Of a stretch of DNA of 64,000 bases, positions 1 through 64,000 are shown one piece after another (position 1 is the first letter of the stretch; each line of letters opens with the position of its first letter). This stretch comes from a virus (taxonomy: Duplodnaviria > Caudoviricetes), in IMG/VR virus record IMGVR_UViG_3300048855_000167, positions 9,951 to 73,950 of that record. One strand, written 5' to 3'. The notes below the pieces were generated by a model. That model had not been told where the DNA came from, did no database searches, and saw only the letters and a program-made list of their open reading frames with translations. The position numbers and the translations under genes were made by a program.

Positions 1-228
1 CACCAGATCGGCCGGCAGATCGATCTTCTCGACAAGGACCGGACGCCGCAGGACGAGCGCGCCTACGAGGAAGGCCTTGCCGCCGGCAAGCTTCGCAAGA
101 GCGCGAGCAATCCCTATCAGCCTGGCTCGGAAGAATTCCAGCGTTGGCAGGAAGGCATGAACGAAGGCACCGCCTGGATCAATGCCGAAACTGACAAGGC
201 CGTCAACGGCGAGCAGGCGCCGGACTGA
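1..228 (+). CDS. Phage protein, 3' part only (5'-truncated by window)
   Basis: Frame +1 open from base 1 to TGA at 226-228 (HQIGRQIDLL...YEEGLAAG...NPY...WQEG...). Confidence 0.7.
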   Translation, partial: HQIGRQIDLLDKDRTPQDERAYEEGLAAGKLRKSASNPYQPGSEEFQRWQEGMNEGTAWINAETDKAVNGEQAPD

Positions 229-251
229 GACCACCTGCAGACCACCGACTA

Positions 252-278
252 CCCCGGCAACAATGCCCCAAATGGAGA
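252..278 (+). promoter_or_regulatory. Start-associated hairpin motif, copy 1 (CCCC GGCA ACAA TGCC N6 GGAGA)
   Basis: Read directly; matches eight minus-strand copies between 9.1 and 22.0 kb. Confidence 0.75.
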
Positions 279-284
279 AAACCA

Positions 285-470
285 ATGGAAAAGACATTCC
301 AATTCGAGCTCGACGACAAGGTCAGGCTCGAGCTCAGCAACGAGACCGGCATGATCATCGGCCGCGCCGAATTCACCACCAAAGATCCCCAATACCTCGT
401 TCGTTACAAGGCTGCCGACGGTCGCCTGGTCGAAACGTGGTGGGATGAGGACGCGATCCTCGCGGCCTGA
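285..470 (+). CDS. Small hypothetical phage protein
   Basis: 61-aa ORF with GGAGA Shine-Dalgarno. Confidence 0.8.
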   Translation: MEKTFQFELDDKVRLELSNETGMIIGRAEFTTKDPQYLVRYKAADGRLVETWWDEDAILAA

Positions 471-478
471 CCCGTGTC

Positions 479-859
479 ATGGCCTACCGCCTCTCACGCT
501 ACCAGCAAGCAAGGCTGGATGCCGCATTCGCACGAGCTGATCGCGAGTCGGCGCTGAGGAAGCAGGACGGGCGCTGCAAGTACTGCCTCTGCAAACTCAC
601 CTACAAAAACGTCACCCGGGACCACGTTGTTTCCCGGGCGACAGGTGGCCTCGACCACCGAAACAACATCGTCGCGGCCTGTCTCCGGTGCAACCGGCTC
701 AAGGGGTCGATGTCGGTCAAGCTGTTCTTGCGTCTGATAACTCACCCGCTGCCAGGCGAGCACTTGGTCTACCGGATGATCTGGTTCGACCGTCGGCTCA
801 ACATCGCGCTCGATGAAATGGAAGCAAATGTATTTCGGGCTGTGGGGATTAAGCGTTGA
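479..859 (+). CDS. HNH endonuclease
   Basis: CKYC...TRDHVV...GG...NIVAACLRCNRLKG, an HNH/zinc motif pattern. Confidence 0.9.
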   Translation: MAYRLSRYQQARLDAAFARADRESALRKQDGRCKYCLCKLTYKNVTRDHVVSRATGGLDHRNNIVAACLRCNRLKGSMSVKLFLRLITHPLPGEHLVYRMIWFDRRLNIALDEMEANVFRAVGIKR

Positions 860-1428
860 GCTCCTGGTTTTTCGATCCGCTGTTGCCGCTCTTCTACGAG
901 CTCATCTCGATCGACGCGCCGTGGGGCTTTGATCTCTACAGTGAAGAGGGCGCTCGCAAGAGCGCTCTCGCGAAATACGACCTGATGACGGACCAGCAAA
1001 TCCTGGACCTCCCTGTCGGAAAGTTAGCCTCGATGAACTGCCTGCTCTACTGCTGGGCTACCGCGCCGCAGCTCCCGCTCGCGATCGAATGCGTGAAGAG
1101 GTGGGGCTTCGAATACAAGTCCGTCATGATGTGGCGGAAGACCACCGCTAAGGGCAAGGTCCGCATGGGGACCGGCTATCGCGTCCGAACCACCGGCGAG
1201 CTCGTCGTCGTCGCCACGCTCGGCAACCCAAAGCAGACCTTCATACCGCAAACAATATTCGACGGCGTAGCGCGCGAGCACAGCCGCAAGCCGGAGGAAT
1301 TCTATCAGCTCTGCGACCGTGTGATGCCGCATGCCCGCCGGGCCGACGTCTTCTCCCGGGAGAGGCGCCCGGGGTGGCACAACTTCGGAAACGAGTCCTC
1401 GAAATTCAACGTCGAGGTGGCAGCATGA
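856..1428 (+). CDS. MT-A70 family DNA N6-adenine methyltransferase
   Basis: IDAPW (DPPW-like) motif, LYCWAT, WGFEYKS, HSRKPEEFY, DVFSRERRPGWHNFGNE. Confidence 0.9.
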   Translation: MSSWFFDPLLPLFYELISIDAPWGFDLYSEEGARKSALAKYDLMTDQQILDLPVGKLASMNCLLYCWATAPQLPLAIECVKRWGFEYKSVMMWRKTTAKGKVRMGTGYRVRTTGELVVVATLGNPKQTFIPQTIFDGVAREHSRKPEEFYQLCDRVMPHARRADVFSRERRPGWHNFGNESSKFNVEVAA

Positions 1429-2069
1429 AAAGCGCGGCCATTTTCCTCTGCGACACGACCGGGAATATGGCGCGGCCGTGGGCCGAGGCCGGCGTGGAAT
1501 GCTACTGCGTCGATATCCAGAACGGGTTCAAGCGCAGCAAGGCGATCGGCAACATCCATTTTGTGTGGGGTGATGTCCGCAGCTGGACGCCCCCGCGCCG
1601 CAAGATCCTGTTCGTTGCGGCATTCCCGCCGTGCACGCACGTCGCCAACAGCGGCAGCCAGCATTTCGAGCAGAAGGGTGGCGTGATGCTGCGCGACGCG
1701 CTCGAGGTCTTCGAGGCGTGCCGTATGGCAGCCGCGTGGTCGGGCGCCCCATACTGCATCGAGAACCCCAAGGGGTTCCTGTCGAACGTGCCGCACATCG
1801 GCAAGCCTGACTACATGTTCCACCCGTGGCAGTTCGCCGGGTTCCACAGCGCCGATCACTACACCAAGGAAACCCATCTCTGGACCGGCAATGGCTTCGT
1901 CATGCCGCTTCACCGGCCTGACTACGAGAACCCGACGCCTCCGGACAATCGCATCCACCTGGCGGCCGCCTCCGGTGCCCGCGGCGATGCCCGAAGCAAG
2001 ACGCCGATCGGCTTCTCCCGTGCCGTGTTCGAAGCCAACGCGCCAGCATCAATCAGGAGAGCAGCATGA
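1425..2069 (+). CDS. Short phage C5-cytosine DNA methyltransferase-like protein
   Basis: ATGA overlap with upstream stop; FLCDTTGNMARPW (motif I-like), FPPCTH catalytic PC, IENPKG. Confidence 0.8.
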   Translation: MKSAAIFLCDTTGNMARPWAEAGVECYCVDIQNGFKRSKAIGNIHFVWGDVRSWTPPRRKILFVAAFPPCTHVANSGSQHFEQKGGVMLRDALEVFEACRMAAAWSGAPYCIENPKGFLSNVPHIGKPDYMFHPWQFAGFHSADHYTKETHLWTGNGFVMPLHRPDYENPTPPDNRIHLAAASGARGDARSKTPIGFSRAVFEANAPASIRRAA

Positions 2070-2665
2070 ACTACGATCCCAAGGGTGCTCCCGGTTCATA
2101 TTTCGTCTTCGATCCAGGTCGGACCACGGGCTTCGCATATTGCCTCGCCGGTGGCGAGCGGATGCGGAGCGGCACCTGGCGCTTCAAGCAAGAGTCGCCG
2201 GGCGCAGCCTATGCCGAGTTCGTCGGATACCTGAAACGAATGTTGACGGGTCTGCCAGATCCGCTGGTCGGCATCGAACTGATGACCGTCGTCGACCATG
2301 GCGAAAACGGGAAGTCGGCGATCGACGCGCAGCAGGTGATGTTCTCGTCGGGCTGGCCGACCCATGCGCAGACGCTTTGCCACACTATGGGCCTTCGCGA
2401 GCCGCAACTGATCGCCATCTCAACCTGGCGTTCGAAGACGCACCGCAAGATGCGGGTGCCGGACAGCATGAAGAATTTCAAGCAGGCCGATAAATCGAAG
2501 TGGCTGAAGCAGCAGGCCAAGGACTACTGCGACCGGCAGGGGTGGGGCTACAACTCGGAAGACGAGGCGGAAGCGCTCTGCATGCTCGACGCTCTGCGCA
2601 TGATGCACGAGCCGTCATACGCCTTCGACAAGGGCGCGTCCTACCAGCAGGAGTCGTTCCTGTGA
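2066..2665 (+). CDS. RuvC-like Holliday junction resolvase/nuclease
   Basis: N-terminal FDPGRTTGFA, acidic GIEL, C-terminal DEAEAL. Confidence 0.7.
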   Translation: MNYDPKGAPGSYFVFDPGRTTGFAYCLAGGERMRSGTWRFKQESPGAAYAEFVGYLKRMLTGLPDPLVGIELMTVVDHGENGKSAIDAQQVMFSSGWPTHAQTLCHTMGLREPQLIAISTWRSKTHRKMRVPDSMKNFKQADKSKWLKQQAKDYCDRQGWGYNSEDEAEALCMLDALRMMHEPSYAFDKGASYQQESFL

Positions 2666-2988
2666 CCGGTCGCATTCCGTGCATCAACCCCTGCTGCAAG
2701 CGCACGGCCTCGGCTGAGAAATACAGCTGCGAGATCATTTGCGGGAAGTGCTTCCGCAATCTGCCGGTCGAGATGCGCAACACGCACCGCTTCTACTGGC
2801 GCCAGCTCCGCAAATGGGAGCGCCGCGTCACCAAGACCACCGACGAACTGAAGCGCGAGCGCATGAAGTCGGTCCGCGACATGTGGTCGGACAAGATCGC
2901 CCGCCATTGGGACGAGCAGATCAAGGCGACCTTCAGCAGCGAGAAGCCCGAAGGCATCGACGCCTTCCTCGAAGAGATGGGCCTGTAA
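2662..2988 (+). CDS. Hypothetical protein with zinc-finger-like N-terminus
   Basis: GTGA-coupled start; CINPCC...CGKC. Confidence 0.7.
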   Translation: MTGRIPCINPCCKRTASAEKYSCEIICGKCFRNLPVEMRNTHRFYWRQLRKWERRVTKTTDELKRERMKSVRDMWSDKIARHWDEQIKATFSSEKPEGIDAFLEEMGL

Positions 2989-4085
2989 TGCGTTTCACAG
3001 ATCAGTTTCTCGACGACCTCCGCGAGCGCGTCTCAATCTCCGATGTAGTCGGTACCCGTGTGACATGGGAGCGGGCCAAGACCCGGCCGCAGCGCGGCGA
3101 CTATTGGGGGTGCTGCCCGTTCCATGGCGAGTCGCGCCCGTCCTTCCACTGCGAGGATAAGAAGGGCCGGTACCACTGCTTCGGGTGCGGCGCGTCCGGC
3201 AACCACTTCAAATTCTTCATGGATCTGGATGGCGTGACGTTCCCGCGCGCCGTCGAAATCGTGGCCTCGTTGGCTGGCGTCAGCCTACCGGGATCGGAAG
3301 AGACTCCAGCTGAAAAGCGGGAGCGCATGAAGCGAGAGGCGGACCGCAAGCGCCGCAACGAGCAGAAGGAAGCTGACGACCGCCGGGAGCAGGAGCGCAA
3401 GGCGGAGTCGGTGCGCTCCATTTGGGAGGGAGGCGTCGCGATCGCCGGCACGCTGGCGGAAACATACCTCCGCGCCCGATCGATTGAGGTGGCCGACTTC
3501 CCCGCGGGGACAGTCTGGATGCCGAGCCTTCGGTTTCACTCGCGCCTCAAGTTGGGGAACGAGCGGCATCCGGCGCTGATCGGCGGGGTGCAGAGCAAGA
3601 GCCGGAAGCTGGTCGCCGTGTGGCGCATCTTCCTCGGTCCGGACGGCAAGGCGATCACCGATGACGAAGGCAAGAAGGTGAAGCTCGGCTTCGGTCCGGC
3701 GACCGGCGGAGCGGTGCGGCTTGGCCCGGTGACGGAGACGCTGCGCCTCACGGAAGGCATCGAGACCGGGCTCGGCGTCATGCTGCTGACCAAGCCGAAC
3801 GCCTCGACGTGGGCCACGCTTTCCACCTCCGGAATGATGAATTTCGAAATTCCCAACGGCGTGAAGCGCCTCGAGATCTACGCGGATGGCGATCGCCACC
3901 GCCTCAATAACAAGACGGGCGACCTGATGGAGCCGCCCGGAATCATCGCGGCGAAGAAACTCCAGGAACGTGCAAGGCAAGAAGGCGTCGAGGCGGTCGT
4001 ACACCCGTCGCCTGAACCTGACGACTGGCTGGACGTATGGGTTCAAAGGAAGAAAGATGAGCAACGCATCTCCCACTATCGGTAA
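2988..4085 (+). CDS. DNA primase (CHC2 zinc finger + TOPRIM)
   Basis: TAATG coupling; CCPFHGESRPSF...YHCFGCG; TEGIETG and ADGD TOPRIM motifs. Confidence 0.9.
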   Translation: MRFTDQFLDDLRERVSISDVVGTRVTWERAKTRPQRGDYWGCCPFHGESRPSFHCEDKKGRYHCFGCGASGNHFKFFMDLDGVTFPRAVEIVASLAGVSLPGSEETPAEKRERMKREADRKRRNEQKEADDRREQERKAESVRSIWEGGVAIAGTLAETYLRARSIEVADFPAGTVWMPSLRFHSRLKLGNERHPALIGGVQSKSRKLVAVWRIFLGPDGKAITDDEGKKVKLGFGPATGGAVRLGPVTETLRLTEGIETGLGVMLLTKPNASTWATLSTSGMMNFEIPNGVKRLEIYADGDRHRLNNKTGDLMEPPGIIAAKKLQERARQEGVEAVVHPSPEPDDWLDVWVQRKKDEQRISHYR

Positions 4086-5472
4086 CCTCAAGCTCGAGCA
4101 GTTGGTGCTCGGCTGCATCCTCCTCAACGAGGAGAACTACTGGCACGTCTCTGAAATTCTGACGATCGAGCTGTTTGCTTCGGAAGACCACCAGAAGATC
4201 TTTGCCATCATCCACGAGCTGGCGTGCGACGGCCGCGCTATCCGCGTTCCGATCGTCGCCGGCCGCATCGGCAGCCTCAGCGAGGACAAAGATCCGGAAG
4301 CCTATGTGTCGATGCTGCTGCATGTGGCATCGCGCGAGGAAGGTATCCCGCTGCAGGACTACGCCTATGAACTGCGCTCGTCGGCGACTAGGCGCAAGGT
4401 GATCGCGCTCGCCGAGAGCATGATCAAGACGGCAAACGACCTGAAGTATGACCCCGACCAGATCGTCGACCGGGCATCGGAACGCCTGGCTGATATCTCC
4501 CGGGCGTCGGCAATCGAGCATGAGTCGACCGTGTCCAGCACCATCGGGCAGGTGGTGAAGATGGCGGGCGACAGCAGCAGCTCAATGGCAATCCGCCCCT
4601 GCCTCAATGGTCTGGAGAAGATGATCGGATCGCTTGCAACAGGCTCTCTTGTCCTATGGGGCGGGGCGCCAGGGTCCGGCAAGACGGCGATGGCGATGCA
4701 GCAGATGCTGTTCTCCAGCGTTATCCATCCGACATCGTTGTTCGAGCTGGAGATGGATAACCGGTCTCTGGTGGTGCGCTCGGTCGCTGGTGAAACCGGC
4801 GTCTCCATGCGCGACATCATGCGCGGCCTGAACGATGACCAGTTCGAGGCGCTGGTAGCAGCACAGCGCTCGTTCGCGAACCGCAAGCTGAACATCGTTG
4901 CCCCGTCGAAGATGACGATCCAACAGATCCGCAGCCGGGCCTATGCGCACAAACGAAAGTTCGGCCTGGATCTTCTTGCGGTCGACCACCTGAAGCTGGT
5001 GGACCGACCGAGCAAGACGCGCATGGACCCGGTCGAGCGCGCCTATGAAAACGCCCGCGACCTCAAGGCCCTCGCGAAGGATCTCAATTGCTGCGTCATC
5101 GGGCTCTGCCAGTTCACCAAGGCGGCGCGTCAGAAGGAACAGCCGGAGCCTGAGATGGAAGACTTCTATGGCGGCTCGCTCGAAGAGCACGCAGACCTGA
5201 TGCTCGCCAACTTCAATCGAAACGACTGGCATAAGCGCAATCCGCCGATGACCAACAAAGGCAACCTAAAGGAGGAATGGGACCGCAAGGTGCAGAGCAC
5301 GGCGGGAAAGATCGAAGTCTACAAATTGAAGGACCGCTTCGGATCTCCACGCGATCGCCACATCTTCGATTGGGATGGGAAGATCACGCAATTCAAGGAC
5401 CAAGTTTTCGAAACGCAGACCTCGTTCCTCTCGCAGGACGAGCGTGAGTTCGACCTGGGAGCAACCGCATGA
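4057..5472 (+). CDS. dnaB: DnaB-like replicative helicase
   Basis: EQLVLGCIL N-domain, Walker A GAPGSGKT, VDHLKL, LKALAKDLNCCVIGLCQF, EEHAD. Confidence 0.9.
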   Translation: MSNASPTIGNLKLEQLVLGCILLNEENYWHVSEILTIELFASEDHQKIFAIIHELACDGRAIRVPIVAGRIGSLSEDKDPEAYVSMLLHVASREEGIPLQDYAYELRSSATRRKVIALAESMIKTANDLKYDPDQIVDRASERLADISRASAIEHESTVSSTIGQVVKMAGDSSSSMAIRPCLNGLEKMIGSLATGSLVLWGGAPGSGKTAMAMQQMLFSSVIHPTSLFELEMDNRSLVVRSVAGETGVSMRDIMRGLNDDQFEALVAAQRSFANRKLNIVAPSKMTIQQIRSRAYAHKRKFGLDLLAVDHLKLVDRPSKTRMDPVERAYENARDLKALAKDLNCCVIGLCQFTKAARQKEQPEPEMEDFYGGSLEEHADLMLANFNRNDWHKRNPPMTNKGNLKEEWDRKVQSTAGKIEVYKLKDRFGSPRDRHIFDWDGKITQFKDQVFETQTSFLSQDEREFDLGATA

Positions 5473-5921
5473 ACGACTTTTCTTACGAGCTTGAAACCGT
5501 TGCCACCGTCGGCACTTTCGCGAAGCTTCGGACATCGAGGGACGGGGAGCTCAAGCCCATCCTCGAAAGGGGCGGCCGGCCAAAAATCTACAAGAGCAGG
5601 ACCGAGGCAATCCAAGATCTGCTCGACCACATCGTCGCCTACGTCAACGGCCGCCTGGTCCGTGATGGCGAAATAGCCGGCGAGACGGGAGCAGAAGCGG
5701 AGTCGGTATTCAAGGCGCCGCTCCGGCAGAAGGGGAAAACACGGGTGATAACCGTAGCTTACAAGGGGCGAGGCAATGGGGAAGACAAAGCACAGCGACA
5801 GCAGCATCTACGTGGTGTGGGTTCTATGGCTGATCGGGATGTCGGAGAAGAAGATCGGCCTCGTCGCTTCGAAGGGCGGCAAGCAGGTGGCCGGCATCGT
5901 CTCTCGCTCCCCCTACGCTAA
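5469..5921 (+). CDS. Hypothetical phage protein
   Basis: ATGA-coupled to the helicase; 3' end overlaps the next gene by about 146 bp, so the end is uncertain. Confidence 0.6.
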   Translation: MNDFSYELETVATVGTFAKLRTSRDGELKPILERGGRPKIYKSRTEAIQDLLDHIVAYVNGRLVRDGEIAGETGAEAESVFKAPLRQKGKTRVITVAYKGRGNGEDKAQRQQHLRGVGSMADRDVGEEDRPRRFEGRQAGGRHRLSLPLR

Positions 5922-6081
5922 CCGATCGGCGATGAGTGACGACCAAAGGCAGAAAGCGCTCGACGAACTGGCATCGGTGCGGATCGGCGAGGACGGGAAG
6001 AAGATGGACGGCGGCATCCTCGACCGCATTCCAATGAAGATCATTCCGCTGCAGGGGCGGCAGCTGAAAAGGAGCAAATGA
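5776..6081 (+). CDS. Hypothetical phage protein
   Basis: 101-aa ORF, upstream GAGG. Confidence 0.65.
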   Translation: MGKTKHSDSSIYVVWVLWLIGMSEKKIGLVASKGGKQVAGIVSRSPYANRSAMSDDQRQKALDELASVRIGEDGKKMDGGILDRIPMKIIPLQGRQLKRSK

Positions 6082-6082
6082 A

Positions 6083-6904
6083 GTGGCTACCGGACAAGGC
6101 ATTCTCGAAAGACTGAAGCGCGCGAGGGAGATGCCGCCGGCCGACACTAAGGCCGGAGTCCTTCCGCTCGTCGCCTTCTATGGCCGCGATCCGCAGCAGG
6201 AGGAATTGCGCAACCGCTTCTACGCCGCAATGGAACGGGCGATGGCATTCCGAGAGGACGACTTCCCGGACCAGATGGGCGGCGGAAAGAAACCGCACTG
6301 GACATTGGTCGACCTTCGCGATGCGATCGCGGTGGTCAATGCCAATTCCAGCCCGATCGAGTTCCTGGTATCGCGCGGGGAGATGCAGACGGGCAGGGAT
6401 CTCGAGGGGATGGGTGGTGTTCGCTTCCACACTGCACTTCGCCTGCGCGATCTCATCGACGGGGGCAGGGTGAACGGCATGAAGTCGCCGAACCTCGAGG
6501 GTGGCGGCGGAGGGGGCGGCAAGTCGGCCGACATCCGCGGCTATCAGCTCGACTGCATCAAGCTCCTCGGCCGGGTGAAGGCCGACATGCCGGAGCAATG
6601 GATATTCCCCATGCTCGAGTCGGTAGTGTTCATGGATGAATGGATGGACCTTTGGCCGGTGAACGACGGTCCGGTAGCAAGGAGGGAGGCGCTGAGGAAG
6701 CGGCGGCTGAAGACAATTCAGGCCCTCCACTTCGCTCTCGATCGAGCAAGCCTTAGCCTGGGGTACATGCAGGAGAATGATTTCAGGCAGCGGTGGGGTC
6801 TTGACGCACCAGCCCAGCCTTACGCAGCTCGTCGTCATACTCAGGCGTCCACGGCTTCAAACCAGCTCGGACTGCTGACATCGCGAGGCGCTCGGAAACG
6901 GTGA
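6083..6904 (+). CDS. Hypothetical protein, last gene of the replication operon (possible transcriptional regulator by position only)
   Basis: 273-aa ORF with Gly run; position analogous to Q-like genes. Confidence 0.65.
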   Translation: MATGQGILERLKRAREMPPADTKAGVLPLVAFYGRDPQQEELRNRFYAAMERAMAFREDDFPDQMGGGKKPHWTLVDLRDAIAVVNANSSPIEFLVSRGEMQTGRDLEGMGGVRFHTALRLRDLIDGGRVNGMKSPNLEGGGGGGGKSADIRGYQLDCIKLLGRVKADMPEQWIFPMLESVVFMDEWMDLWPVNDGPVARREALRKRRLKTIQALHFALDRASLSLGYMQENDFRQRWGLDAPAQPYAARRHTQASTASNQLGLLTSRGARKR

Positions 6905-7043
6905 GCTCTCGCTTGCCGGTGGAGATCAGGCTGGCAGTGTTGCTGCCAGTGATCCCCATCAGCTCCGCGGCCTGGCTGATTTGCCGGCCGTTGAAGCCGA
7001 GCCGGGCAACCCATACCCTGAAGTCATTGATTGCAGTCTTCAT
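6783..7043 (-). CDS. Small HTH DNA-binding protein
   Basis: GGAGG Shine-Dalgarno; ISQAAELMGITGSNTASLISTGKR HTH-like. Confidence 0.75.
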   Translation of the reverse strand: MKTAINDFRVWVARLGFNGRQISQAAELMGITGSNTASLISTGKRELTVSERLAMSAVRAGLKPWTPEYDDELRKAGLVRQDPTAA

Positions 7044-7513
7044 GTTTCCTCCTGCATGTCCTGAGTAATCTTCTCGGCGACATCGAAGTTGGCCTTGTTC
7101 ATCGCCAACAGCTTCGCAAGAACGTGGACGGAGTGCGGGATGTCCTGCTCTCCGTCCAACCATTTCATGACCCTGCTTTGCGGCACGCCGACCAGCTCGG
7201 CGAAGTAGGTGGGGGTCGTATTCATCTCGTCAATGAGCACAGCCAGCTCGGCGCCGGTCAGCCGGATGTAGCCGCCGGCCTTCCTGGTATCGATCGTGCG
7301 GCTTTCGTAGAGGCGGATGACCGCCTCCATCGCCGCAATTTCCGCCATCCGCTCGTCGTCGAAGGTGCGGACGCCGTTGTCGTCTCGTACCAAGTCAGGG
7401 ATCAGCCCGGGTAAGGCGAACTGGCCGGCGAACCGGCCGTTGCGGGGTAATGCCTTGGCTATAAGGCGGGAGGCAGGCTTGATGCTCATGGTGATCCCTG
7501 TGTTCTGCAGCAT
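7040..7513 (-). CDS. XRE-like HTH protein
   Basis: C-terminal TPTYFAELVGVPQSRVMKWLDGEQDIP. Confidence 0.75.
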   Translation of the reverse strand: MLQNTGITMSIKPASRLIAKALPRNGRFAGQFALPGLIPDLVRDDNGVRTFDDERMAEIAAMEAVIRLYESRTIDTRKAGGYIRLTGAELAVLIDEMNTTPTYFAELVGVPQSRVMKWLDGEQDIPHSVHVLAKLLAMNKANFDVAEKITQDMQEET

Positions 7514-7525
7514 GTCTGCTTTCTC

Positions 7526-9145
7526 TTAATCTATTTTAGGCCAAGTCGGCCAATCGTATCGGTCACGCTTCTTGCCGTTTTTGCTGACGGTGATGAAGCC
7601 GGTATTCACATGCGTCCCGACCGACGAGAACGAGTTAGGCGGGAGATCTTCCCACCGTGCGCCCATATCCTCCATCAGCTGGCGGAACGCGACCGACTTG
7701 TGTGTCTGTCGGAACTCGGTGCCGGCCGACATGATGGCGATCAACTTCCCGTCGGGCTTGAGGAAATTCAGGGCGTGGACGACATGGTCAATGTCCCGCT
7801 CCCGATCGAAGGGTGGGTTCATGACCACCAGGTCGTACAGCCCGGTGGTCTCTGGCTCGATCGACATGAAGTCCGCATTGAAGACGCGGCCAAGCTTCCT
7901 GGCTTTCAGATCCAGGATCAGGTGCGGCTGGATCTCGATGCAGTCGACGACGTGGTCGACGCGGTACCGCTCCTGGTCCCAGCTCTTTTCGTAGTCGGGG
8001 TAGCACGCGACGGCGAGGTTGCCGGTACCCGCAGACGGCTCCAGGATCTTCAGGCGATCGCTCTCTTTCGAGCGGTGCCAGACGGGAGAGTTGCGGAGGA
8101 TACGCTGCGCAGCGGCCGCCGGGGTAGGGTAGAAGCCGAAGTAGCGGGCAGGTGCCGTCTTCGCCTTCTCCGGGGAAAGCGGATCGTCGTCCACCTTGCG
8201 GCCATCGGCCAGCACTTCGCCATAGTATTCGCCGATCAGCTTGTTCACCTTGGCGACGAGAGCCTTCCGCGTAAACCATAGGTGAGCGTTGCCGTTCTTG
8301 AATATGCGGACCTTGAAATACTCGGTCTCAACTTCGGTCTGGCGAGCGCCGGTCTGACCGTGGCGGGCCAGGTCGATCTCGCCGATGGTCTTAGTGAAGT
8401 AGTCGGCGGGCCGCTTCTGGCGCCGGGCTGCTTCATTTTCCTCGTCCTGCTTGCGAACCTCGTTCAGCTTGCCGTCAAGGATGGTAAACGTCCGCTCGAT
8501 ATCGATCAGCGTGGAGCGCTCGTCCTTGTGGGAGCTCCAGTTCCAACTGCCGTAATCATTGAAGCAGCGGGTGAGAATCACGCGGGCTCCAACCTTGAAC
8601 CCGTCGTGCGATCTGAAGCGACGGTCGAGCTTGGCGAAGGCGTTCGCCATGCCGCGCCGGAAGATCATGTCGGCGTCCATCATGAACTGCTCGAGCGTCG
8701 CGAGGACGTTTTCGACGGTCACCGGCGGCATGCCCTTGGCGGCCTGCTCCTCGGTGATCAACTGACCGGGCTCGGTCGGCTCTTCGATGATGTGGGACAT
8801 CTGCTCGCGCAGCTGATCCTTCGCCTGTCGATCCATCAGGTGCTCGAGCTCGGTGTGGCTGACCACCCATGCCCACACATTCAAGTCGATGATGTGCCGC
8901 TTCTCCCGCATGTAGTCGTCGAGGGGCGAGCGGCTGATCGGGTGGAGCGCGCGCCGAGTGTCGACCTCATACGCCGCGTTGTAAGCGTTGGTGCGGGGGA
9001 AGGCGCGCTTCGCCATGTCGATCGCTGCGAGCTCGGCCTCGTGAGCCTCTTCGATCTTGGCGTGGGCGATTTCGAATAACTCGAGCGCCTTGTCCCGATA
9101 GGCGACGATCTGCTCGACCGTGTTGCGGGGCACAACTGCGTTCAT
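7526..9145 (-). CDS. DUF4942-domain N6-adenine DNA methyltransferase
   Basis: GFYPTP, ILEPSAGTGNL, VMNPPF motifs; N-half with FKIGARVIL-like and RIFKNGNAHLWF DUF4942 signature; GGAGA Shine-Dalgarno before ATG at 9145. Confidence 0.9.
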   Translation of the reverse strand: MNAVVPRNTVEQIVAYRDKALELFEIAHAKIEEAHEAELAAIDMAKRAFPRTNAYNAAYEVDTRRALHPISRSPLDDYMREKRHIIDLNVWAWVVSHTELEHLMDRQAKDQLREQMSHIIEEPTEPGQLITEEQAAKGMPPVTVENVLATLEQFMMDADMIFRRGMANAFAKLDRRFRSHDGFKVGARVILTRCFNDYGSWNWSSHKDERSTLIDIERTFTILDGKLNEVRKQDEENEAARRQKRPADYFTKTIGEIDLARHGQTGARQTEVETEYFKVRIFKNGNAHLWFTRKALVAKVNKLIGEYYGEVLADGRKVDDDPLSPEKAKTAPARYFGFYPTPAAAAQRILRNSPVWHRSKESDRLKILEPSAGTGNLAVACYPDYEKSWDQERYRVDHVVDCIEIQPHLILDLKARKLGRVFNADFMSIEPETTGLYDLVVMNPPFDRERDIDHVVHALNFLKPDGKLIAIMSAGTEFRQTHKSVAFRQLMEDMGARWEDLPPNSFSSVGTHVNTGFITVSKNGKKRDRYDWPTWPKID

Positions 9146-9150
9146 GCTGG

Positions 9151-9177
9151 TCTCCTGTAGTGCCATGCTTGGCGGGG
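9151..9177 (-). promoter_or_regulatory. Start-associated hairpin motif, copy 2 (CCCC GCCA AGCA TGGC N6 GGAGA)
   Basis: Read directly, upstream of the DUF4942 methyltransferase. Confidence 0.8.
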
Positions 9178-9208
9178 TGGTGGTAAGGTCGCGCGAGGAG
9201 GCGCGACG

Positions 9209-9415
9209 ATGGTGCAATGCGAGGATTGCCGAGATGCGGGATGGGTGTGCGAGGCTCACCCGACAAAGCCCTGGACCGGGACGCACGGGTGCGGGTGCGG
9301 CGCAGCTGGAATGCCATGCCCGCATTGTTCTCAGGATCTTGCTTGGGACAAGCCGCCGGACACGTCGAAGATCTTTAGATCCGTGACGCACTTAGCCGGC
9401 AAGAAGGTGAATTGA
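9209..9415 (+). CDS. Small Cys-rich (zinc-binding) protein
   Basis: GGAGG Shine-Dalgarno; CEDC..WVCEAH...CGCG..GMPCPHC. Confidence 0.7.
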   Translation: MVQCEDCRDAGWVCEAHPTKPWTGTHGCGCGAAGMPCPHCSQDLAWDKPPDTSKIFRSVTHLAGKKVN

Positions 9416-9450
9416 CCTCCGTCAGTGTGGACGGCCGGTCGGGCTATTCG

Positions 9451-10497
9451 TCAGGCCAATTCCATTCCGGCAGATTGGAAATCCGCTACGTTGATGCCGT
9501 GGCTACGGAAAGCATACGTACCGTCTGGCTGCTCACCGAAGGCCTGGGCCAGTCGACGGTTTATGAAGAGCCGGTTTCCTCTGAGCCGCTTCACCAGCTC
9601 AGCCTCACCTGCGAAACCATGCGCGACGGGTGCAGGGGGGCACTGATCGAGATCAGCAGCAAGCCTGGATATGTCGTCCTGGAGCCCATCAAGGAAGCTG
9701 GCCGGCCTGAAAGACGAGCGATCGACGTTCGCTACGAGGTCGGTCGCCCGAGTCCGATAGTTCGCGACGAACGACATCAGATCCTGTTCGGAGAGATTGA
9801 GCTCCGGTGAGTTAAGGTTGCACGAGATGCCTAAAGCCCCGAGGTCTCGCATGATCTTCGTTCTGTATGACTGCGACGGGAACTCAGAGAGCTTTTGGCG
9901 TAGCCCCTCCAGCCCGAGGAATGGAACATGAAGCAGGCCAAGCCCGCTGTCGGTTCTCATCGGGCGGATCTGGATCAACCGACTGTCAGCGATCGGATAC
10001 TTAGCGTTATGGTTGCCCATGACAGGCAAGATGTCCCGGAGTTTCCGGAGGTTGTAGATCAGTTTGCGGGTACTGCTGCGCCAAGTGGTGAATAGGAGCT
10101 TCCCCTGTCCGTCCAGCGGACCAGCGGATGTGGGAAAGCCATTGCGCCACCTCATGGAAGTGACGGCCGTACCGCGGTGCTCTTCCATGAAAGCTGAAAG
10201 GTCAGCCTTAGATTTGAAAGGCAGGAACTCGTCGACGTCCAGCAGGAACAGGAAGTCGAACTCCCGCTTCAGGTCCAGCTTTTTCAGGAAGTATGCAGCG
10301 AAAAGCTCTTGAGCAAAGAGACTGGCCGAAACCCTGAAGGTGTCGATGCCATCGCGGGCCAGGCCGCTCAATTGGCGGTCGCTGTTGTGGTCGATGATGA
10401 TGATCTTATCGACAAGGCGTTGATGATGAGCAATGAAGGCGGGTAGGTATCCAAATGAGTTCTTTACTTGAACGACTACGACTGCCTTCATTTCCAC
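9451..10497 (-). CDS. Glycosyltransferase family 2-like protein (moron)
   Basis: VKNSFGYLPAFIAHH...IIDHNS...FLLDVDEFL pattern of GT2 (Glyco_tranf_2_4-like) with DxD. Confidence 0.8.
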   Translation of the reverse strand: MEMKAVVVVQVKNSFGYLPAFIAHHQRLVDKIIIIDHNSDRQLSGLARDGIDTFRVSASLFAQELFAAYFLKKLDLKREFDFLFLLDVDEFLPFKSKADLSAFMEEHRGTAVTSMRWRNGFPTSAGPLDGQGKLLFTTWRSSTRKLIYNLRKLRDILPVMGNHNAKYPIADSRLIQIRPMRTDSGLGLLHVPFLGLEGLRQKLSEFPSQSYRTKIMRDLGALGISCNLNSPELNLSEQDLMSFVANYRTRATDLVANVDRSSFRPASFLDGLQDDISRLAADLDQCPPAPVAHGFAGEAELVKRLRGNRLFINRRLAQAFGEQPDGTYAFRSHGINVADFQSAGMELA

Positions 10498-11076
10498 GAC
10501 CCTTCAAACCCAAACCTGTAAAACTGCTGCAGCGCAAAAAAACGTGTCTTTATAAGCATTGCTTACACCATACTGTAGAATGTGGCGGACCCAAAGCAAG
10601 AAGCGGTTGTGCTTCCTCACCCATTATTTTTTGCAGTTTCGCCTCAAGAACCTGTTTGAGACGTCAAGGTTCCTGCCCATTGGGCGCCCTCCGTCGGGGA
10701 GGCGGCAAGAGCGGCGCGGCCGGCTGCTGTCAGTGTTGTGGTGCTCGTGTCGAAGCTGGTGTCGTGACTGGTTTGAAGCCAGCCCTTCTCTTGCAACGAT
10801 TGAAGGTGTCGTCATGCTTACCGTGCACTTCGTCCTAGCAGAACCAGGTGAGCCAATTGCCCGGATAGTCGCGGCTGTCGGTCCGGCGGCCCATCGCCGC
10901 CATGATCTGCAGGAGGATGAATTCCTTCTGCTCAAGCCCCATCGCATTCGGTGCGGGCGATGGGGCCCGTCGTAGATCAACTGCTCGGTCTATGGGGGAT
11001 TGTGAGCCATCTCTACCTGCAGCCGGGGGTAATTCTTAAGTACCTTTGCGACAAATTCCATCGGGATGCCTATTCG

Positions 11077-11562
11077 ATGTCAGGGAAAGTGGAACGAGCC
11101 GTGAAGAGCAGGAATAAGTGGGGACTGATCGGGGTCCCGCTGGGTGGGTTATGGTCGTTGGCAACGTACTTTTTTGGCGTTGGCGATGTGCCCTACTACG
11201 ATTGGAAAACGGCTAATTCAGAGATGCTCGGGATGAACATTGGAGCGCTGTTAGGGGGACCTCTGATTTTCGGCATAATCGGTTTTTTGGCCGGACTAGT
11301 TTACGACCTGTTTAAGCGACGCCGCATGCCTAGGTACTACTTCCATGTCCGAGAGGGCGGTGTCCTCGGGAAAGATCCTAAGGGAACTAAGTTTGCCAAC
11401 CTCGACGACGCCTACGATTATGCCGTCAAGGCCGCGCGGGAGGTAATTGCGGAGGTGGGTCTGGCCAACGACGTTATTGACGTGACCCGTTTCGAAATCA
11501 CCGCCGAGGACGGGACTGTGCTTCGGGAGGTGCTGTTCCGATCCGCAGTTCAGCTCGACTAG
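11077..11562 (+). CDS. Membrane protein fused in frame to a DUF6894-like domain
   Basis: Two hydrophobic segments, then KRRR, then MPRYYFHVREGG...DPKGTKFANLDDAY (DUF6894-like from 11326); start codon uncertain. Confidence 0.6.
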   Translation: MSGKVERAVKSRNKWGLIGVPLGGLWSLATYFFGVGDVPYYDWKTANSEMLGMNIGALLGGPLIFGIIGFLAGLVYDLFKRRRMPRYYFHVREGGVLGKDPKGTKFANLDDAYDYAVKAAREVIAEVGLANDVIDVTRFEITAEDGTVLREVLFRSAVQLD

Positions 11563-11640
11563 TCCGCCCGGTTTCAACTGGGGTGATGGGTCGGAAGCGA
11601 CGGCAGCGATTGTGCTGGAGACCCTGCTCAACCGGTGACG

Positions 11641-11665
11641 GGAACGTGTTTCCCTTCTGGATGTT
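11641..11665 (+). promoter_or_regulatory. Putative EcfG/RpoE2 general-stress promoter (GGAAC-N16-TGTT)
   Basis: One mismatch to GGAAC-N16/17-CGTT, about 30 nt upstream of the DUF982 gene. Confidence 0.5.
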
Positions 11666-11694
11666 GGGGAGCTCCCAAGTATGAGAGTTGGAAC

Positions 11695-11946
11695 ATGCAT
11701 GACCCTAGACGATGGCGTCGACCTGTTATCTACGAAGACGCGAGCGGCCTTGTCCGTAAAGTCAGCAGCACAGAGGAGGCGGCGGATATCCTGATTTCGT
11801 CGTGGCCGGTCAGCACTGGCAGAGAGTTCGAGAAGGCCCGTGAGATTTTCTTGCAGGTCATGAGCGGGGGACGGCCTCCGAGTGAAGCCCGGGCTGCATT
11901 TCTGCGAGCGGCGGAAGAAGCTGACCTCGATGTCAGCGGCAACTAA
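11695..11946 (+). CDS. DUF982 family protein
   Basis: WRRPV...VSSTEEAADILISSWP...AREIFLQVMSG...EARAAFLRAAEEA. Confidence 0.8.
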   Translation: MHDPRRWRRPVIYEDASGLVRKVSSTEEAADILISSWPVSTGREFEKAREIFLQVMSGGRPPSEARAAFLRAAEEADLDVSGN

Positions 11947-12054
11947 CCCGAGATACCGGTGTCCGGGTCGCCGCTCAGGCGCGGAAGTGTACGCTTCTTG
12001 ACGAACGCGCTCTGCAGCCTTGACGGTTCGCCAAACGTGTTTGAGATTTAGCTC

Positions 12055-12336
12055 ATGCGAACGTTCTATTTTCACCTGAACCACCTGAGAGAGTTCATTG
12101 CCGATCCGGACGGTTCGGAACTCCCGGATCTCGAAGCGGCGAAGTCGGAGGCCCGCCAGGGTATCCGTGACATAGCGGCTGAATGCCTTCGGGCACGTCG
12201 AGAGTTCACACTCTGGAGTGTCCGAATTTGCAACGAAGAAGGTGATTTGCTGGCCGAAGTCTTGGCTCCCGAAGCCCTTAACGAGGTGCTTACCGGCCAC
12301 ATCTTCGTGTCGTCGAACTCCGACAGTCATGTCTGA
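12055..12336 (+). CDS. DUF6894 family protein
   Basis: MRTFYFHL...DPDGSELPDLEAAKSEA. Confidence 0.8.
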   Translation: MRTFYFHLNHLREFIADPDGSELPDLEAAKSEARQGIRDIAAECLRARREFTLWSVRICNEEGDLLAEVLAPEALNEVLTGHIFVSSNSDSHV

Positions 12337-12341
12337 GCGGC

Positions 12342-12662
12342 TCATTGGCGGGCCTCCATCGCGGAGGCGGCAAGGGCGCGCGTGATCCTGTTCCAGGCAA
12401 TAGCCTCGAGGTCGATTTCACTGTCGCTTGGCTTGTTGCCGGCGGCGATCGTCACCTCGTTCAGGTGGTGCCAGTGGGCGAACTCTTTGACGGTCGTGAG
12501 GAGATCACTCGCCACATGTGCCTGGGGCGGTGGGGTGCCGCCATCCTCAATCTCCGCCAGTCGAGCAGCGGCCTCACGGCATGCGTCTCGCATATCGACC
12601 AGCTGTTTCGGGACTTTCTGTTTGTCTCCCCACCAGCGGAGTCGCTCAATCAGTGTCGGCAT
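12342..12662 (-). CDS. Hypothetical phage protein
   Basis: 106-aa ORF downstream of the clamp gene. Confidence 0.65.
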   Translation of the reverse strand: MPTLIERLRWWGDKQKVPKQLVDMRDACREAAARLAEIEDGGTPPPQAHVASDLLTTVKEFAHWHHLNEVTIAAGNKPSDSEIDLEAIAWNRITRALAASAMEARQ

Positions 12663-12695
12663 TTCGATCTTCTTTGAGTTTGTCGGATGGTCGGG

Positions 12696-13856
12696 TCAAA
12701 CCCGCATCGGCATCATGACGTAGGTGACGTCGTCATCGGCGCCGTCCTTGACGATGGCCGGGTCGCCCGGTCCTCCGAGCTCAAGCATTGCGCCGCCGTC
12801 CAGCTGCGCCAGGATCTCGAGCAGGTAGCCGGCGTTGAAGCCGATCTCGAGTGTCACGTCGTGGTCGACGGTGATTTCGGTCGATGCGTGGCCGAAGTCC
12901 GGATCGTAGCAGGTGACGGCAATCTCGCCCGGGGTCAGCGTCAGCTTTGACGATCGGCTCTTCTCGGCCGAGATGGACGAGGCCTGCTTGAGGGCGTCGA
13001 TAAAGGCTGCCGTCCGGACCGGAACCTTGTGCTCGTTCCGCGTAGGGATGACGCGCAGGTAATCCGGGAACGTGCCGTCGACCACCTTCGACTCGAGCAG
13101 CTCATCCTCACCGATGAGGAAGGACACGCCGTTGTCCGCGACCGAGACCATGATATCGGACGGGCACTCCTTCCGCTTCAGGAGGCGCAGCAGCTCGCCG
13201 ACTGTCTTCCGCGGGATGATGACGCCGTTCTCGGTCGCTTCCGCACCAGCCGGCGCCGGGATCTCGAAGCGAGCCAGGCGGTGACCGTCGGTCGCAACGA
13301 ACGCCAGCCGGTTGTCGTGAGTGAGGTGCATGAAGACGCCGTTGAGATAGTAGCGCGTCTCCTCGGTTGAGATTGCGAGCTGGATCTTCGACATTGCCTT
13401 CAGCAGTGTGGCCGCCGGCACCATGAAGCTGACGTTCGACTTGCCGAGAGCGGTTCGGAACGCGGCGTCTTCCGGAAACTCCGACCGCTCGTGCTCCTGC
13501 TTCAGGGTGAGCTTCAACTTGCCGATCGAGACAGCCAGGCTATCACCGTCCAGGGTGAAGTTGATGTTGGCTGCGTCCTTCACCTTGTCCATGATGCCCT
13601 TCAGCTTGTGGGCATCGACGATCGCGAGGAAGCCGGTGTCAGCCTTACCGGCGACCAGCGTCGTGCTGTAGAGGTCCATGTCCGTGCCGATGACGTTCAC
13701 GCCCTTGCGGTTGGAGGTGATGAGCACGGTGTTGAGGACCGGGATCGTGCTCTTCTTCTCGACCACCTTGCAGGCGTTGAGCATGGCCTTCTTGAAAACC
13801 GAATAATCGAGGGAGGCCGTCGACACAGGTGCGGCGATGATGGCGAGTGCGTTCAT
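12696..13856 (-). CDS. dnaN: Phage-encoded DNA polymerase III beta sliding clamp
   Basis: TIPVLNTVLI, GTDMD, ISTEETRYYLNG, VATDGHRLA, IIPRKTVGEL, GTFPDYLRVIP, IGFNAGYLLEIL, VMMPMRV. Confidence 0.95.
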   Translation of the reverse strand: MNALAIIAAPVSTASLDYSVFKKAMLNACKVVEKKSTIPVLNTVLITSNRKGVNVIGTDMDLYSTTLVAGKADTGFLAIVDAHKLKGIMDKVKDAANINFTLDGDSLAVSIGKLKLTLKQEHERSEFPEDAAFRTALGKSNVSFMVPAATLLKAMSKIQLAISTEETRYYLNGVFMHLTHDNRLAFVATDGHRLARFEIPAPAGAEATENGVIIPRKTVGELLRLLKRKECPSDIMVSVADNGVSFLIGEDELLESKVVDGTFPDYLRVIPTRNEHKVPVRTAAFIDALKQASSISAEKSRSSKLTLTPGEIAVTCYDPDFGHASTEITVDHDVTLEIGFNAGYLLEILAQLDGGAMLELGGPGDPAIVKDGADDDVTYVMMPMRV

Positions 13857-13862
13857 TGATAG

Positions 13863-13889
13863 TCTCCGTGGTTCGCATGATTGCGGGGG
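13863..13889 (-). promoter_or_regulatory. Start-associated hairpin motif, copy 3 (CCCC CGCA ATCA TGCG N6 GGAGA)
   Basis: Read directly, upstream of dnaN. Confidence 0.8.
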
Positions 13890-13955
13890 GCGTACCGGGG
13901 GCGATTGACTCTCTTCGCTCTCCGGTTGAGAAACATCTCAAAGAGAGGGTATTTT

Positions 13956-14276
13956 ATGCGCGCATTGTTGGTTGTTGTTTTCTTCGCAATCGCCGTCCCG
14001 GCGGCAGCATTGTCAGATCTGCAGAGGATGGAGCTAAGCCACAACCTCGGCATGACCCTTGCCTCAGAGGAACTTTGTGGTCTGCATTATGATCAGGATG
14101 CGATCGCAGCTTTCATAGAAAAGAAGGTGCCGGCAGACGATATGTCATTTGCCGGCTCGCTCAACATAATGACGATAGGTTCCGGGGTTCAGATCAAGGA
14201 AATGTCCCCGTCCTCGTTGACCGCGCACTGCGCGCAGATGAAGCGCGTGGCCAAGAGTTACGGCTTTATCAAGTGA
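13956..14276 (+). CDS. Secreted hypothetical protein (moron)
   Basis: Signal peptide MRALLVVVFFAIAVPAAA; opposite strand to its neighbours. Confidence 0.75.
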   Translation: MRALLVVVFFAIAVPAAALSDLQRMELSHNLGMTLASEELCGLHYDQDAIAAFIEKKVPADDMSFAGSLNIMTIGSGVQIKEMSPSSLTAHCAQMKRVAKSYGFIK

Positions 14277-14285
14277 CCAGGCCAC

Positions 14286-15452
14286 CTAGACGGAAATGCT
14301 GATCGGCTCACCGAACGGCAGATCCGCCGTCAACTCGTCGAACTTGCGCGGGTCGCCGTAGACCCCCCACAAAACCGGGATGTCCGGGTCGTCGCCGAAG
14401 TCGTAGACCTCCAGGTCGGTGAGGTAGATGATGAAGCGTGCATCCGGGTACCGCTCCATGATGACCCTGAAGGAGTCGCGGAATGCGGTGCCGCCGCCGC
14501 CAACCGGGCGGAGCTTGAGCTCGTCCCCGTTCTCGAACTCCTCGATCCCCTGCACCTTGGCGTCGGCGTAGATGACGGTCAGCTTGTCGACCGCGCCCTC
14601 CTGGAATGCACCGTTGATTTCCGCGGCGAACGCCTTGCAGGGGACATCGTCGAAGACGGAGCCGGAGGAGTCCTGCACGATAACGCCGTGGCTGACGCCG
14701 TCACTGATCAAGCCCGGGGTGATGTAGCCGAGCGGCAGCATGCGCCGGTTCGGCTTAGCCCAGCTGAAATCCCTGGTCATGGACTCGTCGATGAAGCGGC
14801 GGAGCACCGCGCGCCAGTCCACCTTGGGGCGGAGCAGCTCTTCCACGAGCTTCGCGATGTTGGCGGGTAGTTTGCCGGCCTGCGCTCCCTTAGCAGCCAT
14901 GGCGGCCTGCTGGATCTGCACGTTCATCTCCGCCTCGAGCTCGGCAATGGCCGACTGGTCATGCGGTGCGCAGCCGTCGAGCACACCGCCGCAACCGCCG
15001 CCGTCCATGCTGTTCTCGTCGGAGTCGTCGCCGTTGTTCTCATCGTCGAGGATTCGGTAGATTTCCTCAGCGGAGAGCCCAGTGAAACGCGGCTCAAGCA
15101 GCCCGCATTCCGGCATCTTGCCGACCTTGCACTCGACCAGTTCGCCGTTGATGGCGTAGTCGGCGGCCTTGTTCCAGCGCCCGGGCTTGCGGTGCTGCCG
15201 GCGGGTGTGATGCTTCAGCGCGTTGTGCATGACCTCGTGAGCCAGGACGAAAACCAGCTCGTCCTTCTTCAGGTCCATGACGAACGGCGTGTGGTAGTAG
15301 AGGTGGCGCCCGTCGGTCGCCATCGTGTCGATGCGCGGGTCATTGGTCGCATCGATCTTCTTCAGCTGCAGCATGAGCACGCCGAAGAACGGGTGGTCCC
15401 ATAGCAGGGCCGTCTGCGCGGCGAGGATCTTGTCTTGGACGTTCATGGTCAT
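14286..15452 (-). CDS. Putative metallopeptidase + vWA domain protein (DUF2201-like)
   Basis: TMATDGRHLYY, LAHEVMH (HExxH), PKVDWR, DSSGS MIDAS-like, GGGGTAF, YLTDL. Confidence 0.9.
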   Translation of the reverse strand: MTMNVQDKILAAQTALLWDHPFFGVLMLQLKKIDATNDPRIDTMATDGRHLYYHTPFVMDLKKDELVFVLAHEVMHNALKHHTRRQHRKPGRWNKAADYAINGELVECKVGKMPECGLLEPRFTGLSAEEIYRILDDENNGDDSDENSMDGGGCGGVLDGCAPHDQSAIAELEAEMNVQIQQAAMAAKGAQAGKLPANIAKLVEELLRPKVDWRAVLRRFIDESMTRDFSWAKPNRRMLPLGYITPGLISDGVSHGVIVQDSSGSVFDDVPCKAFAAEINGAFQEGAVDKLTVIYADAKVQGIEEFENGDELKLRPVGGGGTAFRDSFRVIMERYPDARFIIYLTDLEVYDFGDDPDIPVLWGVYGDPRKFDELTADLPFGEPISISV

Positions 15453-15751
15453 GTCCTTCGTGCATGGTTGCGGGTGATGGAGGCGGCAATGCAGTCGGCG
15501 ATCACTTCCGCCGGCAGTATTCGGTTGGCGACTTCGGCCGACAGGCTAGGACTAAAGGTCCAGTAGTCAGTGGCGAGTTTGGAAGGCACCTTCTCAAGCT
15601 CGAAGCATCTTCGCCGGATGAAATACCAGAGATAGTAGGTGCGGATGCCTCGTTTGATGCCCCATAGCTGTGCGTGAACTGACCGGTCGGGGTTATCGTC
15701 ATCGAGAGTCAGAGCCGCTAGCCACGCTTGCTTGCGGGCTTCGCTTGTCAT
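15449..15751 (-). CDS. Hypothetical phage protein
   Basis: ATGA-coupled at both ends (MTSEARKQAW...). Confidence 0.65.
   Translation of the reverse strand: MTSEARKQAWLAALTLDDDNPDRSVHAQLWGIKRGIRTYYLWYFIRRRCFELEKVPSKLATDYWTFSPSLSAEVANRILPAEVIADCIAASITRNHARRT
15462..15474 (-). promoter_or_regulatory. Start-associated hairpin motif, copy 4 (CCC GCA ACCA TGC, then AAGGA)
   Basis: Read directly, upstream of the vWA gene and inside the 3' end of the preceding ORF. Confidence 0.65.
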
Positions 15752-16029
15752 GCCGCCGGCTTCATCGACAGCCGGGTGATGTGCGCCAGCTGGTCGGGCA
15801 GCAAGGCGGCGCGAAACTCCCCAATCCTCTCGTCCGTGATGCCTCTGCCCATCTCCTTGCCGTGCCGGAACTTCACGAATTTTCGAAGGGTAAACTCTCG
15901 CACTTTCGGCTCGTAGGTGAGGCGGTACCGGCTTCGAGGATATTTGCGGGAGACGGGATCGAAATAGAAACGCACCGTCCCATCCTTCTCCTTCGACCAT
16001 GGCGCTTTGAAGCGGCCTTTGATGTCCAT
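15748..16029 (-). CDS. Hypothetical basic phage protein
   Basis: GGAGG Shine-Dalgarno; 93 aa. Confidence 0.7.
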   Translation of the reverse strand: MDIKGRFKAPWSKEKDGTVRFYFDPVSRKYPRSRYRLTYEPKVREFTLRKFVKFRHGKEMGRGITDERIGEFRAALLPDQLAHITRLSMKPAA

Positions 16030-16032
16030 GGT

Positions 16033-16302
16033 TTACCTCCTTGTGATTGCCAGCGCCGTCGCCTTCGCGATCTCGGCCGCCGAGAGTTTAGATTTCAGGA
16101 CGTTGGTGATGGTGTCGTCCATCGTTAAAGTGGTGTCGCCGTCGATAAACATCGTCGGGTGGAGGCAGTCGCCGGCCTCCGGTGAAATGCCCGCGGCGGC
16201 AAGTCCGGCCCGGTTCCGGCGCCCCTCGACTGACTGCTTGCCGGTGTGGCTCGCGGAGAACTTCCTCGCCGACGGCCCCCACACAGCCTTAAATTTAGGC
16301 AC
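16033..16302 (-). CDS. Hypothetical phage protein
   Basis: GAGG Shine-Dalgarno; coupled to upstream gene. Confidence 0.6.
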   Translation of the reverse strand: MPKFKAVWGPSARKFSASHTGKQSVEGRRNRAGLAAAGISPEAGDCLHPTMFIDGDTTLTMDDTITNVLKSKLSAAEIAKATALAITRR

Positions 16303-16663
16303 CCATCTTCCCTCCTCGGATTGAGATCGCCGTCACCTCGGCGATATCTTCGGGCCTGAGCATCGACTTGAGTGCCACTGCCACGCTGCCTTTTGGGAGC
16401 ATGCTGCGCAGGATGGCGATCGGGCGGTAAAGGTCCGCGAGATCGTTCGTGTGAACCTTGTCCCAATGGTTCACGGACAAGGCGGTCGAGGTGAATTTGC
16501 GCGTCCTCATGCTGAACGCGAGGTGATATCTGCGTAGTTCACCGGCGGCTGTCACGCCGATGAACTCCCACTTGCAGATCTCGATCACGCGGTCCGGGAA
16601 GGAGCCGGAATCACTCGTCTTGTACGAGATCGGCCCGGCAATCCAATGCAGGCCTTTATCCAA
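16295..16663 (-). CDS. Hypothetical phage protein
   Basis: Overlaps the AAA stop; 122 aa. Confidence 0.65.
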   Translation of the reverse strand: MDKGLHWIAGPISYKTSDSGSFPDRVIEICKWEFIGVTAAGELRRYHLAFSMRTRKFTSTALSVNHWDKVHTNDLADLYRPIAILRSMLPKGSVAVALKSMLRPEDIAEVTAISIRGGKMGA

Positions 16664-17663
16664 GCGTCACGTCCTGGTTCCGCACTGCCCAATCCGTGAA
16701 GGTTTGGGTGTGCGAAAGCCCTGCGTCACGGCGGACAGCGTCGACCGCGAACATGATCTCGAACTCACGGGCGGGGATGCGTCGGATGTAGGCCATGCCG
16801 TTCTCGAACGTCTTGGCATCGACGCGCCGGCCGAGCGCCGCCGAGATTGCGAACCGTGCCGAAGGATCTTCGGGAAGCGGCGCGCTGTTCGGGTTGGCAA
16901 GAACCAGGTCCAGCGAGGGGAGCTTCTGGTAAACCCGAATGAAGCCTTCCAGCTCGCCGGCCGCACCGTCGCCGACGACGCCCGAGATCAGCGACAGGCG
17001 ACGTGCCGAGTCCTTCTCGATGTATTTGGCCGCTTGCTCCCATGACCGCGGCGTCGGGAATGCACGGTCGTCGGACGACTCCGGCATCTTGTGGATGAGG
17101 TGCGGCCGGAAGCGGAGGAAGGCAATCATGATCGGGTCCATGCCGATCTTGTTGAAGTGCTCGACATGCACGTTGTCGTGGCCGGCGCTGGTGTCGGCCT
17201 CGATATCAATGTGAGCGAAGCGGTTGGCGAGTGCGGTCGGCATGCGCTGTGCTGCTGCGCGGTCCGATTGACGATTGCCGGCGGCAACCACGCGCCAGCC
17301 ATCGGGCAGCTTGTAGTCGCCGACCCTGCGATCGAGGACCAGGCCGAACATGGCGGCCATCATGGACGGCGGTGCGGCGTTGAGCTCGTCGAGGAAGAGG
17401 ATGCCTTCCGGACCGTCGCGCTCCACCTGCGGAAACTCGTCGGGCACCTTCCATTTCGTGGTGTCGCCGGAGATATCGGGAAGGCCCATGAGGGCAACCG
17501 AGTCACGGGTGGAAGCGCGGAAGTCGATCAGGCCCCACTTGCGTTCCGTCTTGATCTGCACGGTGATTGCGGACTTGCCGACGCCGGGCGGCCCCCACAT
17601 AAACGCTGGGGTATCTTCGTCGAGGTAGTCGTTCAGATTAAGAGCGGCTGTCTTAATGTGCAT
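16656..17663 (-). CDS. MoxR-like AAA+ ATPase
   Basis: WGPPGVGKS Walker A, ILFLDELNAA Walker B, VAAGNR, ALANRF, FPTPRSWE. Confidence 0.92.
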   Translation of the reverse strand: MHIKTAALNLNDYLDEDTPAFMWGPPGVGKSAITVQIKTERKWGLIDFRASTRDSVALMGLPDISGDTTKWKVPDEFPQVERDGPEGILFLDELNAAPPSMMAAMFGLVLDRRVGDYKLPDGWRVVAAGNRQSDRAAAQRMPTALANRFAHIDIEADTSAGHDNVHVEHFNKIGMDPIMIAFLRFRPHLIHKMPESSDDRAFPTPRSWEQAAKYIEKDSARRLSLISGVVGDGAAGELEGFIRVYQKLPSLDLVLANPNSAPLPEDPSARFAISAALGRRVDAKTFENGMAYIRRIPAREFEIMFAVDAVRRDAGLSHTQTFTDWAVRNQDVTLG

Positions 17664-18031
17664 TGGTCGTCTCCTTGTGTGCCATGAGTGGCGATGGTGG
17701 GAGTGATGCCGAACCGCACCTGAGTGACGGCGGCGATGTCTAGGGGCAGAAGCAGCGTGAGCGCTGCATCGGCCAGTTTTTCGCGAGGGAAGCGAGGGAA
17801 GCTTTCGCTCGGGTAGGCTGACAGGTCAGAGGGGATGCGGTAGTCGCTGAAGGGGGCGCCGGGCTTGTTGACCGGGCGACGTCTCGCCTTCAGTTCCTTG
17901 TCGTGCTTCCAGAGACCCATTTCATAGCGGTCGATGCCTGCGCCATCGTCAAGGACGAAGGCAAACCAGAACTTCAGCCGCAATCCTGTCACCTGCCTGG
18001 CATAGGGGCCGATCAGGAGTCCGGTGGGCAT
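17633..18031 (-). CDS. Hypothetical phage protein
   Basis: Start MPTG immediately after the upstream stop. Confidence 0.55.
   Translation of the reverse strand: MPTGLLIGPYARQVTGLRLKFWFAFVLDDGAGIDRYEMGLWKHDKELKARRRPVNKPGAPFSDYRIPSDLSAYPSESFPRFPREKLADAALTLLLPLDIAAVTQVRFGITPTIATHGTQGDDQCTLRQPLLI
17670..17697 (-). promoter_or_regulatory. Start-associated hairpin motif, copy 5 (CCATC GCCA CTCA TGGC N6 GGAGA)
   Basis: Read directly, upstream of the AAA gene. Confidence 0.75.
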
Positions 18032-18032
18032 G

Positions 18033-18395
18033 TCATTTCCAAATGATCTCATCCGGGAAGAGGACGGCCGGGCCGCAAATGGGCGGCAGTTCCTCGGGGT
18101 CCATCGCTGGGCGCTGGGTCATCATGTTGTTCCGGTAGATCTCGGTCGCCCTCACGTTTCGGATGTGGCGTTCGTTGATGTTGCTGGTCTCACCGACGAA
18201 CATGTCGCGGCGCTCGCCTTCGTAGAGGACGGCAACGTGCTCGACGGGCTCGTCAAACGTGTCCGGCAGGACGCGCTTGATCCAGTCGGAGATTGTCTCT
18301 CTGGTGAAGCGTGGCTCCATTTTGCGCTCTTTCGTCTCACCGAGCGCCGGGATGATCAAAGCCCGGGCAGACGTTCCTGTTCTGAGGCCGGTCAA
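18033..18395 (-). CDS. Hypothetical phage protein
   Basis: GGAGA plus in-frame TTG at 18395 (alternative ATG start MEPRF). Confidence 0.6.
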   Translation of the reverse strand: MTGLRTGTSARALIIPALGETKERKMEPRFTRETISDWIKRVLPDTFDEPVEHVAVLYEGERRDMFVGETSNINERHIRNVRATEIYRNNMMTQRPAMDPEELPPICGPAVLFPDEIIWK

Positions 18396-18421
18396 TGGGC
18401 TCTCCTTTGTGTGATTGCGAG

Positions 18422-18461
18422 AAAAAGGGCGCCTCCGATATCTCATTTCCGGAAGCGCCCT
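18422..18461 (-). terminator. Intrinsic terminator-like hairpin
   Basis: AGGGCGC...GCGCCCT stem followed by a T-run on the minus strand. Confidence 0.5.
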
Positions 18462-18569
18462 CGTTGCGGCGTTACTAGTGGACTACATGCGCGCCCTCCG
18501 TTCGTTATTGACATTCAGGGTGAGCACCCCTGCCTTCCGGTCTCCACACCTACCGGGCAGGGATCGGGG

Positions 18570-19466
18570 TTAGGCGAGGAAGTCGGACACGGAGTCCAGA
18601 ATGCGTTGCGCCTCGGCCGCGGTGTCCTTGCGGATGGCAGCGTCTTCCTTCAGGGCGGCGGCATCGTATTTCGTGAGCGCCTTCAGCCGCCGGCCCAAGG
18701 CGTCCAGCTCGGGCGAGCCGACGATGTTGAGCGACGGCATGACGCTAATCAGATCGGCGATGTTCTCGACGAGGCTGGAGCGGAAACCGCCGGTTCGTTC
18801 GCCGGGGGTGAAGCTGTTGAGGCGGTCGACCATGCGCTCGGTGAGTGTGGCAATGCGCTGATAGACGTCTCGGACCGCGTTCTCGGTCGCCTTCTGCAGC
18901 TGCTCCTCGATGTCGGCCCGGATGAGCGCGGCGTGCGCCTCCGACATGTCGACGCGGAAATCGGCGGACGAGGGCACCGGCAGGACCGAATAAACGATGC
19001 CGAACTTTTCCCGGATCTCGTTGCTGGTCGGGTAGTCGGCGGCCTTGAACAGCTTGCCCATGCGCTTTTGCGCGTCGGTGACGTGCTGGTCGAAGTGGTT
19101 CACCAGCTTGTCCACCTCGCGCTGAAACTTGGCGGACTGGACGCGCATCCACGCGGTGAAGGGGAGATAGCCGTCGGCGCTGATGATGCGGCCGCCGTCG
19201 TTGAGCCACGGCAGGGTGCGCTCATAGAAGCCGTTGCGCGTCTCGCTGACGAGCGTCTGAATACCGGCGAGCGCTTCCTTGCTCACCAGCAGCTTGTTAA
19301 CGCGGGAGGCGTCGGACGCGGCGTTGTGGGAGTCGTTGAGCTCCTGCGTCACCTGACGGTCGAGGCGGCGGCCGGACCACTGCGAAATCGTCACGCTGAC
19401 GATCATCGCGCGGCTGGCGAGGGTGGAGGTGGAGGCAGAGAGGGTAGCTGGGGTCATGGAATTCAC
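18570..19466 (-). CDS. DUF3150-like phage protein
   Basis: MIVSVTISQWSGRRLD...NKLL...RTLPW...DYPT...REKF pattern. Confidence 0.7.
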   Translation of the reverse strand: MNSMTPATLSASTSTLASRAMIVSVTISQWSGRRLDRQVTQELNDSHNAASDASRVNKLLVSKEALAGIQTLVSETRNGFYERTLPWLNDGGRIISADGYLPFTAWMRVQSAKFQREVDKLVNHFDQHVTDAQKRMGKLFKAADYPTSNEIREKFGIVYSVLPVPSSADFRVDMSEAHAALIRADIEEQLQKATENAVRDVYQRIATLTERMVDRLNSFTPGERTGGFRSSLVENIADLISVMPSLNIVGSPELDALGRRLKALTKYDAAALKEDAAIRKDTAAEAQRILDSVSDFLA

Positions 19467-19472
19467 GTTCAG

Positions 19473-19500
19473 TCTCCTTTGGTTGCCATTATTGGCGGGG
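19473..19500 (-). promoter_or_regulatory. Start-associated hairpin motif, copy 6 (CCCC GCCA ATAA TGGC N7 GGAGA)
   Basis: Read directly. Confidence 0.8.
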
Positions 19501-19505
19501 CTGGA

Positions 19506-19694
19506 TCAGTCTTTGACCTGGAGGATTGACTCGATTTGCTCGTCCTCCGGGTCGCTCTCCTCCCATTCGATTCCGTTGACATGGCGGAAGCCTTTGGCGA
19601 CCTGGAACCGGGCCGCTTCCATGCTTTCGTCTTCGATGGTGAGTTCTGCTGTCAGGTGGCGGATGGCGCGCACCTGCACGATAAAGGTGGGCAT
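19506..19694 (-). CDS. Small acidic hypothetical protein (62 aa)
   Basis: MPTFIVQV...EWEESDPEDEQIESILQVKD with GGAGA Shine-Dalgarno. Confidence 0.75.
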   Translation of the reverse strand: MPTFIVQVRAIRHLTAELTIEDESMEAARFQVAKGFRHVNGIEWEESDPEDEQIESILQVKD

Positions 19695-19699
19695 TGTCG

Positions 19700-19726
19700 T
19701 CTCCATGGGTGCCATAGTTGGCGGGG
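19700..19726 (-). promoter_or_regulatory. Start-associated hairpin motif, copy 7 (CCCC GCCA ACTA TGGC N6 GGAGA)
   Basis: Read directly. Confidence 0.8.
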
Positions 19727-19764
19727 AAAGAAGGAACCTACACGGTAGGCTGCGAGGGGAGAAG

Positions 19765-20076
19765 TCACGGGGCGAAGGCGATGGCGCGCGCGGCGTCAAT
19801 CTCCTCGCGTCGGCGCATGAACGAATCCCAACGGCCGATCATGTCCAAATCGGCATGGCTGTACCATGTGCGGCCGTCGGCGAGCTTCGTTGCTTTCGCC
19901 AATACGCCGGCGGCCGTTATCACGCCGTCAAGCTCACCCGAGGGCTTGAAGATCTTCACTTCCTTGCCGTGCACCTCGTAATAACCGGACGCGGTGCCAT
20001 CGGGATTGAACAGGGTGTCCACCACGGCGCGCTTGCCGCGCACGAAGGTGCGGCCGTTAAGCTGGAACGACGTCAT
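19765..20076 (-). CDS. Hypothetical phage protein
   Basis: MTSFQLNGRTF...; overlaps the upstream gene end. Confidence 0.7.
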   Translation of the reverse strand: MTSFQLNGRTFVRGKRAVVDTLFNPDGTASGYYEVHGKEVKIFKPSGELDGVITAAGVLAKATKLADGRTWYSHADLDMIGRWDSFMRRREEIDAARAIAFAP

Positions 20077-20290
20077 GACCGGGCTCCCACAGGATTTGCA
20101 AAACCTCCTCCAGATCCTCGACGTGAGGCGGGAGGCGGACGGCGCGCAGCTCATGCAGCGTGATGCCGGCGAGCGTGGCGCGGGCATGCATCTGTTGCGC
20201 GCACTCGACGGCCGCGGGGCCGTTCGGGAATGGCAGCGATAACGGGACGAAGTCGCACCAGATGACGGCGAAAATCTCACCTTTGTCCAT
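20057..20290 (-). CDS. Hypothetical phage protein
   Basis: GAGGA Shine-Dalgarno; 77 aa. Confidence 0.65.
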   Translation of the reverse strand: MDKGEIFAVIWCDFVPLSLPFPNGPAAVECAQQMHARATLAGITLHELRAVRLPPHVEDLEEVLQILWEPGHDVVPA

Positions 20291-20297
20291 TTAGTCC

Positions 20298-20618
20298 TCA
20301 CAGGCTTATGCGGATCGACACGGAGAAATCCACCGGAGCGATTTGCGGTGGCGGGCGGTAGATCGGCGCGGGTTTCGGTTTAGGCGCGCGTTTGGCGGCC
20401 TTGACGGGATTCGGGCGCGGCAACGGTGCCGGGCCAGCGATGGGCGGTTCTGCGAACAGCTCCGGTGCTGGCGCTGGCGGAGCAACAACGGGTGCCAGCG
20501 CCACAGGGGCGGGCGCTGGAACGGGTGCGGGCTTGCTGTTGGAGATTATGCCTGTGGCGCCTTGGAAGAGCACGAGGGCGACGGTCGCAAGCGTGGGGAA
20601 GCCGCCAGCGTGACTCAT
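20298..20618 (-). CDS. Pro/Ala-rich membrane-anchored hypothetical protein
   Basis: ATGA-coupled; hydrophobic N-terminus then PAPVPAPAP-rich. Confidence 0.6.
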   Translation of the reverse strand: MSHAGGFPTLATVALVLFQGATGIISNSKPAPVPAPAPVALAPVVAPPAPAPELFAEPPIAGPAPLPRPNPVKAAKRAPKPKPAPIYRPPPQIAPVDFSVSIRISL

Positions 20619-20848
20619 GCGGCGGTTCGCTCGCGGGACGGCAGGAAGATCTCCCACGCTTCCCGGGTCGACAGATAGCGCTCATAGGCGCCACGAAGCG
20701 CGGTGCCTGGCTCGCCATGGGCGCGCGGGGTATAGCGGACGTCGCCAGCCCACTCGCGCGGGAAGGTGCGGCGGATCTCGTCCATCCATTCCTCATCGGC
20801 GGCGAGGTGCGCGGCGTAGGCGGCAGCCATGGGGGTGATGTCAGGCAT
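20615..20848 (-). CDS. Hypothetical phage protein
   Basis: GAGGAG Shine-Dalgarno; 77 aa. Confidence 0.7.
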   Translation of the reverse strand: MPDITPMAAAYAAHLAADEEWMDEIRRTFPREWAGDVRYTPRAHGEPGTALRGAYERYLSTREAWEIFLPSRERTAA

Positions 20849-20999
20849 TTCGGATCTCCTCTCGTGCTTCGCGCAGAATGCGCCAGACGTCCTCTTTCAC
20901 CTCTGAATTGGTGGGCTCGCGGCCGAGGCGGGCGGTAAGGCGGTTCCAGATTGTGTTTTGGTTGTCATTCCGGAACGTGATGCTGACAGTGATCGGCAT
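20841..20999 (-). CDS. 52-aa hypothetical protein missed by the ORF track (MPITVSITFRNDNQNTIWNRLTARLGREPTNSEVKEDVWRILREAREEIRNA)
   Basis: Translated by hand; GGAGA Shine-Dalgarno and motif copy 8 upstream; stop overlaps next start. Confidence 0.75.
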   Translation of the reverse strand: MPITVSITFRNDNQNTIWNRLTARLGREPTNSEVKEDVWRILREAREEIRNA

Positions 21000-21003
21000 G
21001 GGA

Positions 21004-21027
21004 TCTCCTGTTTGCATGATTGCGGGG
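21004..21027 (-). promoter_or_regulatory. Start-associated hairpin motif, copy 8 (CCCC GCA ATCA TGC N5 GGAGA)
   Basis: Read directly. Confidence 0.8.
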
Positions 21028-21350
21028 TGTCGCGCGGCGCTGATATCGGGGGCAGGCAGCGGCGCGCATGGTCCTGCCGGTGGAATGTGAGCGGGCTTTA
21101 ACGGTTCCCGCGCATGCGTTGCCTCCGTTATGCGGTTGATCGGCGGGCGGTGGATGACGTGTGAAAACCCACCTATGGAGGCGGATCTTCAGGTTCGGGC
21201 AGTAAGGGCGCGGCCAAGGCGGCGGACATGGTGAACAGGAACGCGCGGCGGGTCATCATGTGGGCTTAATCGCTTCCAGATATTCGACCCAGCGAAGCGC
21301 GACGACCCATAGGGCGAGGATGAGCGCGGCGCCCTTTCGTAGAGACATGG

Positions 21351-21374
21351 AAAAGGGGAGGCTAATGCCTCCCC
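21351..21374 (-). terminator. Intrinsic terminator
   Basis: GGGGAGGC-ATTA-GCCTCCCC-TTTT on the minus strand, after 21404. Confidence 0.65.
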
Positions 21375-21403
21375 CCATCGATTACGGACCAACCGCGTAT
21401 CTG

Positions 21404-21973
21404 TCAGGCGGCAATGTCCATTTCCGCCTGCTCCGGTGCGGCCGCCGGTGCCGTCTTGACGGCCTTCGCCTTGGCAGGCTTTTCCACCTTGACCGGTGCG
21501 ACGACAACGTTCGGCGTCTTAGCCAGCGTCAAGGCACCCTTGACCGCCTGCAGAACGCGAGGAGACGCACCCTTTTCCGTCAGGGTCGAGACCACTTTTT
21601 CCAGATAGGCGACTTCATCGAATTCCTTTTCGGACGTCGCCTTGCCTGCCGAGCGTTCATAGTTGGCAGGTGCGATTTCCATCGCCTCATCCATCTTGGA
21701 AGCCTTCCCCTTAACGTAGGTGAAGACACTGGTTGCCTTGTCAAACGAGACCTTGCCGAAAGCCGTCGACCACGAAACGAGACCCTTGCGGTAGTTGACC
21801 GGAGTCACCGCATAAAGCGCGTTGAGGTATTTCGGATCGTTGTGCAATTCGACATGGTTGAGTGCCGAATATGCAAGCTGATGCTCGCGCTCCGAAAAGG
21901 TCGAAACGACCTTGCCGAAACCGTTGATTGCCGAATTGAGCTTGGAACCAGTGAGAACAACGAACTTAGCCAT
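21404..21973 (-). CDS. Hypothetical early phage protein with Lys/Ala/Pro-rich tail
   Basis: GGAGA N7 ATG; strong ORF of 189 aa. Confidence 0.8.
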   Translation of the reverse strand: MAKFVVLTGSKLNSAINGFGKVVSTFSEREHQLAYSALNHVELHNDPKYLNALYAVTPVNYRKGLVSWSTAFGKVSFDKATSVFTYVKGKASKMDEAMEIAPANYERSAGKATSEKEFDEVAYLEKVVSTLTEKGASPRVLQAVKGALTLAKTPNVVVAPVKVEKPAKAKAVKTAPAAAPEQAEMDIAA

Positions 21974-21980
21974 AACCATT

Positions 21981-22006
21981 TCTCCATTTGTGCCATGATT
22001 GGCGGG
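21981..22006 (-). promoter_or_regulatory. Start-associated hairpin motif, copy 9 (CCC GCCA ATCA TGGC N6 GGAGA)
   Basis: Read directly. Confidence 0.8.
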
Positions 22007-22062
22007 TTTGAAGCGATTGCTTCACTAAAGGCATGCCGTTGGACATGCCCTTAAAGCTGCAA

Positions 22063-22239
22063 TCACAAGGCCATTGCGGCCTCATCTTTCCGACGTTCAA
22101 TTTCCTTCCGGTGAGACCGTGCCGTTTCTTCCGCCGTGATCGATCCGGCTAAATTACCGTTTCGAAGGTGAGAAGCCGCACGACGTTCCATGTAAGCCGC
22201 AAGGTTTTCCAACGCCTGAATTGCCCGTAGTTCTTCCAT
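22063..22239 (-). CDS. Small hypothetical protein (MEELRAIQALENL...)
   Basis: Helical 58-aa ORF with weak Shine-Dalgarno. Confidence 0.45.
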   Translation of the reverse strand: MEELRAIQALENLAAYMERRAASHLRNGNLAGSITAEETARSHRKEIERRKDEAAMAL

Positions 22240-22734
22240 CTCGTTCGCCCCTCCACTGAAAGAGCAAGGCCGTTCGCCTTGCCGTCGCAATGGAAAAGGC
22301 CCGCCAGATTGAGACCGGCAGGCCCTTAGAAACTTTGATGTTTCGGTTATTCGGTTGTTTGTTCTCTGAAATCCCGTGCCTGTATCGGTTGAGGGTTGCA
22401 GCACTGAAGGCATATTGCCTTTGCCAGAGTTGACGCCTTGAACCATGTTTCCATGGCCTAGCTCTCATCCGATGCAAGTGTTTTCAATCCGCACCTTGCC
22501 GCGCGTTCTTCGCCTAACCCGCGCTTTGTCATGAGCGGTAAACCGTCGCCGGTTTGCGTTGCCTGATTCGTGACCGCGTTTCTCGTTCGCCCAAGCTTTC
22601 TTTCAATCGCCAGAAACCACACGAACGAGTGTTCGTCACGTCTCTGGTACACCTGCCGAAAGCTTGGCAAGAAACCGTCATCTTGTTTTCAAAGAACCCG
22701 GCGAACCGCCTAACCGGCTTGCCGTCCCGAATGC

Positions 22735-22965
22735 TTTTCTTCATTCGGTATGAACAAGATAATACGTTTCGTATTGAGTAAAAGCCCTAAATTACGAAAA
22801 ACATGCCGAAACCGGATATCATATTGAAAACATTGGAAAAGAAAAATTGCTGAAACGTATTGCTTCCTGTTCACAGCTGCCAAAAGTAGACCAGTTTTTC
22901 AGCCGATATCCGCAAAATTTACCCAATTAAATCAGCGTCTTAGACGAGGAAAATAGGGTGTCGAG
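22735..22965. promoter_or_regulatory. AT-rich divergent control region between the early arm and the late operon
   Basis: Visibly A/T-rich, no credible ORF, lies between divergent transcription units. Confidence 0.5.
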
Positions 22966-23524
22966 CCGTCCTCCGGTTTGAGGCATGCCAAAAAAGCCAG
23001 CAAAACCAATAGGGCGTTCGCCTGGTAGCGAGCCTATACGACGCGAATAAACAGCACTCGAAAGGGGCAGGGGGAGGCAAGGGAACGAGAAAGAGCCCCG
23101 CTTGCGTGTTAACAGTGCTGCGAGTCACACAAGCTTCCAGAACGTCGGATTGCGTCCTGAGTGATCCGGCTTCCAGCTTCCCCCCTTCCATCACCAGCAC
23201 GCTAGGCAGCACCCGCCGCGCATATCCTTCCAAGCCGGGTTAGCGCCATTCCGCGCACCGTCACCGCTACGCCGCGACCGCTTCACCGCGACCACGCAAG
23301 CAAGCGAACCATTGACGCAAGGCAGGTGGAAGGGGGAGGGGCAAGCCCCCGGAGGGGGAAGGGGCAAGGCACCCGCCACCATGCCAGCGCGTCACCTGCC
23401 GGCCTGCCAAGCCGCACCCTTGGCACTCGCCCCCCGGCAGCACCCGCCGCGACCATAGGCAGACAAGCACCCGTGCCGGGCATTAATTCAATGATATCAA
23501 TGCGCTAGACACCCCCGCCGGGCT

Positions 23525-23605
23525 AGGTTCTTCCGAGGGGGAGGGGGCGACCGCGGGTCGGCGGCAGCGCAGCCTTTGAGCGTTTTTGTTATTTCGAAAT
23601 TCGCC
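23525..23605 (+). other. Putative lambda-like cos packaging site
   Basis: AGGTTCTTCC...GGGGGCGACCGCGGG...TTTTTGTTATTTCGAAATT resembles lambda GGGTCCTTTCC...GGGCGGCGACCTCGCGGGTTTTCGCTATTT; gpA-type terminase downstream. Confidence 0.55.
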
Positions 23606-23851
23606 CTTCCGATTCCCGTTTTTCCAGCGAGAGGAAGCGATCGTGTTCAGATCTCCATTCAGCATCACGCCGGTGACGGACGGGCGAGGCGTGGTCACTG
23701 GCACCAGGTACTTCTTCGACGAGCTCGACGAGGATCAACGTGAGGAAATCATTCGCAAAATTCCTCGATCGTTCCGGCTGACGACGAAGAAGAATAATTC
23801 TCCGGGTCGGGCAAGAAATGACCAGGCGCCACCGGGCGGATACCCCGCGCC

Positions 23852-24613
23852 GTGCGAAATCATTCTACGGATCGCATCACGAGAATGCGCAACGTAGAAC
23901 AATCATATCGTTTGGGGTCTCGGATGCGCATCGTGGTCGGTCGATCGAACATGTCGGCGCTTAGGCGCTTCGAGGAAATGGCAAAGCTGCTCGCAAGTCC
24001 TCGAGCCAAATCGGAACTGATGCGCGGCGTGATCGACGCAGGCCGCAGGACGAAGACGCCAGTGCAGCGCGCGGTCTTTCGGCAGATGGCGCTGAAGCCT
24101 GGCAACTACAACAGCTACGTCGTGGCCGGCACGAGAGGCGTACCTCGCAAGGAGCTCCTGGCTTACGACATCTTCGGTATGAAGGGCGGCGCCAAGATCG
24201 AGGCTTACAAGGGCCTGCGCGCAGTAAGCCGAGGCAATAAGCTGAACGTCGGCCGCAAGGGCGGTGATCGCGGCGTGGTCCGATCCGGCGTCTGGAACAA
24301 CCCGCGCATCTTCAAGCGCTCGTTCGAAGGCACTGCCGGCGGCTTCTATGCGATGCGGCCGGCGAGCGCCGGGACATCGAGCCGCGCACCGAAAGCGCTG
24401 TGGACGTTCGGCCTGAAGGTCAGCCAGCCGAGAGGCGCGCGCGGACGGTTCGAAGCGACCAACGTCCAGTATGGCAAGGTCCGCAAGCTCTTCGGCCCGG
24501 CGCTGATGAAGGAAATCCCGGAGGACCAGTCGCTCATGACCTTCATGACGCAAGGCCCGATGCACCTCGAGCAGCAGGTGATGAAGCGGGTAACGAAACT
24601 GATGAGGTACTGA
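23852..24613 (+). CDS. Basic phage protein, gpZ/minor tail-like (start uncertain)
   Basis: Arg/Gly-rich; VRKLFGPAL motif; stop overlaps terS start. Confidence 0.65.
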   Translation: MRNHSTDRITRMRNVEQSYRLGSRMRIVVGRSNMSALRRFEEMAKLLASPRAKSELMRGVIDAGRRTKTPVQRAVFRQMALKPGNYNSYVVAGTRGVPRKELLAYDIFGMKGGAKIEAYKGLRAVSRGNKLNVGRKGGDRGVVRSGVWNNPRIFKRSFEGTAGGFYAMRPASAGTSSRAPKALWTFGLKVSQPRGARGRFEATNVQYGKVRKLFGPALMKEIPEDQSLMTFMTQGPMHLEQQVMKRVTKLMRY

Positions 24614-25197
24614 TGGTGGCCCGGACTAAAAACGCCGCAGCACCGGTGAAGTCGTCCACGAAGGCCCTCAAGCCCTTGAAAACCAAGGCGGGGAAGGCGG
24701 ACGAAAAAACGGCCGTCGACGAGATGGTCGTCAACCAGACCGAAATGGCTGCCGTCCTGGGCGTGACCACGCGGTGGCTCCGGGAGCAAACCGCGGCTGG
24801 CATCGTCCCAACGGAAGGACGAGGGCGCTTCAAGATCGGCGCCGTCGTCCAAGCATACATCGCCTACTCCAAGGAAGGGGCGGTGAAAAAGACCGGGACC
24901 GAGAGCCTGGACGATCTCCGAAAAGAAAAGGCCCTCGACATCCGCCTCGCTCGAGCGCGGAAGGATCGTGAAGTCATCGCCCTCGACGAAGCCATCAGCA
25001 CGGCAGAGGAGTTGGCTGGCTTGTTCGTCTCCTCGCTCGTCGGTCTCCCAGCACAGATAACGGGGGTGCCGAGAGAGCGGCAACGGCTGAATGACATCTT
25101 CGACGCAGAGCGCTTACGCCTCACCGATCGTTTCACCAAAAGGATCGCAACTCTTCGCACGGGCGAGGAAGATCCTGACTCCACGGCCGAGGACTAA
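24613..25197 (+). CDS. Terminase small subunit (gpNu1-like)
   Basis: VNQTEMAAVLGVTTRWLRE winged-HTH; directly before the large subunit. Confidence 0.85.
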   Translation: MVARTKNAAAPVKSSTKALKPLKTKAGKADEKTAVDEMVVNQTEMAAVLGVTTRWLREQTAAGIVPTEGRGRFKIGAVVQAYIAYSKEGAVKKTGTESLDDLRKEKALDIRLARARKDREVIALDEAISTAEELAGLFVSSLVGLPAQITGVPRERQRLNDIFDAERLRLTDRFTKRIATLRTGEEDPDSTAED

Positions 25198-27163
25198 CCC
25201 GGTCGAGTGGGGCAAAACCCGCGAATACAAGGAAACGGCCGGGCATCCCGGACCGCGCAACCCCTACAAGACGCCGTACATGGTGCCTTTCGCCATGCGG
25301 GTTCATGCGCGCACTCACAAGCGCGTCGTCATGGTGGTGTCGGCGCAGTCCGGAAAATCGGAAACGTTCCTGGACCTGATGGGCGAGCGCCTGGACACGG
25401 CGCCGGTGCCGATCATCTACGTCGGCCCCTCGAAGCGATTCATCACCGAGCAGTGGGAGCCCCGAATCCTCGAGTTGATGACCGAGACGTCGCTCAAGGA
25501 TCGGGTCGGCGCCAAGAGCCGGCAGACCAAGAGCCGCAAATTCATCAACGGTGTCCCGCTTCGCCTGGCACACGGCGGCTCGACCGGCGCCATGAAATCC
25601 GACCCGTTCGGCATGGCGCTCACTGACGAAGCCGACGAGCTCATGAAGGAGCTCAAGGGGCAGGGTAACCCGATCGGCCTGATCGATGCGCGCGGCGACA
25701 CCTACGCAGACTTCGTGCATGCGATCACGTCAACGCCGAGCGAGGGGGTGGCTGAAGTGGAAGTCGACCCTGAAAGCGGCCTGGAGTTTTGGGGCGAGAG
25801 CGATCCGGAAGAGGTCAAGTCGACCGTCTGGCGCCTCTGGATGACCGGCACCCGGTACCATTGGGCATGGCCTTGCCCGCACTGTGGCGAGTATTTTATC
25901 CCGCGCTTCACCTGCCTCGGCTGGGAAAAGCCGAGGGACAAGGACGACCGGGAGCTGCCGTCGACGCCGATCATGGCGATGCAGACCGCGCACCTGGTTT
26001 GTCCGCACGGCTGCGTGATCTTCGAAAACGAGACGGTCACCGTCGAGCCGGCCAACCTGCCGGCGAAGGAATGGATGAACACCCGCGGCGTCTATGTTGC
26101 CCCAGGCCAGAAGATCCTCGCTGACGGCACAGTCGAGGGCCCCGTCCCGGAAGCGACAACGGTCAGCTATTGGGTGTCGGGCTTGTGCTCTCCGTTCGTG
26201 CCGTGGGGCGAGCGCGCTCAGCGCTACGTGGAAGCGGTACGATCGGGCAACCCTGGCGACATCGCGGCCGTCAAGAACCAGGGCTTCGGCGAACTCTATT
26301 CGCCAGGTGGCGGCGCGGTACCGGAGTGGAAGGAAGTCGCCGCGCGGGCCAGCCCGGACTATCGCTGCGATGAGATCGCAGAAGGTGTCCGCGTCCTAAC
26401 GCTCACTGCCGACGTCCAGAAGGACCGGATCTATTACACAATCCGCGGATGGGGAGCGCACGGGACGTCTTGGCTGGTGAAGGCCGGCGAATTGTACGGG
26501 TCGACCGAAGAGCTCGAGGTCTGGAACGACCTGGCAGTGGTCGTCACAGACACCTACGACGGCATCCCGATCCGGTTGGCGCTGGTCGACTCCGGCTTCC
26601 GGCCCGGCAAGAAATTCGTCGTTCCAGAGCACCGTGTCTATGCGTTCGCTCGTCGCTTCCCCCAGCTTGTGAGGGCGACGAAGGGCGCATCGACAACGAT
26701 GAGAAAGCCGATCAGCACCAACACGATCGACATCAACATCGACGGCAAGGACATCAAGAAGGGCCTCGAGCTGGTCCGCCTCGACACCGATTACTTCAAG
26801 AGCTGGGTGCAGCAGAAGATCCGGTGGCTCGATGACCAACCCGGCTCCTGGTACCTGCCCGAGGATATTTCGGAAGATTACTGCAAGCAGATGGTCTCCG
26901 AAGCTCGAGTCCGCGCACCGGGCGGCAAAGTCAAATGGATCATGAAGTCGAAGGCGAACCACTACTTCGACTGTGAGGCCATGCAGGGCGCAGCGTGCAT
27001 GCTGCTCAACCTGACGAAACTGAGAGATGGACCGCCGCAGCGTCGGCGCCCCGTCCAAGAGCAACCAGCATCACCACAAGAATTGGCTCGGCCGGCGCAA
27101 CCCAACAAGGGGGGCAGCCGTCCCTCCAGCTATTGGGGAGGTGCTTCAGACAGGTATTGGTGA
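25091..27163 (+). CDS. Terminase large subunit (lambda gpA family)
   Basis: SAQSGKSE Walker A, DEADE, STP, WAWPCPHCGE, LTADVQKDR, DSG, NHYFDCE. Confidence 0.95.
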   Translation: MTSSTQSAYASPIVSPKGSQLFARARKILTPRPRTNPVEWGKTREYKETAGHPGPRNPYKTPYMVPFAMRVHARTHKRVVMVVSAQSGKSETFLDLMGERLDTAPVPIIYVGPSKRFITEQWEPRILELMTETSLKDRVGAKSRQTKSRKFINGVPLRLAHGGSTGAMKSDPFGMALTDEADELMKELKGQGNPIGLIDARGDTYADFVHAITSTPSEGVAEVEVDPESGLEFWGESDPEEVKSTVWRLWMTGTRYHWAWPCPHCGEYFIPRFTCLGWEKPRDKDDRELPSTPIMAMQTAHLVCPHGCVIFENETVTVEPANLPAKEWMNTRGVYVAPGQKILADGTVEGPVPEATTVSYWVSGLCSPFVPWGERAQRYVEAVRSGNPGDIAAVKNQGFGELYSPGGGAVPEWKEVAARASPDYRCDEIAEGVRVLTLTADVQKDRIYYTIRGWGAHGTSWLVKAGELYGSTEELEVWNDLAVVVTDTYDGIPIRLALVDSGFRPGKKFVVPEHRVYAFARRFPQLVRATKGASTTMRKPISTNTIDINIDGKDIKKGLELVRLDTDYFKSWVQQKIRWLDDQPGSWYLPEDISEDYCKQMVSEARVRAPGGKVKWIMKSKANHYFDCEAMQGAACMLLNLTKLRDGPPQRRRPVQEQPASPQELARPAQPNKGGSRPSSYWGGASDRYW

Positions 27164-27396
27164 TGGCTGACACACCTCCACTCGATTTGCTTACGCCGGA
27201 GGAGAAGCAGGGTTTCCTGCGTGATCTGAAGGAAGCCTACTACTCCGGCACGCATCGTGTTCGCTTCCGTGAGCGCGATGTCACCTACCGCAAACTCGAA
27301 GAGATGAAAGCCATCATCGACGAGCTTGAGGACGCCCTGAAACCGGTCCGGCGGCCACGCGCTGCTGTCTTCACCACGTTCGGCCGGGGGTACTGA
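27163..27396 (+). CDS. Head-tail joining protein (gpW-like)
   Basis: SGTHRVRFRERDVTYRKLEEM; between terminase and portal. Confidence 0.85.
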   Translation: MADTPPLDLLTPEEKQGFLRDLKEAYYSGTHRVRFRERDVTYRKLEEMKAIIDELEDALKPVRRPRAAVFTTFGRGY

Positions 27397-28955
27397 TGTC
27401 CAACTTCCTCGACAGAACCATCGGCTTTTTCAGCCCCGAAAGGGGAGCGAAGCGGGTTGCAGCACGGAAGCGGATGGAGGTGTTGGATGGAGTTCGTGGA
27501 TACGAAGGCGCGTCGAGTGGGCGGCTGGCTCAAGGCTGGCGCACGATTGGCGGAGACGCAAACAGCGAAATTTCGAGAGCGGGTCAAACGCTCCGGGATC
27601 GATCGCGCGATGCTGTCCGCAATCATCCGCTCGCGGCAAAGATCGTAACCATCCACGCCAACAACTTCGTCGGCTTCGGCATCACGCCGCAGTTCAAAAC
27701 CGGTGATGCCGACCGCGACAAGAAGCTCACCGAGCTCTTCGACGAGTGGTCGAAGGTCTGCCACGTCGACGGCTCGACCGATTTCTATGGTCTGGTTTAC
27801 CTCCTGGCACGCATGATGGTGCAGGACGGCGAGCTCTACATCCGCAAGCGCACGCGCTTGATGAGCGATGGTTTGCCGGTGCCGCTACAGCTGCAGGTGC
27901 TCGATAGCGAGTTCTGCGATTGGGCCAAGACCGTCGTGGTCAGCGGCAACCAGGTCATCAACGGCATCGAGTACGACGCGATCGGCCGACGCCGCGGTTA
28001 CTGGTTCTACCCGCAGAACCCGAAGGGCGGCTTCTCGCTGCTCGGAACGGTTGGAATCAGCAGCTTCGTCCCGGCAACCGATGTGGCTCACGTCTTCGAG
28101 CCGCAGACGAACCAGATCCATGGGGTGCCGTGGCTGGCGCCGGTGCTGACCGAGCTGAAAGATCTCAGGGACTACGAGCTCGCGGAGAACATCCGCAAGA
28201 AGATCGAGGCCTGCTCTGTGGGCACCGTCGTTCCTGGTGATACCGAGAACGACGACGACCCCAACGTGGGTATTGCAGAAACAGCGGTGCCAGGGGTCGA
28301 TCGGCCGGCGGTCACCGACATCTACGGCAATCCGCTGGAGCGGATGGAGCCGGGGATGTGGCACGTCCTGACCGGTGGCAAGGACATCAAGTTCAACACC
28401 CCGGCGGTTTCGGCGGGCATGGAAGCGTACATCCGCACTCGTCACCGCAGCATCGCTGCTGGCGCGCGGGTCACCTACGAGCTCATGACCGGCGATTTCA
28501 GCCAGGCCAATTTCGCATCGGGCAAGCTCGGCCTGCTCGAGTACCAGCGGTTCGTAGGTCATGTGCAGTGGCACATCCTGATCCCGCAAGCACTCGACAA
28601 GATCGGCGCTTGGTTCATCGAGGCCGCAAAACTCTCCGGGAAACTTCCGGCGAACGTGGCGGTGAAGATCGAATGGACGCCCCCCGAGGTCGAAAGCATC
28701 ACCCGTCTCGACGACGCCCGCGCAGATCTCCTCGAGGTCCGCATGGGCAAGCGCTCCATGCCCGAGATCATCGCCAAGACCGGACGCGATCCAGCGACCG
28801 TGCTCAAGGAGACTGACGAGTGGAGCGCCAAGGTCGACGCGACCGCCACCAAGCTCATCCTCGATTCCGATCCGCGCAAGGTTACCAACCAAGGCCAGCT
28901 GCAGATGACGAAACAGGGTGGCGACAACGGAGAAACCGATGCCCCAAGCTCTTAG
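27396..28955 (+). CDS. Portal protein, lambda family
   Basis: YEGASSGR, LRDRSRDAVRNHP, QVLDSEF, HGVPWLAPV, NFASGKLG, RMGKRS. Confidence 0.95.
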   Translation: MSNFLDRTIGFFSPERGAKRVAARKRMEVLDGVRGYEGASSGRLAQGWRTIGGDANSEISRAGQTLRDRSRDAVRNHPLAAKIVTIHANNFVGFGITPQFKTGDADRDKKLTELFDEWSKVCHVDGSTDFYGLVYLLARMMVQDGELYIRKRTRLMSDGLPVPLQLQVLDSEFCDWAKTVVVSGNQVINGIEYDAIGRRRGYWFYPQNPKGGFSLLGTVGISSFVPATDVAHVFEPQTNQIHGVPWLAPVLTELKDLRDYELAENIRKKIEACSVGTVVPGDTENDDDPNVGIAETAVPGVDRPAVTDIYGNPLERMEPGMWHVLTGGKDIKFNTPAVSAGMEAYIRTRHRSIAAGARVTYELMTGDFSQANFASGKLGLLEYQRFVGHVQWHILIPQALDKIGAWFIEAAKLSGKLPANVAVKIEWTPPEVESITRLDDARADLLEVRMGKRSMPEIIAKTGRDPATVLKETDEWSAKVDATATKLILDSDPRKVTNQGQLQMTKQGGDNGETDAPSS

Positions 28956-31152
28956 AGAGGCAATCGAGAAAGAAATCCGCATCCCGAAGAGCTTCGGCGA
29001 GGTCGAGGTGCGGGCCGACACCTTCAACGAGAATGATCGCACAGTCGAGGTTTGCTGGTCCACCGGCGCCAAGGTGAAGCGATATTCCTGGGATGAAGGC
29101 TACTACATGGAAGAGCTGCAGGTGGACAAGAAAGCTGTCCGCCTCGATCGGTTCAGCGCGATGTCGTTGCTCGACACGCACGACAACTACTCCATGGATT
29201 CGAGGCTGGGCACTGTCGTCCCAGGCTCGGTTCGCTTCGAGAACGGCAAGGCTTACGCGCGCATCAAGTTCTCGAGGAAGCAGCGCGCCGAAGAGATCAT
29301 GCAGGACATCCGCGACGGACATCCCCTGCCGATCTCGGTTGGCTACAAAATCCACCGGTACGAGAAGACCGAAGGTGCAGACGGGCAGCTGCCTGTGCTG
29401 AGGGCGATCGATTGGGAGCCGCTTGAATTGTCGGCGGTACCGATCCCGGCGGACGCCGGAGCAATCTCCAGATCCGAGCCGGACGGCAAGGACTTCGAAA
29501 CCGTCCTGGTCCGGCAGGACTCACCCCACGCGGCCGTGCCCGCAACTACGAAGGAAAGACCCATGAATAAGCGCGAAGCCGCGAAGCAGTACAAGGGTGA
29601 TCAGCTGGACGCCCTTGCCATTGGTGCAGGTATTTCCCGCAAGGAAAACGAGACGGACGAGGCCCTGCGCGCTCGCCTGCTCGATGCCTTCGACAAGGAA
29701 GACCGCGCCGCTGAAGAAGCCGAAACGGCTCGTAAGGCTGCCGAAACCGAAGCCGCTCGCCGCGCCGCTGACGAAGAAACGCAGCGCCGCGCCGGTCAGC
29801 AGCAGCAGCAGGTGCCCCCGACGCAGCAGGGCACACTGACCGCGCAGCAGGCCGCCGAGCAGGCCCGCCAAGCTGTCGAAGCCGAGCGCCAGCGCAACGC
29901 TGACATCGAGGCGTTCGCCCGCACCGCGGGCCTGAAGGCTGACGACGAGCTGGTGAAGAAGGCTCTGAAGGACGGTCAGTCCATGGAGCAGTTCCGCAAT
30001 GCGGTGCTCGACAAGATGGTGGCCGACCAGGGTCGCTCCCCGACCTTCCCGCACAGCGAGACCCGTGGCATGCAGGACGCACAGGAAACCATGCGCCGTA
30101 TGGTCGCCAACGCAATCCTGCACCGCTCCGGCATGGTCGAGAAGCTGGAAGACGGCGCTCGTGAATGGCGTGCGATGTCGACGATGGACATCGTCAAGGA
30201 AATCCTCCGGGCCCGCGGCGAAAGCACCCGAGGCTCTCTGCATGACGTCGCCGAGCGCGGCCTCCATTCGACGAGCGATTTCCCGATCATCCTCGGCGAT
30301 ATCACCCGCCAGACGCTTCTGACGGCTTACGGTCGCTACGAGAATACCTTCCAGCTTTTCGCCACCCGGACCCTGCTGTCCGACTTCCGCGAAACGAAGG
30401 TTCTCGATATCGGCAGCGCGCCGGATCTGAAGCTGAAGAACGAGCACGGCGAGTTCACCAGCGGGACGATTCGCGAGAGCGAAGAAGGCATGCGGCTCCA
30501 GTCGTATGGTCGCAAGATCGGGTTCACCCGTGAGATGCTGATCAACGACCAGCTCAATGCCTTTATGTCGCTCGTCTCGAATTGGGGCCTGAAGGCCGCC
30601 AAGCTCGAAGGCGACGTCGTGTGGGGCGCCATCATCGACAACGCCAAGCTGAAGGATGGCAAGGGCCTGTTCCACGCCGACCACAAGAACTTGGCTGCGT
30701 CCGGCACCGCGCTCGACAAGGCGAACCTGATCAAGGCGCGCAAGGCCTTCCGTCAGCAGAAGGATATCGATGGCGAGTCGATCGACATCGCGCCGAAGTA
30801 TCTGTTCACCGGTTCCGAACTGGAAATCGATGCGCAGACTATCATCGCTGCCGCCTACACCCCGAACACCGCAGGGGACGTTACTCCGCAGGCGATCAAG
30901 TCGCTGGTTCCGGTCTACGAGTATCGTCTCGACAAGATCTCCACCGCTGCGTGGTTCCTGTTCGCTGAGCAGCAGGCAACGATGGGTCGCGGCATCAAGT
31001 ACTTGCACCTGGTTGGCTCTGAAGCCCCGCGCACCAATGAGCGCATCGGCTTCGACGTCGAGGGTGTCGAGTACACGATCGCTCACGATTTCGGCGTCGG
31101 CCTGGACGACTACCGGTTCGCCTACAAGAATCCGGGTGTCGCCCCGACCTGA
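28918..31152 (+). CDS. Prohead protease-scaffold-major capsid fusion
   Basis: LLDTH, ISVGY, ELSAVPIPAD protease motifs; low-complexity Ala/Glu/Gln linker; HSTSDFP...SDFR...YGRKIGFTREMLINDQL capsid (Mu gpT-like). Confidence 0.92.
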   Translation: MATTEKPMPQALREAIEKEIRIPKSFGEVEVRADTFNENDRTVEVCWSTGAKVKRYSWDEGYYMEELQVDKKAVRLDRFSAMSLLDTHDNYSMDSRLGTVVPGSVRFENGKAYARIKFSRKQRAEEIMQDIRDGHPLPISVGYKIHRYEKTEGADGQLPVLRAIDWEPLELSAVPIPADAGAISRSEPDGKDFETVLVRQDSPHAAVPATTKERPMNKREAAKQYKGDQLDALAIGAGISRKENETDEALRARLLDAFDKEDRAAEEAETARKAAETEAARRAADEETQRRAGQQQQQVPPTQQGTLTAQQAAEQARQAVEAERQRNADIEAFARTAGLKADDELVKKALKDGQSMEQFRNAVLDKMVADQGRSPTFPHSETRGMQDAQETMRRMVANAILHRSGMVEKLEDGAREWRAMSTMDIVKEILRARGESTRGSLHDVAERGLHSTSDFPIILGDITRQTLLTAYGRYENTFQLFATRTLLSDFRETKVLDIGSAPDLKLKNEHGEFTSGTIRESEEGMRLQSYGRKIGFTREMLINDQLNAFMSLVSNWGLKAAKLEGDVVWGAIIDNAKLKDGKGLFHADHKNLAASGTALDKANLIKARKAFRQQKDIDGESIDIAPKYLFTGSELEIDAQTIIAAAYTPNTAGDVTPQAIKSLVPVYEYRLDKISTAAWFLFAEQQATMGRGIKYLHLVGSEAPRTNERIGFDVEGVEYTIAHDFGVGLDDYRFAYKNPGVAPT

Positions 31153-31176
31153 TCGGCGGATCAACCTTGAAACACG

Positions 31177-31210
31177 AGGCGCTGGCTAATCACCGGCGCC
31201 TTTCCTTTTT
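31177..31210 (+). terminator. Intrinsic terminator after the capsid gene
   Basis: AGGCGCTGG/CCGGCGCCT stem plus T-rich tail. Confidence 0.55.
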
Positions 31211-31230
31211 GCGAACAACGGGAGATCCCC

Positions 31231-31560
31231 ATGCGCAATTTCATTCAGCCCGGCAAGGTGCTCACGATGGTGGCGCCGGTCGGTGGTGTCGTCAGCGGCA
31301 ATTTCTACAAGTTCGGCGCCATCTTCGGCGTGGCCGCCACCTCCGCCGCAGAAGGCAAGGCATTCGAGCTCTCGACCGGTGAGGTCTACGAGCTGCCGAA
31401 GACGTCCGCCGAGGCTTGGGTCACCGGTGACGTGATCTATGCGACCCCGCTCGGCATCATGACGACCGCCTCCTCGGGTAACACCAAGGTCGGCGTTGCC
31501 GTCCAGGCAGCCGCCAATCCGTCCGGCTCTGGTCTCGTTCGTCTGAACGACAACTTCTAA
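31231..31560 (+). CDS. DUF2190 family capsid decoration/cement protein
   Basis: MRNFIQPGKVL...GAIFGVAA...GEVYELPK...VRLN. Confidence 0.85.
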   Translation: MRNFIQPGKVLTMVAPVGGVVSGNFYKFGAIFGVAATSAAEGKAFELSTGEVYELPKTSAEAWVTGDVIYATPLGIMTTASSGNTKVGVAVQAAANPSGSGLVRLNDNF

Positions 31561-31614
31561 TCGCCTGCCGGCGGCTCTTAGGGACTGCCGCAACTCCCAC
31601 AAGGAATTAGGAAA

Positions 31615-31878
31615 ATGACGAAGAAGACCGCAGCTAAGGCCGACCTCTCGAAGGGCTACGTGGCCGCATTGGACACCATCTTCGAAGGCAAGCCGGTTCG
31701 CGAAGGCGTGCCTGTCGACGTCAAGGGCATGGCCGAAGAGCGCGTCCAGGAATACCTCGACGCCGGCTTGATCGAGCTCCCGGACGAGCCGTCGAAGGAG
31801 GCCGTGGAAACGAGCAAGCAGCTCTCGGAAGAAGCCGCAAAGATCGACACCTCCGGCGACAAGCGCACCGAAAAGTAA
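31615..31878 (+). CDS. Small head-associated hypothetical protein
   Basis: Shine-Dalgarno present; late-operon position. Confidence 0.7.
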   Translation: MTKKTAAKADLSKGYVAALDTIFEGKPVREGVPVDVKGMAEERVQEYLDAGLIELPDEPSKEAVETSKQLSEEAAKIDTSGDKRTEK

Positions 31879-31888
31879 GGGGCAGGCA

Positions 31889-32311
31889 ATGGCACTCTTC
31901 AACCGCCTGGACAAATTGACGAGCCGGGCGGTTGATACCGTCAACGCCACCCGCTTCGTGCTCACGCCGATGACGAGCACGCCGAACGGTCGCACCCAAC
32001 GCGACTCCAACCGGCAGATCATCGATGGCCGCGGCATCTTCGACTATGTCGAGATGGAATACGGCGTGCAGCTCGGCGTGCGCAAATCTTACCGAGAGGG
32101 CAATGACCTTCGGTCCGTCCAGTCTGGACGAGATCCGCAGTTATCGGTTGACCGCAAATATTTCGGAAGCTTGTCCGAGGAGGCGCTGCAGGGCGACATC
32201 GTCAAGTTTCCGGATGACCCCGACCTTCCAGATTTTCAGGTGACGAAGGCGCAGCGTGACGGGTTGACCCGCATAAAGCTCGACCTCGTCCAGATAGGAG
32301 GACAGGCATGA
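31889..32311 (+). CDS. Head-tail joining protein (gpFII-like)
   Basis: Size, position and beta-rich C-terminus. Confidence 0.6.
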   Translation: MALFNRLDKLTSRAVDTVNATRFVLTPMTSTPNGRTQRDSNRQIIDGRGIFDYVEMEYGVQLGVRKSYREGNDLRSVQSGRDPQLSVDRKYFGSLSEEALQGDIVKFPDDPDLPDFQVTKAQRDGLTRIKLDLVQIGGQA

Positions 32312-33072
32312 GCCTGAACCGCTTGGTAGCGCGGCTCTCCGTCGTGTCCGCCCTGAACAATTACCTCACGGCGCCCTGGCCGACGCTGGCCGGTCCGAAC
32401 ATCTTCGACTCCAAGATCGAGCCGGTCGAGGATATGAAGCTGGACCGCGCGTTCCCGTGTGCCGTTGTCTACACCGACTACGACAAGGACCATTGGGCGA
32501 AAGCTGACAGCGATCGCAAGCACCGCCTCATGACGGTCACCATCGAACTGCTGATCGTTCAAGTGGCGGAGCAGATCGAGACAGAAGGTCAGCCGACTCG
32601 CTATCAGCTCGAGACGCCGACCACGGACAGCGAGATCGAAACCTCGCTTGACATATTCGAGGTGCAGATCTTCCGCGCGCTCAACGCCGGCAACGTGGCG
32701 AGCGACTGCTTCAACTATCTGTGCACGTCCTACGACAATGTGATCAGCCGCCGCGGTGCATCGATTGAGGGCGGCCAGCGCCTGGCAGCGCGCCAGCTCA
32801 CGCTCGAAATGAAGACGCCGCGGGACAATATCAAAGGGGTCATCCCGGAGCAGATCGCGGCATTCCTCAACAAGCTGGAGGAGCATGCGGACTACGGAGA
32901 CCGCGTCGACGACATCCGCGCCATGTTCACCGCTACCGCTTCCGAGACGGCGGGGGAGAAGGCACGGAAGGCTTACGGCTATTCGACGGATGTCGGCAGG
33001 ATGCTCGGCTACGAGCCTGGGCCAGAGGTGCTCCTGCCGCCGAACCTGACCTTCCAGCTCAAGGGAGGTTGA
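32308..33072 (+). CDS. Tail completion/terminator-like protein
   Basis: Position; IFDSKIEP...PCAVVYTD pattern. Confidence 0.55.
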   Translation: MSLNRLVARLSVVSALNNYLTAPWPTLAGPNIFDSKIEPVEDMKLDRAFPCAVVYTDYDKDHWAKADSDRKHRLMTVTIELLIVQVAEQIETEGQPTRYQLETPTTDSEIETSLDIFEVQIFRALNAGNVASDCFNYLCTSYDNVISRRGASIEGGQRLAARQLTLEMKTPRDNIKGVIPEQIAAFLNKLEEHADYGDRVDDIRAMFTATASETAGEKARKAYGYSTDVGRMLGYEPGPEVLLPPNLTFQLKGG

Positions 33073-33076
33073 GGAC

Positions 33077-33637
33077 ATGAGCTACGAGGTGGTCTTCCGC
33101 CGACTGCTCGACCGTATTGAGCTCCTCGAGCGCACCCTTCAGCGTGTCCAGACCCGTCAGAACAGCATGTTCCGCGAGGGCGTTGTCACGTCGGTCGATG
33201 CTGAAAACTATACCGCGATTGTCGATGCACACGGGATTGAGAGCAAGCCCGTCCCCTGGCTGCAGCAGGCCGGAGAGATCAACGAATGGACGCCGCCATC
33301 AAAGGGGCAGCGGGTCGTCCTCGTTTCGCCCGGCGGGGACATGGGGAAAGCATTCATTCTGCCCGGAGGCTTCACCGACCAGGTGAAGCAACCGCACGAC
33401 AAGAAAGCCGAGAAGCGTGTGACGATCGGGGGCTGTGTCCTCACGCAGTCGGCTTCCGGCGTTGTGCTCGACGTCGACGGCACGAAATTCGAATTCACCG
33501 CCGACGGATTCAAGCAGATCGGCGGCGACCAGATCCACGAGGGTGGCAAGCAAGAGCATGACGGCTTGAACGTCGGCAGCACGCACGTCCACGGCGGCAT
33601 TCGCGTCGGCGAACAGGACACCAAAACCCCTCACTGA
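33077..33637 (+). CDS. Baseplate spike (gpV-like)
   Basis: PWLQQAG...WTPPSKGQRVVLVSPGGD; C-terminal THVHGGI. Confidence 0.9.
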   Translation: MSYEVVFRRLLDRIELLERTLQRVQTRQNSMFREGVVTSVDAENYTAIVDAHGIESKPVPWLQQAGEINEWTPPSKGQRVVLVSPGGDMGKAFILPGGFTDQVKQPHDKKAEKRVTIGGCVLTQSASGVVLDVDGTKFEFTADGFKQIGGDQIHEGGKQEHDGLNVGSTHVHGGIRVGEQDTKTPH

Positions 33638-33648
33638 AGGAGAAGACG

Positions 33649-33855
33649 ATGGAAAAGACGATCTATTACGCAGCGGCCGAGGGCCACATCCTGGGCAGCT
33701 GGCGTAAAGCCGGCGACCCCGTCGGCGAGCTGACGGATCGCGAAGCGAAGTATCTGGAGATGCACGGGACGATCTCCAAGACGAAGCCGGAAACGAGACG
33801 CAAGCCGCCTGCGCCGGAACCTGACCCGGCAGTGATTGAGCGGAAGACGCGCTAA
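33649..33855 (+). CDS. Small hypothetical baseplate-region protein
   Basis: GGAGA Shine-Dalgarno; coupled to next gene. Confidence 0.7.
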   Translation: MEKTIYYAAAEGHILGSWRKAGDPVGELTDREAKYLEMHGTISKTKPETRRKPPAPEPDPAVIERKTR

Positions 33856-34271
33856 TGTCTCGAGTCGGGTTCGACGCGACGACCGGCCGCCTGCTCTATG
33901 GGTGGGACCACTGTGTCCAGAGCATCACCAAGATCCTGACCACTGAACTGCGCGAGCGGGTGCAGAGGCGGAGCTTCGGCTCCGTTCTCCCAAGAATGAT
34001 CGACCGTCCACAGAACCAAGAGACGGTGATCGACATCTACATGGCCGTTGCGGAATCGCTCGAGCCCAGGGTGGTCGAAGGCCATCAGATGGGAGAGCCA
34101 GGCTTCGTGCTTCTGAGGACCAGCCTTGATGCTGGACAGGCCGGTCATCTCATCATGCTCGTCAGCGGCGTGTTTTTCGAGAACGGCCACCTCGGCGACT
34201 ACAGCAACCCAGCCGCTCGTGAAATCTCCTTCGTGGTCACAAAGGACAGTTTGGAGATCGCCGCGGCTTAA
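33855..34271 (+). CDS. Baseplate wedge gpW/gp25 family
   Basis: HCVQSITKILTT...RVQRRSFGS.LP..ID.P. Confidence 0.85.
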   Translation: MSRVGFDATTGRLLYGWDHCVQSITKILTTELRERVQRRSFGSVLPRMIDRPQNQETVIDIYMAVAESLEPRVVEGHQMGEPGFVLLRTSLDAGQAGHLIMLVSGVFFENGHLGDYSNPAAREISFVVTKDSLEIAAA

Positions 34272-34288
34272 GCTCGAAAGGAAGGGCG

Positions 34289-35176
34289 TTGTCCATTTCG
34301 GCGATCGACATTACCAAATTGCCAGCGCCAAGAGTAATCGAAGAGCTGAACTACGAGGCCTATCGAGCTCGCGGCATTCAGGAATTCGTCGCGGTATGGG
34401 AAACCATTCGTGTCGATAATCCCTCTCTTGGCCTACCGTCTTACACGGTCGGCATGCTGGAGACCGACCCTTTCGTCATCCTCAACGAGGCGGAAAGCTA
34501 TCGCGAGACGCTCCTTCGTGCGCGGGTAAATGCCGCGCTCCGAGCAACTCTTTTGGCCTTCGCCAAGGGCAGCGACCTCGATCATCTCGCAGCCTTCTAT
34601 GACGTCTCGCGGATGATCGGCGAGCTTGACGACCGGCTCGTGAGCCGCGTCATCCTTGCCATCCAGGGGCGATCAACCGGCGGTACCGAACCCCGCTACA
34701 AATTCATCGCCATGTCGGCAGATCTGCGCGTCCAGGACGCCAATGTCTACACGGTTGGCCGTAGCCCGCTCATTCACGTTGCTGTCTTCTCAACCTCCCC
34801 GGACGGCGTGGCGCAGGAGGATCTCCTAGCTATCGTCAATGCTGCTCTGCAAGACCCGGCGGTCCGGATGGTCAACGACACCATCGTCGTTGCCTCGGCT
34901 GTGAAGCAAGTGGTGAACGTGGTCGCGGATGCTTGGCTGCTGCCAGACGCCGACGTCGCAACCTTGGACCGGGCCGCAGACAATCTCCGGGCTGCATGGT
35001 CTGCCGCTCGGTCGCTAGGCCGCGACTTCACCGTCAGCTGGTGGACGGCGCAACTGATGATCGCGGGGGTTCACAAAGTGACGCCAATCACGCCGTTCAC
35101 TGACGTGATTGTGCCGTCGTCAGAGTCAATTTCGATCGGAACGATCACCCTAAACAACAGAGGACGGGCCTACTGA
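34289..35176 (+). CDS. Baseplate J-like protein
   Basis: LPAPRVIEELNYE, LLAFAKGSDLDHLAAFY, STGGTEPRY. Confidence 0.92.
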   Translation: MSISAIDITKLPAPRVIEELNYEAYRARGIQEFVAVWETIRVDNPSLGLPSYTVGMLETDPFVILNEAESYRETLLRARVNAALRATLLAFAKGSDLDHLAAFYDVSRMIGELDDRLVSRVILAIQGRSTGGTEPRYKFIAMSADLRVQDANVYTVGRSPLIHVAVFSTSPDGVAQEDLLAIVNAALQDPAVRMVNDTIVVASAVKQVVNVVADAWLLPDADVATLDRAADNLRAAWSAARSLGRDFTVSWWTAQLMIAGVHKVTPITPFTDVIVPSSESISIGTITLNNRGRAY

Positions 35177-36294
35177 TGACTTCTTTGCTCCCCCTCAACA
35201 CAGGATTGTTCGAGGGGGCGCAGGAGAAGGCCCTTCAGGTGAGGTGGCCGCTTCTGGAGTCCGGGGCAGACGCTATCGCTTCCGCGAAAATGGCTCCTCC
35301 GCCTTCAGTCCTGCCATTCCTGGTCTACGAATACGGGCTGGGCGAGCTGACGCCCTACGTTCCCAACCTCTACACGCTTGTTGTCGATCGGGAGGGCGTG
35401 AACTGGCAGCGCATTCGCGGCACGCCAGCCGCAGTTAGGAAGGGGCTTGGCTGGCTCGGCTATTCCGCCACGATGGAAGATGCCTGGCACGGCAGGGTCT
35501 ACTGGAACAGCACCCAGCTGCGGTTCCCGGTGCTGCCAGCGAATGACAATCCGGATCTGGAGCGCATTGAGGGGATCACCCGCCTTTCGATGCCGCTGCG
35601 TTCCCGTCTTCGCCGCGGTGTCCACCGGTATGATGTTGGCGCGCTGGAAGCAGACGGAAGCCGGCTCGACGACAGCATGCTCGACCGCGAGAGCGGTGTG
35701 GCCGTCACGGCCGCCGGCACGCTCTGGTCGTTCGGCCGCACGACGCAGATCGATCATCAGTTGACCGAAGCCGAAGGCACAGCGATCGGCAACTGGATTC
35801 CGGTACCGGGCGATGCCGGGCTCAAATGGGTCGATATGCAGTACCCGTGGGTGACTGCAAACTTCCTGTGGGCCGCCAATCCAGCTGCGCAGCGCCGGAC
35901 GCTGATGGCCGCCTGGTTTGTCGGGCGGGTCCACTACGTCACGTTTCGCGACCAGCAGGGCGCTGTTATCGGCCATCGTCGCTGCCGCGCTGATCAAGCG
36001 GTTCGCCAGGAAGTCGACGGCGTCTACGAGATCGGCGGTGTCCGCTATCAGCCGCGACCAGGTGCGACTCGTGTCTATCTCGAAGCCATGACCGACTTCG
36101 AAGACGCTTTCGACGTCGAGGCGAAATCAGTCGAGCTGACGGTCGGCGCAACCCTCGCGGCCGCCACCAAACCCGGCCGCCTATGGCTGCAGCCCGGCGA
36201 ACTCATTGGCGGTCATCCGATCGCCGTCACGTCTGTTTCCCTGCCGCTGCGCAAGACCGTGCGCGAGCAGATCAAAATCCTAATGAGGTTCTGA
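35176..36294 (+). CDS. Phage tail protein (P2 gpI-like N-terminus)
   Basis: LPFLVYEYGL...RIRGTPAAVRKGL. Confidence 0.8.
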   Translation: MTSLLPLNTGLFEGAQEKALQVRWPLLESGADAIASAKMAPPPSVLPFLVYEYGLGELTPYVPNLYTLVVDREGVNWQRIRGTPAAVRKGLGWLGYSATMEDAWHGRVYWNSTQLRFPVLPANDNPDLERIEGITRLSMPLRSRLRRGVHRYDVGALEADGSRLDDSMLDRESGVAVTAAGTLWSFGRTTQIDHQLTEAEGTAIGNWIPVPGDAGLKWVDMQYPWVTANFLWAANPAAQRRTLMAAWFVGRVHYVTFRDQQGAVIGHRRCRADQAVRQEVDGVYEIGGVRYQPRPGATRVYLEAMTDFEDAFDVEAKSVELTVGATLAAATKPGRLWLQPGELIGGHPIAVTSVSLPLRKTVREQIKILMRF

Positions 36295-39200
36295 TGTACG
36301 AGCACGAAAGCGGCCTGCCGTTCGCGTATGATCGCGCCGCCGGCAAACCGGAGCAGCAGGGGGTTGTCTTCTATGGTGAGCGTCATTTCATCCAAGGCGC
36401 CGATCTGAACGATGCGCAGCGGATCATCCGAGGTCGGCATGACCGGCTCGGCCGCCTGGTCGCCCGCGAAGGCGACCGCATCGAGCGCGCTGACGCCATC
36501 ATCGACCTCGAATCCGGTGCAGTCACGCTTGCTTCAGGCAGCATCTACGTTTCCGGCGACGTGTTCCCGGTTGCTGAGGCTGTGCTGGAAGACGTGCCGA
36601 TGTCCGGCCGCGTCGAGATCGGCGTTCGCCTCGTTCGCACCTATCTGACGCACGAGGACGACCCCTCCCTTCTCGGACTCGTCCCCGGTTCTCTAGCCGA
36701 AGGCGAGCCTGGGGCCGCTCGTGAGACCGCGAGCATTTCCTGGGCGCTTGAAGGGGATGGCGGAGAAGGCGCCTTCTATTCCGTCTACACTCTCTTGGAC
36801 GGCACCATCCTCGACCAGACCGGCCCGTCCATTCTGGAACCGGCGCTGCAGGCGTTGGCCGCCTACGATCGGCCGAACGGCAACTATATCGTCTCGGGCT
36901 GCCGCGTGACGGCGATCAGCGTCAACGCTGGCAACCAGCTTTTCTCGATCGAGCAAGGCGAGGCCAATATCAACGGTTACAAGCGCACTCGCCTCGCGGC
37001 TCTGAGGCATGCCCAGCCTGTGGTTTGGGAAGAAGTCGCGATTCCCGGCGAGACCCACACCTATGCCGGGGGGGAGGAGTTTACCTTCGCGGTCGACCTG
37101 GCGCCGATCGGCGTGATCAACGGCATCCTACTGACCAAGGAAAAGACTGTCACCCTAACCCGCGGCGCGATCGCCAACGGCTCCGACGGTCTGCCAGACA
37201 GCAGCGTTATCTCGGTCTCGGCGGTTGTTCAGGGCGGAACCACTTTCGTCGCGGGGACTAGCTACAACCTCGTAGCCAACGCAATCGATTGGGCGCCGGC
37301 AGGCCCCGAACCGGCCGCTGGAACGACCTATAACGTGACCTATCGTTATCGGGCTGCTGTGGTCGCGACGTCCAACACCGACACGCACATCACTGTCTCG
37401 GGCGGCGCAGCGAATAGCGATATCATCGTCTCCTATACGCAGAAGCTGCCGCGCATCGACCGCTTGTGCCTCGGGCAAGATGGTTCGCCTATCTACATCA
37501 AAGGCCTGCCGGCGCGCAGCAATCCGATGCCGCCGGGTGTGCCGAGCGATGTTCTGAAGCTCTGCCAGATCTTCAACGACTGGATGTCTCCGCCGGTAGT
37601 CACCAATGACGGCGTCCGGTCGATGACCTATGAGGATCAGTGGCGGTACTTCAACCGTGTCATCGATTTCGAGCGGCTGTTCCAGCTGGAGCGCCTCAAG
37701 AACAACATCGACTTCCGGGAGCCGGTCTCCAAGAAGGGGATCTTCGTCGATCCTTTCGTCGACGACAGTTATCGGGATGCCGGTGAGTTGCAGAGCGGCG
37801 CGATCGGCAATGGCATGCTGCAGTTCGCCATAACGCCGACCTTCTTCACGGCGACCCTGACCGCGCCCGTGATGCTGGATCTGATCGAGGAAGTCCTGGT
37901 CACTCAGGATCTGAAGACGGGTTGCGAAAAGATCAACCCGTATCAGAACTTCAATCCGCTGCCAGGCACCTTGCGCCTGACGCCCGGGGTCGACTTCTGG
38001 ACCGAGGATCGGACGGAATGGCTGTCGGCGCAGACTATCGAGTTCAATCGCGGTACGCGAACCGATGGCGGGCCGCTTCAGACGGTCAACAGTCAGAACC
38101 AGCTGGTTGATCATCGTGTCGAGCAGTTGGAATTCCTTCGGCAGATTCCAGTCGAGTTTACGATCAGCGGCTTTGGCGTTGGCGAGATCCTTGAAACGTT
38201 GACCTTCGACGGCATCGACATCAAGCCCGCCGGCGAACAGGTCGCCAACGCTCAAGGCGAGATCACCGGCACCTTCACCATTCCGGAGAATGTCACCGCC
38301 GGCACGAAGATCGTCTCGGCCAAAGGCGCGGGTGAAACCGAAGCCAACGCCATGTTCACCGGCCAGGGCACCATCGAGATCGACACGATGCGGCGGGTGA
38401 CCACTGTCCAGAACTGGTCCGCTCCGCAGCTCGTCCAGTGGGTGCAGGACCGGGGAAATCCGGGCTGGGATAACAACAGCACGACCGATGGTACCGGTGG
38501 CTCTTCCGATCCGCAGGCGCAGATGTTTGCGGTACCGGAAGTGCGGCAGCTCGTCGGCGTCGATTTCCACATCTGCCATGTCGGCAACCAGGCCAACCAT
38601 TTGCTTGTTGACCAGGTCTCAATCAGCAACGGCTATCCGACCAGCAATGTCGCTGCCGAGGTAGTCGTGCCGATGACCGACGCGGTCCCAGGCTGGAAGT
38701 CGGCTCGTTACAATCTGCCTCTGACGACGCCGGCTGACCGGACGCACGCCTTCGTCATCAAGACAGATGATGCTGACCATTCGGTGTCGTTCGCCAAGCT
38801 CGGCGGGTTTGACGAGACTCTGCAGAAGCACGTCACGTCGCACCCCTACGTGACTGGTCCGCGCTTCTCGTCTGTGAACGCACAGACCTGGACCGCTCAT
38901 CAGGACGAGGCGCTCACCTTCCGCGTCGTCGCTGCGAGATACCCGGTCACCACGAAAACCGTGGAGCTGGGTAGCTTCGACCTCGTGCAGGCATCCGACC
39001 TACAGGTTCGTGCAGCGGTCGAGCTTCCCGGGCCCGGCTGCTCGGTTGTCTTCGAGATCGAGCGGACCAACGGCACGATCTATCGCCTCTTGCCGTACCA
39101 GGTGCTGCAGCTCACCGAGTTCATCACCGAAACGGTGGAACTGCGGGCAATCCTGACCGGGACGGAGAAACTCTCTCCGATCCTGTTCGCCCCGGTTCAG

Positions 39201-39518
39201 CTGGTTGCCGGCGAGATCGGCACGTCGCTGACCTACATCACCCGCGCCTTCACACTCGGCGCTGCCGTCCGGCTCGCCACCTACTTCAAGGCGTTCCTCC
39301 CGGGTGGTGCGTCGGTTGCGATGGATTATCGCAAGGACGGCGGTGCCTGGACTGAGCTGCCGTTCGTCAGCGCCGAAGCCTTGGCATTCCCGCTTTGGAC
39401 GGAACGGAAGCATGAGATCACCGGCCAGACCGGAATGCTCGTGCAACTCCGCATCACCGGAACCGGAGGGCCAGCGGCTCGGCTCATCATCGGCGATCTT
39501 GGCGCCGGCATCTTCTGA
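36294..39518 (+). CDS. Large baseplate/tail protein (DUF4815-like)
   Basis: TGATG coupling; LPRIDRL, KKGIFVDPF.DD..RD motifs; 1074 aa. Confidence 0.8.
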   Translation: MYEHESGLPFAYDRAAGKPEQQGVVFYGERHFIQGADLNDAQRIIRGRHDRLGRLVAREGDRIERADAIIDLESGAVTLASGSIYVSGDVFPVAEAVLEDVPMSGRVEIGVRLVRTYLTHEDDPSLLGLVPGSLAEGEPGAARETASISWALEGDGGEGAFYSVYTLLDGTILDQTGPSILEPALQALAAYDRPNGNYIVSGCRVTAISVNAGNQLFSIEQGEANINGYKRTRLAALRHAQPVVWEEVAIPGETHTYAGGEEFTFAVDLAPIGVINGILLTKEKTVTLTRGAIANGSDGLPDSSVISVSAVVQGGTTFVAGTSYNLVANAIDWAPAGPEPAAGTTYNVTYRYRAAVVATSNTDTHITVSGGAANSDIIVSYTQKLPRIDRLCLGQDGSPIYIKGLPARSNPMPPGVPSDVLKLCQIFNDWMSPPVVTNDGVRSMTYEDQWRYFNRVIDFERLFQLERLKNNIDFREPVSKKGIFVDPFVDDSYRDAGELQSGAIGNGMLQFAITPTFFTATLTAPVMLDLIEEVLVTQDLKTGCEKINPYQNFNPLPGTLRLTPGVDFWTEDRTEWLSAQTIEFNRGTRTDGGPLQTVNSQNQLVDHRVEQLEFLRQIPVEFTISGFGVGEILETLTFDGIDIKPAGEQVANAQGEITGTFTIPENVTAGTKIVSAKGAGETEANAMFTGQGTIEIDTMRRVTTVQNWSAPQLVQWVQDRGNPGWDNNSTTDGTGGSSDPQAQMFAVPEVRQLVGVDFHICHVGNQANHLLVDQVSISNGYPTSNVAAEVVVPMTDAVPGWKSARYNLPLTTPADRTHAFVIKTDDADHSVSFAKLGGFDETLQKHVTSHPYVTGPRFSSVNAQTWTAHQDEALTFRVVAARYPVTTKTVELGSFDLVQASDLQVRAAVELPGPGCSVVFEIERTNGTIYRLLPYQVLQLTEFITETVELRAILTGTEKLSPILFAPVQLVAGEIGTSLTYITRAFTLGAAVRLATYFKAFLPGGASVAMDYRKDGGAWTELPFVSAEALAFPLWTERKHEITGQTGMLVQLRITGTGGPAARLIIGDLGAGIF

Positions 39519-39526
39519 GGATCGAA

Positions 39527-40831
39527 ATGGCAGTCACCGAACACTACGAGATCCCGCTTCCGGACCCGGCTGCGGAGGTCGACGATGAATTCTATCGCCT
39601 GCAGCAGGCTTGGACTCTCGTCGACTCGGTCCTCTGGCTGCTGGCGCAAGCCATTGCCGAGAAGGCAAACGTCAACCACACGCAGGCGATGTCGACGGTT
39701 GTCGGCTTGGTCGAAGAGTTGGCCGGTAAGATGCCGGCCAACAGGACTTTCTCCCTCGATGATCTGACGGATGTGAACGGAGCTGCCGGCGCGGCGAACA
39801 ATTACGTCCTGGTCAAGAACGCCAGTGGGCAATGGGTGCCATCTTCCGCCATTGCCGCGCTGGGACCGCACCAGCATGGGGCCGGCGACATCGTCGGTCT
39901 AGCGGCTGCAATCAACGCAGCTGTCGCGGCTGTCGTTGGCGCTGCGCCTACCACCCTCGACACGCTGAATGAGCTGGCGGCCGCCCTTGGTAATGACCCC
40001 AACTTCGCCGCGACGATCATGGCTCTGCTGGGGCAGAAGGCGGCAGCGGCAGACGTTTACACCAAGGCACAAGTCGATGCGGCTATCGGTGCCATCCAGG
40101 GCGTGCCCTCGGGCTTCATCATTGCGGGGGCGACGCCTACGGCTCCGGCTGGTTGGTTGAAGTGTAACGGACCGGCGATCAGCAGGACGACATATGCCGG
40201 CCTGTTCCACGAACTGGTCACGAAACCCGGCTACACTCCGCAAGCTTTCACTGTCTCGATTGGCTCGCCGGGTCTTTTCTCGAAGGCCGCTCACGGCTTT
40301 CTTGGCGGTGAGCGCCTTCGTTTAAGCACAAACGGCGCGTTGCCAACGGGGTTGAATACAACCACCGACTACTTCGTCATCTTTGTCAGCGTTGACACAT
40401 TCTATTTGTCGACCTCTGACATTGCGCCTGTTCCTATCAACACTTCAGGAACGCAGTCAGGGACACACACTTACCTGATGAGTTTGTGGGGGCTGGGTGA
40501 CGGAGTCACGACCTTTAACGCTCCCGATCTTCGCGGTGCGTTCCTTCGCGGGATGGAGGGATTTGGTCGCGGCCTTGACGTTGGAAGATCCGTGGGTTCG
40601 TTCCAGCGAGATGCAATGCAGCCGATTACCGGCAGTGCCGGTGGCACGCTTCCTGGCGCAGCCAACGGGGCGTTCTTCTACTTCGGCGCGGCCACGGACT
40701 CATGGAGCCGAGGCGGCGGCAGCGGCACGGCCACCGCGTCACGCGTGGACTTTGACAGCTCCAGGCAAGTGAGGACGGCGGCTGAAACTCGCCCGGTCAA
40801 CGTCTCCTTGCATTATTTCATCAAGATTTGA
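39527..40831 (+). CDS. Tail fibre protein with collar domain
   Basis: APTTLDTLNELAAALGNDPNFA; PSG...APAGWLKCNG.AISRTTYA.LF; GDGVTTFNAPDLRGAFLRG. Confidence 0.9.
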   Translation: MAVTEHYEIPLPDPAAEVDDEFYRLQQAWTLVDSVLWLLAQAIAEKANVNHTQAMSTVVGLVEELAGKMPANRTFSLDDLTDVNGAAGAANNYVLVKNASGQWVPSSAIAALGPHQHGAGDIVGLAAAINAAVAAVVGAAPTTLDTLNELAAALGNDPNFAATIMALLGQKAAAADVYTKAQVDAAIGAIQGVPSGFIIAGATPTAPAGWLKCNGPAISRTTYAGLFHELVTKPGYTPQAFTVSIGSPGLFSKAAHGFLGGERLRLSTNGALPTGLNTTTDYFVIFVSVDTFYLSTSDIAPVPINTSGTQSGTHTYLMSLWGLGDGVTTFNAPDLRGAFLRGMEGFGRGLDVGRSVGSFQRDAMQPITGSAGGTLPGAANGAFFYFGAATDSWSRGGGSGTATASRVDFDSSRQVRTAAETRPVNVSLHYFIKI

Positions 40832-40841
40832 GGCGGCTGCG

Positions 40842-41471
40842 ATGGAAATCTACCACTACCACCCGGTGACCGGCTCACTGCTGGGAAGAGGGCCGGCTGA
40901 TCCTGACCCTCTAGATAACCCCCATGGCGATCCTGCCTTGCCGTTTCTCATCCCGGCGTATGCGACAACAGTTGCGCCGCCGGAACCCGTCGCGGGCACA
41001 GACAGGGCGTTTCGGGACGGGGCGTGGGCCTATGTCGACATCGAGCCACCGGAAGAAGAGCCGGAGCGAGAGGTGCTTCCGCCTTCCTCGGGAGACGTAG
41101 ATGCTGAACGGGATCGACGCATCGACGCGGGCTTCACCTTCCAGGGCGTTCTGTATCAGGCGGACAGCGAGGCAAGGGAAAACATCATGGGCGCGCACAA
41201 GGCCGCTTCTGATGCGATGACGCTATTCGGCGCGCAGGAGGGCGATCTCGCTTGGCAGCAGCTCATCGACCCCAATGCCCCGGCCGAGTTCAAATGGATT
41301 GCGGCAGATAATTCGCGGATTCCCATGGATGCGCCCACTGTCCTTCGCTTCGGCTATGCCGCCTTGGGCCACAAGTCGCGGCACATCTTCGCCGCGAGCG
41401 ACCTGAAGAGCATGGACCCGATCCCGTCAGACTTCGCCACCAACCCGACTTACTGGCCGGCGAGCGACTGA
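40842..41471 (+). CDS. Tail fibre assembly protein (DUF4376-like C-half)
   Basis: IYHYHPVTG...FLIPAYATTVAPP; VDAERDRRIDAGFTF; WIAADN. Confidence 0.8.
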   Translation: MEIYHYHPVTGSLLGRGPADPDPLDNPHGDPALPFLIPAYATTVAPPEPVAGTDRAFRDGAWAYVDIEPPEEEPEREVLPPSSGDVDAERDRRIDAGFTFQGVLYQADSEARENIMGAHKAASDAMTLFGAQEGDLAWQQLIDPNAPAEFKWIAADNSRIPMDAPTVLRFGYAALGHKSRHIFAASDLKSMDPIPSDFATNPTYWPASD

Positions 41472-41500
41472 CCGCCTGAAAATCTCACTGACCTTTCTCA

Positions 41501-41523
41501 AGGGGCGCTCCGGCGCCCCTTTT
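41501..41523 (+). terminator. Intrinsic terminator
   Basis: AGGGGCGC-TCCG-GCGCCCCT-TTT. Confidence 0.65.
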
Positions 41524-41564
41524 CAATTCGCGGGCGCTGATCGCTATCAAAGGAGACAATTGCA

Positions 41565-43037
41565 ATGGCCGACATCTATCTACACGGCGTGGAAACCGCT
41601 GAGAATACCAATGGGCCGCGCCCGGTCATGACCATCGACACCGGTGTCATCGGCCTCGTCGGTACCGCACCGGATGCCAGCGACCAGCTCTGGCCGTTGG
41701 ACACCGTCGTGCCGATCTACGGCTCCAACGGCGCGGTGCAGGGACTCGGCGCAGACGGCACCCTCAAGGACGCTATCGAAGGAATCTTCGACCAAGCGGG
41801 CCGCGTGTCGCAGACAATCTTGGTTGTGCGCGTCGAGCAGGGCGATAACATCCTCGAGACGATGGCTAACGTCCTCGGCAACTCGACGCAGTTCACCGGA
41901 ATGCACGCACTGCGGAAGGCGCCTGGCGAACACGGTTTGAAGCCGAAGCTGCTCATCGCGCCGGGCTTCACCTCGGTCCGTCCGACCGACGGCATCAAGA
42001 CCATCGCCAAGGCGACCCCGGGCGCAGGCTATACCTCGGCTCCCACGGTTACCATCACGGGTGGCGGCGGGGGTGGCGCCACGGCGGTCGCCACCATCAA
42101 CAGCGAAACGGGCGAGCTCGACCAGATCGTCATCACCAACCCGGGCTTTGGCTACACCTCGGCTCCAACGGTCACGCTGACCGGCGGTGGCGCAACCACG
42201 CAGGCCACGGCAACGGCAAGCGTCGGCACGGTGGCGAACCCGGTCACGATGGAACTGCTCACCCTCGCGAACCGGTTCCGCGCTGGCGTGATCAAGGACT
42301 CCCTGGCGACCACCACGTCTGCCGCGATCTCCGATCGGCTGGATTACGATACCGATCGCCTGCTGATCATCGAGCCGATGGCGAAGATCTTCAAGGATGC
42401 GGTCGTGGTGCAGGAGCCGCCGTCGGCTCGTGTCGCCGGCCTGCAGGCGCGGGTGGACTACAGCGAGGGCTTTTGGGTCTCGCCGTCGAACCACGTCATC
42501 GAAGGCATTGTCGGCGTGTCCCGCCCGATCGAGCACTCGATCACGGACCCGTCCGCCGAGTCGCAGCTCCTCAACAAGAACGCGGTCGCTTGCATCGTTC
42601 GGTCCCCCAACGGCGGCTTCAAGCTGTGGGGCTCGCGGGTGCCGTCCTCGGAATCTCTAAAGGCGTTCTGGTCGGTCCGGCGTGCCCACGACACGATCAT
42701 CGACTCGATCGAGCGTGCGGCCGAGCCGTTCATCGACAAGCCGTTCAGCGTGCAGGTGCTCGTTGACATCGCTGAGACCGTGAACAGCGCGCTCCGCCGG
42801 TGGAAGGCGATGGGGGCAACCCTGGGCGGCCGCGTCTGGCTCGATACCAAGCTCAATACCAAGGAGACTTGGGCGAGCGGTCAGCTCTTCATTAGCTACG
42901 ACGGTGAAGCGCCGGCTCCGATCGAGCACATCACGTTCATCTTCAACCGGAACACCGGCTACTACGAGGAGCTCGGCTCCAGTGCCGTCCGCGAGATCGC
43001 CCGCATGGCTGGCACGGCTATCCCTGCCAACGCCTGA
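41565..43037 (+). CDS. Contractile tail sheath protein
   Basis: YLHGVET, VIGLVGTAPDA, PKLLIAPG, FWVSPSN, LWGSR, VRRAHD. Confidence 0.95.
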   Translation: MADIYLHGVETAENTNGPRPVMTIDTGVIGLVGTAPDASDQLWPLDTVVPIYGSNGAVQGLGADGTLKDAIEGIFDQAGRVSQTILVVRVEQGDNILETMANVLGNSTQFTGMHALRKAPGEHGLKPKLLIAPGFTSVRPTDGIKTIAKATPGAGYTSAPTVTITGGGGGGATAVATINSETGELDQIVITNPGFGYTSAPTVTLTGGGATTQATATASVGTVANPVTMELLTLANRFRAGVIKDSLATTTSAAISDRLDYDTDRLLIIEPMAKIFKDAVVVQEPPSARVAGLQARVDYSEGFWVSPSNHVIEGIVGVSRPIEHSITDPSAESQLLNKNAVACIVRSPNGGFKLWGSRVPSSESLKAFWSVRRAHDTIIDSIERAAEPFIDKPFSVQVLVDIAETVNSALRRWKAMGATLGGRVWLDTKLNTKETWASGQLFISYDGEAPAPIEHITFIFNRNTGYYEELGSSAVREIARMAGTAIPANA

Positions 43038-43067
43038 TCACAACCGCACGCATAAGGAGATCAAACC

Positions 43068-43577
43068 ATGCGGCATATTCTGCAGGGCTTCACCATGTTC
43101 ATGGATGGGCTCGACTTCGGCATCGACACGGAGGAAGTGGAGCTCCCGCTGCCGACTCCGGTCACCCAGGAGTACCGGGGAGGCGGCCAGGACTTAGGGA
43201 TCACTCTTCCCATGTCTGCGATCGAGGCCATCCAAATCACAGTCAAGATGGCGGGCCACAACCCGGACATCATGGCTGTCATGGCGCAGGCTCCGGGCGT
43301 CACCCGTCGCGTCACCTTCCGCGGCGGTGTGATGCGGGAGCAGGACGGCGGGATCGCAGCTCATGTCTGCATCGTCGAAGGCGCCATCAATGGCAGCTCT
43401 CGCGACCGCTGGCAGCGCGGTGAGAAGTCCGGCGTCGAGTTCGTCATGAACGGCGTCAAGTATTTCCGCTACGAGGCCGACACCCGCATCATCCATGAGC
43501 TTCAGGTCTGGCCTCCGGTCCGGATGATCAATGGCGTCAACCAGCTCGCAGCTCTCAACCAGGCGCTCGGCTATTAA
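43068..43577 (+). CDS. Major tail tube protein (P2 gpFII-like)
   Basis: EVELPLP...YRGGG, MINGVNQL; follows the sheath. Confidence 0.9.
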   Translation: MRHILQGFTMFMDGLDFGIDTEEVELPLPTPVTQEYRGGGQDLGITLPMSAIEAIQITVKMAGHNPDIMAVMAQAPGVTRRVTFRGGVMREQDGGIAAHVCIVEGAINGSSRDRWQRGEKSGVEFVMNGVKYFRYEADTRIIHELQVWPPVRMINGVNQLAALNQALGY

Positions 43578-43606
43578 GCCGAGCCCCCAACCCAAAGGAG
43601 AGTGAC

Positions 43607-44074
43607 GTGGTGGATCAGGTCACAAAGGCAATGTCGCAACAGGAAATGGATCGCGTCCTGGAGCGCAAGGCAAAAGAGGTGGAGGTGGGTGCTGTTGCCA
43701 GCATGGCGCCTCCGGAATTCGTCGAGGGCGCGGTGAGGCACATCAGCGTGCCCCTCGATTACCCGGTCGTCTTCAACGGCGAAACCATCGACAAGGTCGT
43801 CATCCGGCGGCCGACCATGAGGGAATGGCGCGCATACCTTCGGGAATGTGTCGACGCGGTGAGAGAGAGGGGGCCGGGCGCTGACGACCTTGTCGATCAG
43901 GTCTGGCTCAGTGTCCCCGCCGTCGTCCTCGAGAGCCTAGATTTCGTCGATGGTTCGCGCGTGGAGAGCGCGCAAGAGGGTTTTTTCGAACGTGCAAAGT
44001 CGCCTCCAGAGACGGGGGCGGCGGATTCGTCGTCCAGCACATCCGACACTGGAGAACCTTCGCCTTCGTCGTGA
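43607..44074 (+). CDS. Tail assembly chaperone (gpE-like)
   Basis: LDYPV..NGETIDKVVIRRPT; lies between tube and tape measure. Confidence 0.85.
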   Translation: MVDQVTKAMSQQEMDRVLERKAKEVEVGAVASMAPPEFVEGAVRHISVPLDYPVVFNGETIDKVVIRRPTMREWRAYLRECVDAVRERGPGADDLVDQVWLSVPAVVLESLDFVDGSRVESAQEGFFERAKSPPETGAADSSSSTSDTGEPSPSS

Positions 44075-44172
44075 TGAGGGAGAGCCAGGGCGGCGTGAGC
44101 ATGGAAACCATTTTGGACGGCACTTTCCCGGATCTCGTCGATCTGTGGGAGGAGGCCGTCTACATTCGATAG
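43607..44172 (+). CDS. Predicted -1 frameshift chaperone product (gpE+E'-like)
   Basis: Slippery G GGT TTT at 43978-43984; -1 frame open for 64 codons to TAG at 44170-44172. Confidence 0.75.
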
Positions 44173-44179
44173 GTGAACA

Positions 44180-46918
44180 ATGGTCAGCCGCACCGCTACC
44201 CTCAGACTCCAGCTCATTGACTCGGTAAGCGGCCCCTCAAAGAACGCTGCCGGCGCGATAGGCAGCATCAACTCGGCGCTCGCCAAGCTCGGCAAGGGTG
44301 GATCGCCGGAGATCCGGCGGCTCGCCAAGCAGCTCGAGTACCTTCAGAAGAAGGCGGGTTCTATCGAGGATTTCACGGCAAACCGCCGTGGCTTCAAGGA
44401 TCTTGCCACGCAAATGAAGGCGGCGCAGAGCAACGTCTCGCGCCTCGAGGCCGCGCTTAAGTCCGCATCCAAGCCCACGGCGAAGATGAAGGCGGATCTC
44501 GAGTCGGCCAAGGTTTCGCTTCGATCGACGACGCAGGCTTTCAGGGACCAGGGCAACGCCGTCCGCCAGTCGGAACGCGCGCTGCAGGCCTATGGTGTCG
44601 CCGGCCGGCGTGGGATCTCCAGTTCGCAGCAGGCGATCCGCAACGAGATCGCCAAAACGATCCGTGAAATGCGCCGCCTCGACCAGGAGGCCCGCAAGCC
44701 GAAGCCCCTGACGCCTCGGCCGCCACCCAGCCAGCGTCCGCCGGGTGGAGGGTCTCCAGCCTATGACGCCGTTACGGCGGTGGGCGGCGGCGTGGTCGCC
44801 AACACGGGCAAGAATATCGCTCAGAAGTCATTCTTCTTGGGTGTCGATTTCAATCAGGCCGCCGAATACCAAGCTGCGTTGGGTGACTTCAAAGGCGATG
44901 ATCGGACCTCGCTCAACCGCCAAGCCGAGAAGATCGGTGGCGACACCCGCTTCTCAAACGTGGACGTCGTCAGGGCGCAGACCACGATCCTTCAGCGCGG
45001 TATCCGCGACGTGAAGCAGATCATGGATTTGACGCAGAAGGTCACCGACTACTCGCTCGCCATGGGCGTCACGCTCGAGGAAGGCGCTGAGGCGGTCACC
45101 GGCTCGGCACTGTCGAAGCGCATCGACCTCAAGGACACCAAGGCCATCGGCAACTTCGTCGACTTCATGGTCTGGATGGCGAAAAACGGGGGCATGTCCA
45201 ACGAAGACGTCAGCCAGTTCGTCAAGTACGGAGGTGCATCCACGACGGGCGCCAAGCTGTCCGACGAGACTATGGCCGCCATGGGCATGATTCTGCGCCG
45301 CTCCGGCGTGCGAGGGGACGAGGCTGGTGTGTTCGCGCGCTCTGCGGCGTCGAAGCTCGTAGCGCCCACGCAGAAGGGCAAGGACGCCCTGGCAGCAATG
45401 GGGATCGACTTCAGCAAGTTCACGGAGATCGACTCCATGAATGAGGCCGGCATCGGCATCATGATGAAGCAGAAGTTCGGGGCCAATCTAACCGACGACA
45501 TGAAGGCGAAGGTGAGGGACCTCATCCAGAACGGTGAGTTTACGGACCAGGAAACCGGTGAGAGCCGATCGGTCATCTCCGATACCGGCGAGTTCACTTC
45601 GCAGATGAGCCAGATCCTGGCCCCGCTGTTCGCCGGCAAGAATGGGAAGATGTCTGTTCAAGACGCGAAGGCTCTTTCTAAGGCCCTTGCTGACTATCAG
45701 AAATATTCCATCGACAGCGTCGACACGATGGGGCTGCTCAACGCGATCGCCGGCGCCAATCCGGGTATCGGCAACCTCAATGCTTTCTTCACGGACAAGC
45801 AGGGCGGCCGCGCCAACACGATCTTCTCGCAGTGGGCGGAGTTCCAAAGACTGCTCGGGATGATGCAGAACGTGCCGGGTGGCGTCGCCAACAAGATCGG
45901 TACCGAAGCGAACCAGGGCATTTACGGTGATTGGACGAAGCTAACCGGTACCATCGAAACGGCCATGACTCGTATCGGTCAGGATTGGGAGTTCGCGACC
46001 AGGCCGATGATCAACAAGGCGAACGAGATTGTCGATGGCTTTATTGGCCTGTCGGACAACACTCGACGCCTCATTGAAGCTTTCGGCGCGGCGACGGCGG
46101 TCCTTGCGGGCTATGCTGCCGTCCAGGGTGCCAAGGGGCTGCTGGGCCGGATATTCGGTGGCGGTGGCGGAGTCGCGGCCGCTGGAGGCGCAGCCGCCGT
46201 TGGTGGTGGGGTGCTATCGAAGGTTTCCAAGGCCGCCCGCTTCCTGGGGCCGGTGGGGGGCGCGATCACCGCATATCAAGTGGGGAGCACGCTCGGCGAA
46301 GGCCTCAATGAGGTAGGCTCCCTTGCGGCCGGCAAACACTGGATGCCCAAGTCGCAGGAGGATGCTGACGACCTTCGCGCCTTGGCGGAGGAGAAGCGGC
46401 AGAAGATCGCGCAGATCCGGAACAACTCGAAAATACCGGAGATGGCGGCGTCTCTGATTCAGCCGCTTCAGGCGGATCTAGACACGCTGGAGGCCCGCAT
46501 CCGGGCCTTCGACCAGATCAACGTGAAGCCGACCGTGGACACCGGCAGCATCGACGCCGCGCAGTCCAAGGCTGACCAACTGAGGGCTACTCTTGGCGGG
46601 CTCGGAGCAAAGACCGCGCCTGCCGGAGATCCACCCACGCCGATCACTGGCGCTCGTGCAAAGGGCGGCCCCGTTAAGGCGGGGCACAACTACCTCACGG
46701 GCGAGAAGGGAGTCGAGGTGTTCACGCCGGGAGCCAACGGCTTCATCACGCCGAACGACAAGCTGGGCGGTGGTGGTGGCTCGGTCTCAGTGCACCAGGT
46801 CAACCACTTCCACGGCGGTCGCGGCAAGGATGACGGCGAGCTTGTTCGCACTCTCGATCGCCAACTCAACCGCGCCGCTCAGACAGCGTTCTCGAGCATC
46901 AGATACGGAGACAGTTAA
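44180..46918 (+). CDS. Tail tape measure protein
   Basis: 912 aa, Ala/Gly helical; AEKIGGDTRFS, FVKYGG, GDEAG. Confidence 0.92.
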   Translation: MVSRTATLRLQLIDSVSGPSKNAAGAIGSINSALAKLGKGGSPEIRRLAKQLEYLQKKAGSIEDFTANRRGFKDLATQMKAAQSNVSRLEAALKSASKPTAKMKADLESAKVSLRSTTQAFRDQGNAVRQSERALQAYGVAGRRGISSSQQAIRNEIAKTIREMRRLDQEARKPKPLTPRPPPSQRPPGGGSPAYDAVTAVGGGVVANTGKNIAQKSFFLGVDFNQAAEYQAALGDFKGDDRTSLNRQAEKIGGDTRFSNVDVVRAQTTILQRGIRDVKQIMDLTQKVTDYSLAMGVTLEEGAEAVTGSALSKRIDLKDTKAIGNFVDFMVWMAKNGGMSNEDVSQFVKYGGASTTGAKLSDETMAAMGMILRRSGVRGDEAGVFARSAASKLVAPTQKGKDALAAMGIDFSKFTEIDSMNEAGIGIMMKQKFGANLTDDMKAKVRDLIQNGEFTDQETGESRSVISDTGEFTSQMSQILAPLFAGKNGKMSVQDAKALSKALADYQKYSIDSVDTMGLLNAIAGANPGIGNLNAFFTDKQGGRANTIFSQWAEFQRLLGMMQNVPGGVANKIGTEANQGIYGDWTKLTGTIETAMTRIGQDWEFATRPMINKANEIVDGFIGLSDNTRRLIEAFGAATAVLAGYAAVQGAKGLLGRIFGGGGGVAAAGGAAAVGGGVLSKVSKAARFLGPVGGAITAYQVGSTLGEGLNEVGSLAAGKHWMPKSQEDADDLRALAEEKRQKIAQIRNNSKIPEMAASLIQPLQADLDTLEARIRAFDQINVKPTVDTGSIDAAQSKADQLRATLGGLGAKTAPAGDPPTPITGARAKGGPVKAGHNYLTGEKGVEVFTPGANGFITPNDKLGGGGGSVSVHQVNHFHGGRGKDDGELVRTLDRQLNRAAQTAFSSIRYGDS

Positions 46919-47379
46919 TGCTTATGGCCTGGGGATCATACCGGTTCACCGTACCGAACTACTCGGTCGAAACGCTCCGGCGGTCCATCGAGGCGAGGGT
47001 GGAGCCGCAGAACATCATCGGCGCGGCTCCCTCTCTTCACCGACTCGGGCCTGGCAACGAAAAGCTCACGCTCTCTTCGACATTCCACCCGCGCCACCTC
47101 AACGGGCGCGGGCTGGAGCAGCTGGCGGGGGTGCGCCAGGCCGTCAACGCACTCTTGCCTCTGCCGCTTGTCCATATCAACGGAGCCGGCATGAACATCT
47201 TCGGCAACTGGATCGCCACCTCGGTGGAGGATGAGCAGACGGTGCTCGACAATGCCGGCACGCCGCAGATGGTCACCGTGACCATGAACCTGACGCGCGA
47301 CGACCCGTCCACGGCCCGGTCGATCGCGATCGCGGCGGTCCTGGGCGGAATCAACTTCAGTGTGAGGCTCGGTTTCTGA
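46918..47379 (+). CDS. Tail protein gpU-like
   Basis: MAWGSYRF, GPGNEKLTL; position. Confidence 0.8.
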   Translation: MLMAWGSYRFTVPNYSVETLRRSIEARVEPQNIIGAAPSLHRLGPGNEKLTLSSTFHPRHLNGRGLEQLAGVRQAVNALLPLPLVHINGAGMNIFGNWIATSVEDEQTVLDNAGTPQMVTVTMNLTRDDPSTARSIAIAAVLGGINFSVRLGF

Positions 47380-48479
47380 TGCCTGTTCCGTATTTCACGA
47401 TTTCGGCCGATGGCGTGGACGTCACCAGCCGGCTCGCTGGACTCGGCATGACCATGACGGTCACCGACGGCGCGGGCCTCAAGTCCGACACACTTCAGAT
47501 CACCATCGACGATCCGGACGGCTCGGTCGAGCCGCCACGCACAGGCGCCGTTCTCAACCCGATCGGGGGCTACGAGGGGCGGATGCGGGACTTTGGTCTC
47601 TTCTCCGTCGACAGCGTGGTCTATACCGGCTGGCCGCAGAAAATCACAATTGACGCCAAGTCGGTGGCGGCGAAATCACTCGCCAAGCAGCGCGAGCCGA
47701 AGGCGTACCCGAAAGAGAAGTATCCGACTTACGGGGACATCTTCTCTGAGATCGCCGGCAAGATCGGCCTGTCGCTACAGATCTCCGTCGCGATCGGCTC
47801 AAAAGGAAATCCGTATGAGGCGCAAGCCGAGGAGGACGCCCTCGAATTCACCACGCGCCTCGGCGAGAAGCTGAATGCCTCCGTCTCCGTCAAGTCCGGC
47901 CATATGGTCGTGGCGAAGAAGGGATCAGGTGAAAGCGTAAGTGGTGGAGCGATGGGCGTGATCTTCGTCGCCAAGGGCTACAACATCCTCTCTTACAACG
48001 TCACGGAGAAGGATGAGCCGAAGCATTCGGAGGTCGAGGCGACCTACTTCGACCGGAACAAGAACAAGCGCGAGACTGTCACCGAGTCGACGGGGCTGGA
48101 CGGCCCGAAATTCCTGGTGCGCACACCCTTCCAGAACAAGGAAGAGGCGGAGGAGGCGGCCAAGGCTCGCGCCAGCGAACTGGTGCGAATGACGGGCGAC
48201 GCCAGCTTCGAGATCGACGGCGAACCCTTCGCGCAGGCGGAGTCCTACGCGGTCGTGAGCGGGTGCCGATCGCGCGTCGATGGCCTGTGGTGGGTGCAGA
48301 CAGCAACTCACCAGTTCAGCGCCGACGGCCCATACACGACGTCGCTGCAATGCGGAGCTCCTACCGATGAGGGCAAGGGCAACGCTTCCGAAGCAGCGTC
48401 CGCTGGCGGTGGGCCTCCGGGGAGCGGGTACGAGGCCGGCACGCCTCAGCTCTCAGGCCCCGGTACCGGCGTGGCGTAA
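47379..48479 (+). CDS. Late control/baseplate hub gpD-like protein
   Basis: VTDGAGLKSDTLQITIDD, GYEGR, EDALEFTTRL, VDGLWWV. Confidence 0.88.
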   Translation: MPVPYFTISADGVDVTSRLAGLGMTMTVTDGAGLKSDTLQITIDDPDGSVEPPRTGAVLNPIGGYEGRMRDFGLFSVDSVVYTGWPQKITIDAKSVAAKSLAKQREPKAYPKEKYPTYGDIFSEIAGKIGLSLQISVAIGSKGNPYEAQAEEDALEFTTRLGEKLNASVSVKSGHMVVAKKGSGESVSGGAMGVIFVAKGYNILSYNVTEKDEPKHSEVEATYFDRNKNKRETVTESTGLDGPKFLVRTPFQNKEEAEEAAKARASELVRMTGDASFEIDGEPFAQAESYAVVSGCRSRVDGLWWVQTATHQFSADGPYTTSLQCGAPTDEGKGNASEAASAGGGPPGSGYEAGTPQLSGPGTGVA

Positions 48480-48497
48480 CCTCGAAGGAGCTCCCTA

Positions 48498-48740
48498 ATG
48501 AAAGGCCGGTTCATGACTGGCGCCGACGGCTCGGCCATCTACGTCACGATTGACGGAGATATGATCGACGCCATCGCGCACGACTATTACGGCAAGCACG
48601 CCAGCAATACCGAAGTCCTCCTCGAGGCGAACCGGCACGTCGTCGCGATGGGCCCCGTCCTGCCGGCGGGCACGGTGATCAAGCTTCCGCAGATCGCCAC
48701 CACATCGCAGCCGAAGGCCTTCCGGAGGCTGTGGGACTGA
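48498..48740 (+). CDS. Tail protein X (LysM-like)
   Basis: GDMIDAIAHDYYG...VLLEAN...VLPAGTVIKLP, RLWD. Confidence 0.9.
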   Translation: MKGRFMTGADGSAIYVTIDGDMIDAIAHDYYGKHASNTEVLLEANRHVVAMGPVLPAGTVIKLPQIATTSQPKAFRRLWD

Positions 48741-48766
48741 CACCCGCCATCGGCAACATGATCGCG

Positions 48767-48794
48767 AGCCGCGCCCTCCAGCGCGGCTTTTTTT
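48767..48794 (+). terminator. Intrinsic terminator between tail and lysis genes
   Basis: AGCCGCGC/GCGCGGCT stem plus T7. Confidence 0.65.
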
Positions 48795-48818
48795 ATTCCT
48801 GCAAGGGAGAGAACGGTA

Positions 48819-49505
48819 ATGAACAAGGTCGTGAAGGCCGTTCAGCAGCGGCTCAACAAGCTCGGCTACAATGCCGGCGATGACGATGGAATTCCTGGCC
48901 GGAAGACAACAGCCGCCGTCGCGAAGTTTCAGGCAGACAAGAAACTGCCGATTAAATACCCCGGCACCATTGGCCCGATTACGCTCGCGGCGCTCAAGAT
49001 CGACATCGCAACGAACGAGGCGACTCCGCCGTGGATCATCGAGGGACTTCGCAAGAAGGGCTTGCGCGAGAAGCTCGATAACGCCGAGCTGAAAAAGTAC
49101 CTGAAGAGCGACGGGCAGACGCTTGGAGATCCAGCGAAATTGCCGTGGTGCGGCGACTTCATGGAGACGATCATCGCGCTCACTCTGCCGAACGAGCCCA
49201 TGGTCACCAATCCGTATTGGGCGGCCAACTGGCTGAAGTTCGGTGTCTCTGTGCCGAAGGACAAGTTCTACCTCGGCGCGATCGGGGTGAAGGCACGTCC
49301 TGGCGGCAACCACGTCTTCACGATCGTCGGCCATGACAAGACTTACGTCCATGCGCTCGGGGGCAACCAGACCGACTCGGTCAGCATCGTGAAGATCAAG
49401 AAGGCCGACATCACGGGCATGCGCTTCCCGTCGACGTACCAGTTCCCCACCGAGGAGATGCCGTTCACCACGTTCAACGGCAGCTACGCGGGCCGGGAAG
49501 ACTGA
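48819..49505 (+). CDS. Endolysin: PG-binding domain + TIGR02594/NlpC-P60-like catalytic domain
   Basis: VQQRLNKLGY..G.DDG.PG.KT.AAV..FQ; PWCGDF, GNHV, LGGNQ. Confidence 0.85.
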   Translation: MNKVVKAVQQRLNKLGYNAGDDDGIPGRKTTAAVAKFQADKKLPIKYPGTIGPITLAALKIDIATNEATPPWIIEGLRKKGLREKLDNAELKKYLKSDGQTLGDPAKLPWCGDFMETIIALTLPNEPMVTNPYWAANWLKFGVSVPKDKFYLGAIGVKARPGGNHVFTIVGHDKTYVHALGGNQTDSVSIVKIKKADITGMRFPSTYQFPTEEMPFTTFNGSYAGRED

Positions 49506-49537
49506 TCGGGTTCAGTCACTCGCCCACCCACCAGCAC

Positions 49538-49558
49538 AGCCGCCGCGAGCGGCTTTTT
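49538..49558 (+). terminator. Intrinsic terminator-like hairpin
   Basis: AGCCGC/GCGGCT plus T-run. Confidence 0.5.
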
Positions 49559-49572
49559 CTTTGGAGACCACA

Positions 49573-50082
49573 ATGACCCGCAAGTCTGCAACCTTCTTTG
49601 TCCTGGCCCTCGTGCTCGCGCTCGCATCGCCCATCATGGCGGTGGTGGCGCTGGCGCAGGAGGCCGCGCCCAACACCTCGGTCAACGGTGGCAGCATCTT
49701 CGCCATCGTCGAGCCGTACATCCTCGAGGTCGCATCGGTGCTCGTGGCGGCTATCGTCGCTTGGCTGAGTGCCAAGGTGAAAACGCTGGTCGGCATCCAG
49801 ATCGAAGCAAAGCACCGGGAAGCTCTCCAGTCCGCGCTGCAGAACGGCATCAACTACGGGATGAGCAAGGCCGGCGGCTGGGTCTCGGCAAAGGACTACG
49901 ATCTGAAGAACAAGGCGTTGGCCGAGGGCATCAACTACGTGCTCTCTTCCGTGCCCGACGCCATCAAGTTCTTCGGCCTGACCCCTGCAAAGCTGGGCAA
50001 GCTGATCGAGGCGAAGCTGCCGACCTACAACGAGCTCGTAGTCGGCGAGCCGGTAGTAGTGCAGGCGCCGGCCAATGGTTAG
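49573..50082 (+). CDS. Membrane protein, holin-like
   Basis: Two hydrophobic segments; follows the endolysin. Confidence 0.6.
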   Translation: MTRKSATFFVLALVLALASPIMAVVALAQEAAPNTSVNGGSIFAIVEPYILEVASVLVAAIVAWLSAKVKTLVGIQIEAKHREALQSALQNGINYGMSKAGGWVSAKDYDLKNKALAEGINYVLSSVPDAIKFFGLTPAKLGKLIEAKLPTYNELVVGEPVVVQAPANG

Positions 50083-50323
50083 CACCTTTCTCTCCTTCCT
50101 CTCCACATTCCTCGTCACGCTCCTTCGAGAGTGGTTGGCGGACCGGCGGCGGGATGCGGAGCTGAAGAAGGCGGGGGCGGCTGAGGCCGCCTCCGAAACC
50201 CAAAAGCAGATCGCGGAGGCTGAGAATGTCCAGCACCAGAATGACCTTGTTGAGCGCGGCGGTGCTGCCGATGTTGCTGGCCGGCTGCGTGACCGCCTCC
50301 GAGCCGGTGGCAACGGCGCCTGA
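50075..50323 (+). CDS. Putative i-spanin (Rz-like)
   Basis: N-terminal TM then helical segment. Confidence 0.6.
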   Translation: MVSTFLSFLSTFLVTLLREWLADRRRDAELKKAGAAEAASETQKQIAEAENVQHQNDLVERGGAADVAGRLRDRLRAGGNGA

Positions 50324-50483
50324 ACTTGCCCGCGTGTGCCCCGCACCTACGACCGTGGCTCGCCAAAAGGCGATCCTCCGCCACCTCGAGTCGGCGCCGC
50401 CTTCTCCGGATCTTGATGTCCTCGCGACCGAATGGGAACGCCTTGACGAGGGTGCTCGCAAGGCGAGGGGGCATGGAAAATGA
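50226..50483 (+). CDS. Putative o-spanin lipoprotein (Rz1-like)
   Basis: Lipobox LLAGC; overlaps the i-spanin 3' end in another frame. Confidence 0.7.
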   Translation: MSSTRMTLLSAAVLPMLLAGCVTASEPVATAPELARVCPAPTTVARQKAILRHLESAPPSPDLDVLATEWERLDEGARKARGHGK

Positions 50484-50779
50484 GCGACGAGGTGCTGACG
50501 GAAGCCGGCAAGAAGATCATGGATGCCAGCCCCGTCTACGGGCCGATGCTGGTGATCCTTGGCCTCGTGATTGTCGCCCTCGTTCTCTGGATCAAGTCGA
50601 TTTTGAAGGACAAGGACGCGCGGGCAGATGCCCATCTCGAGGACGTTCGCAAGTATGCCTCGGAGAACGAGACAACCCGTTCGGCCATTGCCGCCAACAC
50701 TGAGCAGATCCGCGCCAATACGCAGACCATGACAACGATGATCGAAGTAATTCGAGAACGGGAAAGGGCGCGCGGATGA
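50480..50779 (+). CDS. Membrane/coiled-coil protein of the lysis region
   Basis: TM PVYGPMLVILGLVIVALVLWI; ATGA-coupled. Confidence 0.7.
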   Translation: MSDEVLTEAGKKIMDASPVYGPMLVILGLVIVALVLWIKSILKDKDARADAHLEDVRKYASENETTRSAIAANTEQIRANTQTMTTMIEVIRERERARG

Positions 50780-51015
50780 CGCTGACTTCAATCCTCGAGA
50801 AGATGTTCATCAAGAAAGTGGATCGCGACAAGAGCGCCCACCGCGATCTGATCCTCAGTGCCGAGAGGGCAGAGCTCGCGAGAAATCAAGGCCTGCTGAG
50901 GGGCGAGGTGAGGCAATACGAGCAGATCGTCGAGTCCAGTTCACGCATCATGGACACCATGACGCAAGCCATGATTATGATGGAGACTCCCCGTGGCAGA
51001 CCAAAAAAACAGTAA
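50776..51015 (+). CDS. Hypothetical protein
   Basis: ATGA-coupled, 79 aa. Confidence 0.7.
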   Translation: MTLTSILEKMFIKKVDRDKSAHRDLILSAERAELARNQGLLRGEVRQYEQIVESSSRIMDTMTQAMIMMETPRGRPKKQ

Positions 51016-51694
51016 CCACCTCATGTGGGCGTCAATCGGTCTCGGTGCCGGGTATTGGGTCTTGGCTCCCCTGGCCGGAAATCCCCTCCTGTCGATCATC
51101 CTATCCATGGCTGTCGGCATCACTTCGTGCGTAGCTCTTTACGAGTATGCGCCGGAGGCGTGGCAGGTGGTCGTGAAACAAAAGCGAAGCGCGGACCCGC
51201 GTGGTCGAGGCAGCCACCTCGCGCTCTACGGATTCTTCCTGTTCTCCTTCGGCTCTGCATTCGCGTGCGCGTATTCCCTGACCTGGCTCTGGTACGGACA
51301 GCCGAACGCATGGATTGGTTCGCCGGCCGCCAACTTTAGCCGCTTCTGCCACGCAAGCGGCTTTGCGCTGATGCAGGCAGGGCCCGCCTTGAAGAAGGAA
51401 GGCTTTGTCGTGCGGCCCAGCTGGTGGGTGACAGCTATCGCGGCCGCGCTCCTCGTCCTCCTCGGCTTCTATCTCGGCCTGCAGTTCAAATCGATCGAGG
51501 TTTCAGACGTGCGGGAGTGGAAGAGGGTGGTCGCCGGGAGCCCGGGCTGTTCCCCGGACGAGCCCGTGATCGGTGCCAGGAGCAGGGTCCTCCATACCGA
51601 AGTGAGTCCCTACCGGGATAGCGTGGTGCCACGCCGCTGCTTCTCCGATGCAGACGAGGCCAAGCGCGCAGGCTGCCGGACGATACGGGACTGA
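50993..51694 (+). CDS. Multi-pass membrane protein with C-terminal Ada-zinc-like domain remnant
   Basis: About 5 hydrophobic segments; VIG..SRVLH...CFSDADEAKRAGCR. Confidence 0.65.
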   Translation: MADQKNSNHLMWASIGLGAGYWVLAPLAGNPLLSIILSMAVGITSCVALYEYAPEAWQVVVKQKRSADPRGRGSHLALYGFFLFSFGSAFACAYSLTWLWYGQPNAWIGSPAANFSRFCHASGFALMQAGPALKKEGFVVRPSWWVTAIAAALLVLLGFYLGLQFKSIEVSDVREWKRVVAGSPGCSPDEPVIGARSRVLHTEVSPYRDSVVPRRCFSDADEAKRAGCRTIRD

Positions 51695-51818
51695 CGAGAT
51701 GCGTTCTTGCGACCCGGCGCCTGGGGGTGTTGCGACGAACGCTTGCCCTCGGCGTAATCCACCACGCCGGGGGCACCGCTTGCGCTCTCGCCCCGGTGCT
51801 GGGAGGCGATCGAGCGCG

Positions 51819-51851
51819 GGGGCCTCCGCCAAAAAGTTCGGCGGAGGCCCC
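51819..51851. repeat. Perfect 12-bp inverted repeat (terminator-like)
   Basis: GGGGCCTCCGCC-N9-GGCGGAGGCCCC between convergent ORFs. Confidence 0.6.
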
Positions 51852-51891
51852 AACACACTTGCCCTCAAGGGCGGCCGACAAGTTTCACGGC

Positions 51892-52122
51892 TTAATCTCC
51901 GAGGTCATATAGGCCATCGTCGCGTGGTTCCTCCGGCTCCCATCGGTCACCCTGGTCGGATATCCACTGGCCTAACGCCATCATAGTCGCCTCGTCGACC
52001 AGAACGTGATCGAACTCTCCACCCAACGGACCAACGTAGAGCCCATTAAAGATGGGACTGTCTTCGACACGAAAGCGGCAAGGACGCGCTTGGGCTGCAT
52101 CCGGTTCAGGCATATGAGGCAT
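51892..52122 (-). CDS. Small hypothetical protein
   Basis: Acidic 76-aa ORF; start uncertain. Confidence 0.45.
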   Translation of the reverse strand: MPHMPEPDAAQARPCRFRVEDSPIFNGLYVGPLGGEFDHVLVDEATMMALGQWISDQGDRWEPEEPRDDGLYDLGD

Positions 52123-52195
52123 GATTGCACCCTACAGAGTTGATCACCCGCTGATTCCATGAGCATACTCTATCCGCGATCCACAGCGGACCTGG

Positions 52196-52230
52196 AGCCC
52201 CGTAGCCTTCACCGGCTGCGGGGCTTTTTT
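52196..52230 (+). terminator. Intrinsic terminator (possibly bidirectional)
   Basis: AGCCCCGTAGCC/GGCTGCGGGGCT plus T-run. Confidence 0.65.
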
Positions 52231-52291
52231 CTATTTGCACCAGTAGTTCCGATTGCCGGGCCGCCATTCGCGCGTGGTTCGTGCTTGCGGC

Positions 52292-52609
52292 TCATTTCCG
52301 GTCGATCTGGATCTCCGTCCGCGTATCCAGCACGATATGCAGGTCTCGTATCATGCCGGCCGACGCCAGGATCGCGGCTCGCACTTCCTCTGAGGTTTTC
52401 GCTTCCGCACCTATCGCAGCTACCATCACCTGCAGATCGATGATCTTGTCGGCGTGAACTAGAGCAGACGGTATCCCGATCGTATCCCTCATATCTCGAA
52501 TGGCCGTCACGGCGCGGGCAAGTAGGCGCTGGCGTTCAAATTCGCTTAGCTTCTCGACCTCGTTCGCGGCGCGAACCAGTTCTGCGATGAAGTCGTTGGT
52601 CGAACTCAA
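52292..52609 (-). CDS. Hypothetical protein
   Basis: TTGA-coupled start (MSSTNDFIAELVRAANE...). Confidence 0.7.
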   Translation of the reverse strand: MSSTNDFIAELVRAANEVEKLSEFERQRLLARAVTAIRDMRDTIGIPSALVHADKIIDLQVMVAAIGAEAKTSEEVRAAILASAGMIRDLHIVLDTRTEIQIDRK

Positions 52610-52797
52610 TGCAGTGTCTCCTTGTCGGGCTCCAATTCCGCCGAGTTCATGAAGGCGACGAAGGTACCAGCGATATCCTGCGGCAGGTCGCAGTACGGCT
52701 TTCCACCAATGATCACCGTCCTGCCGGTGGTGGTGTCGAATATCTCCCAAGTATGTTCGCCGTCTTTGCGGAGGTCGAAGCGGTCGCGTGTGCTCAT
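52606..52797 (-). CDS. Small hypothetical protein
   Basis: RFDLRKDGEHTWEIFDTTTG; 63 aa. Confidence 0.7.
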   Translation of the reverse strand: MSTRDRFDLRKDGEHTWEIFDTTTGRTVIIGGKPYCDLPQDIAGTFVAFMNSAELEPDKETLH

Positions 52798-52827
52798 GCC
52801 CGGAAACTGACAAGAAGTTGCAAGGAG

Positions 52828-53046
52828 TCAAGAAGTCGTAGGCGTCGTCGTCAGGAGTTTCGGCGTCGCGGTCGACGATCCGGCCTGACTATCTGCCGGC
52901 AATCCAAGCCTAAAGCGCTGACCGCTCGCATAGGATTCCGCACTGTCCGCGAAATCGAAGTCTGCTCTCGTTACCGAGCCGTCTTCTGTAACGATGACCT
53001 CAAACCGATCGTCAATAGGAACGACCACAACTGATGCGTAACCCAT
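52828..53046 (-). CDS. Small hypothetical protein
   Basis: GGGAG Shine-Dalgarno; 72 aa. Confidence 0.55.
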   Translation of the reverse strand: MGYASVVVVPIDDRFEVIVTEDGSVTRADFDFADSAESYASGQRFRLGLPADSQAGSSTATPKLLTTTPTTS

Positions 53047-53381
53047 AGTGAACTCCCAACATTACAGGGGGTGAGATCTAGAGGTAGTTCAGTAGATTTC
53101 GATAATTGATTCTCGAAGAGGCGCGGCGTCCACGACTATCGCCCTTACTGGGCTCTTGCTTGCTTGGCAAGGAGGCAGAGTAGTCAGTCCGCTATCAGAC
53201 ATAGCGCCGGCCAAGGTTCCGAGACTAATGTTTGGCTTTCGCGAGGTAAGGGGTGCTGCAGTCGCAACTGAACACACCGAAGCCACTATCACCATGTATA
53301 CGGCGAATATCGTTCGCATCGGTTCCGGGCGCGGATGGCTAGGAGAACATTCATCGCTCTTGCCCCCTAGAGGAGAGAGCT

Positions 53382-54128
53382 ATGCCCGCCCCACATAAAT
53401 CGTCCCTTCACAATCGCCTCCTGTCTCTGATGACGGATGGAGATCTGCAGTTATTCGACGGGCTGGAGCCGGTGGATCTTCCGAGAACGTTTGTACTCGC
53501 CGAGTTGGACGCCCCGATCGAGCATGTGTATTTCCCAGAATCTGGAATCGGCTCGGTGATCGCAGTCTCACCGGAGGGTAACAAGGTCGAGGCGGGATTG
53601 TTCGGGCGTGACGGTTTCTCACCGGTTCAGTCACTTGTCGGGTCGTCAGCTCACGGCCAGGAGATCGTCATGCAGGTGTCCGGGCGCGGCCACCGTATCG
53701 ACATCGGGATATTCCAAAGGGCGATGGATGCCAATCCGGCGCTCGCCAATCTCTTGATGCGGTATGCACAAACACTTGCAACGCAGGTTTCCTTTACGGG
53801 CTTGTCAAACGCGGTCCACCACGTAGACGAACGCTTGGCACGCTGGATTCTGATGTGCCACGATCGCGTAGACGGAGACGAGATTGACCTCACTCACGAC
53901 TACATATCGATCATGTTGGCGGTACGCCGGCCAAGTGTCACAACTTCACTTCACGTGCTTGAGGGCAACGGTTTGATCCGCTCTTCACGAGGGAAAGTCA
54001 TCGTCCGAAACAGGGCCGCGCTCGAAGAGTTTGCGCATGACGCGTATGGCAGGCCGGAGGCGGAATACCGCAGGCTCATCGGTGAGATGGATTCCTCACC
54101 TTCGAAGGTCGTGGCGTTCCCCGCCTGA
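53382..54128 (+). CDS. Crp/Fnr family transcriptional regulator
   Basis: HVYFPESG, VEAGLFGRDG, ERLARWILMCHDR, LTHDYISIMLAVRRPSVT HTH. Confidence 0.92.
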   Translation: MPAPHKSSLHNRLLSLMTDGDLQLFDGLEPVDLPRTFVLAELDAPIEHVYFPESGIGSVIAVSPEGNKVEAGLFGRDGFSPVQSLVGSSAHGQEIVMQVSGRGHRIDIGIFQRAMDANPALANLLMRYAQTLATQVSFTGLSNAVHHVDERLARWILMCHDRVDGDEIDLTHDYISIMLAVRRPSVTTSLHVLEGNGLIRSSRGKVIVRNRAALEEFAHDAYGRPEAEYRRLIGEMDSSPSKVVAFPA

Positions 54129-54130
54129 AG

Positions 54131-54409
54131 TCAGCGGCCCGCGTTCTCGCGGGACTGTTTGGCGGTGTGGCGTATCAGCGCCTCCAGTACCTCCCAGAAT
54201 GTCACGACCTGCAGAACGTTGTCCTTTGCATCGGTGATTTCCAGCGAGGCGGCGGGAACGTTCTCTCCCCACTTGATATATTCACCGATGATCGACCGGG
54301 CTCCCCAAGTGGCCTCCACCACGGCCGTTTCCAAATCCGGCAGATCACTCCCGTCTGGGTCTCGTATCAGCTGATCGTCTTCACGTTGGTGGAAGTAGAA
54401 CATCGGCAT
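54131..54409 (-). CDS. DUF6894 family protein
   Basis: MPMFYFHQRE...DPDGSDLPDLETA. Confidence 0.8.
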   Translation of the reverse strand: MPMFYFHQREDDQLIRDPDGSDLPDLETAVVEATWGARSIIGEYIKWGENVPAASLEITDAKDNVLQVVTFWEVLEALIRHTAKQSRENAGR

Positions 54410-54442
54410 ACGAGCATCCTTCGCGCAAGATGAATCGAGCCG

Positions 54443-54467
54443 AACCAAGTTCAGAGCCTGGGGTTCC
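54443..54467 (-). promoter_or_regulatory. Putative EcfG/RpoE2 promoter (GGAAC-N16-GGTT)
   Basis: One mismatch to consensus, about 34 nt upstream of the DUF6894 gene. Confidence 0.5.
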
Positions 54468-54560
54468 ACCTACGACGATATGAGGAGCGAACACATCGAT
54501 CTTGAGCCATTGGCAAAGCGATGGCTCCGGCGTCTGGCGGGATGGGTTGCTGTGCGTTCG

Positions 54561-54866
54561 TCACTCATCGGTCAGCCCGTTCTTCTTTTTCATCGCGTCC
54601 CAATATTCCTCGACTGCTTGGGCAGCCTCTGCAGCGGTTGGCTTAAATCCGTTGTTCGGCATGATCGGTGACCCCTTCCATCCCTCTGGATATGCGCCTG
54701 ACCACATCCATTGTCCCTTCTTGAGGCTTTCGTGGTCGAGCCGAATTCTTCCAGCGTATTGATCGCCGTCGTAGGCTGCGTAGTCTTCGAGAGGCTTGCC
54801 GTCTAAGCCGGGCTCGATTCCCCATGTCCGTTGCCAACGATATATTTTCTTCCAGGCAGACATCAT
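54561..54866 (-). CDS. Hypothetical Trp-rich protein
   Basis: ATGA-coupled; WQRTW...YAGRI...WMWSG. Confidence 0.7.
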   Translation of the reverse strand: MMSAWKKIYRWQRTWGIEPGLDGKPLEDYAAYDGDQYAGRIRLDHESLKKGQWMWSGAYPEGWKGSPIMPNNGFKPTAAEAAQAVEEYWDAMKKKNGLTDE

Positions 54867-55207
54867 AGCTCGATGGCTTTAAACTCCCGCCTGAGATCAT
54901 CGGCACTGCCGGCGCCCACGATTTTCATCGTGAACTTGCGCTTGCCCTTGGGCTTCCATCTTCGGATCTCCTTCATTGTCGGCCCGCCCAGAGCGGATTG
55001 CTGAAGATACCAATCCTGGAACTGCGCGTAGATCGCTTCGCAGTCGGCCGTCACCTCGGCGTAGGTGCCTTTGCGCCCGCACTTCGCGTTCTCGCACTCA
55101 ATGATGTCGTCCGGGGCCGGCGCGTCGCCTTCATAGATCAACCCGCCGCCGCACTTGGCGCAGATGGGCTCCCCGAGATGCCTCAGGCCATTGTCGCCTT
55201 TAGACAT
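54863..55207 (-). CDS. Hypothetical zinc-ribbon protein
   Basis: CAKCGG...CENAKCG; GGAGA Shine-Dalgarno. Confidence 0.7.
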   Translation of the reverse strand: MSKGDNGLRHLGEPICAKCGGGLIYEGDAPAPDDIIECENAKCGRKGTYAEVTADCEAIYAQFQDWYLQQSALGGPTMKEIRRWKPKGKRKFTMKIVGAGSADDLRREFKAIEL

Positions 55208-55284
55208 GACTTCTCCTTCACGCCTAAGCGTGTTGATAAGGCTGTGGACCAGTTGTGGATAACCGCCTTATGTCGCGGTCGACT

Positions 55285-55299
55285 GTTCTAATTATGTTC
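55285..55299. promoter_or_regulatory. Alphaproteobacterial LexA (SOS) box GTTC-N7-GTTC
   Basis: GTTCtaattatGTTC 59 nt upstream of ligD, divergent from 54863-55207. Confidence 0.75.
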
Positions 55300-55357
55300 T
55301 CGTTTGGCGATGAGTCAACAGGGATTCTTTTTAAGGATTTGCTGATGCAATGGGGGC

Positions 55358-56413
55358 ATGACAAAGCGCCCGCGAAAACCTTCAAAGCCTCTGCTCATCG
55401 ACGAGAACGCGCCCCTGCAAAGCCGGCCGGTCAAGCGCCGCGATCCGAAGCAGCCGCATCTTCCATTCGATCCGATGCCCGATCGGGTGGAGCCTTGCCT
55501 TGCTCTCTTGAAAAGCAGACCGCCGCATGGCCCCGAATGGTCTTATGAAATCAAATGGGACGGCTATCGCCTAGCCGTGCACATCGAGCCTGGCAGAGTG
55601 CGGGTAATTACGCGGGGAGGGCATGACTGGACCCACAGGTTCCCGGGCATAGCTGACGCAGCGAGAGCCCTCGGCCCGGTGACGATGATCCTGGACGGTG
55701 AGGCCGTCATGCTGGACGAGCAGGGGCGGTCGGATTTCGGACTGCTGCAGAGATCGCTTGGAGCTTCTGGCAGGGCGGCCGGAAAACTGCCGTCGCGAGA
55801 TTCGATCCTCTATGCCTTCGACCTCCTCTATCTCGACGGCCACGATCTGCGCGGGCTCGAATACGCTGCCCGGCGGCATCTGCTTGAGGATGCGCTCGAC
55901 GAGCAGGTTGGAGCGATCAGGATCTCCGAAGAGTTCAACGCCGACCCGGATGATTTTCTCGCCCAAGCATGCAGGCTGGGCCTGGAGGGGATCATCGCCA
56001 AGCATCGCGACCAGCCATACCGGTCCGGCCGTACGGGCGACTGGCTGAAGATCAAATGCATCCAGAGCGACAGCTTCGCGATCGTTGGCTATGAACCATC
56101 GACCGCCCTGCCCGACGCCATCGGCAGCCTGCTGCTGGCCGCGCGGTACCGAGACGGCTACAAATACGTCGGCAGTGTCGGGACCGGGTTCAAGCACGAC
56201 GTCGCCCGGTCGCTGAAGAAGCAGCTCGACAAGCTTAAGACGAAGCTGCCGCCGGTAAGAGTGCCCGGAAAGAACGTGGTACTGACGGCCCCGGCTCTGC
56301 TTGCGGAGATCGAATACCGTGCCTGGACGGATGATGGTAAGCTTCGCCATGCATCGTTCAAGGGCCTCCGGGACCATCAGGACAATGCGAGCATCTATCA
56401 ATTGCCGGATTAG
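55358..56413 (+). CDS. ligD: ATP-dependent DNA ligase (stand-alone LigD ligase domain)
   Basis: EIKWDGYR (KxDG), ILDGEAV, YAFDLL, LEGIIAK, WLKIK, AEIEY..WT.DG.LRH. Confidence 0.92.
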   Translation: MTKRPRKPSKPLLIDENAPLQSRPVKRRDPKQPHLPFDPMPDRVEPCLALLKSRPPHGPEWSYEIKWDGYRLAVHIEPGRVRVITRGGHDWTHRFPGIADAARALGPVTMILDGEAVMLDEQGRSDFGLLQRSLGASGRAAGKLPSRDSILYAFDLLYLDGHDLRGLEYAARRHLLEDALDEQVGAIRISEEFNADPDDFLAQACRLGLEGIIAKHRDQPYRSGRTGDWLKIKCIQSDSFAIVGYEPSTALPDAIGSLLLAARYRDGYKYVGSVGTGFKHDVARSLKKQLDKLKTKLPPVRVPGKNVVLTAPALLAEIEYRAWTDDGKLRHASFKGLRDHQDNASIYQLPD

Positions 56414-56416
56414 GAT

Positions 56417-56662
56417 TTGGAAATCTCTGAGACCACGAAATACGCTTGGCTCGTCAAAACAGGCGGCCGTGGCCTTACCGGTGGCGTAGACGACGCCGAA
56501 CGAATCGCGGAAGAGTCGGTCGGACTGGGGCTAACAGGGCCTCACGCAGAAGCATTGATGCTGTTCGCGGAGGTGATCGCTGAGAAGCATGGCAAGGCAT
56601 CATGGAGCCTGGTTGACGACTATTCGGTCGAGTGGACAGTTTTCATGACGAGATATCCATGA
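56417..56662 (+). CDS. Hypothetical protein
   Basis: TTG-start ORF right after ligD. Confidence 0.5.
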   Translation: MEISETTKYAWLVKTGGRGLTGGVDDAERIAEESVGLGLTGPHAEALMLFAEVIAEKHGKASWSLVDDYSVEWTVFMTRYP

Positions 56663-56907
56663 ACGACGACGTCTATGAAATCACCATCCATGATGAGGAT
56701 GGTGCGGTCTTGCTTCACAAGAAGATGACCAAGGAAGAGGCCGAGGCAGCCATAGTCGCTTTCGATCTGGTCAAGGATCGTCCGCATATGGCATTCGTAC
56801 GAGCCGTCTTTGCGAAAGGTGTTTACCAGATCGGGCAGAAAGGGATTCTTGCTCAGCGAGTTCGTGGTGCGGGTGAGGCCTTACCCCCCCCTTTCCTCGC
56901 ACATTGA
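56659..56907 (+). CDS. Hypothetical protein
   Basis: ATGA-coupled (MNDDVYEITIHDE...). Confidence 0.6.
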   Translation: MNDDVYEITIHDEDGAVLLHKKMTKEEAEAAIVAFDLVKDRPHMAFVRAVFAKGVYQIGQKGILAQRVRGAGEALPPPFLAH

Positions 56908-57167
56908 CCAGGCGTGATAGGCGCGCCAACCAATCCCTGGGCAAGTCCACCGACTCGAACATAACACCGCCCAGCTTACCAAAATGTACTAGCGTGATAG
57001 CCGATATGGGATGCTGAGCTTGGGGGGGCAGAGTACTAAGTTGGAGGGGCATTGACGCGCCTAGCGTCGAAATAAGCAACTCTTAGATCGAGCCTCGCCT
57101 TGCCCCGCCACCGATCATGATAGGATCGACACGCGATAAAAACTCGCCGCTATCGGGAGGAACTTTG

Positions 57168-57482
57168 ATGAAAGCCGCACAAATTCTCTTAGGATTACTT
57201 TTCGTCGGCGATGGGCAGGCTGCGTCACTGCCTTTGTGTGCGAAGGAAGCCATTTGTTCCGATAGCCGTCTCTTGGCACAAGGGATGAGGGAGCAGCCGA
57301 TCGAGAGGTCGCCCAGGTTTTGTCCGACGTGCAGATACAATTGCCGTCAAGATGGCGTGGTTGAAGCGCACAAGTGTTCGATTAACCACAAAGGCAACGT
57401 GGACGATTTCAACGAATGTATGGACGACACTCGATCCGTTCAAAAGGCATGCATATCTCAGTGTGATGATATGGGCTGCTAG
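57168..57482 (+). CDS. Secreted Cys-rich protein (10 Cys)
   Basis: GGGAGG Shine-Dalgarno; signal peptide MKAAQILLGLLFVGDGQA. Confidence 0.65.
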   Translation: MKAAQILLGLLFVGDGQAASLPLCAKEAICSDSRLLAQGMREQPIERSPRFCPTCRYNCRQDGVVEAHKCSINHKGNVDDFNECMDDTRSVQKACISQCDDMGC

Positions 57483-57562
57483 TGGCAGCAACTGTATTGC
57501 AAGGATGGTGTCGGTTTAGCGGGAGAGATGTTTAGCGCCTTGGCGCGGTATGGACGGTGCTA

Positions 57563-58327
57563 TCAAAATGGGTCTTTTCTTTCTCCGACATGGCTCTTCA
57601 GATGCTTCAGCGCCCTCAAAACCCGCGGGTGCATCTCATCCCTCATGATCAAAAACCCGTAATCCTTACTTAGGACGCAGGCAGTACCATCTGAGCACTT
57701 GAAAGCAATGATCGTCTTTTTCACTTTATCGTCCTTATAAAGAAACGGAAATGTAGCCTGATAAACGTCCACGTCACGTAGATCGATGGTTCCAAAGGAT
57801 ACATTAACAGTTCCGCTGTGCGAATATGGTGCCCGCTGGCTTTCGCATGAATTAGAAGCGTACCAAAGCGTCGTTCGGAAATCTATCTCGATCGTTCCTT
57901 GCTCCTCTAATACTCTAACATTCTCTGTTGTCACTCCTGCAGGACAGAAGCCATGATTGTTACTTAGATACCGAAGTTCTCCAAACGTCCCGTTGTTCTC
58001 CAAGACGCGATTTAAAAAAGCTACCGTTTCTTTGATGGATGGCGTGGGAGTAACGGATGATGCTTGTGATTCCAGCTCAGTATGCCCAAGTTTGGTACGA
58101 CCTGTCTCTCCAAGTGAAGCTGGTGGTGTTTTCGGTGGAGGGTCGGGGGGCATTGGGCAAGGCCGACGCGTGCATTTCAGCCTCGCGCCATCGGAATCTT
58201 GTGGCGAGGGATCAGTGAACATGAAGGAACCCTGTGCCCTTACCTGTGTGGTAACGGCGACAGTAGACATCGCCATGATCAAAATAGCTAGCGATCTCAT
58301 TGTGGATCTTTCAAAAGACCAGCGCAC
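57563..58327 (-). CDS. Secreted hypothetical protein with Pro-rich linker
   Basis: Signal peptide MRSLAILIMAMSTVAVTTQVRA; A/T-richer than the phage core. Confidence 0.7.
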   Translation of the reverse strand: MRWSFERSTMRSLAILIMAMSTVAVTTQVRAQGSFMFTDPSPQDSDGARLKCTRRPCPMPPDPPPKTPPASLGETGRTKLGHTELESQASSVTPTPSIKETVAFLNRVLENNGTFGELRYLSNNHGFCPAGVTTENVRVLEEQGTIEIDFRTTLWYASNSCESQRAPYSHSGTVNVSFGTIDLRDVDVYQATFPFLYKDDKVKKTIIAFKCSDGTACVLSKDYGFLIMRDEMHPRVLRALKHLKSHVGERKDPF

Positions 58328-58398
58328 GCCTTCCTACATGTAACCGTAGTTTGCGCTTCTTGTAAGCCGCAGGCAATATGCAACATTGAGCAGACTAA

Positions 58399-58605
58399 AT
58401 TGAGCGGCTGCCCGTTGACAAGGTCCCGGGCAAAAACCTGGTGATGACCGGGCCGATGTATGTCGCTGAAATTGAATACCGCGCATGGACGAACGACGGG
58501 AAGCTCCGCCATGCTTCGTTCAAAGGGTTGCGCGATCCGGATGACGATGGTGCGGTCTACCGGCTGCCTGATTCAGCCGATGATCGAGTCGGAACGACGC
58601 GCTAG
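58399..58605 (+). pseudogene. ligD: Second ligD 3' remnant
   Basis: Hand translation VPGKNLVMTGPMYVAEIEYRAWTNDGKLRHASFKGLRDPDDDGAVYRLPD matches the C-terminus of 55358-56413; in-frame stop upstream at 58396. Confidence 0.85.
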
Positions 58606-58637
58606 AAAGGCGAGAAGATCCAGTAAGCTTGGATAAG

Positions 58638-59726
58638 TTATTCTTCCTGCTCTTCTGGATAAGGAGAGAGTGTCGCCGGACCCCATCCTGCGCGTGCGGG
58701 AGCGTTGCTTGATGATGTCTGGATGCTTTGGCCTTCGGTTGTCGCGACCCTAGCGCCCCTGTGATGCATAGCGCGAACGACTGACAACCTCGGATGATCC
58801 TCATCTTCTTTGGCTGAACTTATTATCGCCGTAAATAGTGGCTCGGCAGCTTGCGACTGAAGCCGCTCGCCAAGAATTTGGTCAAGAAGCTCGGTGTTCA
58901 CGTTTCTTCTGGACCCGTGGTGAGGCACTTGGAAACGGTCTATGCCCGGTAGAGACAATCCGACGAACGGGGCAAAATTTATGACTTCCTGAAGACCTTC
59001 GCGTCCGGTATCCGCTGTCAAAAGGATCTTTATCCCATTGATGGTCGCGTACTGCACCACACTCATCTCGTTTTCTGGACTGGTGCCCTCAGCGGGGAAC
59101 GTCTCCTGCGCCCATTGAGATTTTATGAAATGCACTATTTTTCCTAGGGCCTCTTTCATGAAGTCTAAGGCCGACAAACTTTCCTCGTAGCCAGAAGCCT
59201 TGGCGACCACCCCGGTCTTCTCTGACTCCAACACTTTTTCGATGTATCGCTCCCGCGTCGGCGCCATTACGGTGAACGCCCCGATCATATTTCCTTGGAA
59301 TGTCTCGTGAATCGGGATACCTTTTTCGAGCGCGATTTCCTCTAGGGCAGCGGTATTCGGAAAGGCGATCTTTAGGTCTCTGATCAAATTCGCCTTGTTC
59401 GTATATCGCGCGAATCGCAACATGAGCTCGTCAGCGTACAGCCACGGCCTGTTCATCCAAAGGTTTCCAACAGGATAACCTGTCAAAACAGCACGTAACC
59501 CGGCTGTGTGGTCGCCGTCCGGATGGGTGGCCACGACATGATTGATTAGCCCCGGGTCACCATAGTATGTTTTTATTTGGGTGACTACCTTTTCGCCGGT
59601 GGCCATGTACCCGCCATCTACGACGTGAATATATTCCGTCCCAGCTAATCTGTACCGAAGAGTGATTGCATCACCACTCTTCTTTGTTTCAACGTCTAAG
59701 AAATCAATTTCGAAATAGTCTTCCAT
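58638..59726 (-). CDS. MBL-fold (ComEC/Rec2-like) metallo-hydrolase
   Basis: DFLDV..SGDAI, VDGG, THPDGDH, NEMSVV, LLTAD, VPHHGS, HP. Confidence 0.9.
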   Translation of the reverse strand: MEDYFEIDFLDVETKKSGDAITLRYRLAGTEYIHVVDGGYMATGEKVVTQIKTYYGDPGLINHVVATHPDGDHTAGLRAVLTGYPVGNLWMNRPWLYADELMLRFARYTNKANLIRDLKIAFPNTAALEEIALEKGIPIHETFQGNMIGAFTVMAPTRERYIEKVLESEKTGVVAKASGYEESLSALDFMKEALGKIVHFIKSQWAQETFPAEGTSPENEMSVVQYATINGIKILLTADTGREGLQEVINFAPFVGLSLPGIDRFQVPHHGSRRNVNTELLDQILGERLQSQAAEPLFTAIISSAKEDEDHPRLSVVRAMHHRGARVATTEGQSIQTSSSNAPARAGWGPATLSPYPEEQEE

Positions 59727-59745
59727 CAATTTCCTCCACCGAGGA

Positions 59746-60258
59746 TCACTTTTCAGCCACAGGTACAGCCTTTTCAGCGTGATGCTCTACTCGCCTTCTA
59801 ATGTAAGTTGTTTGTTTGCGATAGGCCATCAGGAAAAGTGCACACAGGAAAATCAGTAGTGAACCTTTTATGGTGGCGGGGGTAAGTTGGTACGCCTGCG
59901 CCAGGTCCTTAGTATAATACCCCGCTGCGGTGACGAGGAGCGCCGCGAGCATAGTCCGGTACTGATTGTTGACCTCCAGCAGCAGAAGTACCTTTGCATC
60001 GGCGCGGCTGGCTTCGATAAACTTGGGGTACTCGGCGTAACGAACAAACCTAATAAGTTTGAGTAATGGCTCCAGAACCAGCGAGCCTATCCTGCTTACA
60101 ACCAATCCAATAAAATAGAAGACGACAAGATCGGTTACTAGCGACCCAGCATCAATCTTGTAGACGTCGAGGACCGCGAGAAGGTAGGCAACAACCGCAC
60201 CGGGAACCAAATTGTTAAAGATGTCGTAAGTAGAGATTTTCGCAAGAATTTCATTCAT
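59746..60258 (-). CDS. 3-4 TM membrane protein, operonic with the MBL hydrolase
   Basis: GGAGG Shine-Dalgarno; hydrophobic segments; about 19 bp gap to the MBL start. Confidence 0.85.
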   Translation of the reverse strand: MNEILAKISTYDIFNNLVPGAVVAYLLAVLDVYKIDAGSLVTDLVVFYFIGLVVSRIGSLVLEPLLKLIRFVRYAEYPKFIEASRADAKVLLLLEVNNQYRTMLAALLVTAAGYYTKDLAQAYQLTPATIKGSLLIFLCALFLMAYRKQTTYIRRRVEHHAEKAVPVAEK

Positions 60259-60438
60259 TTTTATTTCCTCCAGCCGTGGACGCCGATGGTGAGGTCGCAC
60301 CATCTCGTGAGTTGATACAGCTTGAATAAATTTTTCAATGATGTTGTGGAAGCGATCTCAATAACAACGCCATCGTAGGCATCAGGGATAGTGTTCCAGA
60401 ATTTCGCCACCCTCTCGCCAGGCGGATGTGCCAAAAAA

Positions 60439-60675
60439 TCACTCCAACCTCCGCTTCATCGCCGCCAGGATAGCGTCGAGTTCGGCGTTCGAACCGTGAG
60501 CCAGCACGAGGTTATCCGCCACCTCGATGATCGCCGTCAGCACCTCGGCCTCTCCCCAGCCGGCTTTCACTGCGGCCTCGATGATCTCCTGCAGCGAGAA
60601 CTCGATCGCCATCTGGCAGAAAAGGTGGCGGTTCTCGGCGTCCTCTGGGACGGTCGGGGGAAGGATGTCGACCAT
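60439..60675 (-). CDS. Small hypothetical protein
   Basis: High-GC 78-aa ORF (AVKAGWGEAEV...) between two A/T-richer cassettes. Confidence 0.7.
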   Translation of the reverse strand: MVDILPPTVPEDAENRHLFCQMAIEFSLQEIIEAAVKAGWGEAEVLTAIIEVADNLVLAHGSNAELDAILAAMKRRLE

Positions 60676-60800
60676 CGAGATGACATAGAGTTGCGATGGT
60701 CTTGTGCAAGACGAAGGCTCGATCTCAGTCGGCCGCTAAAACAGTAGGCAGAATCGCAGACATGAAGGTATTGGGCGCTCGCAAACGCCTTACAACATAC

Positions 60801-61808
60801 TTAGCTGCAATAGGGACTGATGAAATCCAATACATGTTTGGCTGGGATGGCAGAATTCGCCTTCTCAATTCCCCCCTCGTGTCGGGTTTCAAGTGAGTTG
60901 ACTACAACTCCTAGACATAGCCCTGCTTCGTCCAAGACAGGGCCACCACTATTTCCTGGTGCGACCACATTTGAAATGATCAGCCGATCTTCGCCATGGT
61001 AGGTGTTGACGATCGCGTTTAATTCACCTCCATGGGCCAAGAGGTAAGACGAGTCAGTCGTCGCTATGCCCGGATAGCCGAGGGTGATGGTTCGCGTGAG
61101 CACCGACGGGTTCCCAATTGGGAAAATCGGAGCGGTGGTGTCATCGCATTCAACCTGAAGAAGTGCTAGGTCGAGCTTAGGATGTAAAATCCATTTACTA
61201 TTAATCGGATTGAAAATACTGCCTTCAGGCTTGCTTAACCCAATAAACGTTATGCCGTCCTCAGGGTCGACGTTATGCTTTGCAGTAACAATCACGCATT
61301 TTCGTCCATCGCCACTATTGGTCGCCAGAAACCCTGTCCCCGTATATTCATCCTCCCCACGTCGAACGTACACAGCTGGGACGCTTCCGCGATATTTGCG
61401 CGCGACATAGCTGGGCCCGAGTAGAATATTGTCGAAAATCCCCAAAGTAATGAAAAACGCAATTCTGGCTTCGTTCCAACGATAGTTTACGACGGCGTTG
61501 CTGCCAAACACGGATTGGTCAACAACAAGCCCCCATTCAATCATTCGCCGCAATAGAGGCATCACAGCGGACATATTCGTACCCTCGCCATCTCCGCATG
61601 CATGCAAAAGGTGCAAGAAATCTTGTGCGTGAAAGTAACCGTTCTCTAGGAGCAGTTTACGGGCCTCGAAATTTGGCAGCGCACTCGAGTTTCCACTGAC
61701 AAACTCGCGATACGGACCACGCTGTGCGGCCAACCCCCCAAGCTTTATCAGCGCTCGGATTTCCTTCGGGGGATTAGCGCCGATTTCATCCAGTAGCCTA
61801 CCAACCAT
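60801..61808 (-). CDS. Trypsin-like serine protease with unknown N-terminal domain
   Basis: GTGFL, VTAKHNV (His), DLALL (Asp), LGYP, PGNSGGP (Ser). Confidence 0.88.
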   Translation of the reverse strand: MVGRLLDEIGANPPKEIRALIKLGGLAAQRGPYREFVSGNSSALPNFEARKLLLENGYFHAQDFLHLLHACGDGEGTNMSAVMPLLRRMIEWGLVVDQSVFGSNAVVNYRWNEARIAFFITLGIFDNILLGPSYVARKYRGSVPAVYVRRGEDEYTGTGFLATNSGDGRKCVIVTAKHNVDPEDGITFIGLSKPEGSIFNPINSKWILHPKLDLALLQVECDDTTAPIFPIGNPSVLTRTITLGYPGIATTDSSYLLAHGGELNAIVNTYHGEDRLIISNVVAPGNSGGPVLDEAGLCLGVVVNSLETRHEGGIEKANSAIPAKHVLDFISPYCS

Positions 61809-62047
61809 CGCGTTTGTTTCTCACCTTCTCAATTACCAGGACCAGATGCTACAATTCTATACATAGGTCGTCATCCCGAAATGTCGGGCGGGCCGGATCG
61901 AGGCGGCCCATGAGCCGCCTCGCTTTGTGAGAGAACTGTGAGAGAAGTTTTCGAATGTTCTCTCCATGTTCTCCGTTGTTTGGTTGCTCTCCATCCGATT
62001 CTTCGGTATCTCATGATCCCAAGGAACAGAGAGTAGCCTCATCTGCC

Positions 62048-62094
62048 GGTTTGGGACCAGAGGGTCGGGAGTTCGAATCTCTCCACTCCGACCA
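62048..62094 (+). repeat. attR: 3' half of tRNA-Pro(TGG)
   Basis: GGTTTGGGACCAGAGGGTCGGGAGTTCGAATCTCTCCACTCCGACCA, covering anticodon loop, T-arm and CCA, with no matching 5' half upstream. Confidence 0.88.
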
Positions 62095-62145
62095 CGCTTT
62101 TAGGTGAGGCTCCTTATCCGTTCCATTCCATGGAGCGTTACAGGA

Positions 62146-62451
62146 ATGGCCGCCAAGATCTATCGTCCCGCAAAGACCGCCATGCAGTCCGGCAAGGCCA
62201 AGACCCATCTCTGGGTGCTGGAATTCGACCAGGAACAGCCGCGCCGCATCGATCCGATCCTTGGCTACACATCCTCCGGCGACATGAAGCAGCAGGTTCG
62301 GCTGACGTTCGAAAGCCAGGAACAGGCGGAAGCCTATGCCAGGCGCGAAGGCATCGAATACCGGGTAATCCAGCCGAAGGATCCGAATCGCCAGATCGTT
62401 TCCTACACCGACAATTTCCGCTTCAGCCGCACCCAGCCCTGGACGCATTGA
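62146..62451 (+). CDS. ETC complex I subunit-like protein (host)
   Basis: KIYRPAKTAMQSG...W.LEF...IDPILGYTSSGDMKQQVRLTF. Confidence 0.92.
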   Translation: MAAKIYRPAKTAMQSGKAKTHLWVLEFDQEQPRRIDPILGYTSSGDMKQQVRLTFESQEQAEAYARREGIEYRVIQPKDPNRQIVSYTDNFRFSRTQPWTH

Positions 62452-62494
62452 TTTTTGAGCCGCTCGGGCTTTCCCGGGCGCCGCTGCCGAGATC

Positions 62495-62571
62495 GGCCCC
62501 TTAGCTCAACTGGATAGAGCAGCTGCCTTCTAAGCAGCAGGTCGCAGGTTCGAGTCCTGCAGGGGTCGCCA
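62495..62571 (+). tRNA. tRNA-Arg(TCT)
   Basis: 77-nt cloverleaf GGCCCCTTAGCTCAACTGGATAGAGC...gctgc-cttctaa-gcagc...GGTTCGAGTCC...CCA. Confidence 0.96.
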
Positions 62572-62612
62572 ACCTTGATCAGCCCGGACCGTCCCAACTG
62601 ATCCCCGCGAGA

Positions 62613-62915
62613 CTACCGGATGCGGTAGACGGACATGGCCACCGGGTATGCATAGACGCCCCGGTAGAAGAACCCGTTGCGATACAGACAACCCCGCAGC
62701 CGCACCGCAGGCAGGCTGGCCTCAGCGATCGCTCCGGCCTCTGCCAGACCGGCTTCGGAGAGGCATCGCGCCAGCGCCCTGTTGTAGGCCTGCATGAGCT
62801 GAGGGCTGCTTTCCACGGGCACGGCTCCATAGAGCCGTAAATCCGACCGGGCTTCAGCCGCCATCGATGTGCAGGCCAAGCCAAGTGCCACGCCCAATGC
62901 GAGCTTGAGGTTCAT
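62613..62915 (-). CDS. Secreted hypothetical protein (host)
   Basis: Signal peptide MNLKLALGVALGLAC. Confidence 0.65.
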   Translation of the reverse strand: MNLKLALGVALGLACTSMAAEARSDLRLYGAVPVESSPQLMQAYNRALARCLSEAGLAEAGAIAEASLPAVRLRGCLYRNGFFYRGVYAYPVAMSVYRIR

Positions 62916-63343
62916 CTGTTCGCTCTCCGCTTGATAAGATGCCGCGTTGAACGCGATGTCAGGCGATTTGTTCCTATGTGTGCCTATACTCCAAGCAGTC
63001 GTATTTCCGATCCACCGCCGGTCGAGGGGTACCGTGGGAGGGGAAGATGGAACGCGCGCATAGACGAGCGTTTGGATAACACCTGAAGGCAGCCCGCCGC
63101 TGCCGCCCGAAGTGGCTGGGGCCACGAAACCCCATTCTTGCCGCATTGAGGATTCGGAATTGCCGCATTGTTTCGTATGATGCGTCTTGTCGGTTCCGTA
63201 GCGTCACACGAGCGGAAGACAGATCGGCGATTGAGCGGTCACGGCCCTCGAAAAACGCCTCCAACACATTGAAATGGTTTTCATTCGGGCAGTTCGAATT
63301 GCCCGGACCCTTTGCTTGTTTTGAGCTTCGAGTGGGGATTCAT

Positions 63344-64000
63344 ATGAGAAGAATATTGTCCACTGGCGCGGTTTTGGCGCTTGCGTGTTTTTTGACGGCC
63401 GGCCTGGGGTTTGCGGAAGACACCCCATTGATCTGGAACCCGATCCGCAGTTCCGACACCAGCTACTCCGTCAAGCTCGGCCTCAAGCTGCCGACTCGGC
63501 TCGAAACCGAAGCCGGCGTGTCGATGGGCGTCGATACGTCGATGAGCGGAACTCCGCTGGATACGCCCATCAAGTTCTGGAGCAATTTCACGGCGGAAAA
63601 AATCCAGACGCCCGCCTATCAGCTGAACCGCGACGTCGGTGTCGATCTCGACGGCAATACCGGCAGCGCCGAGATCACCATGAATTATTACGAAAAGGAA
63701 ATCGCCACGCCGACGATCGATATCGAGAGGCGCAGCAGCTACGGCCTGCGGTATGACGGCGCCTCGGGAGAATGGCGCGGCCTCGATGCGAGCCAGTCGG
63801 TTCGCCTGTCTCATAGCCCAAGCAGCACCGCGCTGGTCGGGCGGGCAAGCGGCAGCGACGGGTTTCGCACTCTCGGAGCAGGCGTCGCCCTGGAGAAGCG
63901 GCTCGGCCGGTACATGACGGTCAGCGGCGCGCTCGATCGCACCTCGGATGCGCCCGAACCGGTCACGAGCGTCAATGCTCGTTATTCCTTCCGCTGGTGA
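63344..64000 (+). CDS. Exported beta-rich hypothetical protein (host)
   Basis: Signal peptide; ends in ARYSFRW, typical of outer-membrane-like proteins. Confidence 0.75.
   Translation: MRRILSTGAVLALACFLTAGLGFAEDTPLIWNPIRSSDTSYSVKLGLKLPTRLETEAGVSMGVDTSMSGTPLDTPIKFWSNFTAEKIQTPAYQLNRDVGVDLDGNTGSAEITMNYYEKEIATPTIDIERRSSYGLRYDGASGEWRGLDASQSVRLSHSPSSTALVGRASGSDGFRTLGAGVALEKRLGRYMTVSGALDRTSDAPEPVTSVNARYSFRW

Follow-up and report, generated by a model that had tools for sequence, protein, structure and literature searches.

A covarying mini-hairpin ahead of the Shine-Dalgarno sequence of early genes points to a shared control signal on the early mRNA of temperate alphaproteobacterial phages

Fifteen years after they were first described, the start-associated repeats of phage early regions still lack a mechanism. 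The start-associated sequences (SAS) of Cluster K mycobacteriophages follow a 13-bp consensus, GGGATAGGAGCCC, which includes the Shine-Dalgarno (SD) core and is accepted with up to two deviations (PMC3203893); their function had not been established by 2025 (PMC12699233, a survey of 188 genomes). The promoter-early stem-loop (PeSL) repeats of T4-type phages combine a strong sigma-70-like promoter with a terminator stem-loop (Arbiol et al. 2010, PMC2839356). At the level of translation and mRNA decay, T4 RegA acts on the translation-initiation regions of ~30 early mRNAs, and the intergenic regions of early messages are cleaved by RegB at GGAG (Uzan and Miller 2010, PMC3014915). The stoperators of Cluster A phages such as L5 are many short, asymmetric and orientation-biased sites in short intergenic regions; they have the sequence of the operator to which the repressor itself binds, are found in both arms and lack pairing covariation (PMC3203893).

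The DNA described here (the window, that is, the whole stretch of 64,000 nucleotides that was analysed, taken from a 73,950-bp viral record) belongs to a temperate phage with a root-nodule-type bacterial host, in which ten early genes are preceded by the same mini-hairpin, located ~6 bases before the ribosome-binding site. The elements follow one another as C-run, 4-bp stem with A-N-Y-A loop, 2–8 nt, GGAG or AGGA, and start codon. In the stem, S-S-C-R is paired with U-G-S-S over 3–4 bp, giving a 12-nt hairpin with a G-free C-run as its 5′ flank and an A/C-rich, single-stranded spacer on its 3′ side. The distance from the 3′ end of the hairpin to GGAG is 2–8 nt (mode 6) and that to the start codon 12–20 nt (mode 17); this distribution is narrow among the distinct copies from related proviruses, so that the nearly fixed spacing to the SD claimed in a preliminary description of this DNA is indeed a constrained one. 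A regular expression for the full architecture (C, a stem in which one variable pair must be complementary and the 3′ arm must contain ATG, 2–8 nt, GGAG or AGGA, 4–10 nt and a start codon) matched the window exactly nine times, versus 0.03 expected (mean of 300 first-order Markov simulations, with a maximum of 1). With a 22-nt weight matrix these nine copies score 21–30 bits and the best remaining site of the entire record 12.6; the covariance model R1 recovers all of them at 23–32 bits (Table 1). A tenth, weaker copy, with an SD and an ATG, lies beyond the window at L001:684 (-) and is the 12.6-bit site or close to it in rank.

These are the nine copies listed in the preliminary description, which for the minus-strand copies gave the low-coordinate end. 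It was also right about the short spacer and AAGGA SD of the copy at 15462 and about the CTCA loop and CCATC leader of that at 17681, and the half-copies that it placed at about 16045 and 18412 were both found (Table 1). In G001, a 94%-related provirus, the site orthologous to 18402..18419 is a full hairpin. No copies were found in the structural/late region (24.6–51.7 kb), again as claimed, and late-gene leaders there have the same A-rich GGAGA context without the hairpin. An Rfam search of the window at the gathering score gave a tRNA as the sole match, and the motif matches no family. The further claim, that it is the first genes of translationally coupled clusters that carry the motif, stands only in part: seven copies are preceded by a gap of 39–430 nt, but three of the ten (15462, 17681 and L001:684) are situated within the terminal 3′ part of an upstream ORF, which runs up to or over the next start (ORF 17633-18031 in the case of copy 5).

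Table 1. Hairpin copies and associated sites in the window.
Feature	Position	Strand	Sequence features	Associated gene	Bits	Homology block end
Copy 1	252..267	+	C-run, GGCA/UGCC hairpin	Heads 61-aa ORF 285-470, rightward early (replication) operon	27.0	
Copy 2	9162..9177	-	GCCA/UGGC	Heads DUF4942 methyltransferase gene 7526-9145	28.4	
Copy 3	13874..13889	-	CGCA/UGCG	Heads dnaN 12696-13856	30.5	-4
Copy 4	15461..15476	-	3-bp GCA/UGC, short spacer, AAGGA SD	DUF2201 VWA/metallopeptidase gene 14286-15446	23.3	
Copy 5	17681..17696	-	GCCA/UGGC, CUCA loop	Heads AAA_5 ATPase gene 16656-17663	25.2	
Copy 6	19485..19500	-	GCCA/UGGC	Conserved 298-aa gene 18570-19466, GTG start	27.3	-5
Copy 7	19711..19726	-	GCCA/UGGC	Heads 62-aa ORF 19506-19694	26.8	
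Copy 8	21013..21028	-	GCA/UGC	Heads 52-aa ORF 20841-20999	27.6	
Copy 9	21992..22007	-	GCCA/UGGC, nearest consensus	Conserved 189-aa gene 21404-21973, near head of leftward 16-kb arm	32.2	
Decayed copy	18402..18419	-	Two bases of 3′ arm lost	Before SD and TTG start of conserved 137-aa gene		
Half copy	16036..16051	-	5′ arm and loop only	Before SD of 93-aa ORF 15748-16029		
Palindrome	22761..22775	.	Perfect, 15 bp, repressor-operator type; unlike hairpin motif	Head of leftward arm		

The motif is carried by at least ten related proviruses or viral contigs, in 5–24 copies each, and the identified hosts of these relatives are Rhizobium, Ensifer, Brucella/Ochrobactrum and Ancylobacter. The copies are located in the non-structural arms, nearly all of them on the coding strand just before a gene start, and the pattern is retained in relatives with 51–64% GC and only 36–56% protein identity; the element is kept in a lineage of Hyphomicrobiales proviruses. 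In five host genomes (5–7.7 Mb) the model matches of at least 22 bits fall almost all within the prophage, and in another 150 genomes of the order the matches were single, with no clusters. Equal frequency in host leaders, the objection foreseen in the preliminary description, was thus not observed.

Covariation of the stem was analysed in 73 distinct copies from six proviruses, for which the position on the coding strand before an SD and a start codon was a selection criterion. Pair 11-20 is GC in 45 copies, CG in 26 and UA in 2 and is never unpaired; pair 10-21 is GC in 32, CG in 23 and UA in 2; and pair 13-18 is AU in 62 and GU in 11. These data confirm the covariation claimed earlier, the independent compensatory events being fewer than the cell counts suggest because the covariation is mostly between paralogous copies. 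Overall, 94.5% of the cells are paired, versus 72% in shuffles (0/500) and 12–37% when the partners are slid, and this is not an artefact of the weight matrix that collected the copies, because the matrix scores columns independently. Positions C12, A17, U18 and G19 never vary, the third position of the loop is a pyrimidine in 66 of the 73 copies, and the downstream start codon is ATG in 60; the A-N-Y-A loop and the four invariant positions are kept in more than 100 copies from diverged phages. Folding in context predicts a mean pair probability of 0.77, with -4 to -5 kcal/mol for the 4-bp forms, the 3-bp forms being predicted as only marginally stable alone. The flanks are depleted in G and the hairpin would therefore be displayed on single-stranded RNA. 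Wobble counts do not tell the strands apart, because the 11 G.U at the loop-closing pair are matched by ~13 C.A cells at the outermost pair, which are U.G on the opposite strand.

The reading that we favour, and to which we give an even chance, is that the motif is a cis-acting hairpin on the early polycistronic mRNA, where one trans-acting factor would read it and control the translation of the adjacent cistron. The factor could be a phage protein or else a conserved component of the host located at the ribosome platform; it would recognise the hairpin through shape and sequence together and, once bound, would set initiation at the neighbouring SD across the whole set of early cistrons. The element would thus be a multi-target translational operator or enhancer, of either positive or negative effect, with a logic comparable to that of the T4 RegA/RegB early-mRNA regulons. 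No RNA-binding protein was recognised among the conserved early proteins scanned. It counts against a role in the RNA that translating ribosomes would melt the hairpin at three copies, because these sit within upstream ORFs; nevertheless, the evidence leans towards RNA rather than DNA. The earlier idea of a coordinated phage control element is strengthened in that the motif is phage-specific and restricted to early genes, and among the forms proposed for it (RNA-binding site, processing site or DNA operator) the balance likewise leans to the RNA side. More tentatively, temperate alphaproteobacterial phages could have a post-transcriptional regulon not recognised before, with the hairpin as its operator: one phage-encoded or phage-recruited ribosome-associated protein would bind the A-N-Y-A hairpin beside the SD/anti-SD helix and switch the translation of 10–24 early cistrons on or off collectively, and this module would also turn each gene into a portable, self-sufficient cassette. 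If such a dedicated reader exists, temperate phages would have a novel means of timing a 16-kb host-takeover block (clamp, methyltransferases, AAA/VWA pair) or of keeping it silent, and the hairpin would give alphaproteobacteria a compact and portable part for translation control. The motif offers a much cleaner handle than the repeats described before: the hairpin is 12 nt long, its covariation is clear, four of its bases are invariant and it stands at a fixed distance from the SD. Because culturable strains of Rhizobium, Ensifer, Brucella/Ochrobactrum and Ancylobacter carry it as lysogens, a reader could be identified directly.

The analogy to mycobacteriophage start-associated sequences, already drawn in the preliminary description, is apt in kind and not in sequence. 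Both SAS and the present motif occur in 10–20 copies per genome, only in the non-structural half and in a single orientation directly before start codons, with ATG preferred; both are found ahead of genes from different families, are conserved across subgroups and are not a feature of the host genome (for this motif, single host matches). On the other hand, SAS are unstructured stretches of 13 bp that contain the SD, in phages of Actinobacteria, whereas this motif is a covarying hairpin 2–8 nt before a separate GGAG, in phages of Alphaproteobacteria. Membership in the SAS was rejected, the conserved block (C-run, SSCR, ANYA, UGSS) having no similarity to the SAS consensus. The ESAS inverted repeats show no covariation and were judged to be DNA sites, in contrast with the strong covariation found here. 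PeSL are also short regulatory repeats before many non-essential early genes, and recombination between their copies explains insertions, deletions and replacements among close relatives, a behaviour that the homology boundaries described below share; however, the hairpin here is just 12 nt and SD-proximal. The motif was rejected as a PeSL promoter, since no sigma-70-type promoter was found on the coding strand of the 16-kb arm, scanned from 6500 to 24800, a weak negative because the E. coli consensus was used, and nothing is conserved upstream of -10. It was also rejected as a PeSL terminator, given its 3–4 bp stem followed by an A/C-rich tract with no U-run, and terminator-like sites are not enriched in the leftward arm. 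One long transcript fits this lack of promoters and of terminator enrichment.

The likeness to RegA and RegB would lie in coordinated, early-specific, post-transcriptional control by one phage factor. The sites of RegA are unstructured A+U-rich stretches that overlap the AUG, and RegB reads the SD itself, whereas this motif is structured, G+C-rich and upstream of the SD, 12–20 nt from the start; it was rejected as a RegA operator, and the early proteins scanned gave no RegA match (PHROG, Pfam) and no detectable RegB homologue. Although the L5 stoperators are similar in number, shortness, asymmetry, orientation bias and location, the motif was rejected as a site of this type, its copies being confined to the early arms, with none in the late arm, and unrelated to the palindrome at 22761-22775 (1 match versus 0.04 expected). 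REP/REPIN elements occur in hundreds of copies over the host chromosome, often paired or inverted, with a RAYT gene; this identity was rejected because matches to the motif cluster in the prophage only, in one orientation, and the scanned proteins gave no transposase match. MS2-type coat-protein operators have an A-N-Y-A tetraloop and a bulged A two pairs below the loop, and go with a coat-protein gene; the motif differs from them in its 4-bp stem without a bulge, no such protein was detected, and the loop consensus, the one feature in common, is no more than a lead.

It is rather unlikely that the motif acts in the DNA, either as a phage-specific early promoter with transcripts starting just before GGAG or as an asymmetric, stoperator-like operator to which a phage DNA-binding protein would attach to silence or time the early arms. 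Temperate phages are known to carry early promoters or repressor sites as large families of nearly identical copies, the L5 stoperators being an example, and the invariant A-U/T of the motif (A14...A17-T18) may be read as a weak -10-like AAnnAT ~7 nt before the purine run; the wobble statistics are compatible with such a site, and the 157-aa product of the conserved gene 7040-7513, at the end of the arm and within the region 6783-7513 whose HTH proteins the preliminary description put forward as candidate binders, shows in predicted-structure comparison a possible likeness to MqsA-type zinc-ribbon and HTH proteins (TM 0.53). However, the freely varying pair is complementary in 73 of 73 copies, which is unexpected for a duplex read by a protein, and the aligned copies lack a conserved -35-like element. 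A promoter would also leave the transcripts nearly leaderless, the motif is unlike the repressor-type palindrome of the phage, its copies fall inside coding sequence where genes overlap, and its spacing follows the SD and no other landmark. We also consider it unlikely that the hairpin is a site of RNA processing or stability, at which a phage or host endoribonuclease (e.g., RNase E) would cut the long early transcript, either within the C-run or within the A/C-rich spacer, so that each translation unit is left with a hairpin-capped or defined 5′ end. The operon is long and internal promoters were not detected in it, the RNA on both sides of the hairpin is G-poor and single-stranded, and the copies mostly head translation units, all of which suits this explanation; it has precedents in the T7 RNase III sites and in the cleavage by RegB (PMC3014915); nevertheless, a 12-nt hairpin is below the size of an RNase III substrate, no nuclease gene was recognised in the leftward arm, the only one being an HNH gene in the other operon, and a mere processing site needs no tight distance to the SD.

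A factor-independent insulator, in which the hairpin and its unstructured flanks would shield the SD from upstream coding sequence and make cassettes portable with no trans-acting reader, seems very improbable. It agrees with the G-depleted flanks, with a pairing of the SD to its native 5′ flank that is not higher than to shuffled flanks (0.38 vs 0.46), and with the location of the element at mosaic cassette boundaries, but any stable hairpin would suffice for insulation, and the four invariant positions and the loop are conserved, while late genes and the foreign insert 9451-12662 do without the hairpin. The boundaries were seen in six genome pairs, where homology blocks between relatives end 4–8 nt upstream of the stem (P 0.0155 to <0.0005 vs random positions) at 2–4 copies per pair, versus 0.07–0.2 expected; the null was random positions and not gene starts, so part of this coincidence simply follows from the location of the motif at gene 5′ ends. 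Since homology ends exactly at the 5′ edge of the hairpin, this also marks gene-cassette boundaries and the data show that the motif and the SD, a direct repeat of 25–30 nt ahead of many genes, are a point of cassette gain, loss and swapping, which supports the shared junction suggested earlier as a secondary idea. Such exchange is plausible because the phage encodes its own RecT and PDDEXK exonuclease, and PeSL repeats mediate shuffling of this kind (PMC2839356). Even so, a recombination junction only, or a selfish mini-repeat that multiplied by copy-and-paste, in either case without a function in expression, is extremely unlikely: neither maintained pairing nor a fixed SD distance is needed for a junction, no RAYT-type gene or transposase was seen, and no copy clusters occur elsewhere in the host. 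With translational control as the preferred reading, a regulatory repeat would double as the seam at which gene cassettes are exchanged; at copy 2, for instance, homology with G001 stops 8 nt upstream of the stem.

The module described from the sequence alone is present at all nine places, and at each of them it consists of a C-run, a hairpin of 12 nt, an A/C-rich spacer, a GGAGA Shine-Dalgarno sequence (SD; AAGGA in one copy) and a start codon. With a weight matrix, the nine copies score 21-30 bits and the rest of the record at most 12.6; one of the next-ranked sites is a tenth, weaker copy, which lies beyond the window and carries the same SD and ATG. A regular expression for the whole architecture matches exactly the nine copies, against a mean of 0.03 in Markov simulations of the window, and a looser pattern of 13 nt gives 12 matches versus 4.1 expected. 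The two half copies reported in the preliminary description also exist, and one of them is a decayed full copy. Some 10 nt upstream of its C-run, copy 9 is preceded by a second hairpin, of 5 bp (window 21975-22040, minus strand); in the folds of two related proviruses (G004 and G005) hairpins of differing sequence are seen at the orthologous place. At window 61586-61613 on the plus strand, which is not part of the early arms, a sequence with a GCAUGCAUGC core matches the model weakly (16 bits, E 0.05), probably by chance.

Seventy-three distinct copies were aligned without gaps. Stem pair 11-20 is GC in 45 copies, CG in 26 and UA in two, and is never unpaired; pair 10-21 is GC in 32, CG in 23 and UA in two, and unpaired in the other 16, mostly as C.A; pair 12-19 is C-G in every copy, and the loop-closing pair is AU (62) or GU (11). 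Overall, 94.5% of the cells are paired, as compared with 72% in column shuffles (0/500 reach 94.5%) and 12-37% when the partners were slid; orthologous leaders tend to retain the stem type, so most of the covariation is found among paralogous copies and the independent events are fewer than the cell counts suggest. This correlation was not created by the matrix used to collect the copies, since it scores the columns independently. In the loop, the first position is A in 59/73 copies, the second is N, the third is Y in 66/73 and the fourth is A in 73/73. On the 5' side of the stem, the four neighbouring bases are rich in C and almost free of G, and the spacer starts with A, followed by A/C. From the 3' end of the hairpin there are 2-8 nt to GGAG (mode 6, 30/73) and 12-20 nt to the start codon (mode 17), which is ATG in 60 copies, GTG in nine and TTG in four. 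In its context the fold has a mean predicted pair probability of 0.77, and the predicted stability is -4 to -5 kcal/mol for the 4-bp forms and -1.7 for the 3-bp form.

An mRNA element, in which the folded strand is read together with the ribosome-binding site, is favoured because the freely varying pair is perfectly complementary, the orientation is strictly sense, the distance to the SD is narrow, the G-poor flanks present the hairpin, and copies persist within upstream coding sequence. It is unlikely that the motif acts instead at the DNA level, a role with which the symmetry of the wobble counts between the strands would agree (11 G.U at one pair and about 13 C.A at another); as indicators of the strand, these pairs are uninformative. 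That diverged phages have retained both the invariant bases and the A-N-Y-A loop argues for a sequence-specific reader of the hairpin and against a passive insulator.

Other readings of the hairpin were discarded. An ATG within the 3' arm does not behave as a start codon or as the beginning of a uORF, given that its frames with respect to the gene start are evenly spread (21/26/26) and the uORF lengths are patternless. Sequestration of the SD by the pyrimidine-rich 5' flank, as in a thermometer or a repressor helix, was rejected with an SD pairing of 0.38 for the native flank versus 0.46 for shuffled ones; a trans-acting antisense RNA found no support either, as complementarity to the consensus is confined to the motif sites and there is no partner locus. 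The motif matches no Rfam family; with the E. coli consensus, which makes this weak evidence, no sigma-70-type promoter was found in the arm on its coding strand, and terminators are not in excess there.

Scanning viral contigs for the pattern, together with a search anchored on proteins, revealed relatives that carry the same module ahead of early genes. These relatives are classed as proviruses, and their named hosts are Rhizobium sp. CF080, Ensifer sp., Brucella tritici, B. pecoris and Ancylobacter sp.; megablast and tblastn revealed no close relative among cultured phages or plasmids. When the whole records of five proviruses were scanned, a strict threshold gave 8-17 copies per provirus and a looser one up to about 24, and these copies sit within the non-structural arms. 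In most cases an SD and a start codon come after the copy; about 10 of some 90 matrix matches (at least 14 bits) lack them at the usual spacing, and those that score 19-24 bits, such as the copies with a T-A stem close to provirus ends, look like real copies. The outer pair of these stems is T-A (TCCA/TGGA), which makes them a third type; three related proviruses have such a copy close to one end, with a weak SD downstream that almost touches the ATG; the equivalent region is absent from this record. Five further records, with 51-64% GC and early proteins 36-70% identical, contain 5-16 copies. The motif is absent from distant DUF2201/AAA phages (35-39% identity), which share only those two genes and therefore provide no candidate reader by co-occurrence.

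The proposal that the element is phage-encoded was borne out when a covariance model was run against five complete host genomes, where essentially all matches of at least 22 bits fall inside a prophage stretch. In a 7.0-Mb Rhizobium genome there are 14 matches within 38 kb and one elsewhere, and of 150 other genomes belonging to the same order, ten had isolated single matches and none had a cluster; this search scored a subset of the first-look candidates, and weak copies may be missed. The motif is not a host signal, and the similar frequency in host leaders that had been set beforehand as an argument against it is not observed.

Features of the single 73,950-bp virus record, of which the window spans bases 9951-73950, and of related proviruses
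Feature	Location	Strand	Remarks
CI-type repressor (HTH + S24 peptidase)	upstream of window		
Leftward operon	upstream of window		SMC-like ATPase, PDDEXK exonuclease, RecT, RNase T-like exonuclease
RecT recombinase and PDDEXK (DUF3799) exonuclease with SAP motif	L001 (upstream locus):2763-5130	-	leftward early operon
RMF-like immediate-early protein, 162 aa	L226 (upstream locus):691-1179 = genome 9690-10178, ending at window 228	+	third gene after Cro-like gene, just upstream of copy 1
Rightward early operon	extends into window		HNH protein, two DNA methyltransferases, primase, DnaB helicase
Second leftward arm, 16 kb	~22.7 to 7.0 kb	-	189-aa protein, 298-aa protein, AAA_5 ATPase, DUF2201 VWA/metallopeptidase, DnaN, DUF4942 methyltransferase, many small ORFs
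Operator-type palindrome, 15 bp	head of 16-kb leftward arm		
Motif-less insert	window 9451-12662	-	lower GC (0.56); family-2 glycosyltransferase and three ORFs; absent from all relatives
Structural module	24.6-51.7 kb	+	small and large terminase, portal, protease-major-head fusion, tail sheath, tape measure, tail proteins
Protease and major head fusion, 737 aa	window 28939-31152	+	phrog_4523, E 4e-194 (head-maturation protease)
ATP-dependent DNA ligase-like gene	window 55508-56413	+	low-GC right end of record
tRNA-Arg(TCT) gene	window 62495-62571	+	near ligase-like gene
T-A-stem copies	G001 (94% relative) 1805; G002 73906; G005 1560 (related proviruses)	-; +; -	loci L134, L141, L150

According to its structural gene set, the late region is of the myovirus type; RecT and the DUF3799 exonuclease constitute a phage-encoded single-strand-annealing system, and the neighbourhood of the tRNA-Arg(TCT) gene is a possible attachment-site region. 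Comparison of the record with the 94% relative, which is the provirus of Rhizobium sp. CF080, showed that four blocks of homology within the arm stop 4-8 nt upstream of a stem, and these block ends hold even with 300-400 nt of intergenic DNA further upstream. Five other genome pairs show 2-3 coincidences each versus 0.07-0.2 expected for random positions, a null that does not correct for the location of the motif itself at gene 5' ends. The 94% relative has two additional hairpin-headed genes exactly between two copies, and the motif-less insert of this record, which has a hairpin-headed cassette directly on either side, has the appearance of a recently acquired foreign segment. Since the phage encodes RecT and an exonuclease, recombination between the direct repeats of 25-30 nt formed by the motif and the SD would be a plausible by-product; such recombination was shown for the PeSL repeats of T4-type phages (PMC2839356). 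The shuffling behaviour of PeSL is common to the motif, but their promoter and terminator are not.

The closest system in kind is that of the start-associated sequences (SAS) of Cluster K mycobacteriophages, for which a function is yet to be established (PMC3203893, PMC12699233). The motif does not show the sequence that defines SAS and, in contrast with them, it is a covarying hairpin that is separate from the SD. It has in common with the T4 RegA/RegB regulons the logic but not the sites (PMC3014915). A literature search found no description of this particular hairpin element.

Regarding the reader, the majority of the conserved early proteins match no known family. The 189-aa product of the first gene of the arm has a sufficiently confident AlphaFold model (pLDDT 74.7), which is helical with a small hairpin; the model shows no significant PDB fold match, the sequence has no Pfam, NCBIfam or PDB match, and its Atlas neighbours are all unnamed. 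The C-terminal domain of the 162-aa protein is RMF-like, with 31/32 homologues matching PF04957 (best E 1.3e-8); a profile search with this protein found no RMF structure, and one homologue is labelled UPF0335 by one source. Since the anti-SD is where RMF attaches to the 30S subunit, the RMF-like domain is suggestive. As the reader, this protein was rejected, given that it is encoded in two prophages (Nitratireductor and Filomicrobium) without any motif copy, so that gene and motif are not linked by co-occurrence. The protein is widespread in Hyphomicrobiales prophages, motif-less ones included. In a comparison of predicted structures, the 157-aa product of 7040-7513 (minus strand) resembles MqsA-type zinc-ribbon/HTH proteins (TM 0.53), a resemblance to antitoxins, and its Atlas model likewise resembles Aca2-like HTH proteins. 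This gene is the last of the arm, with 56-97% identity in relatives, and a conserved ORF in a different frame (6783-7163, minus strand) overlaps its 3' part.
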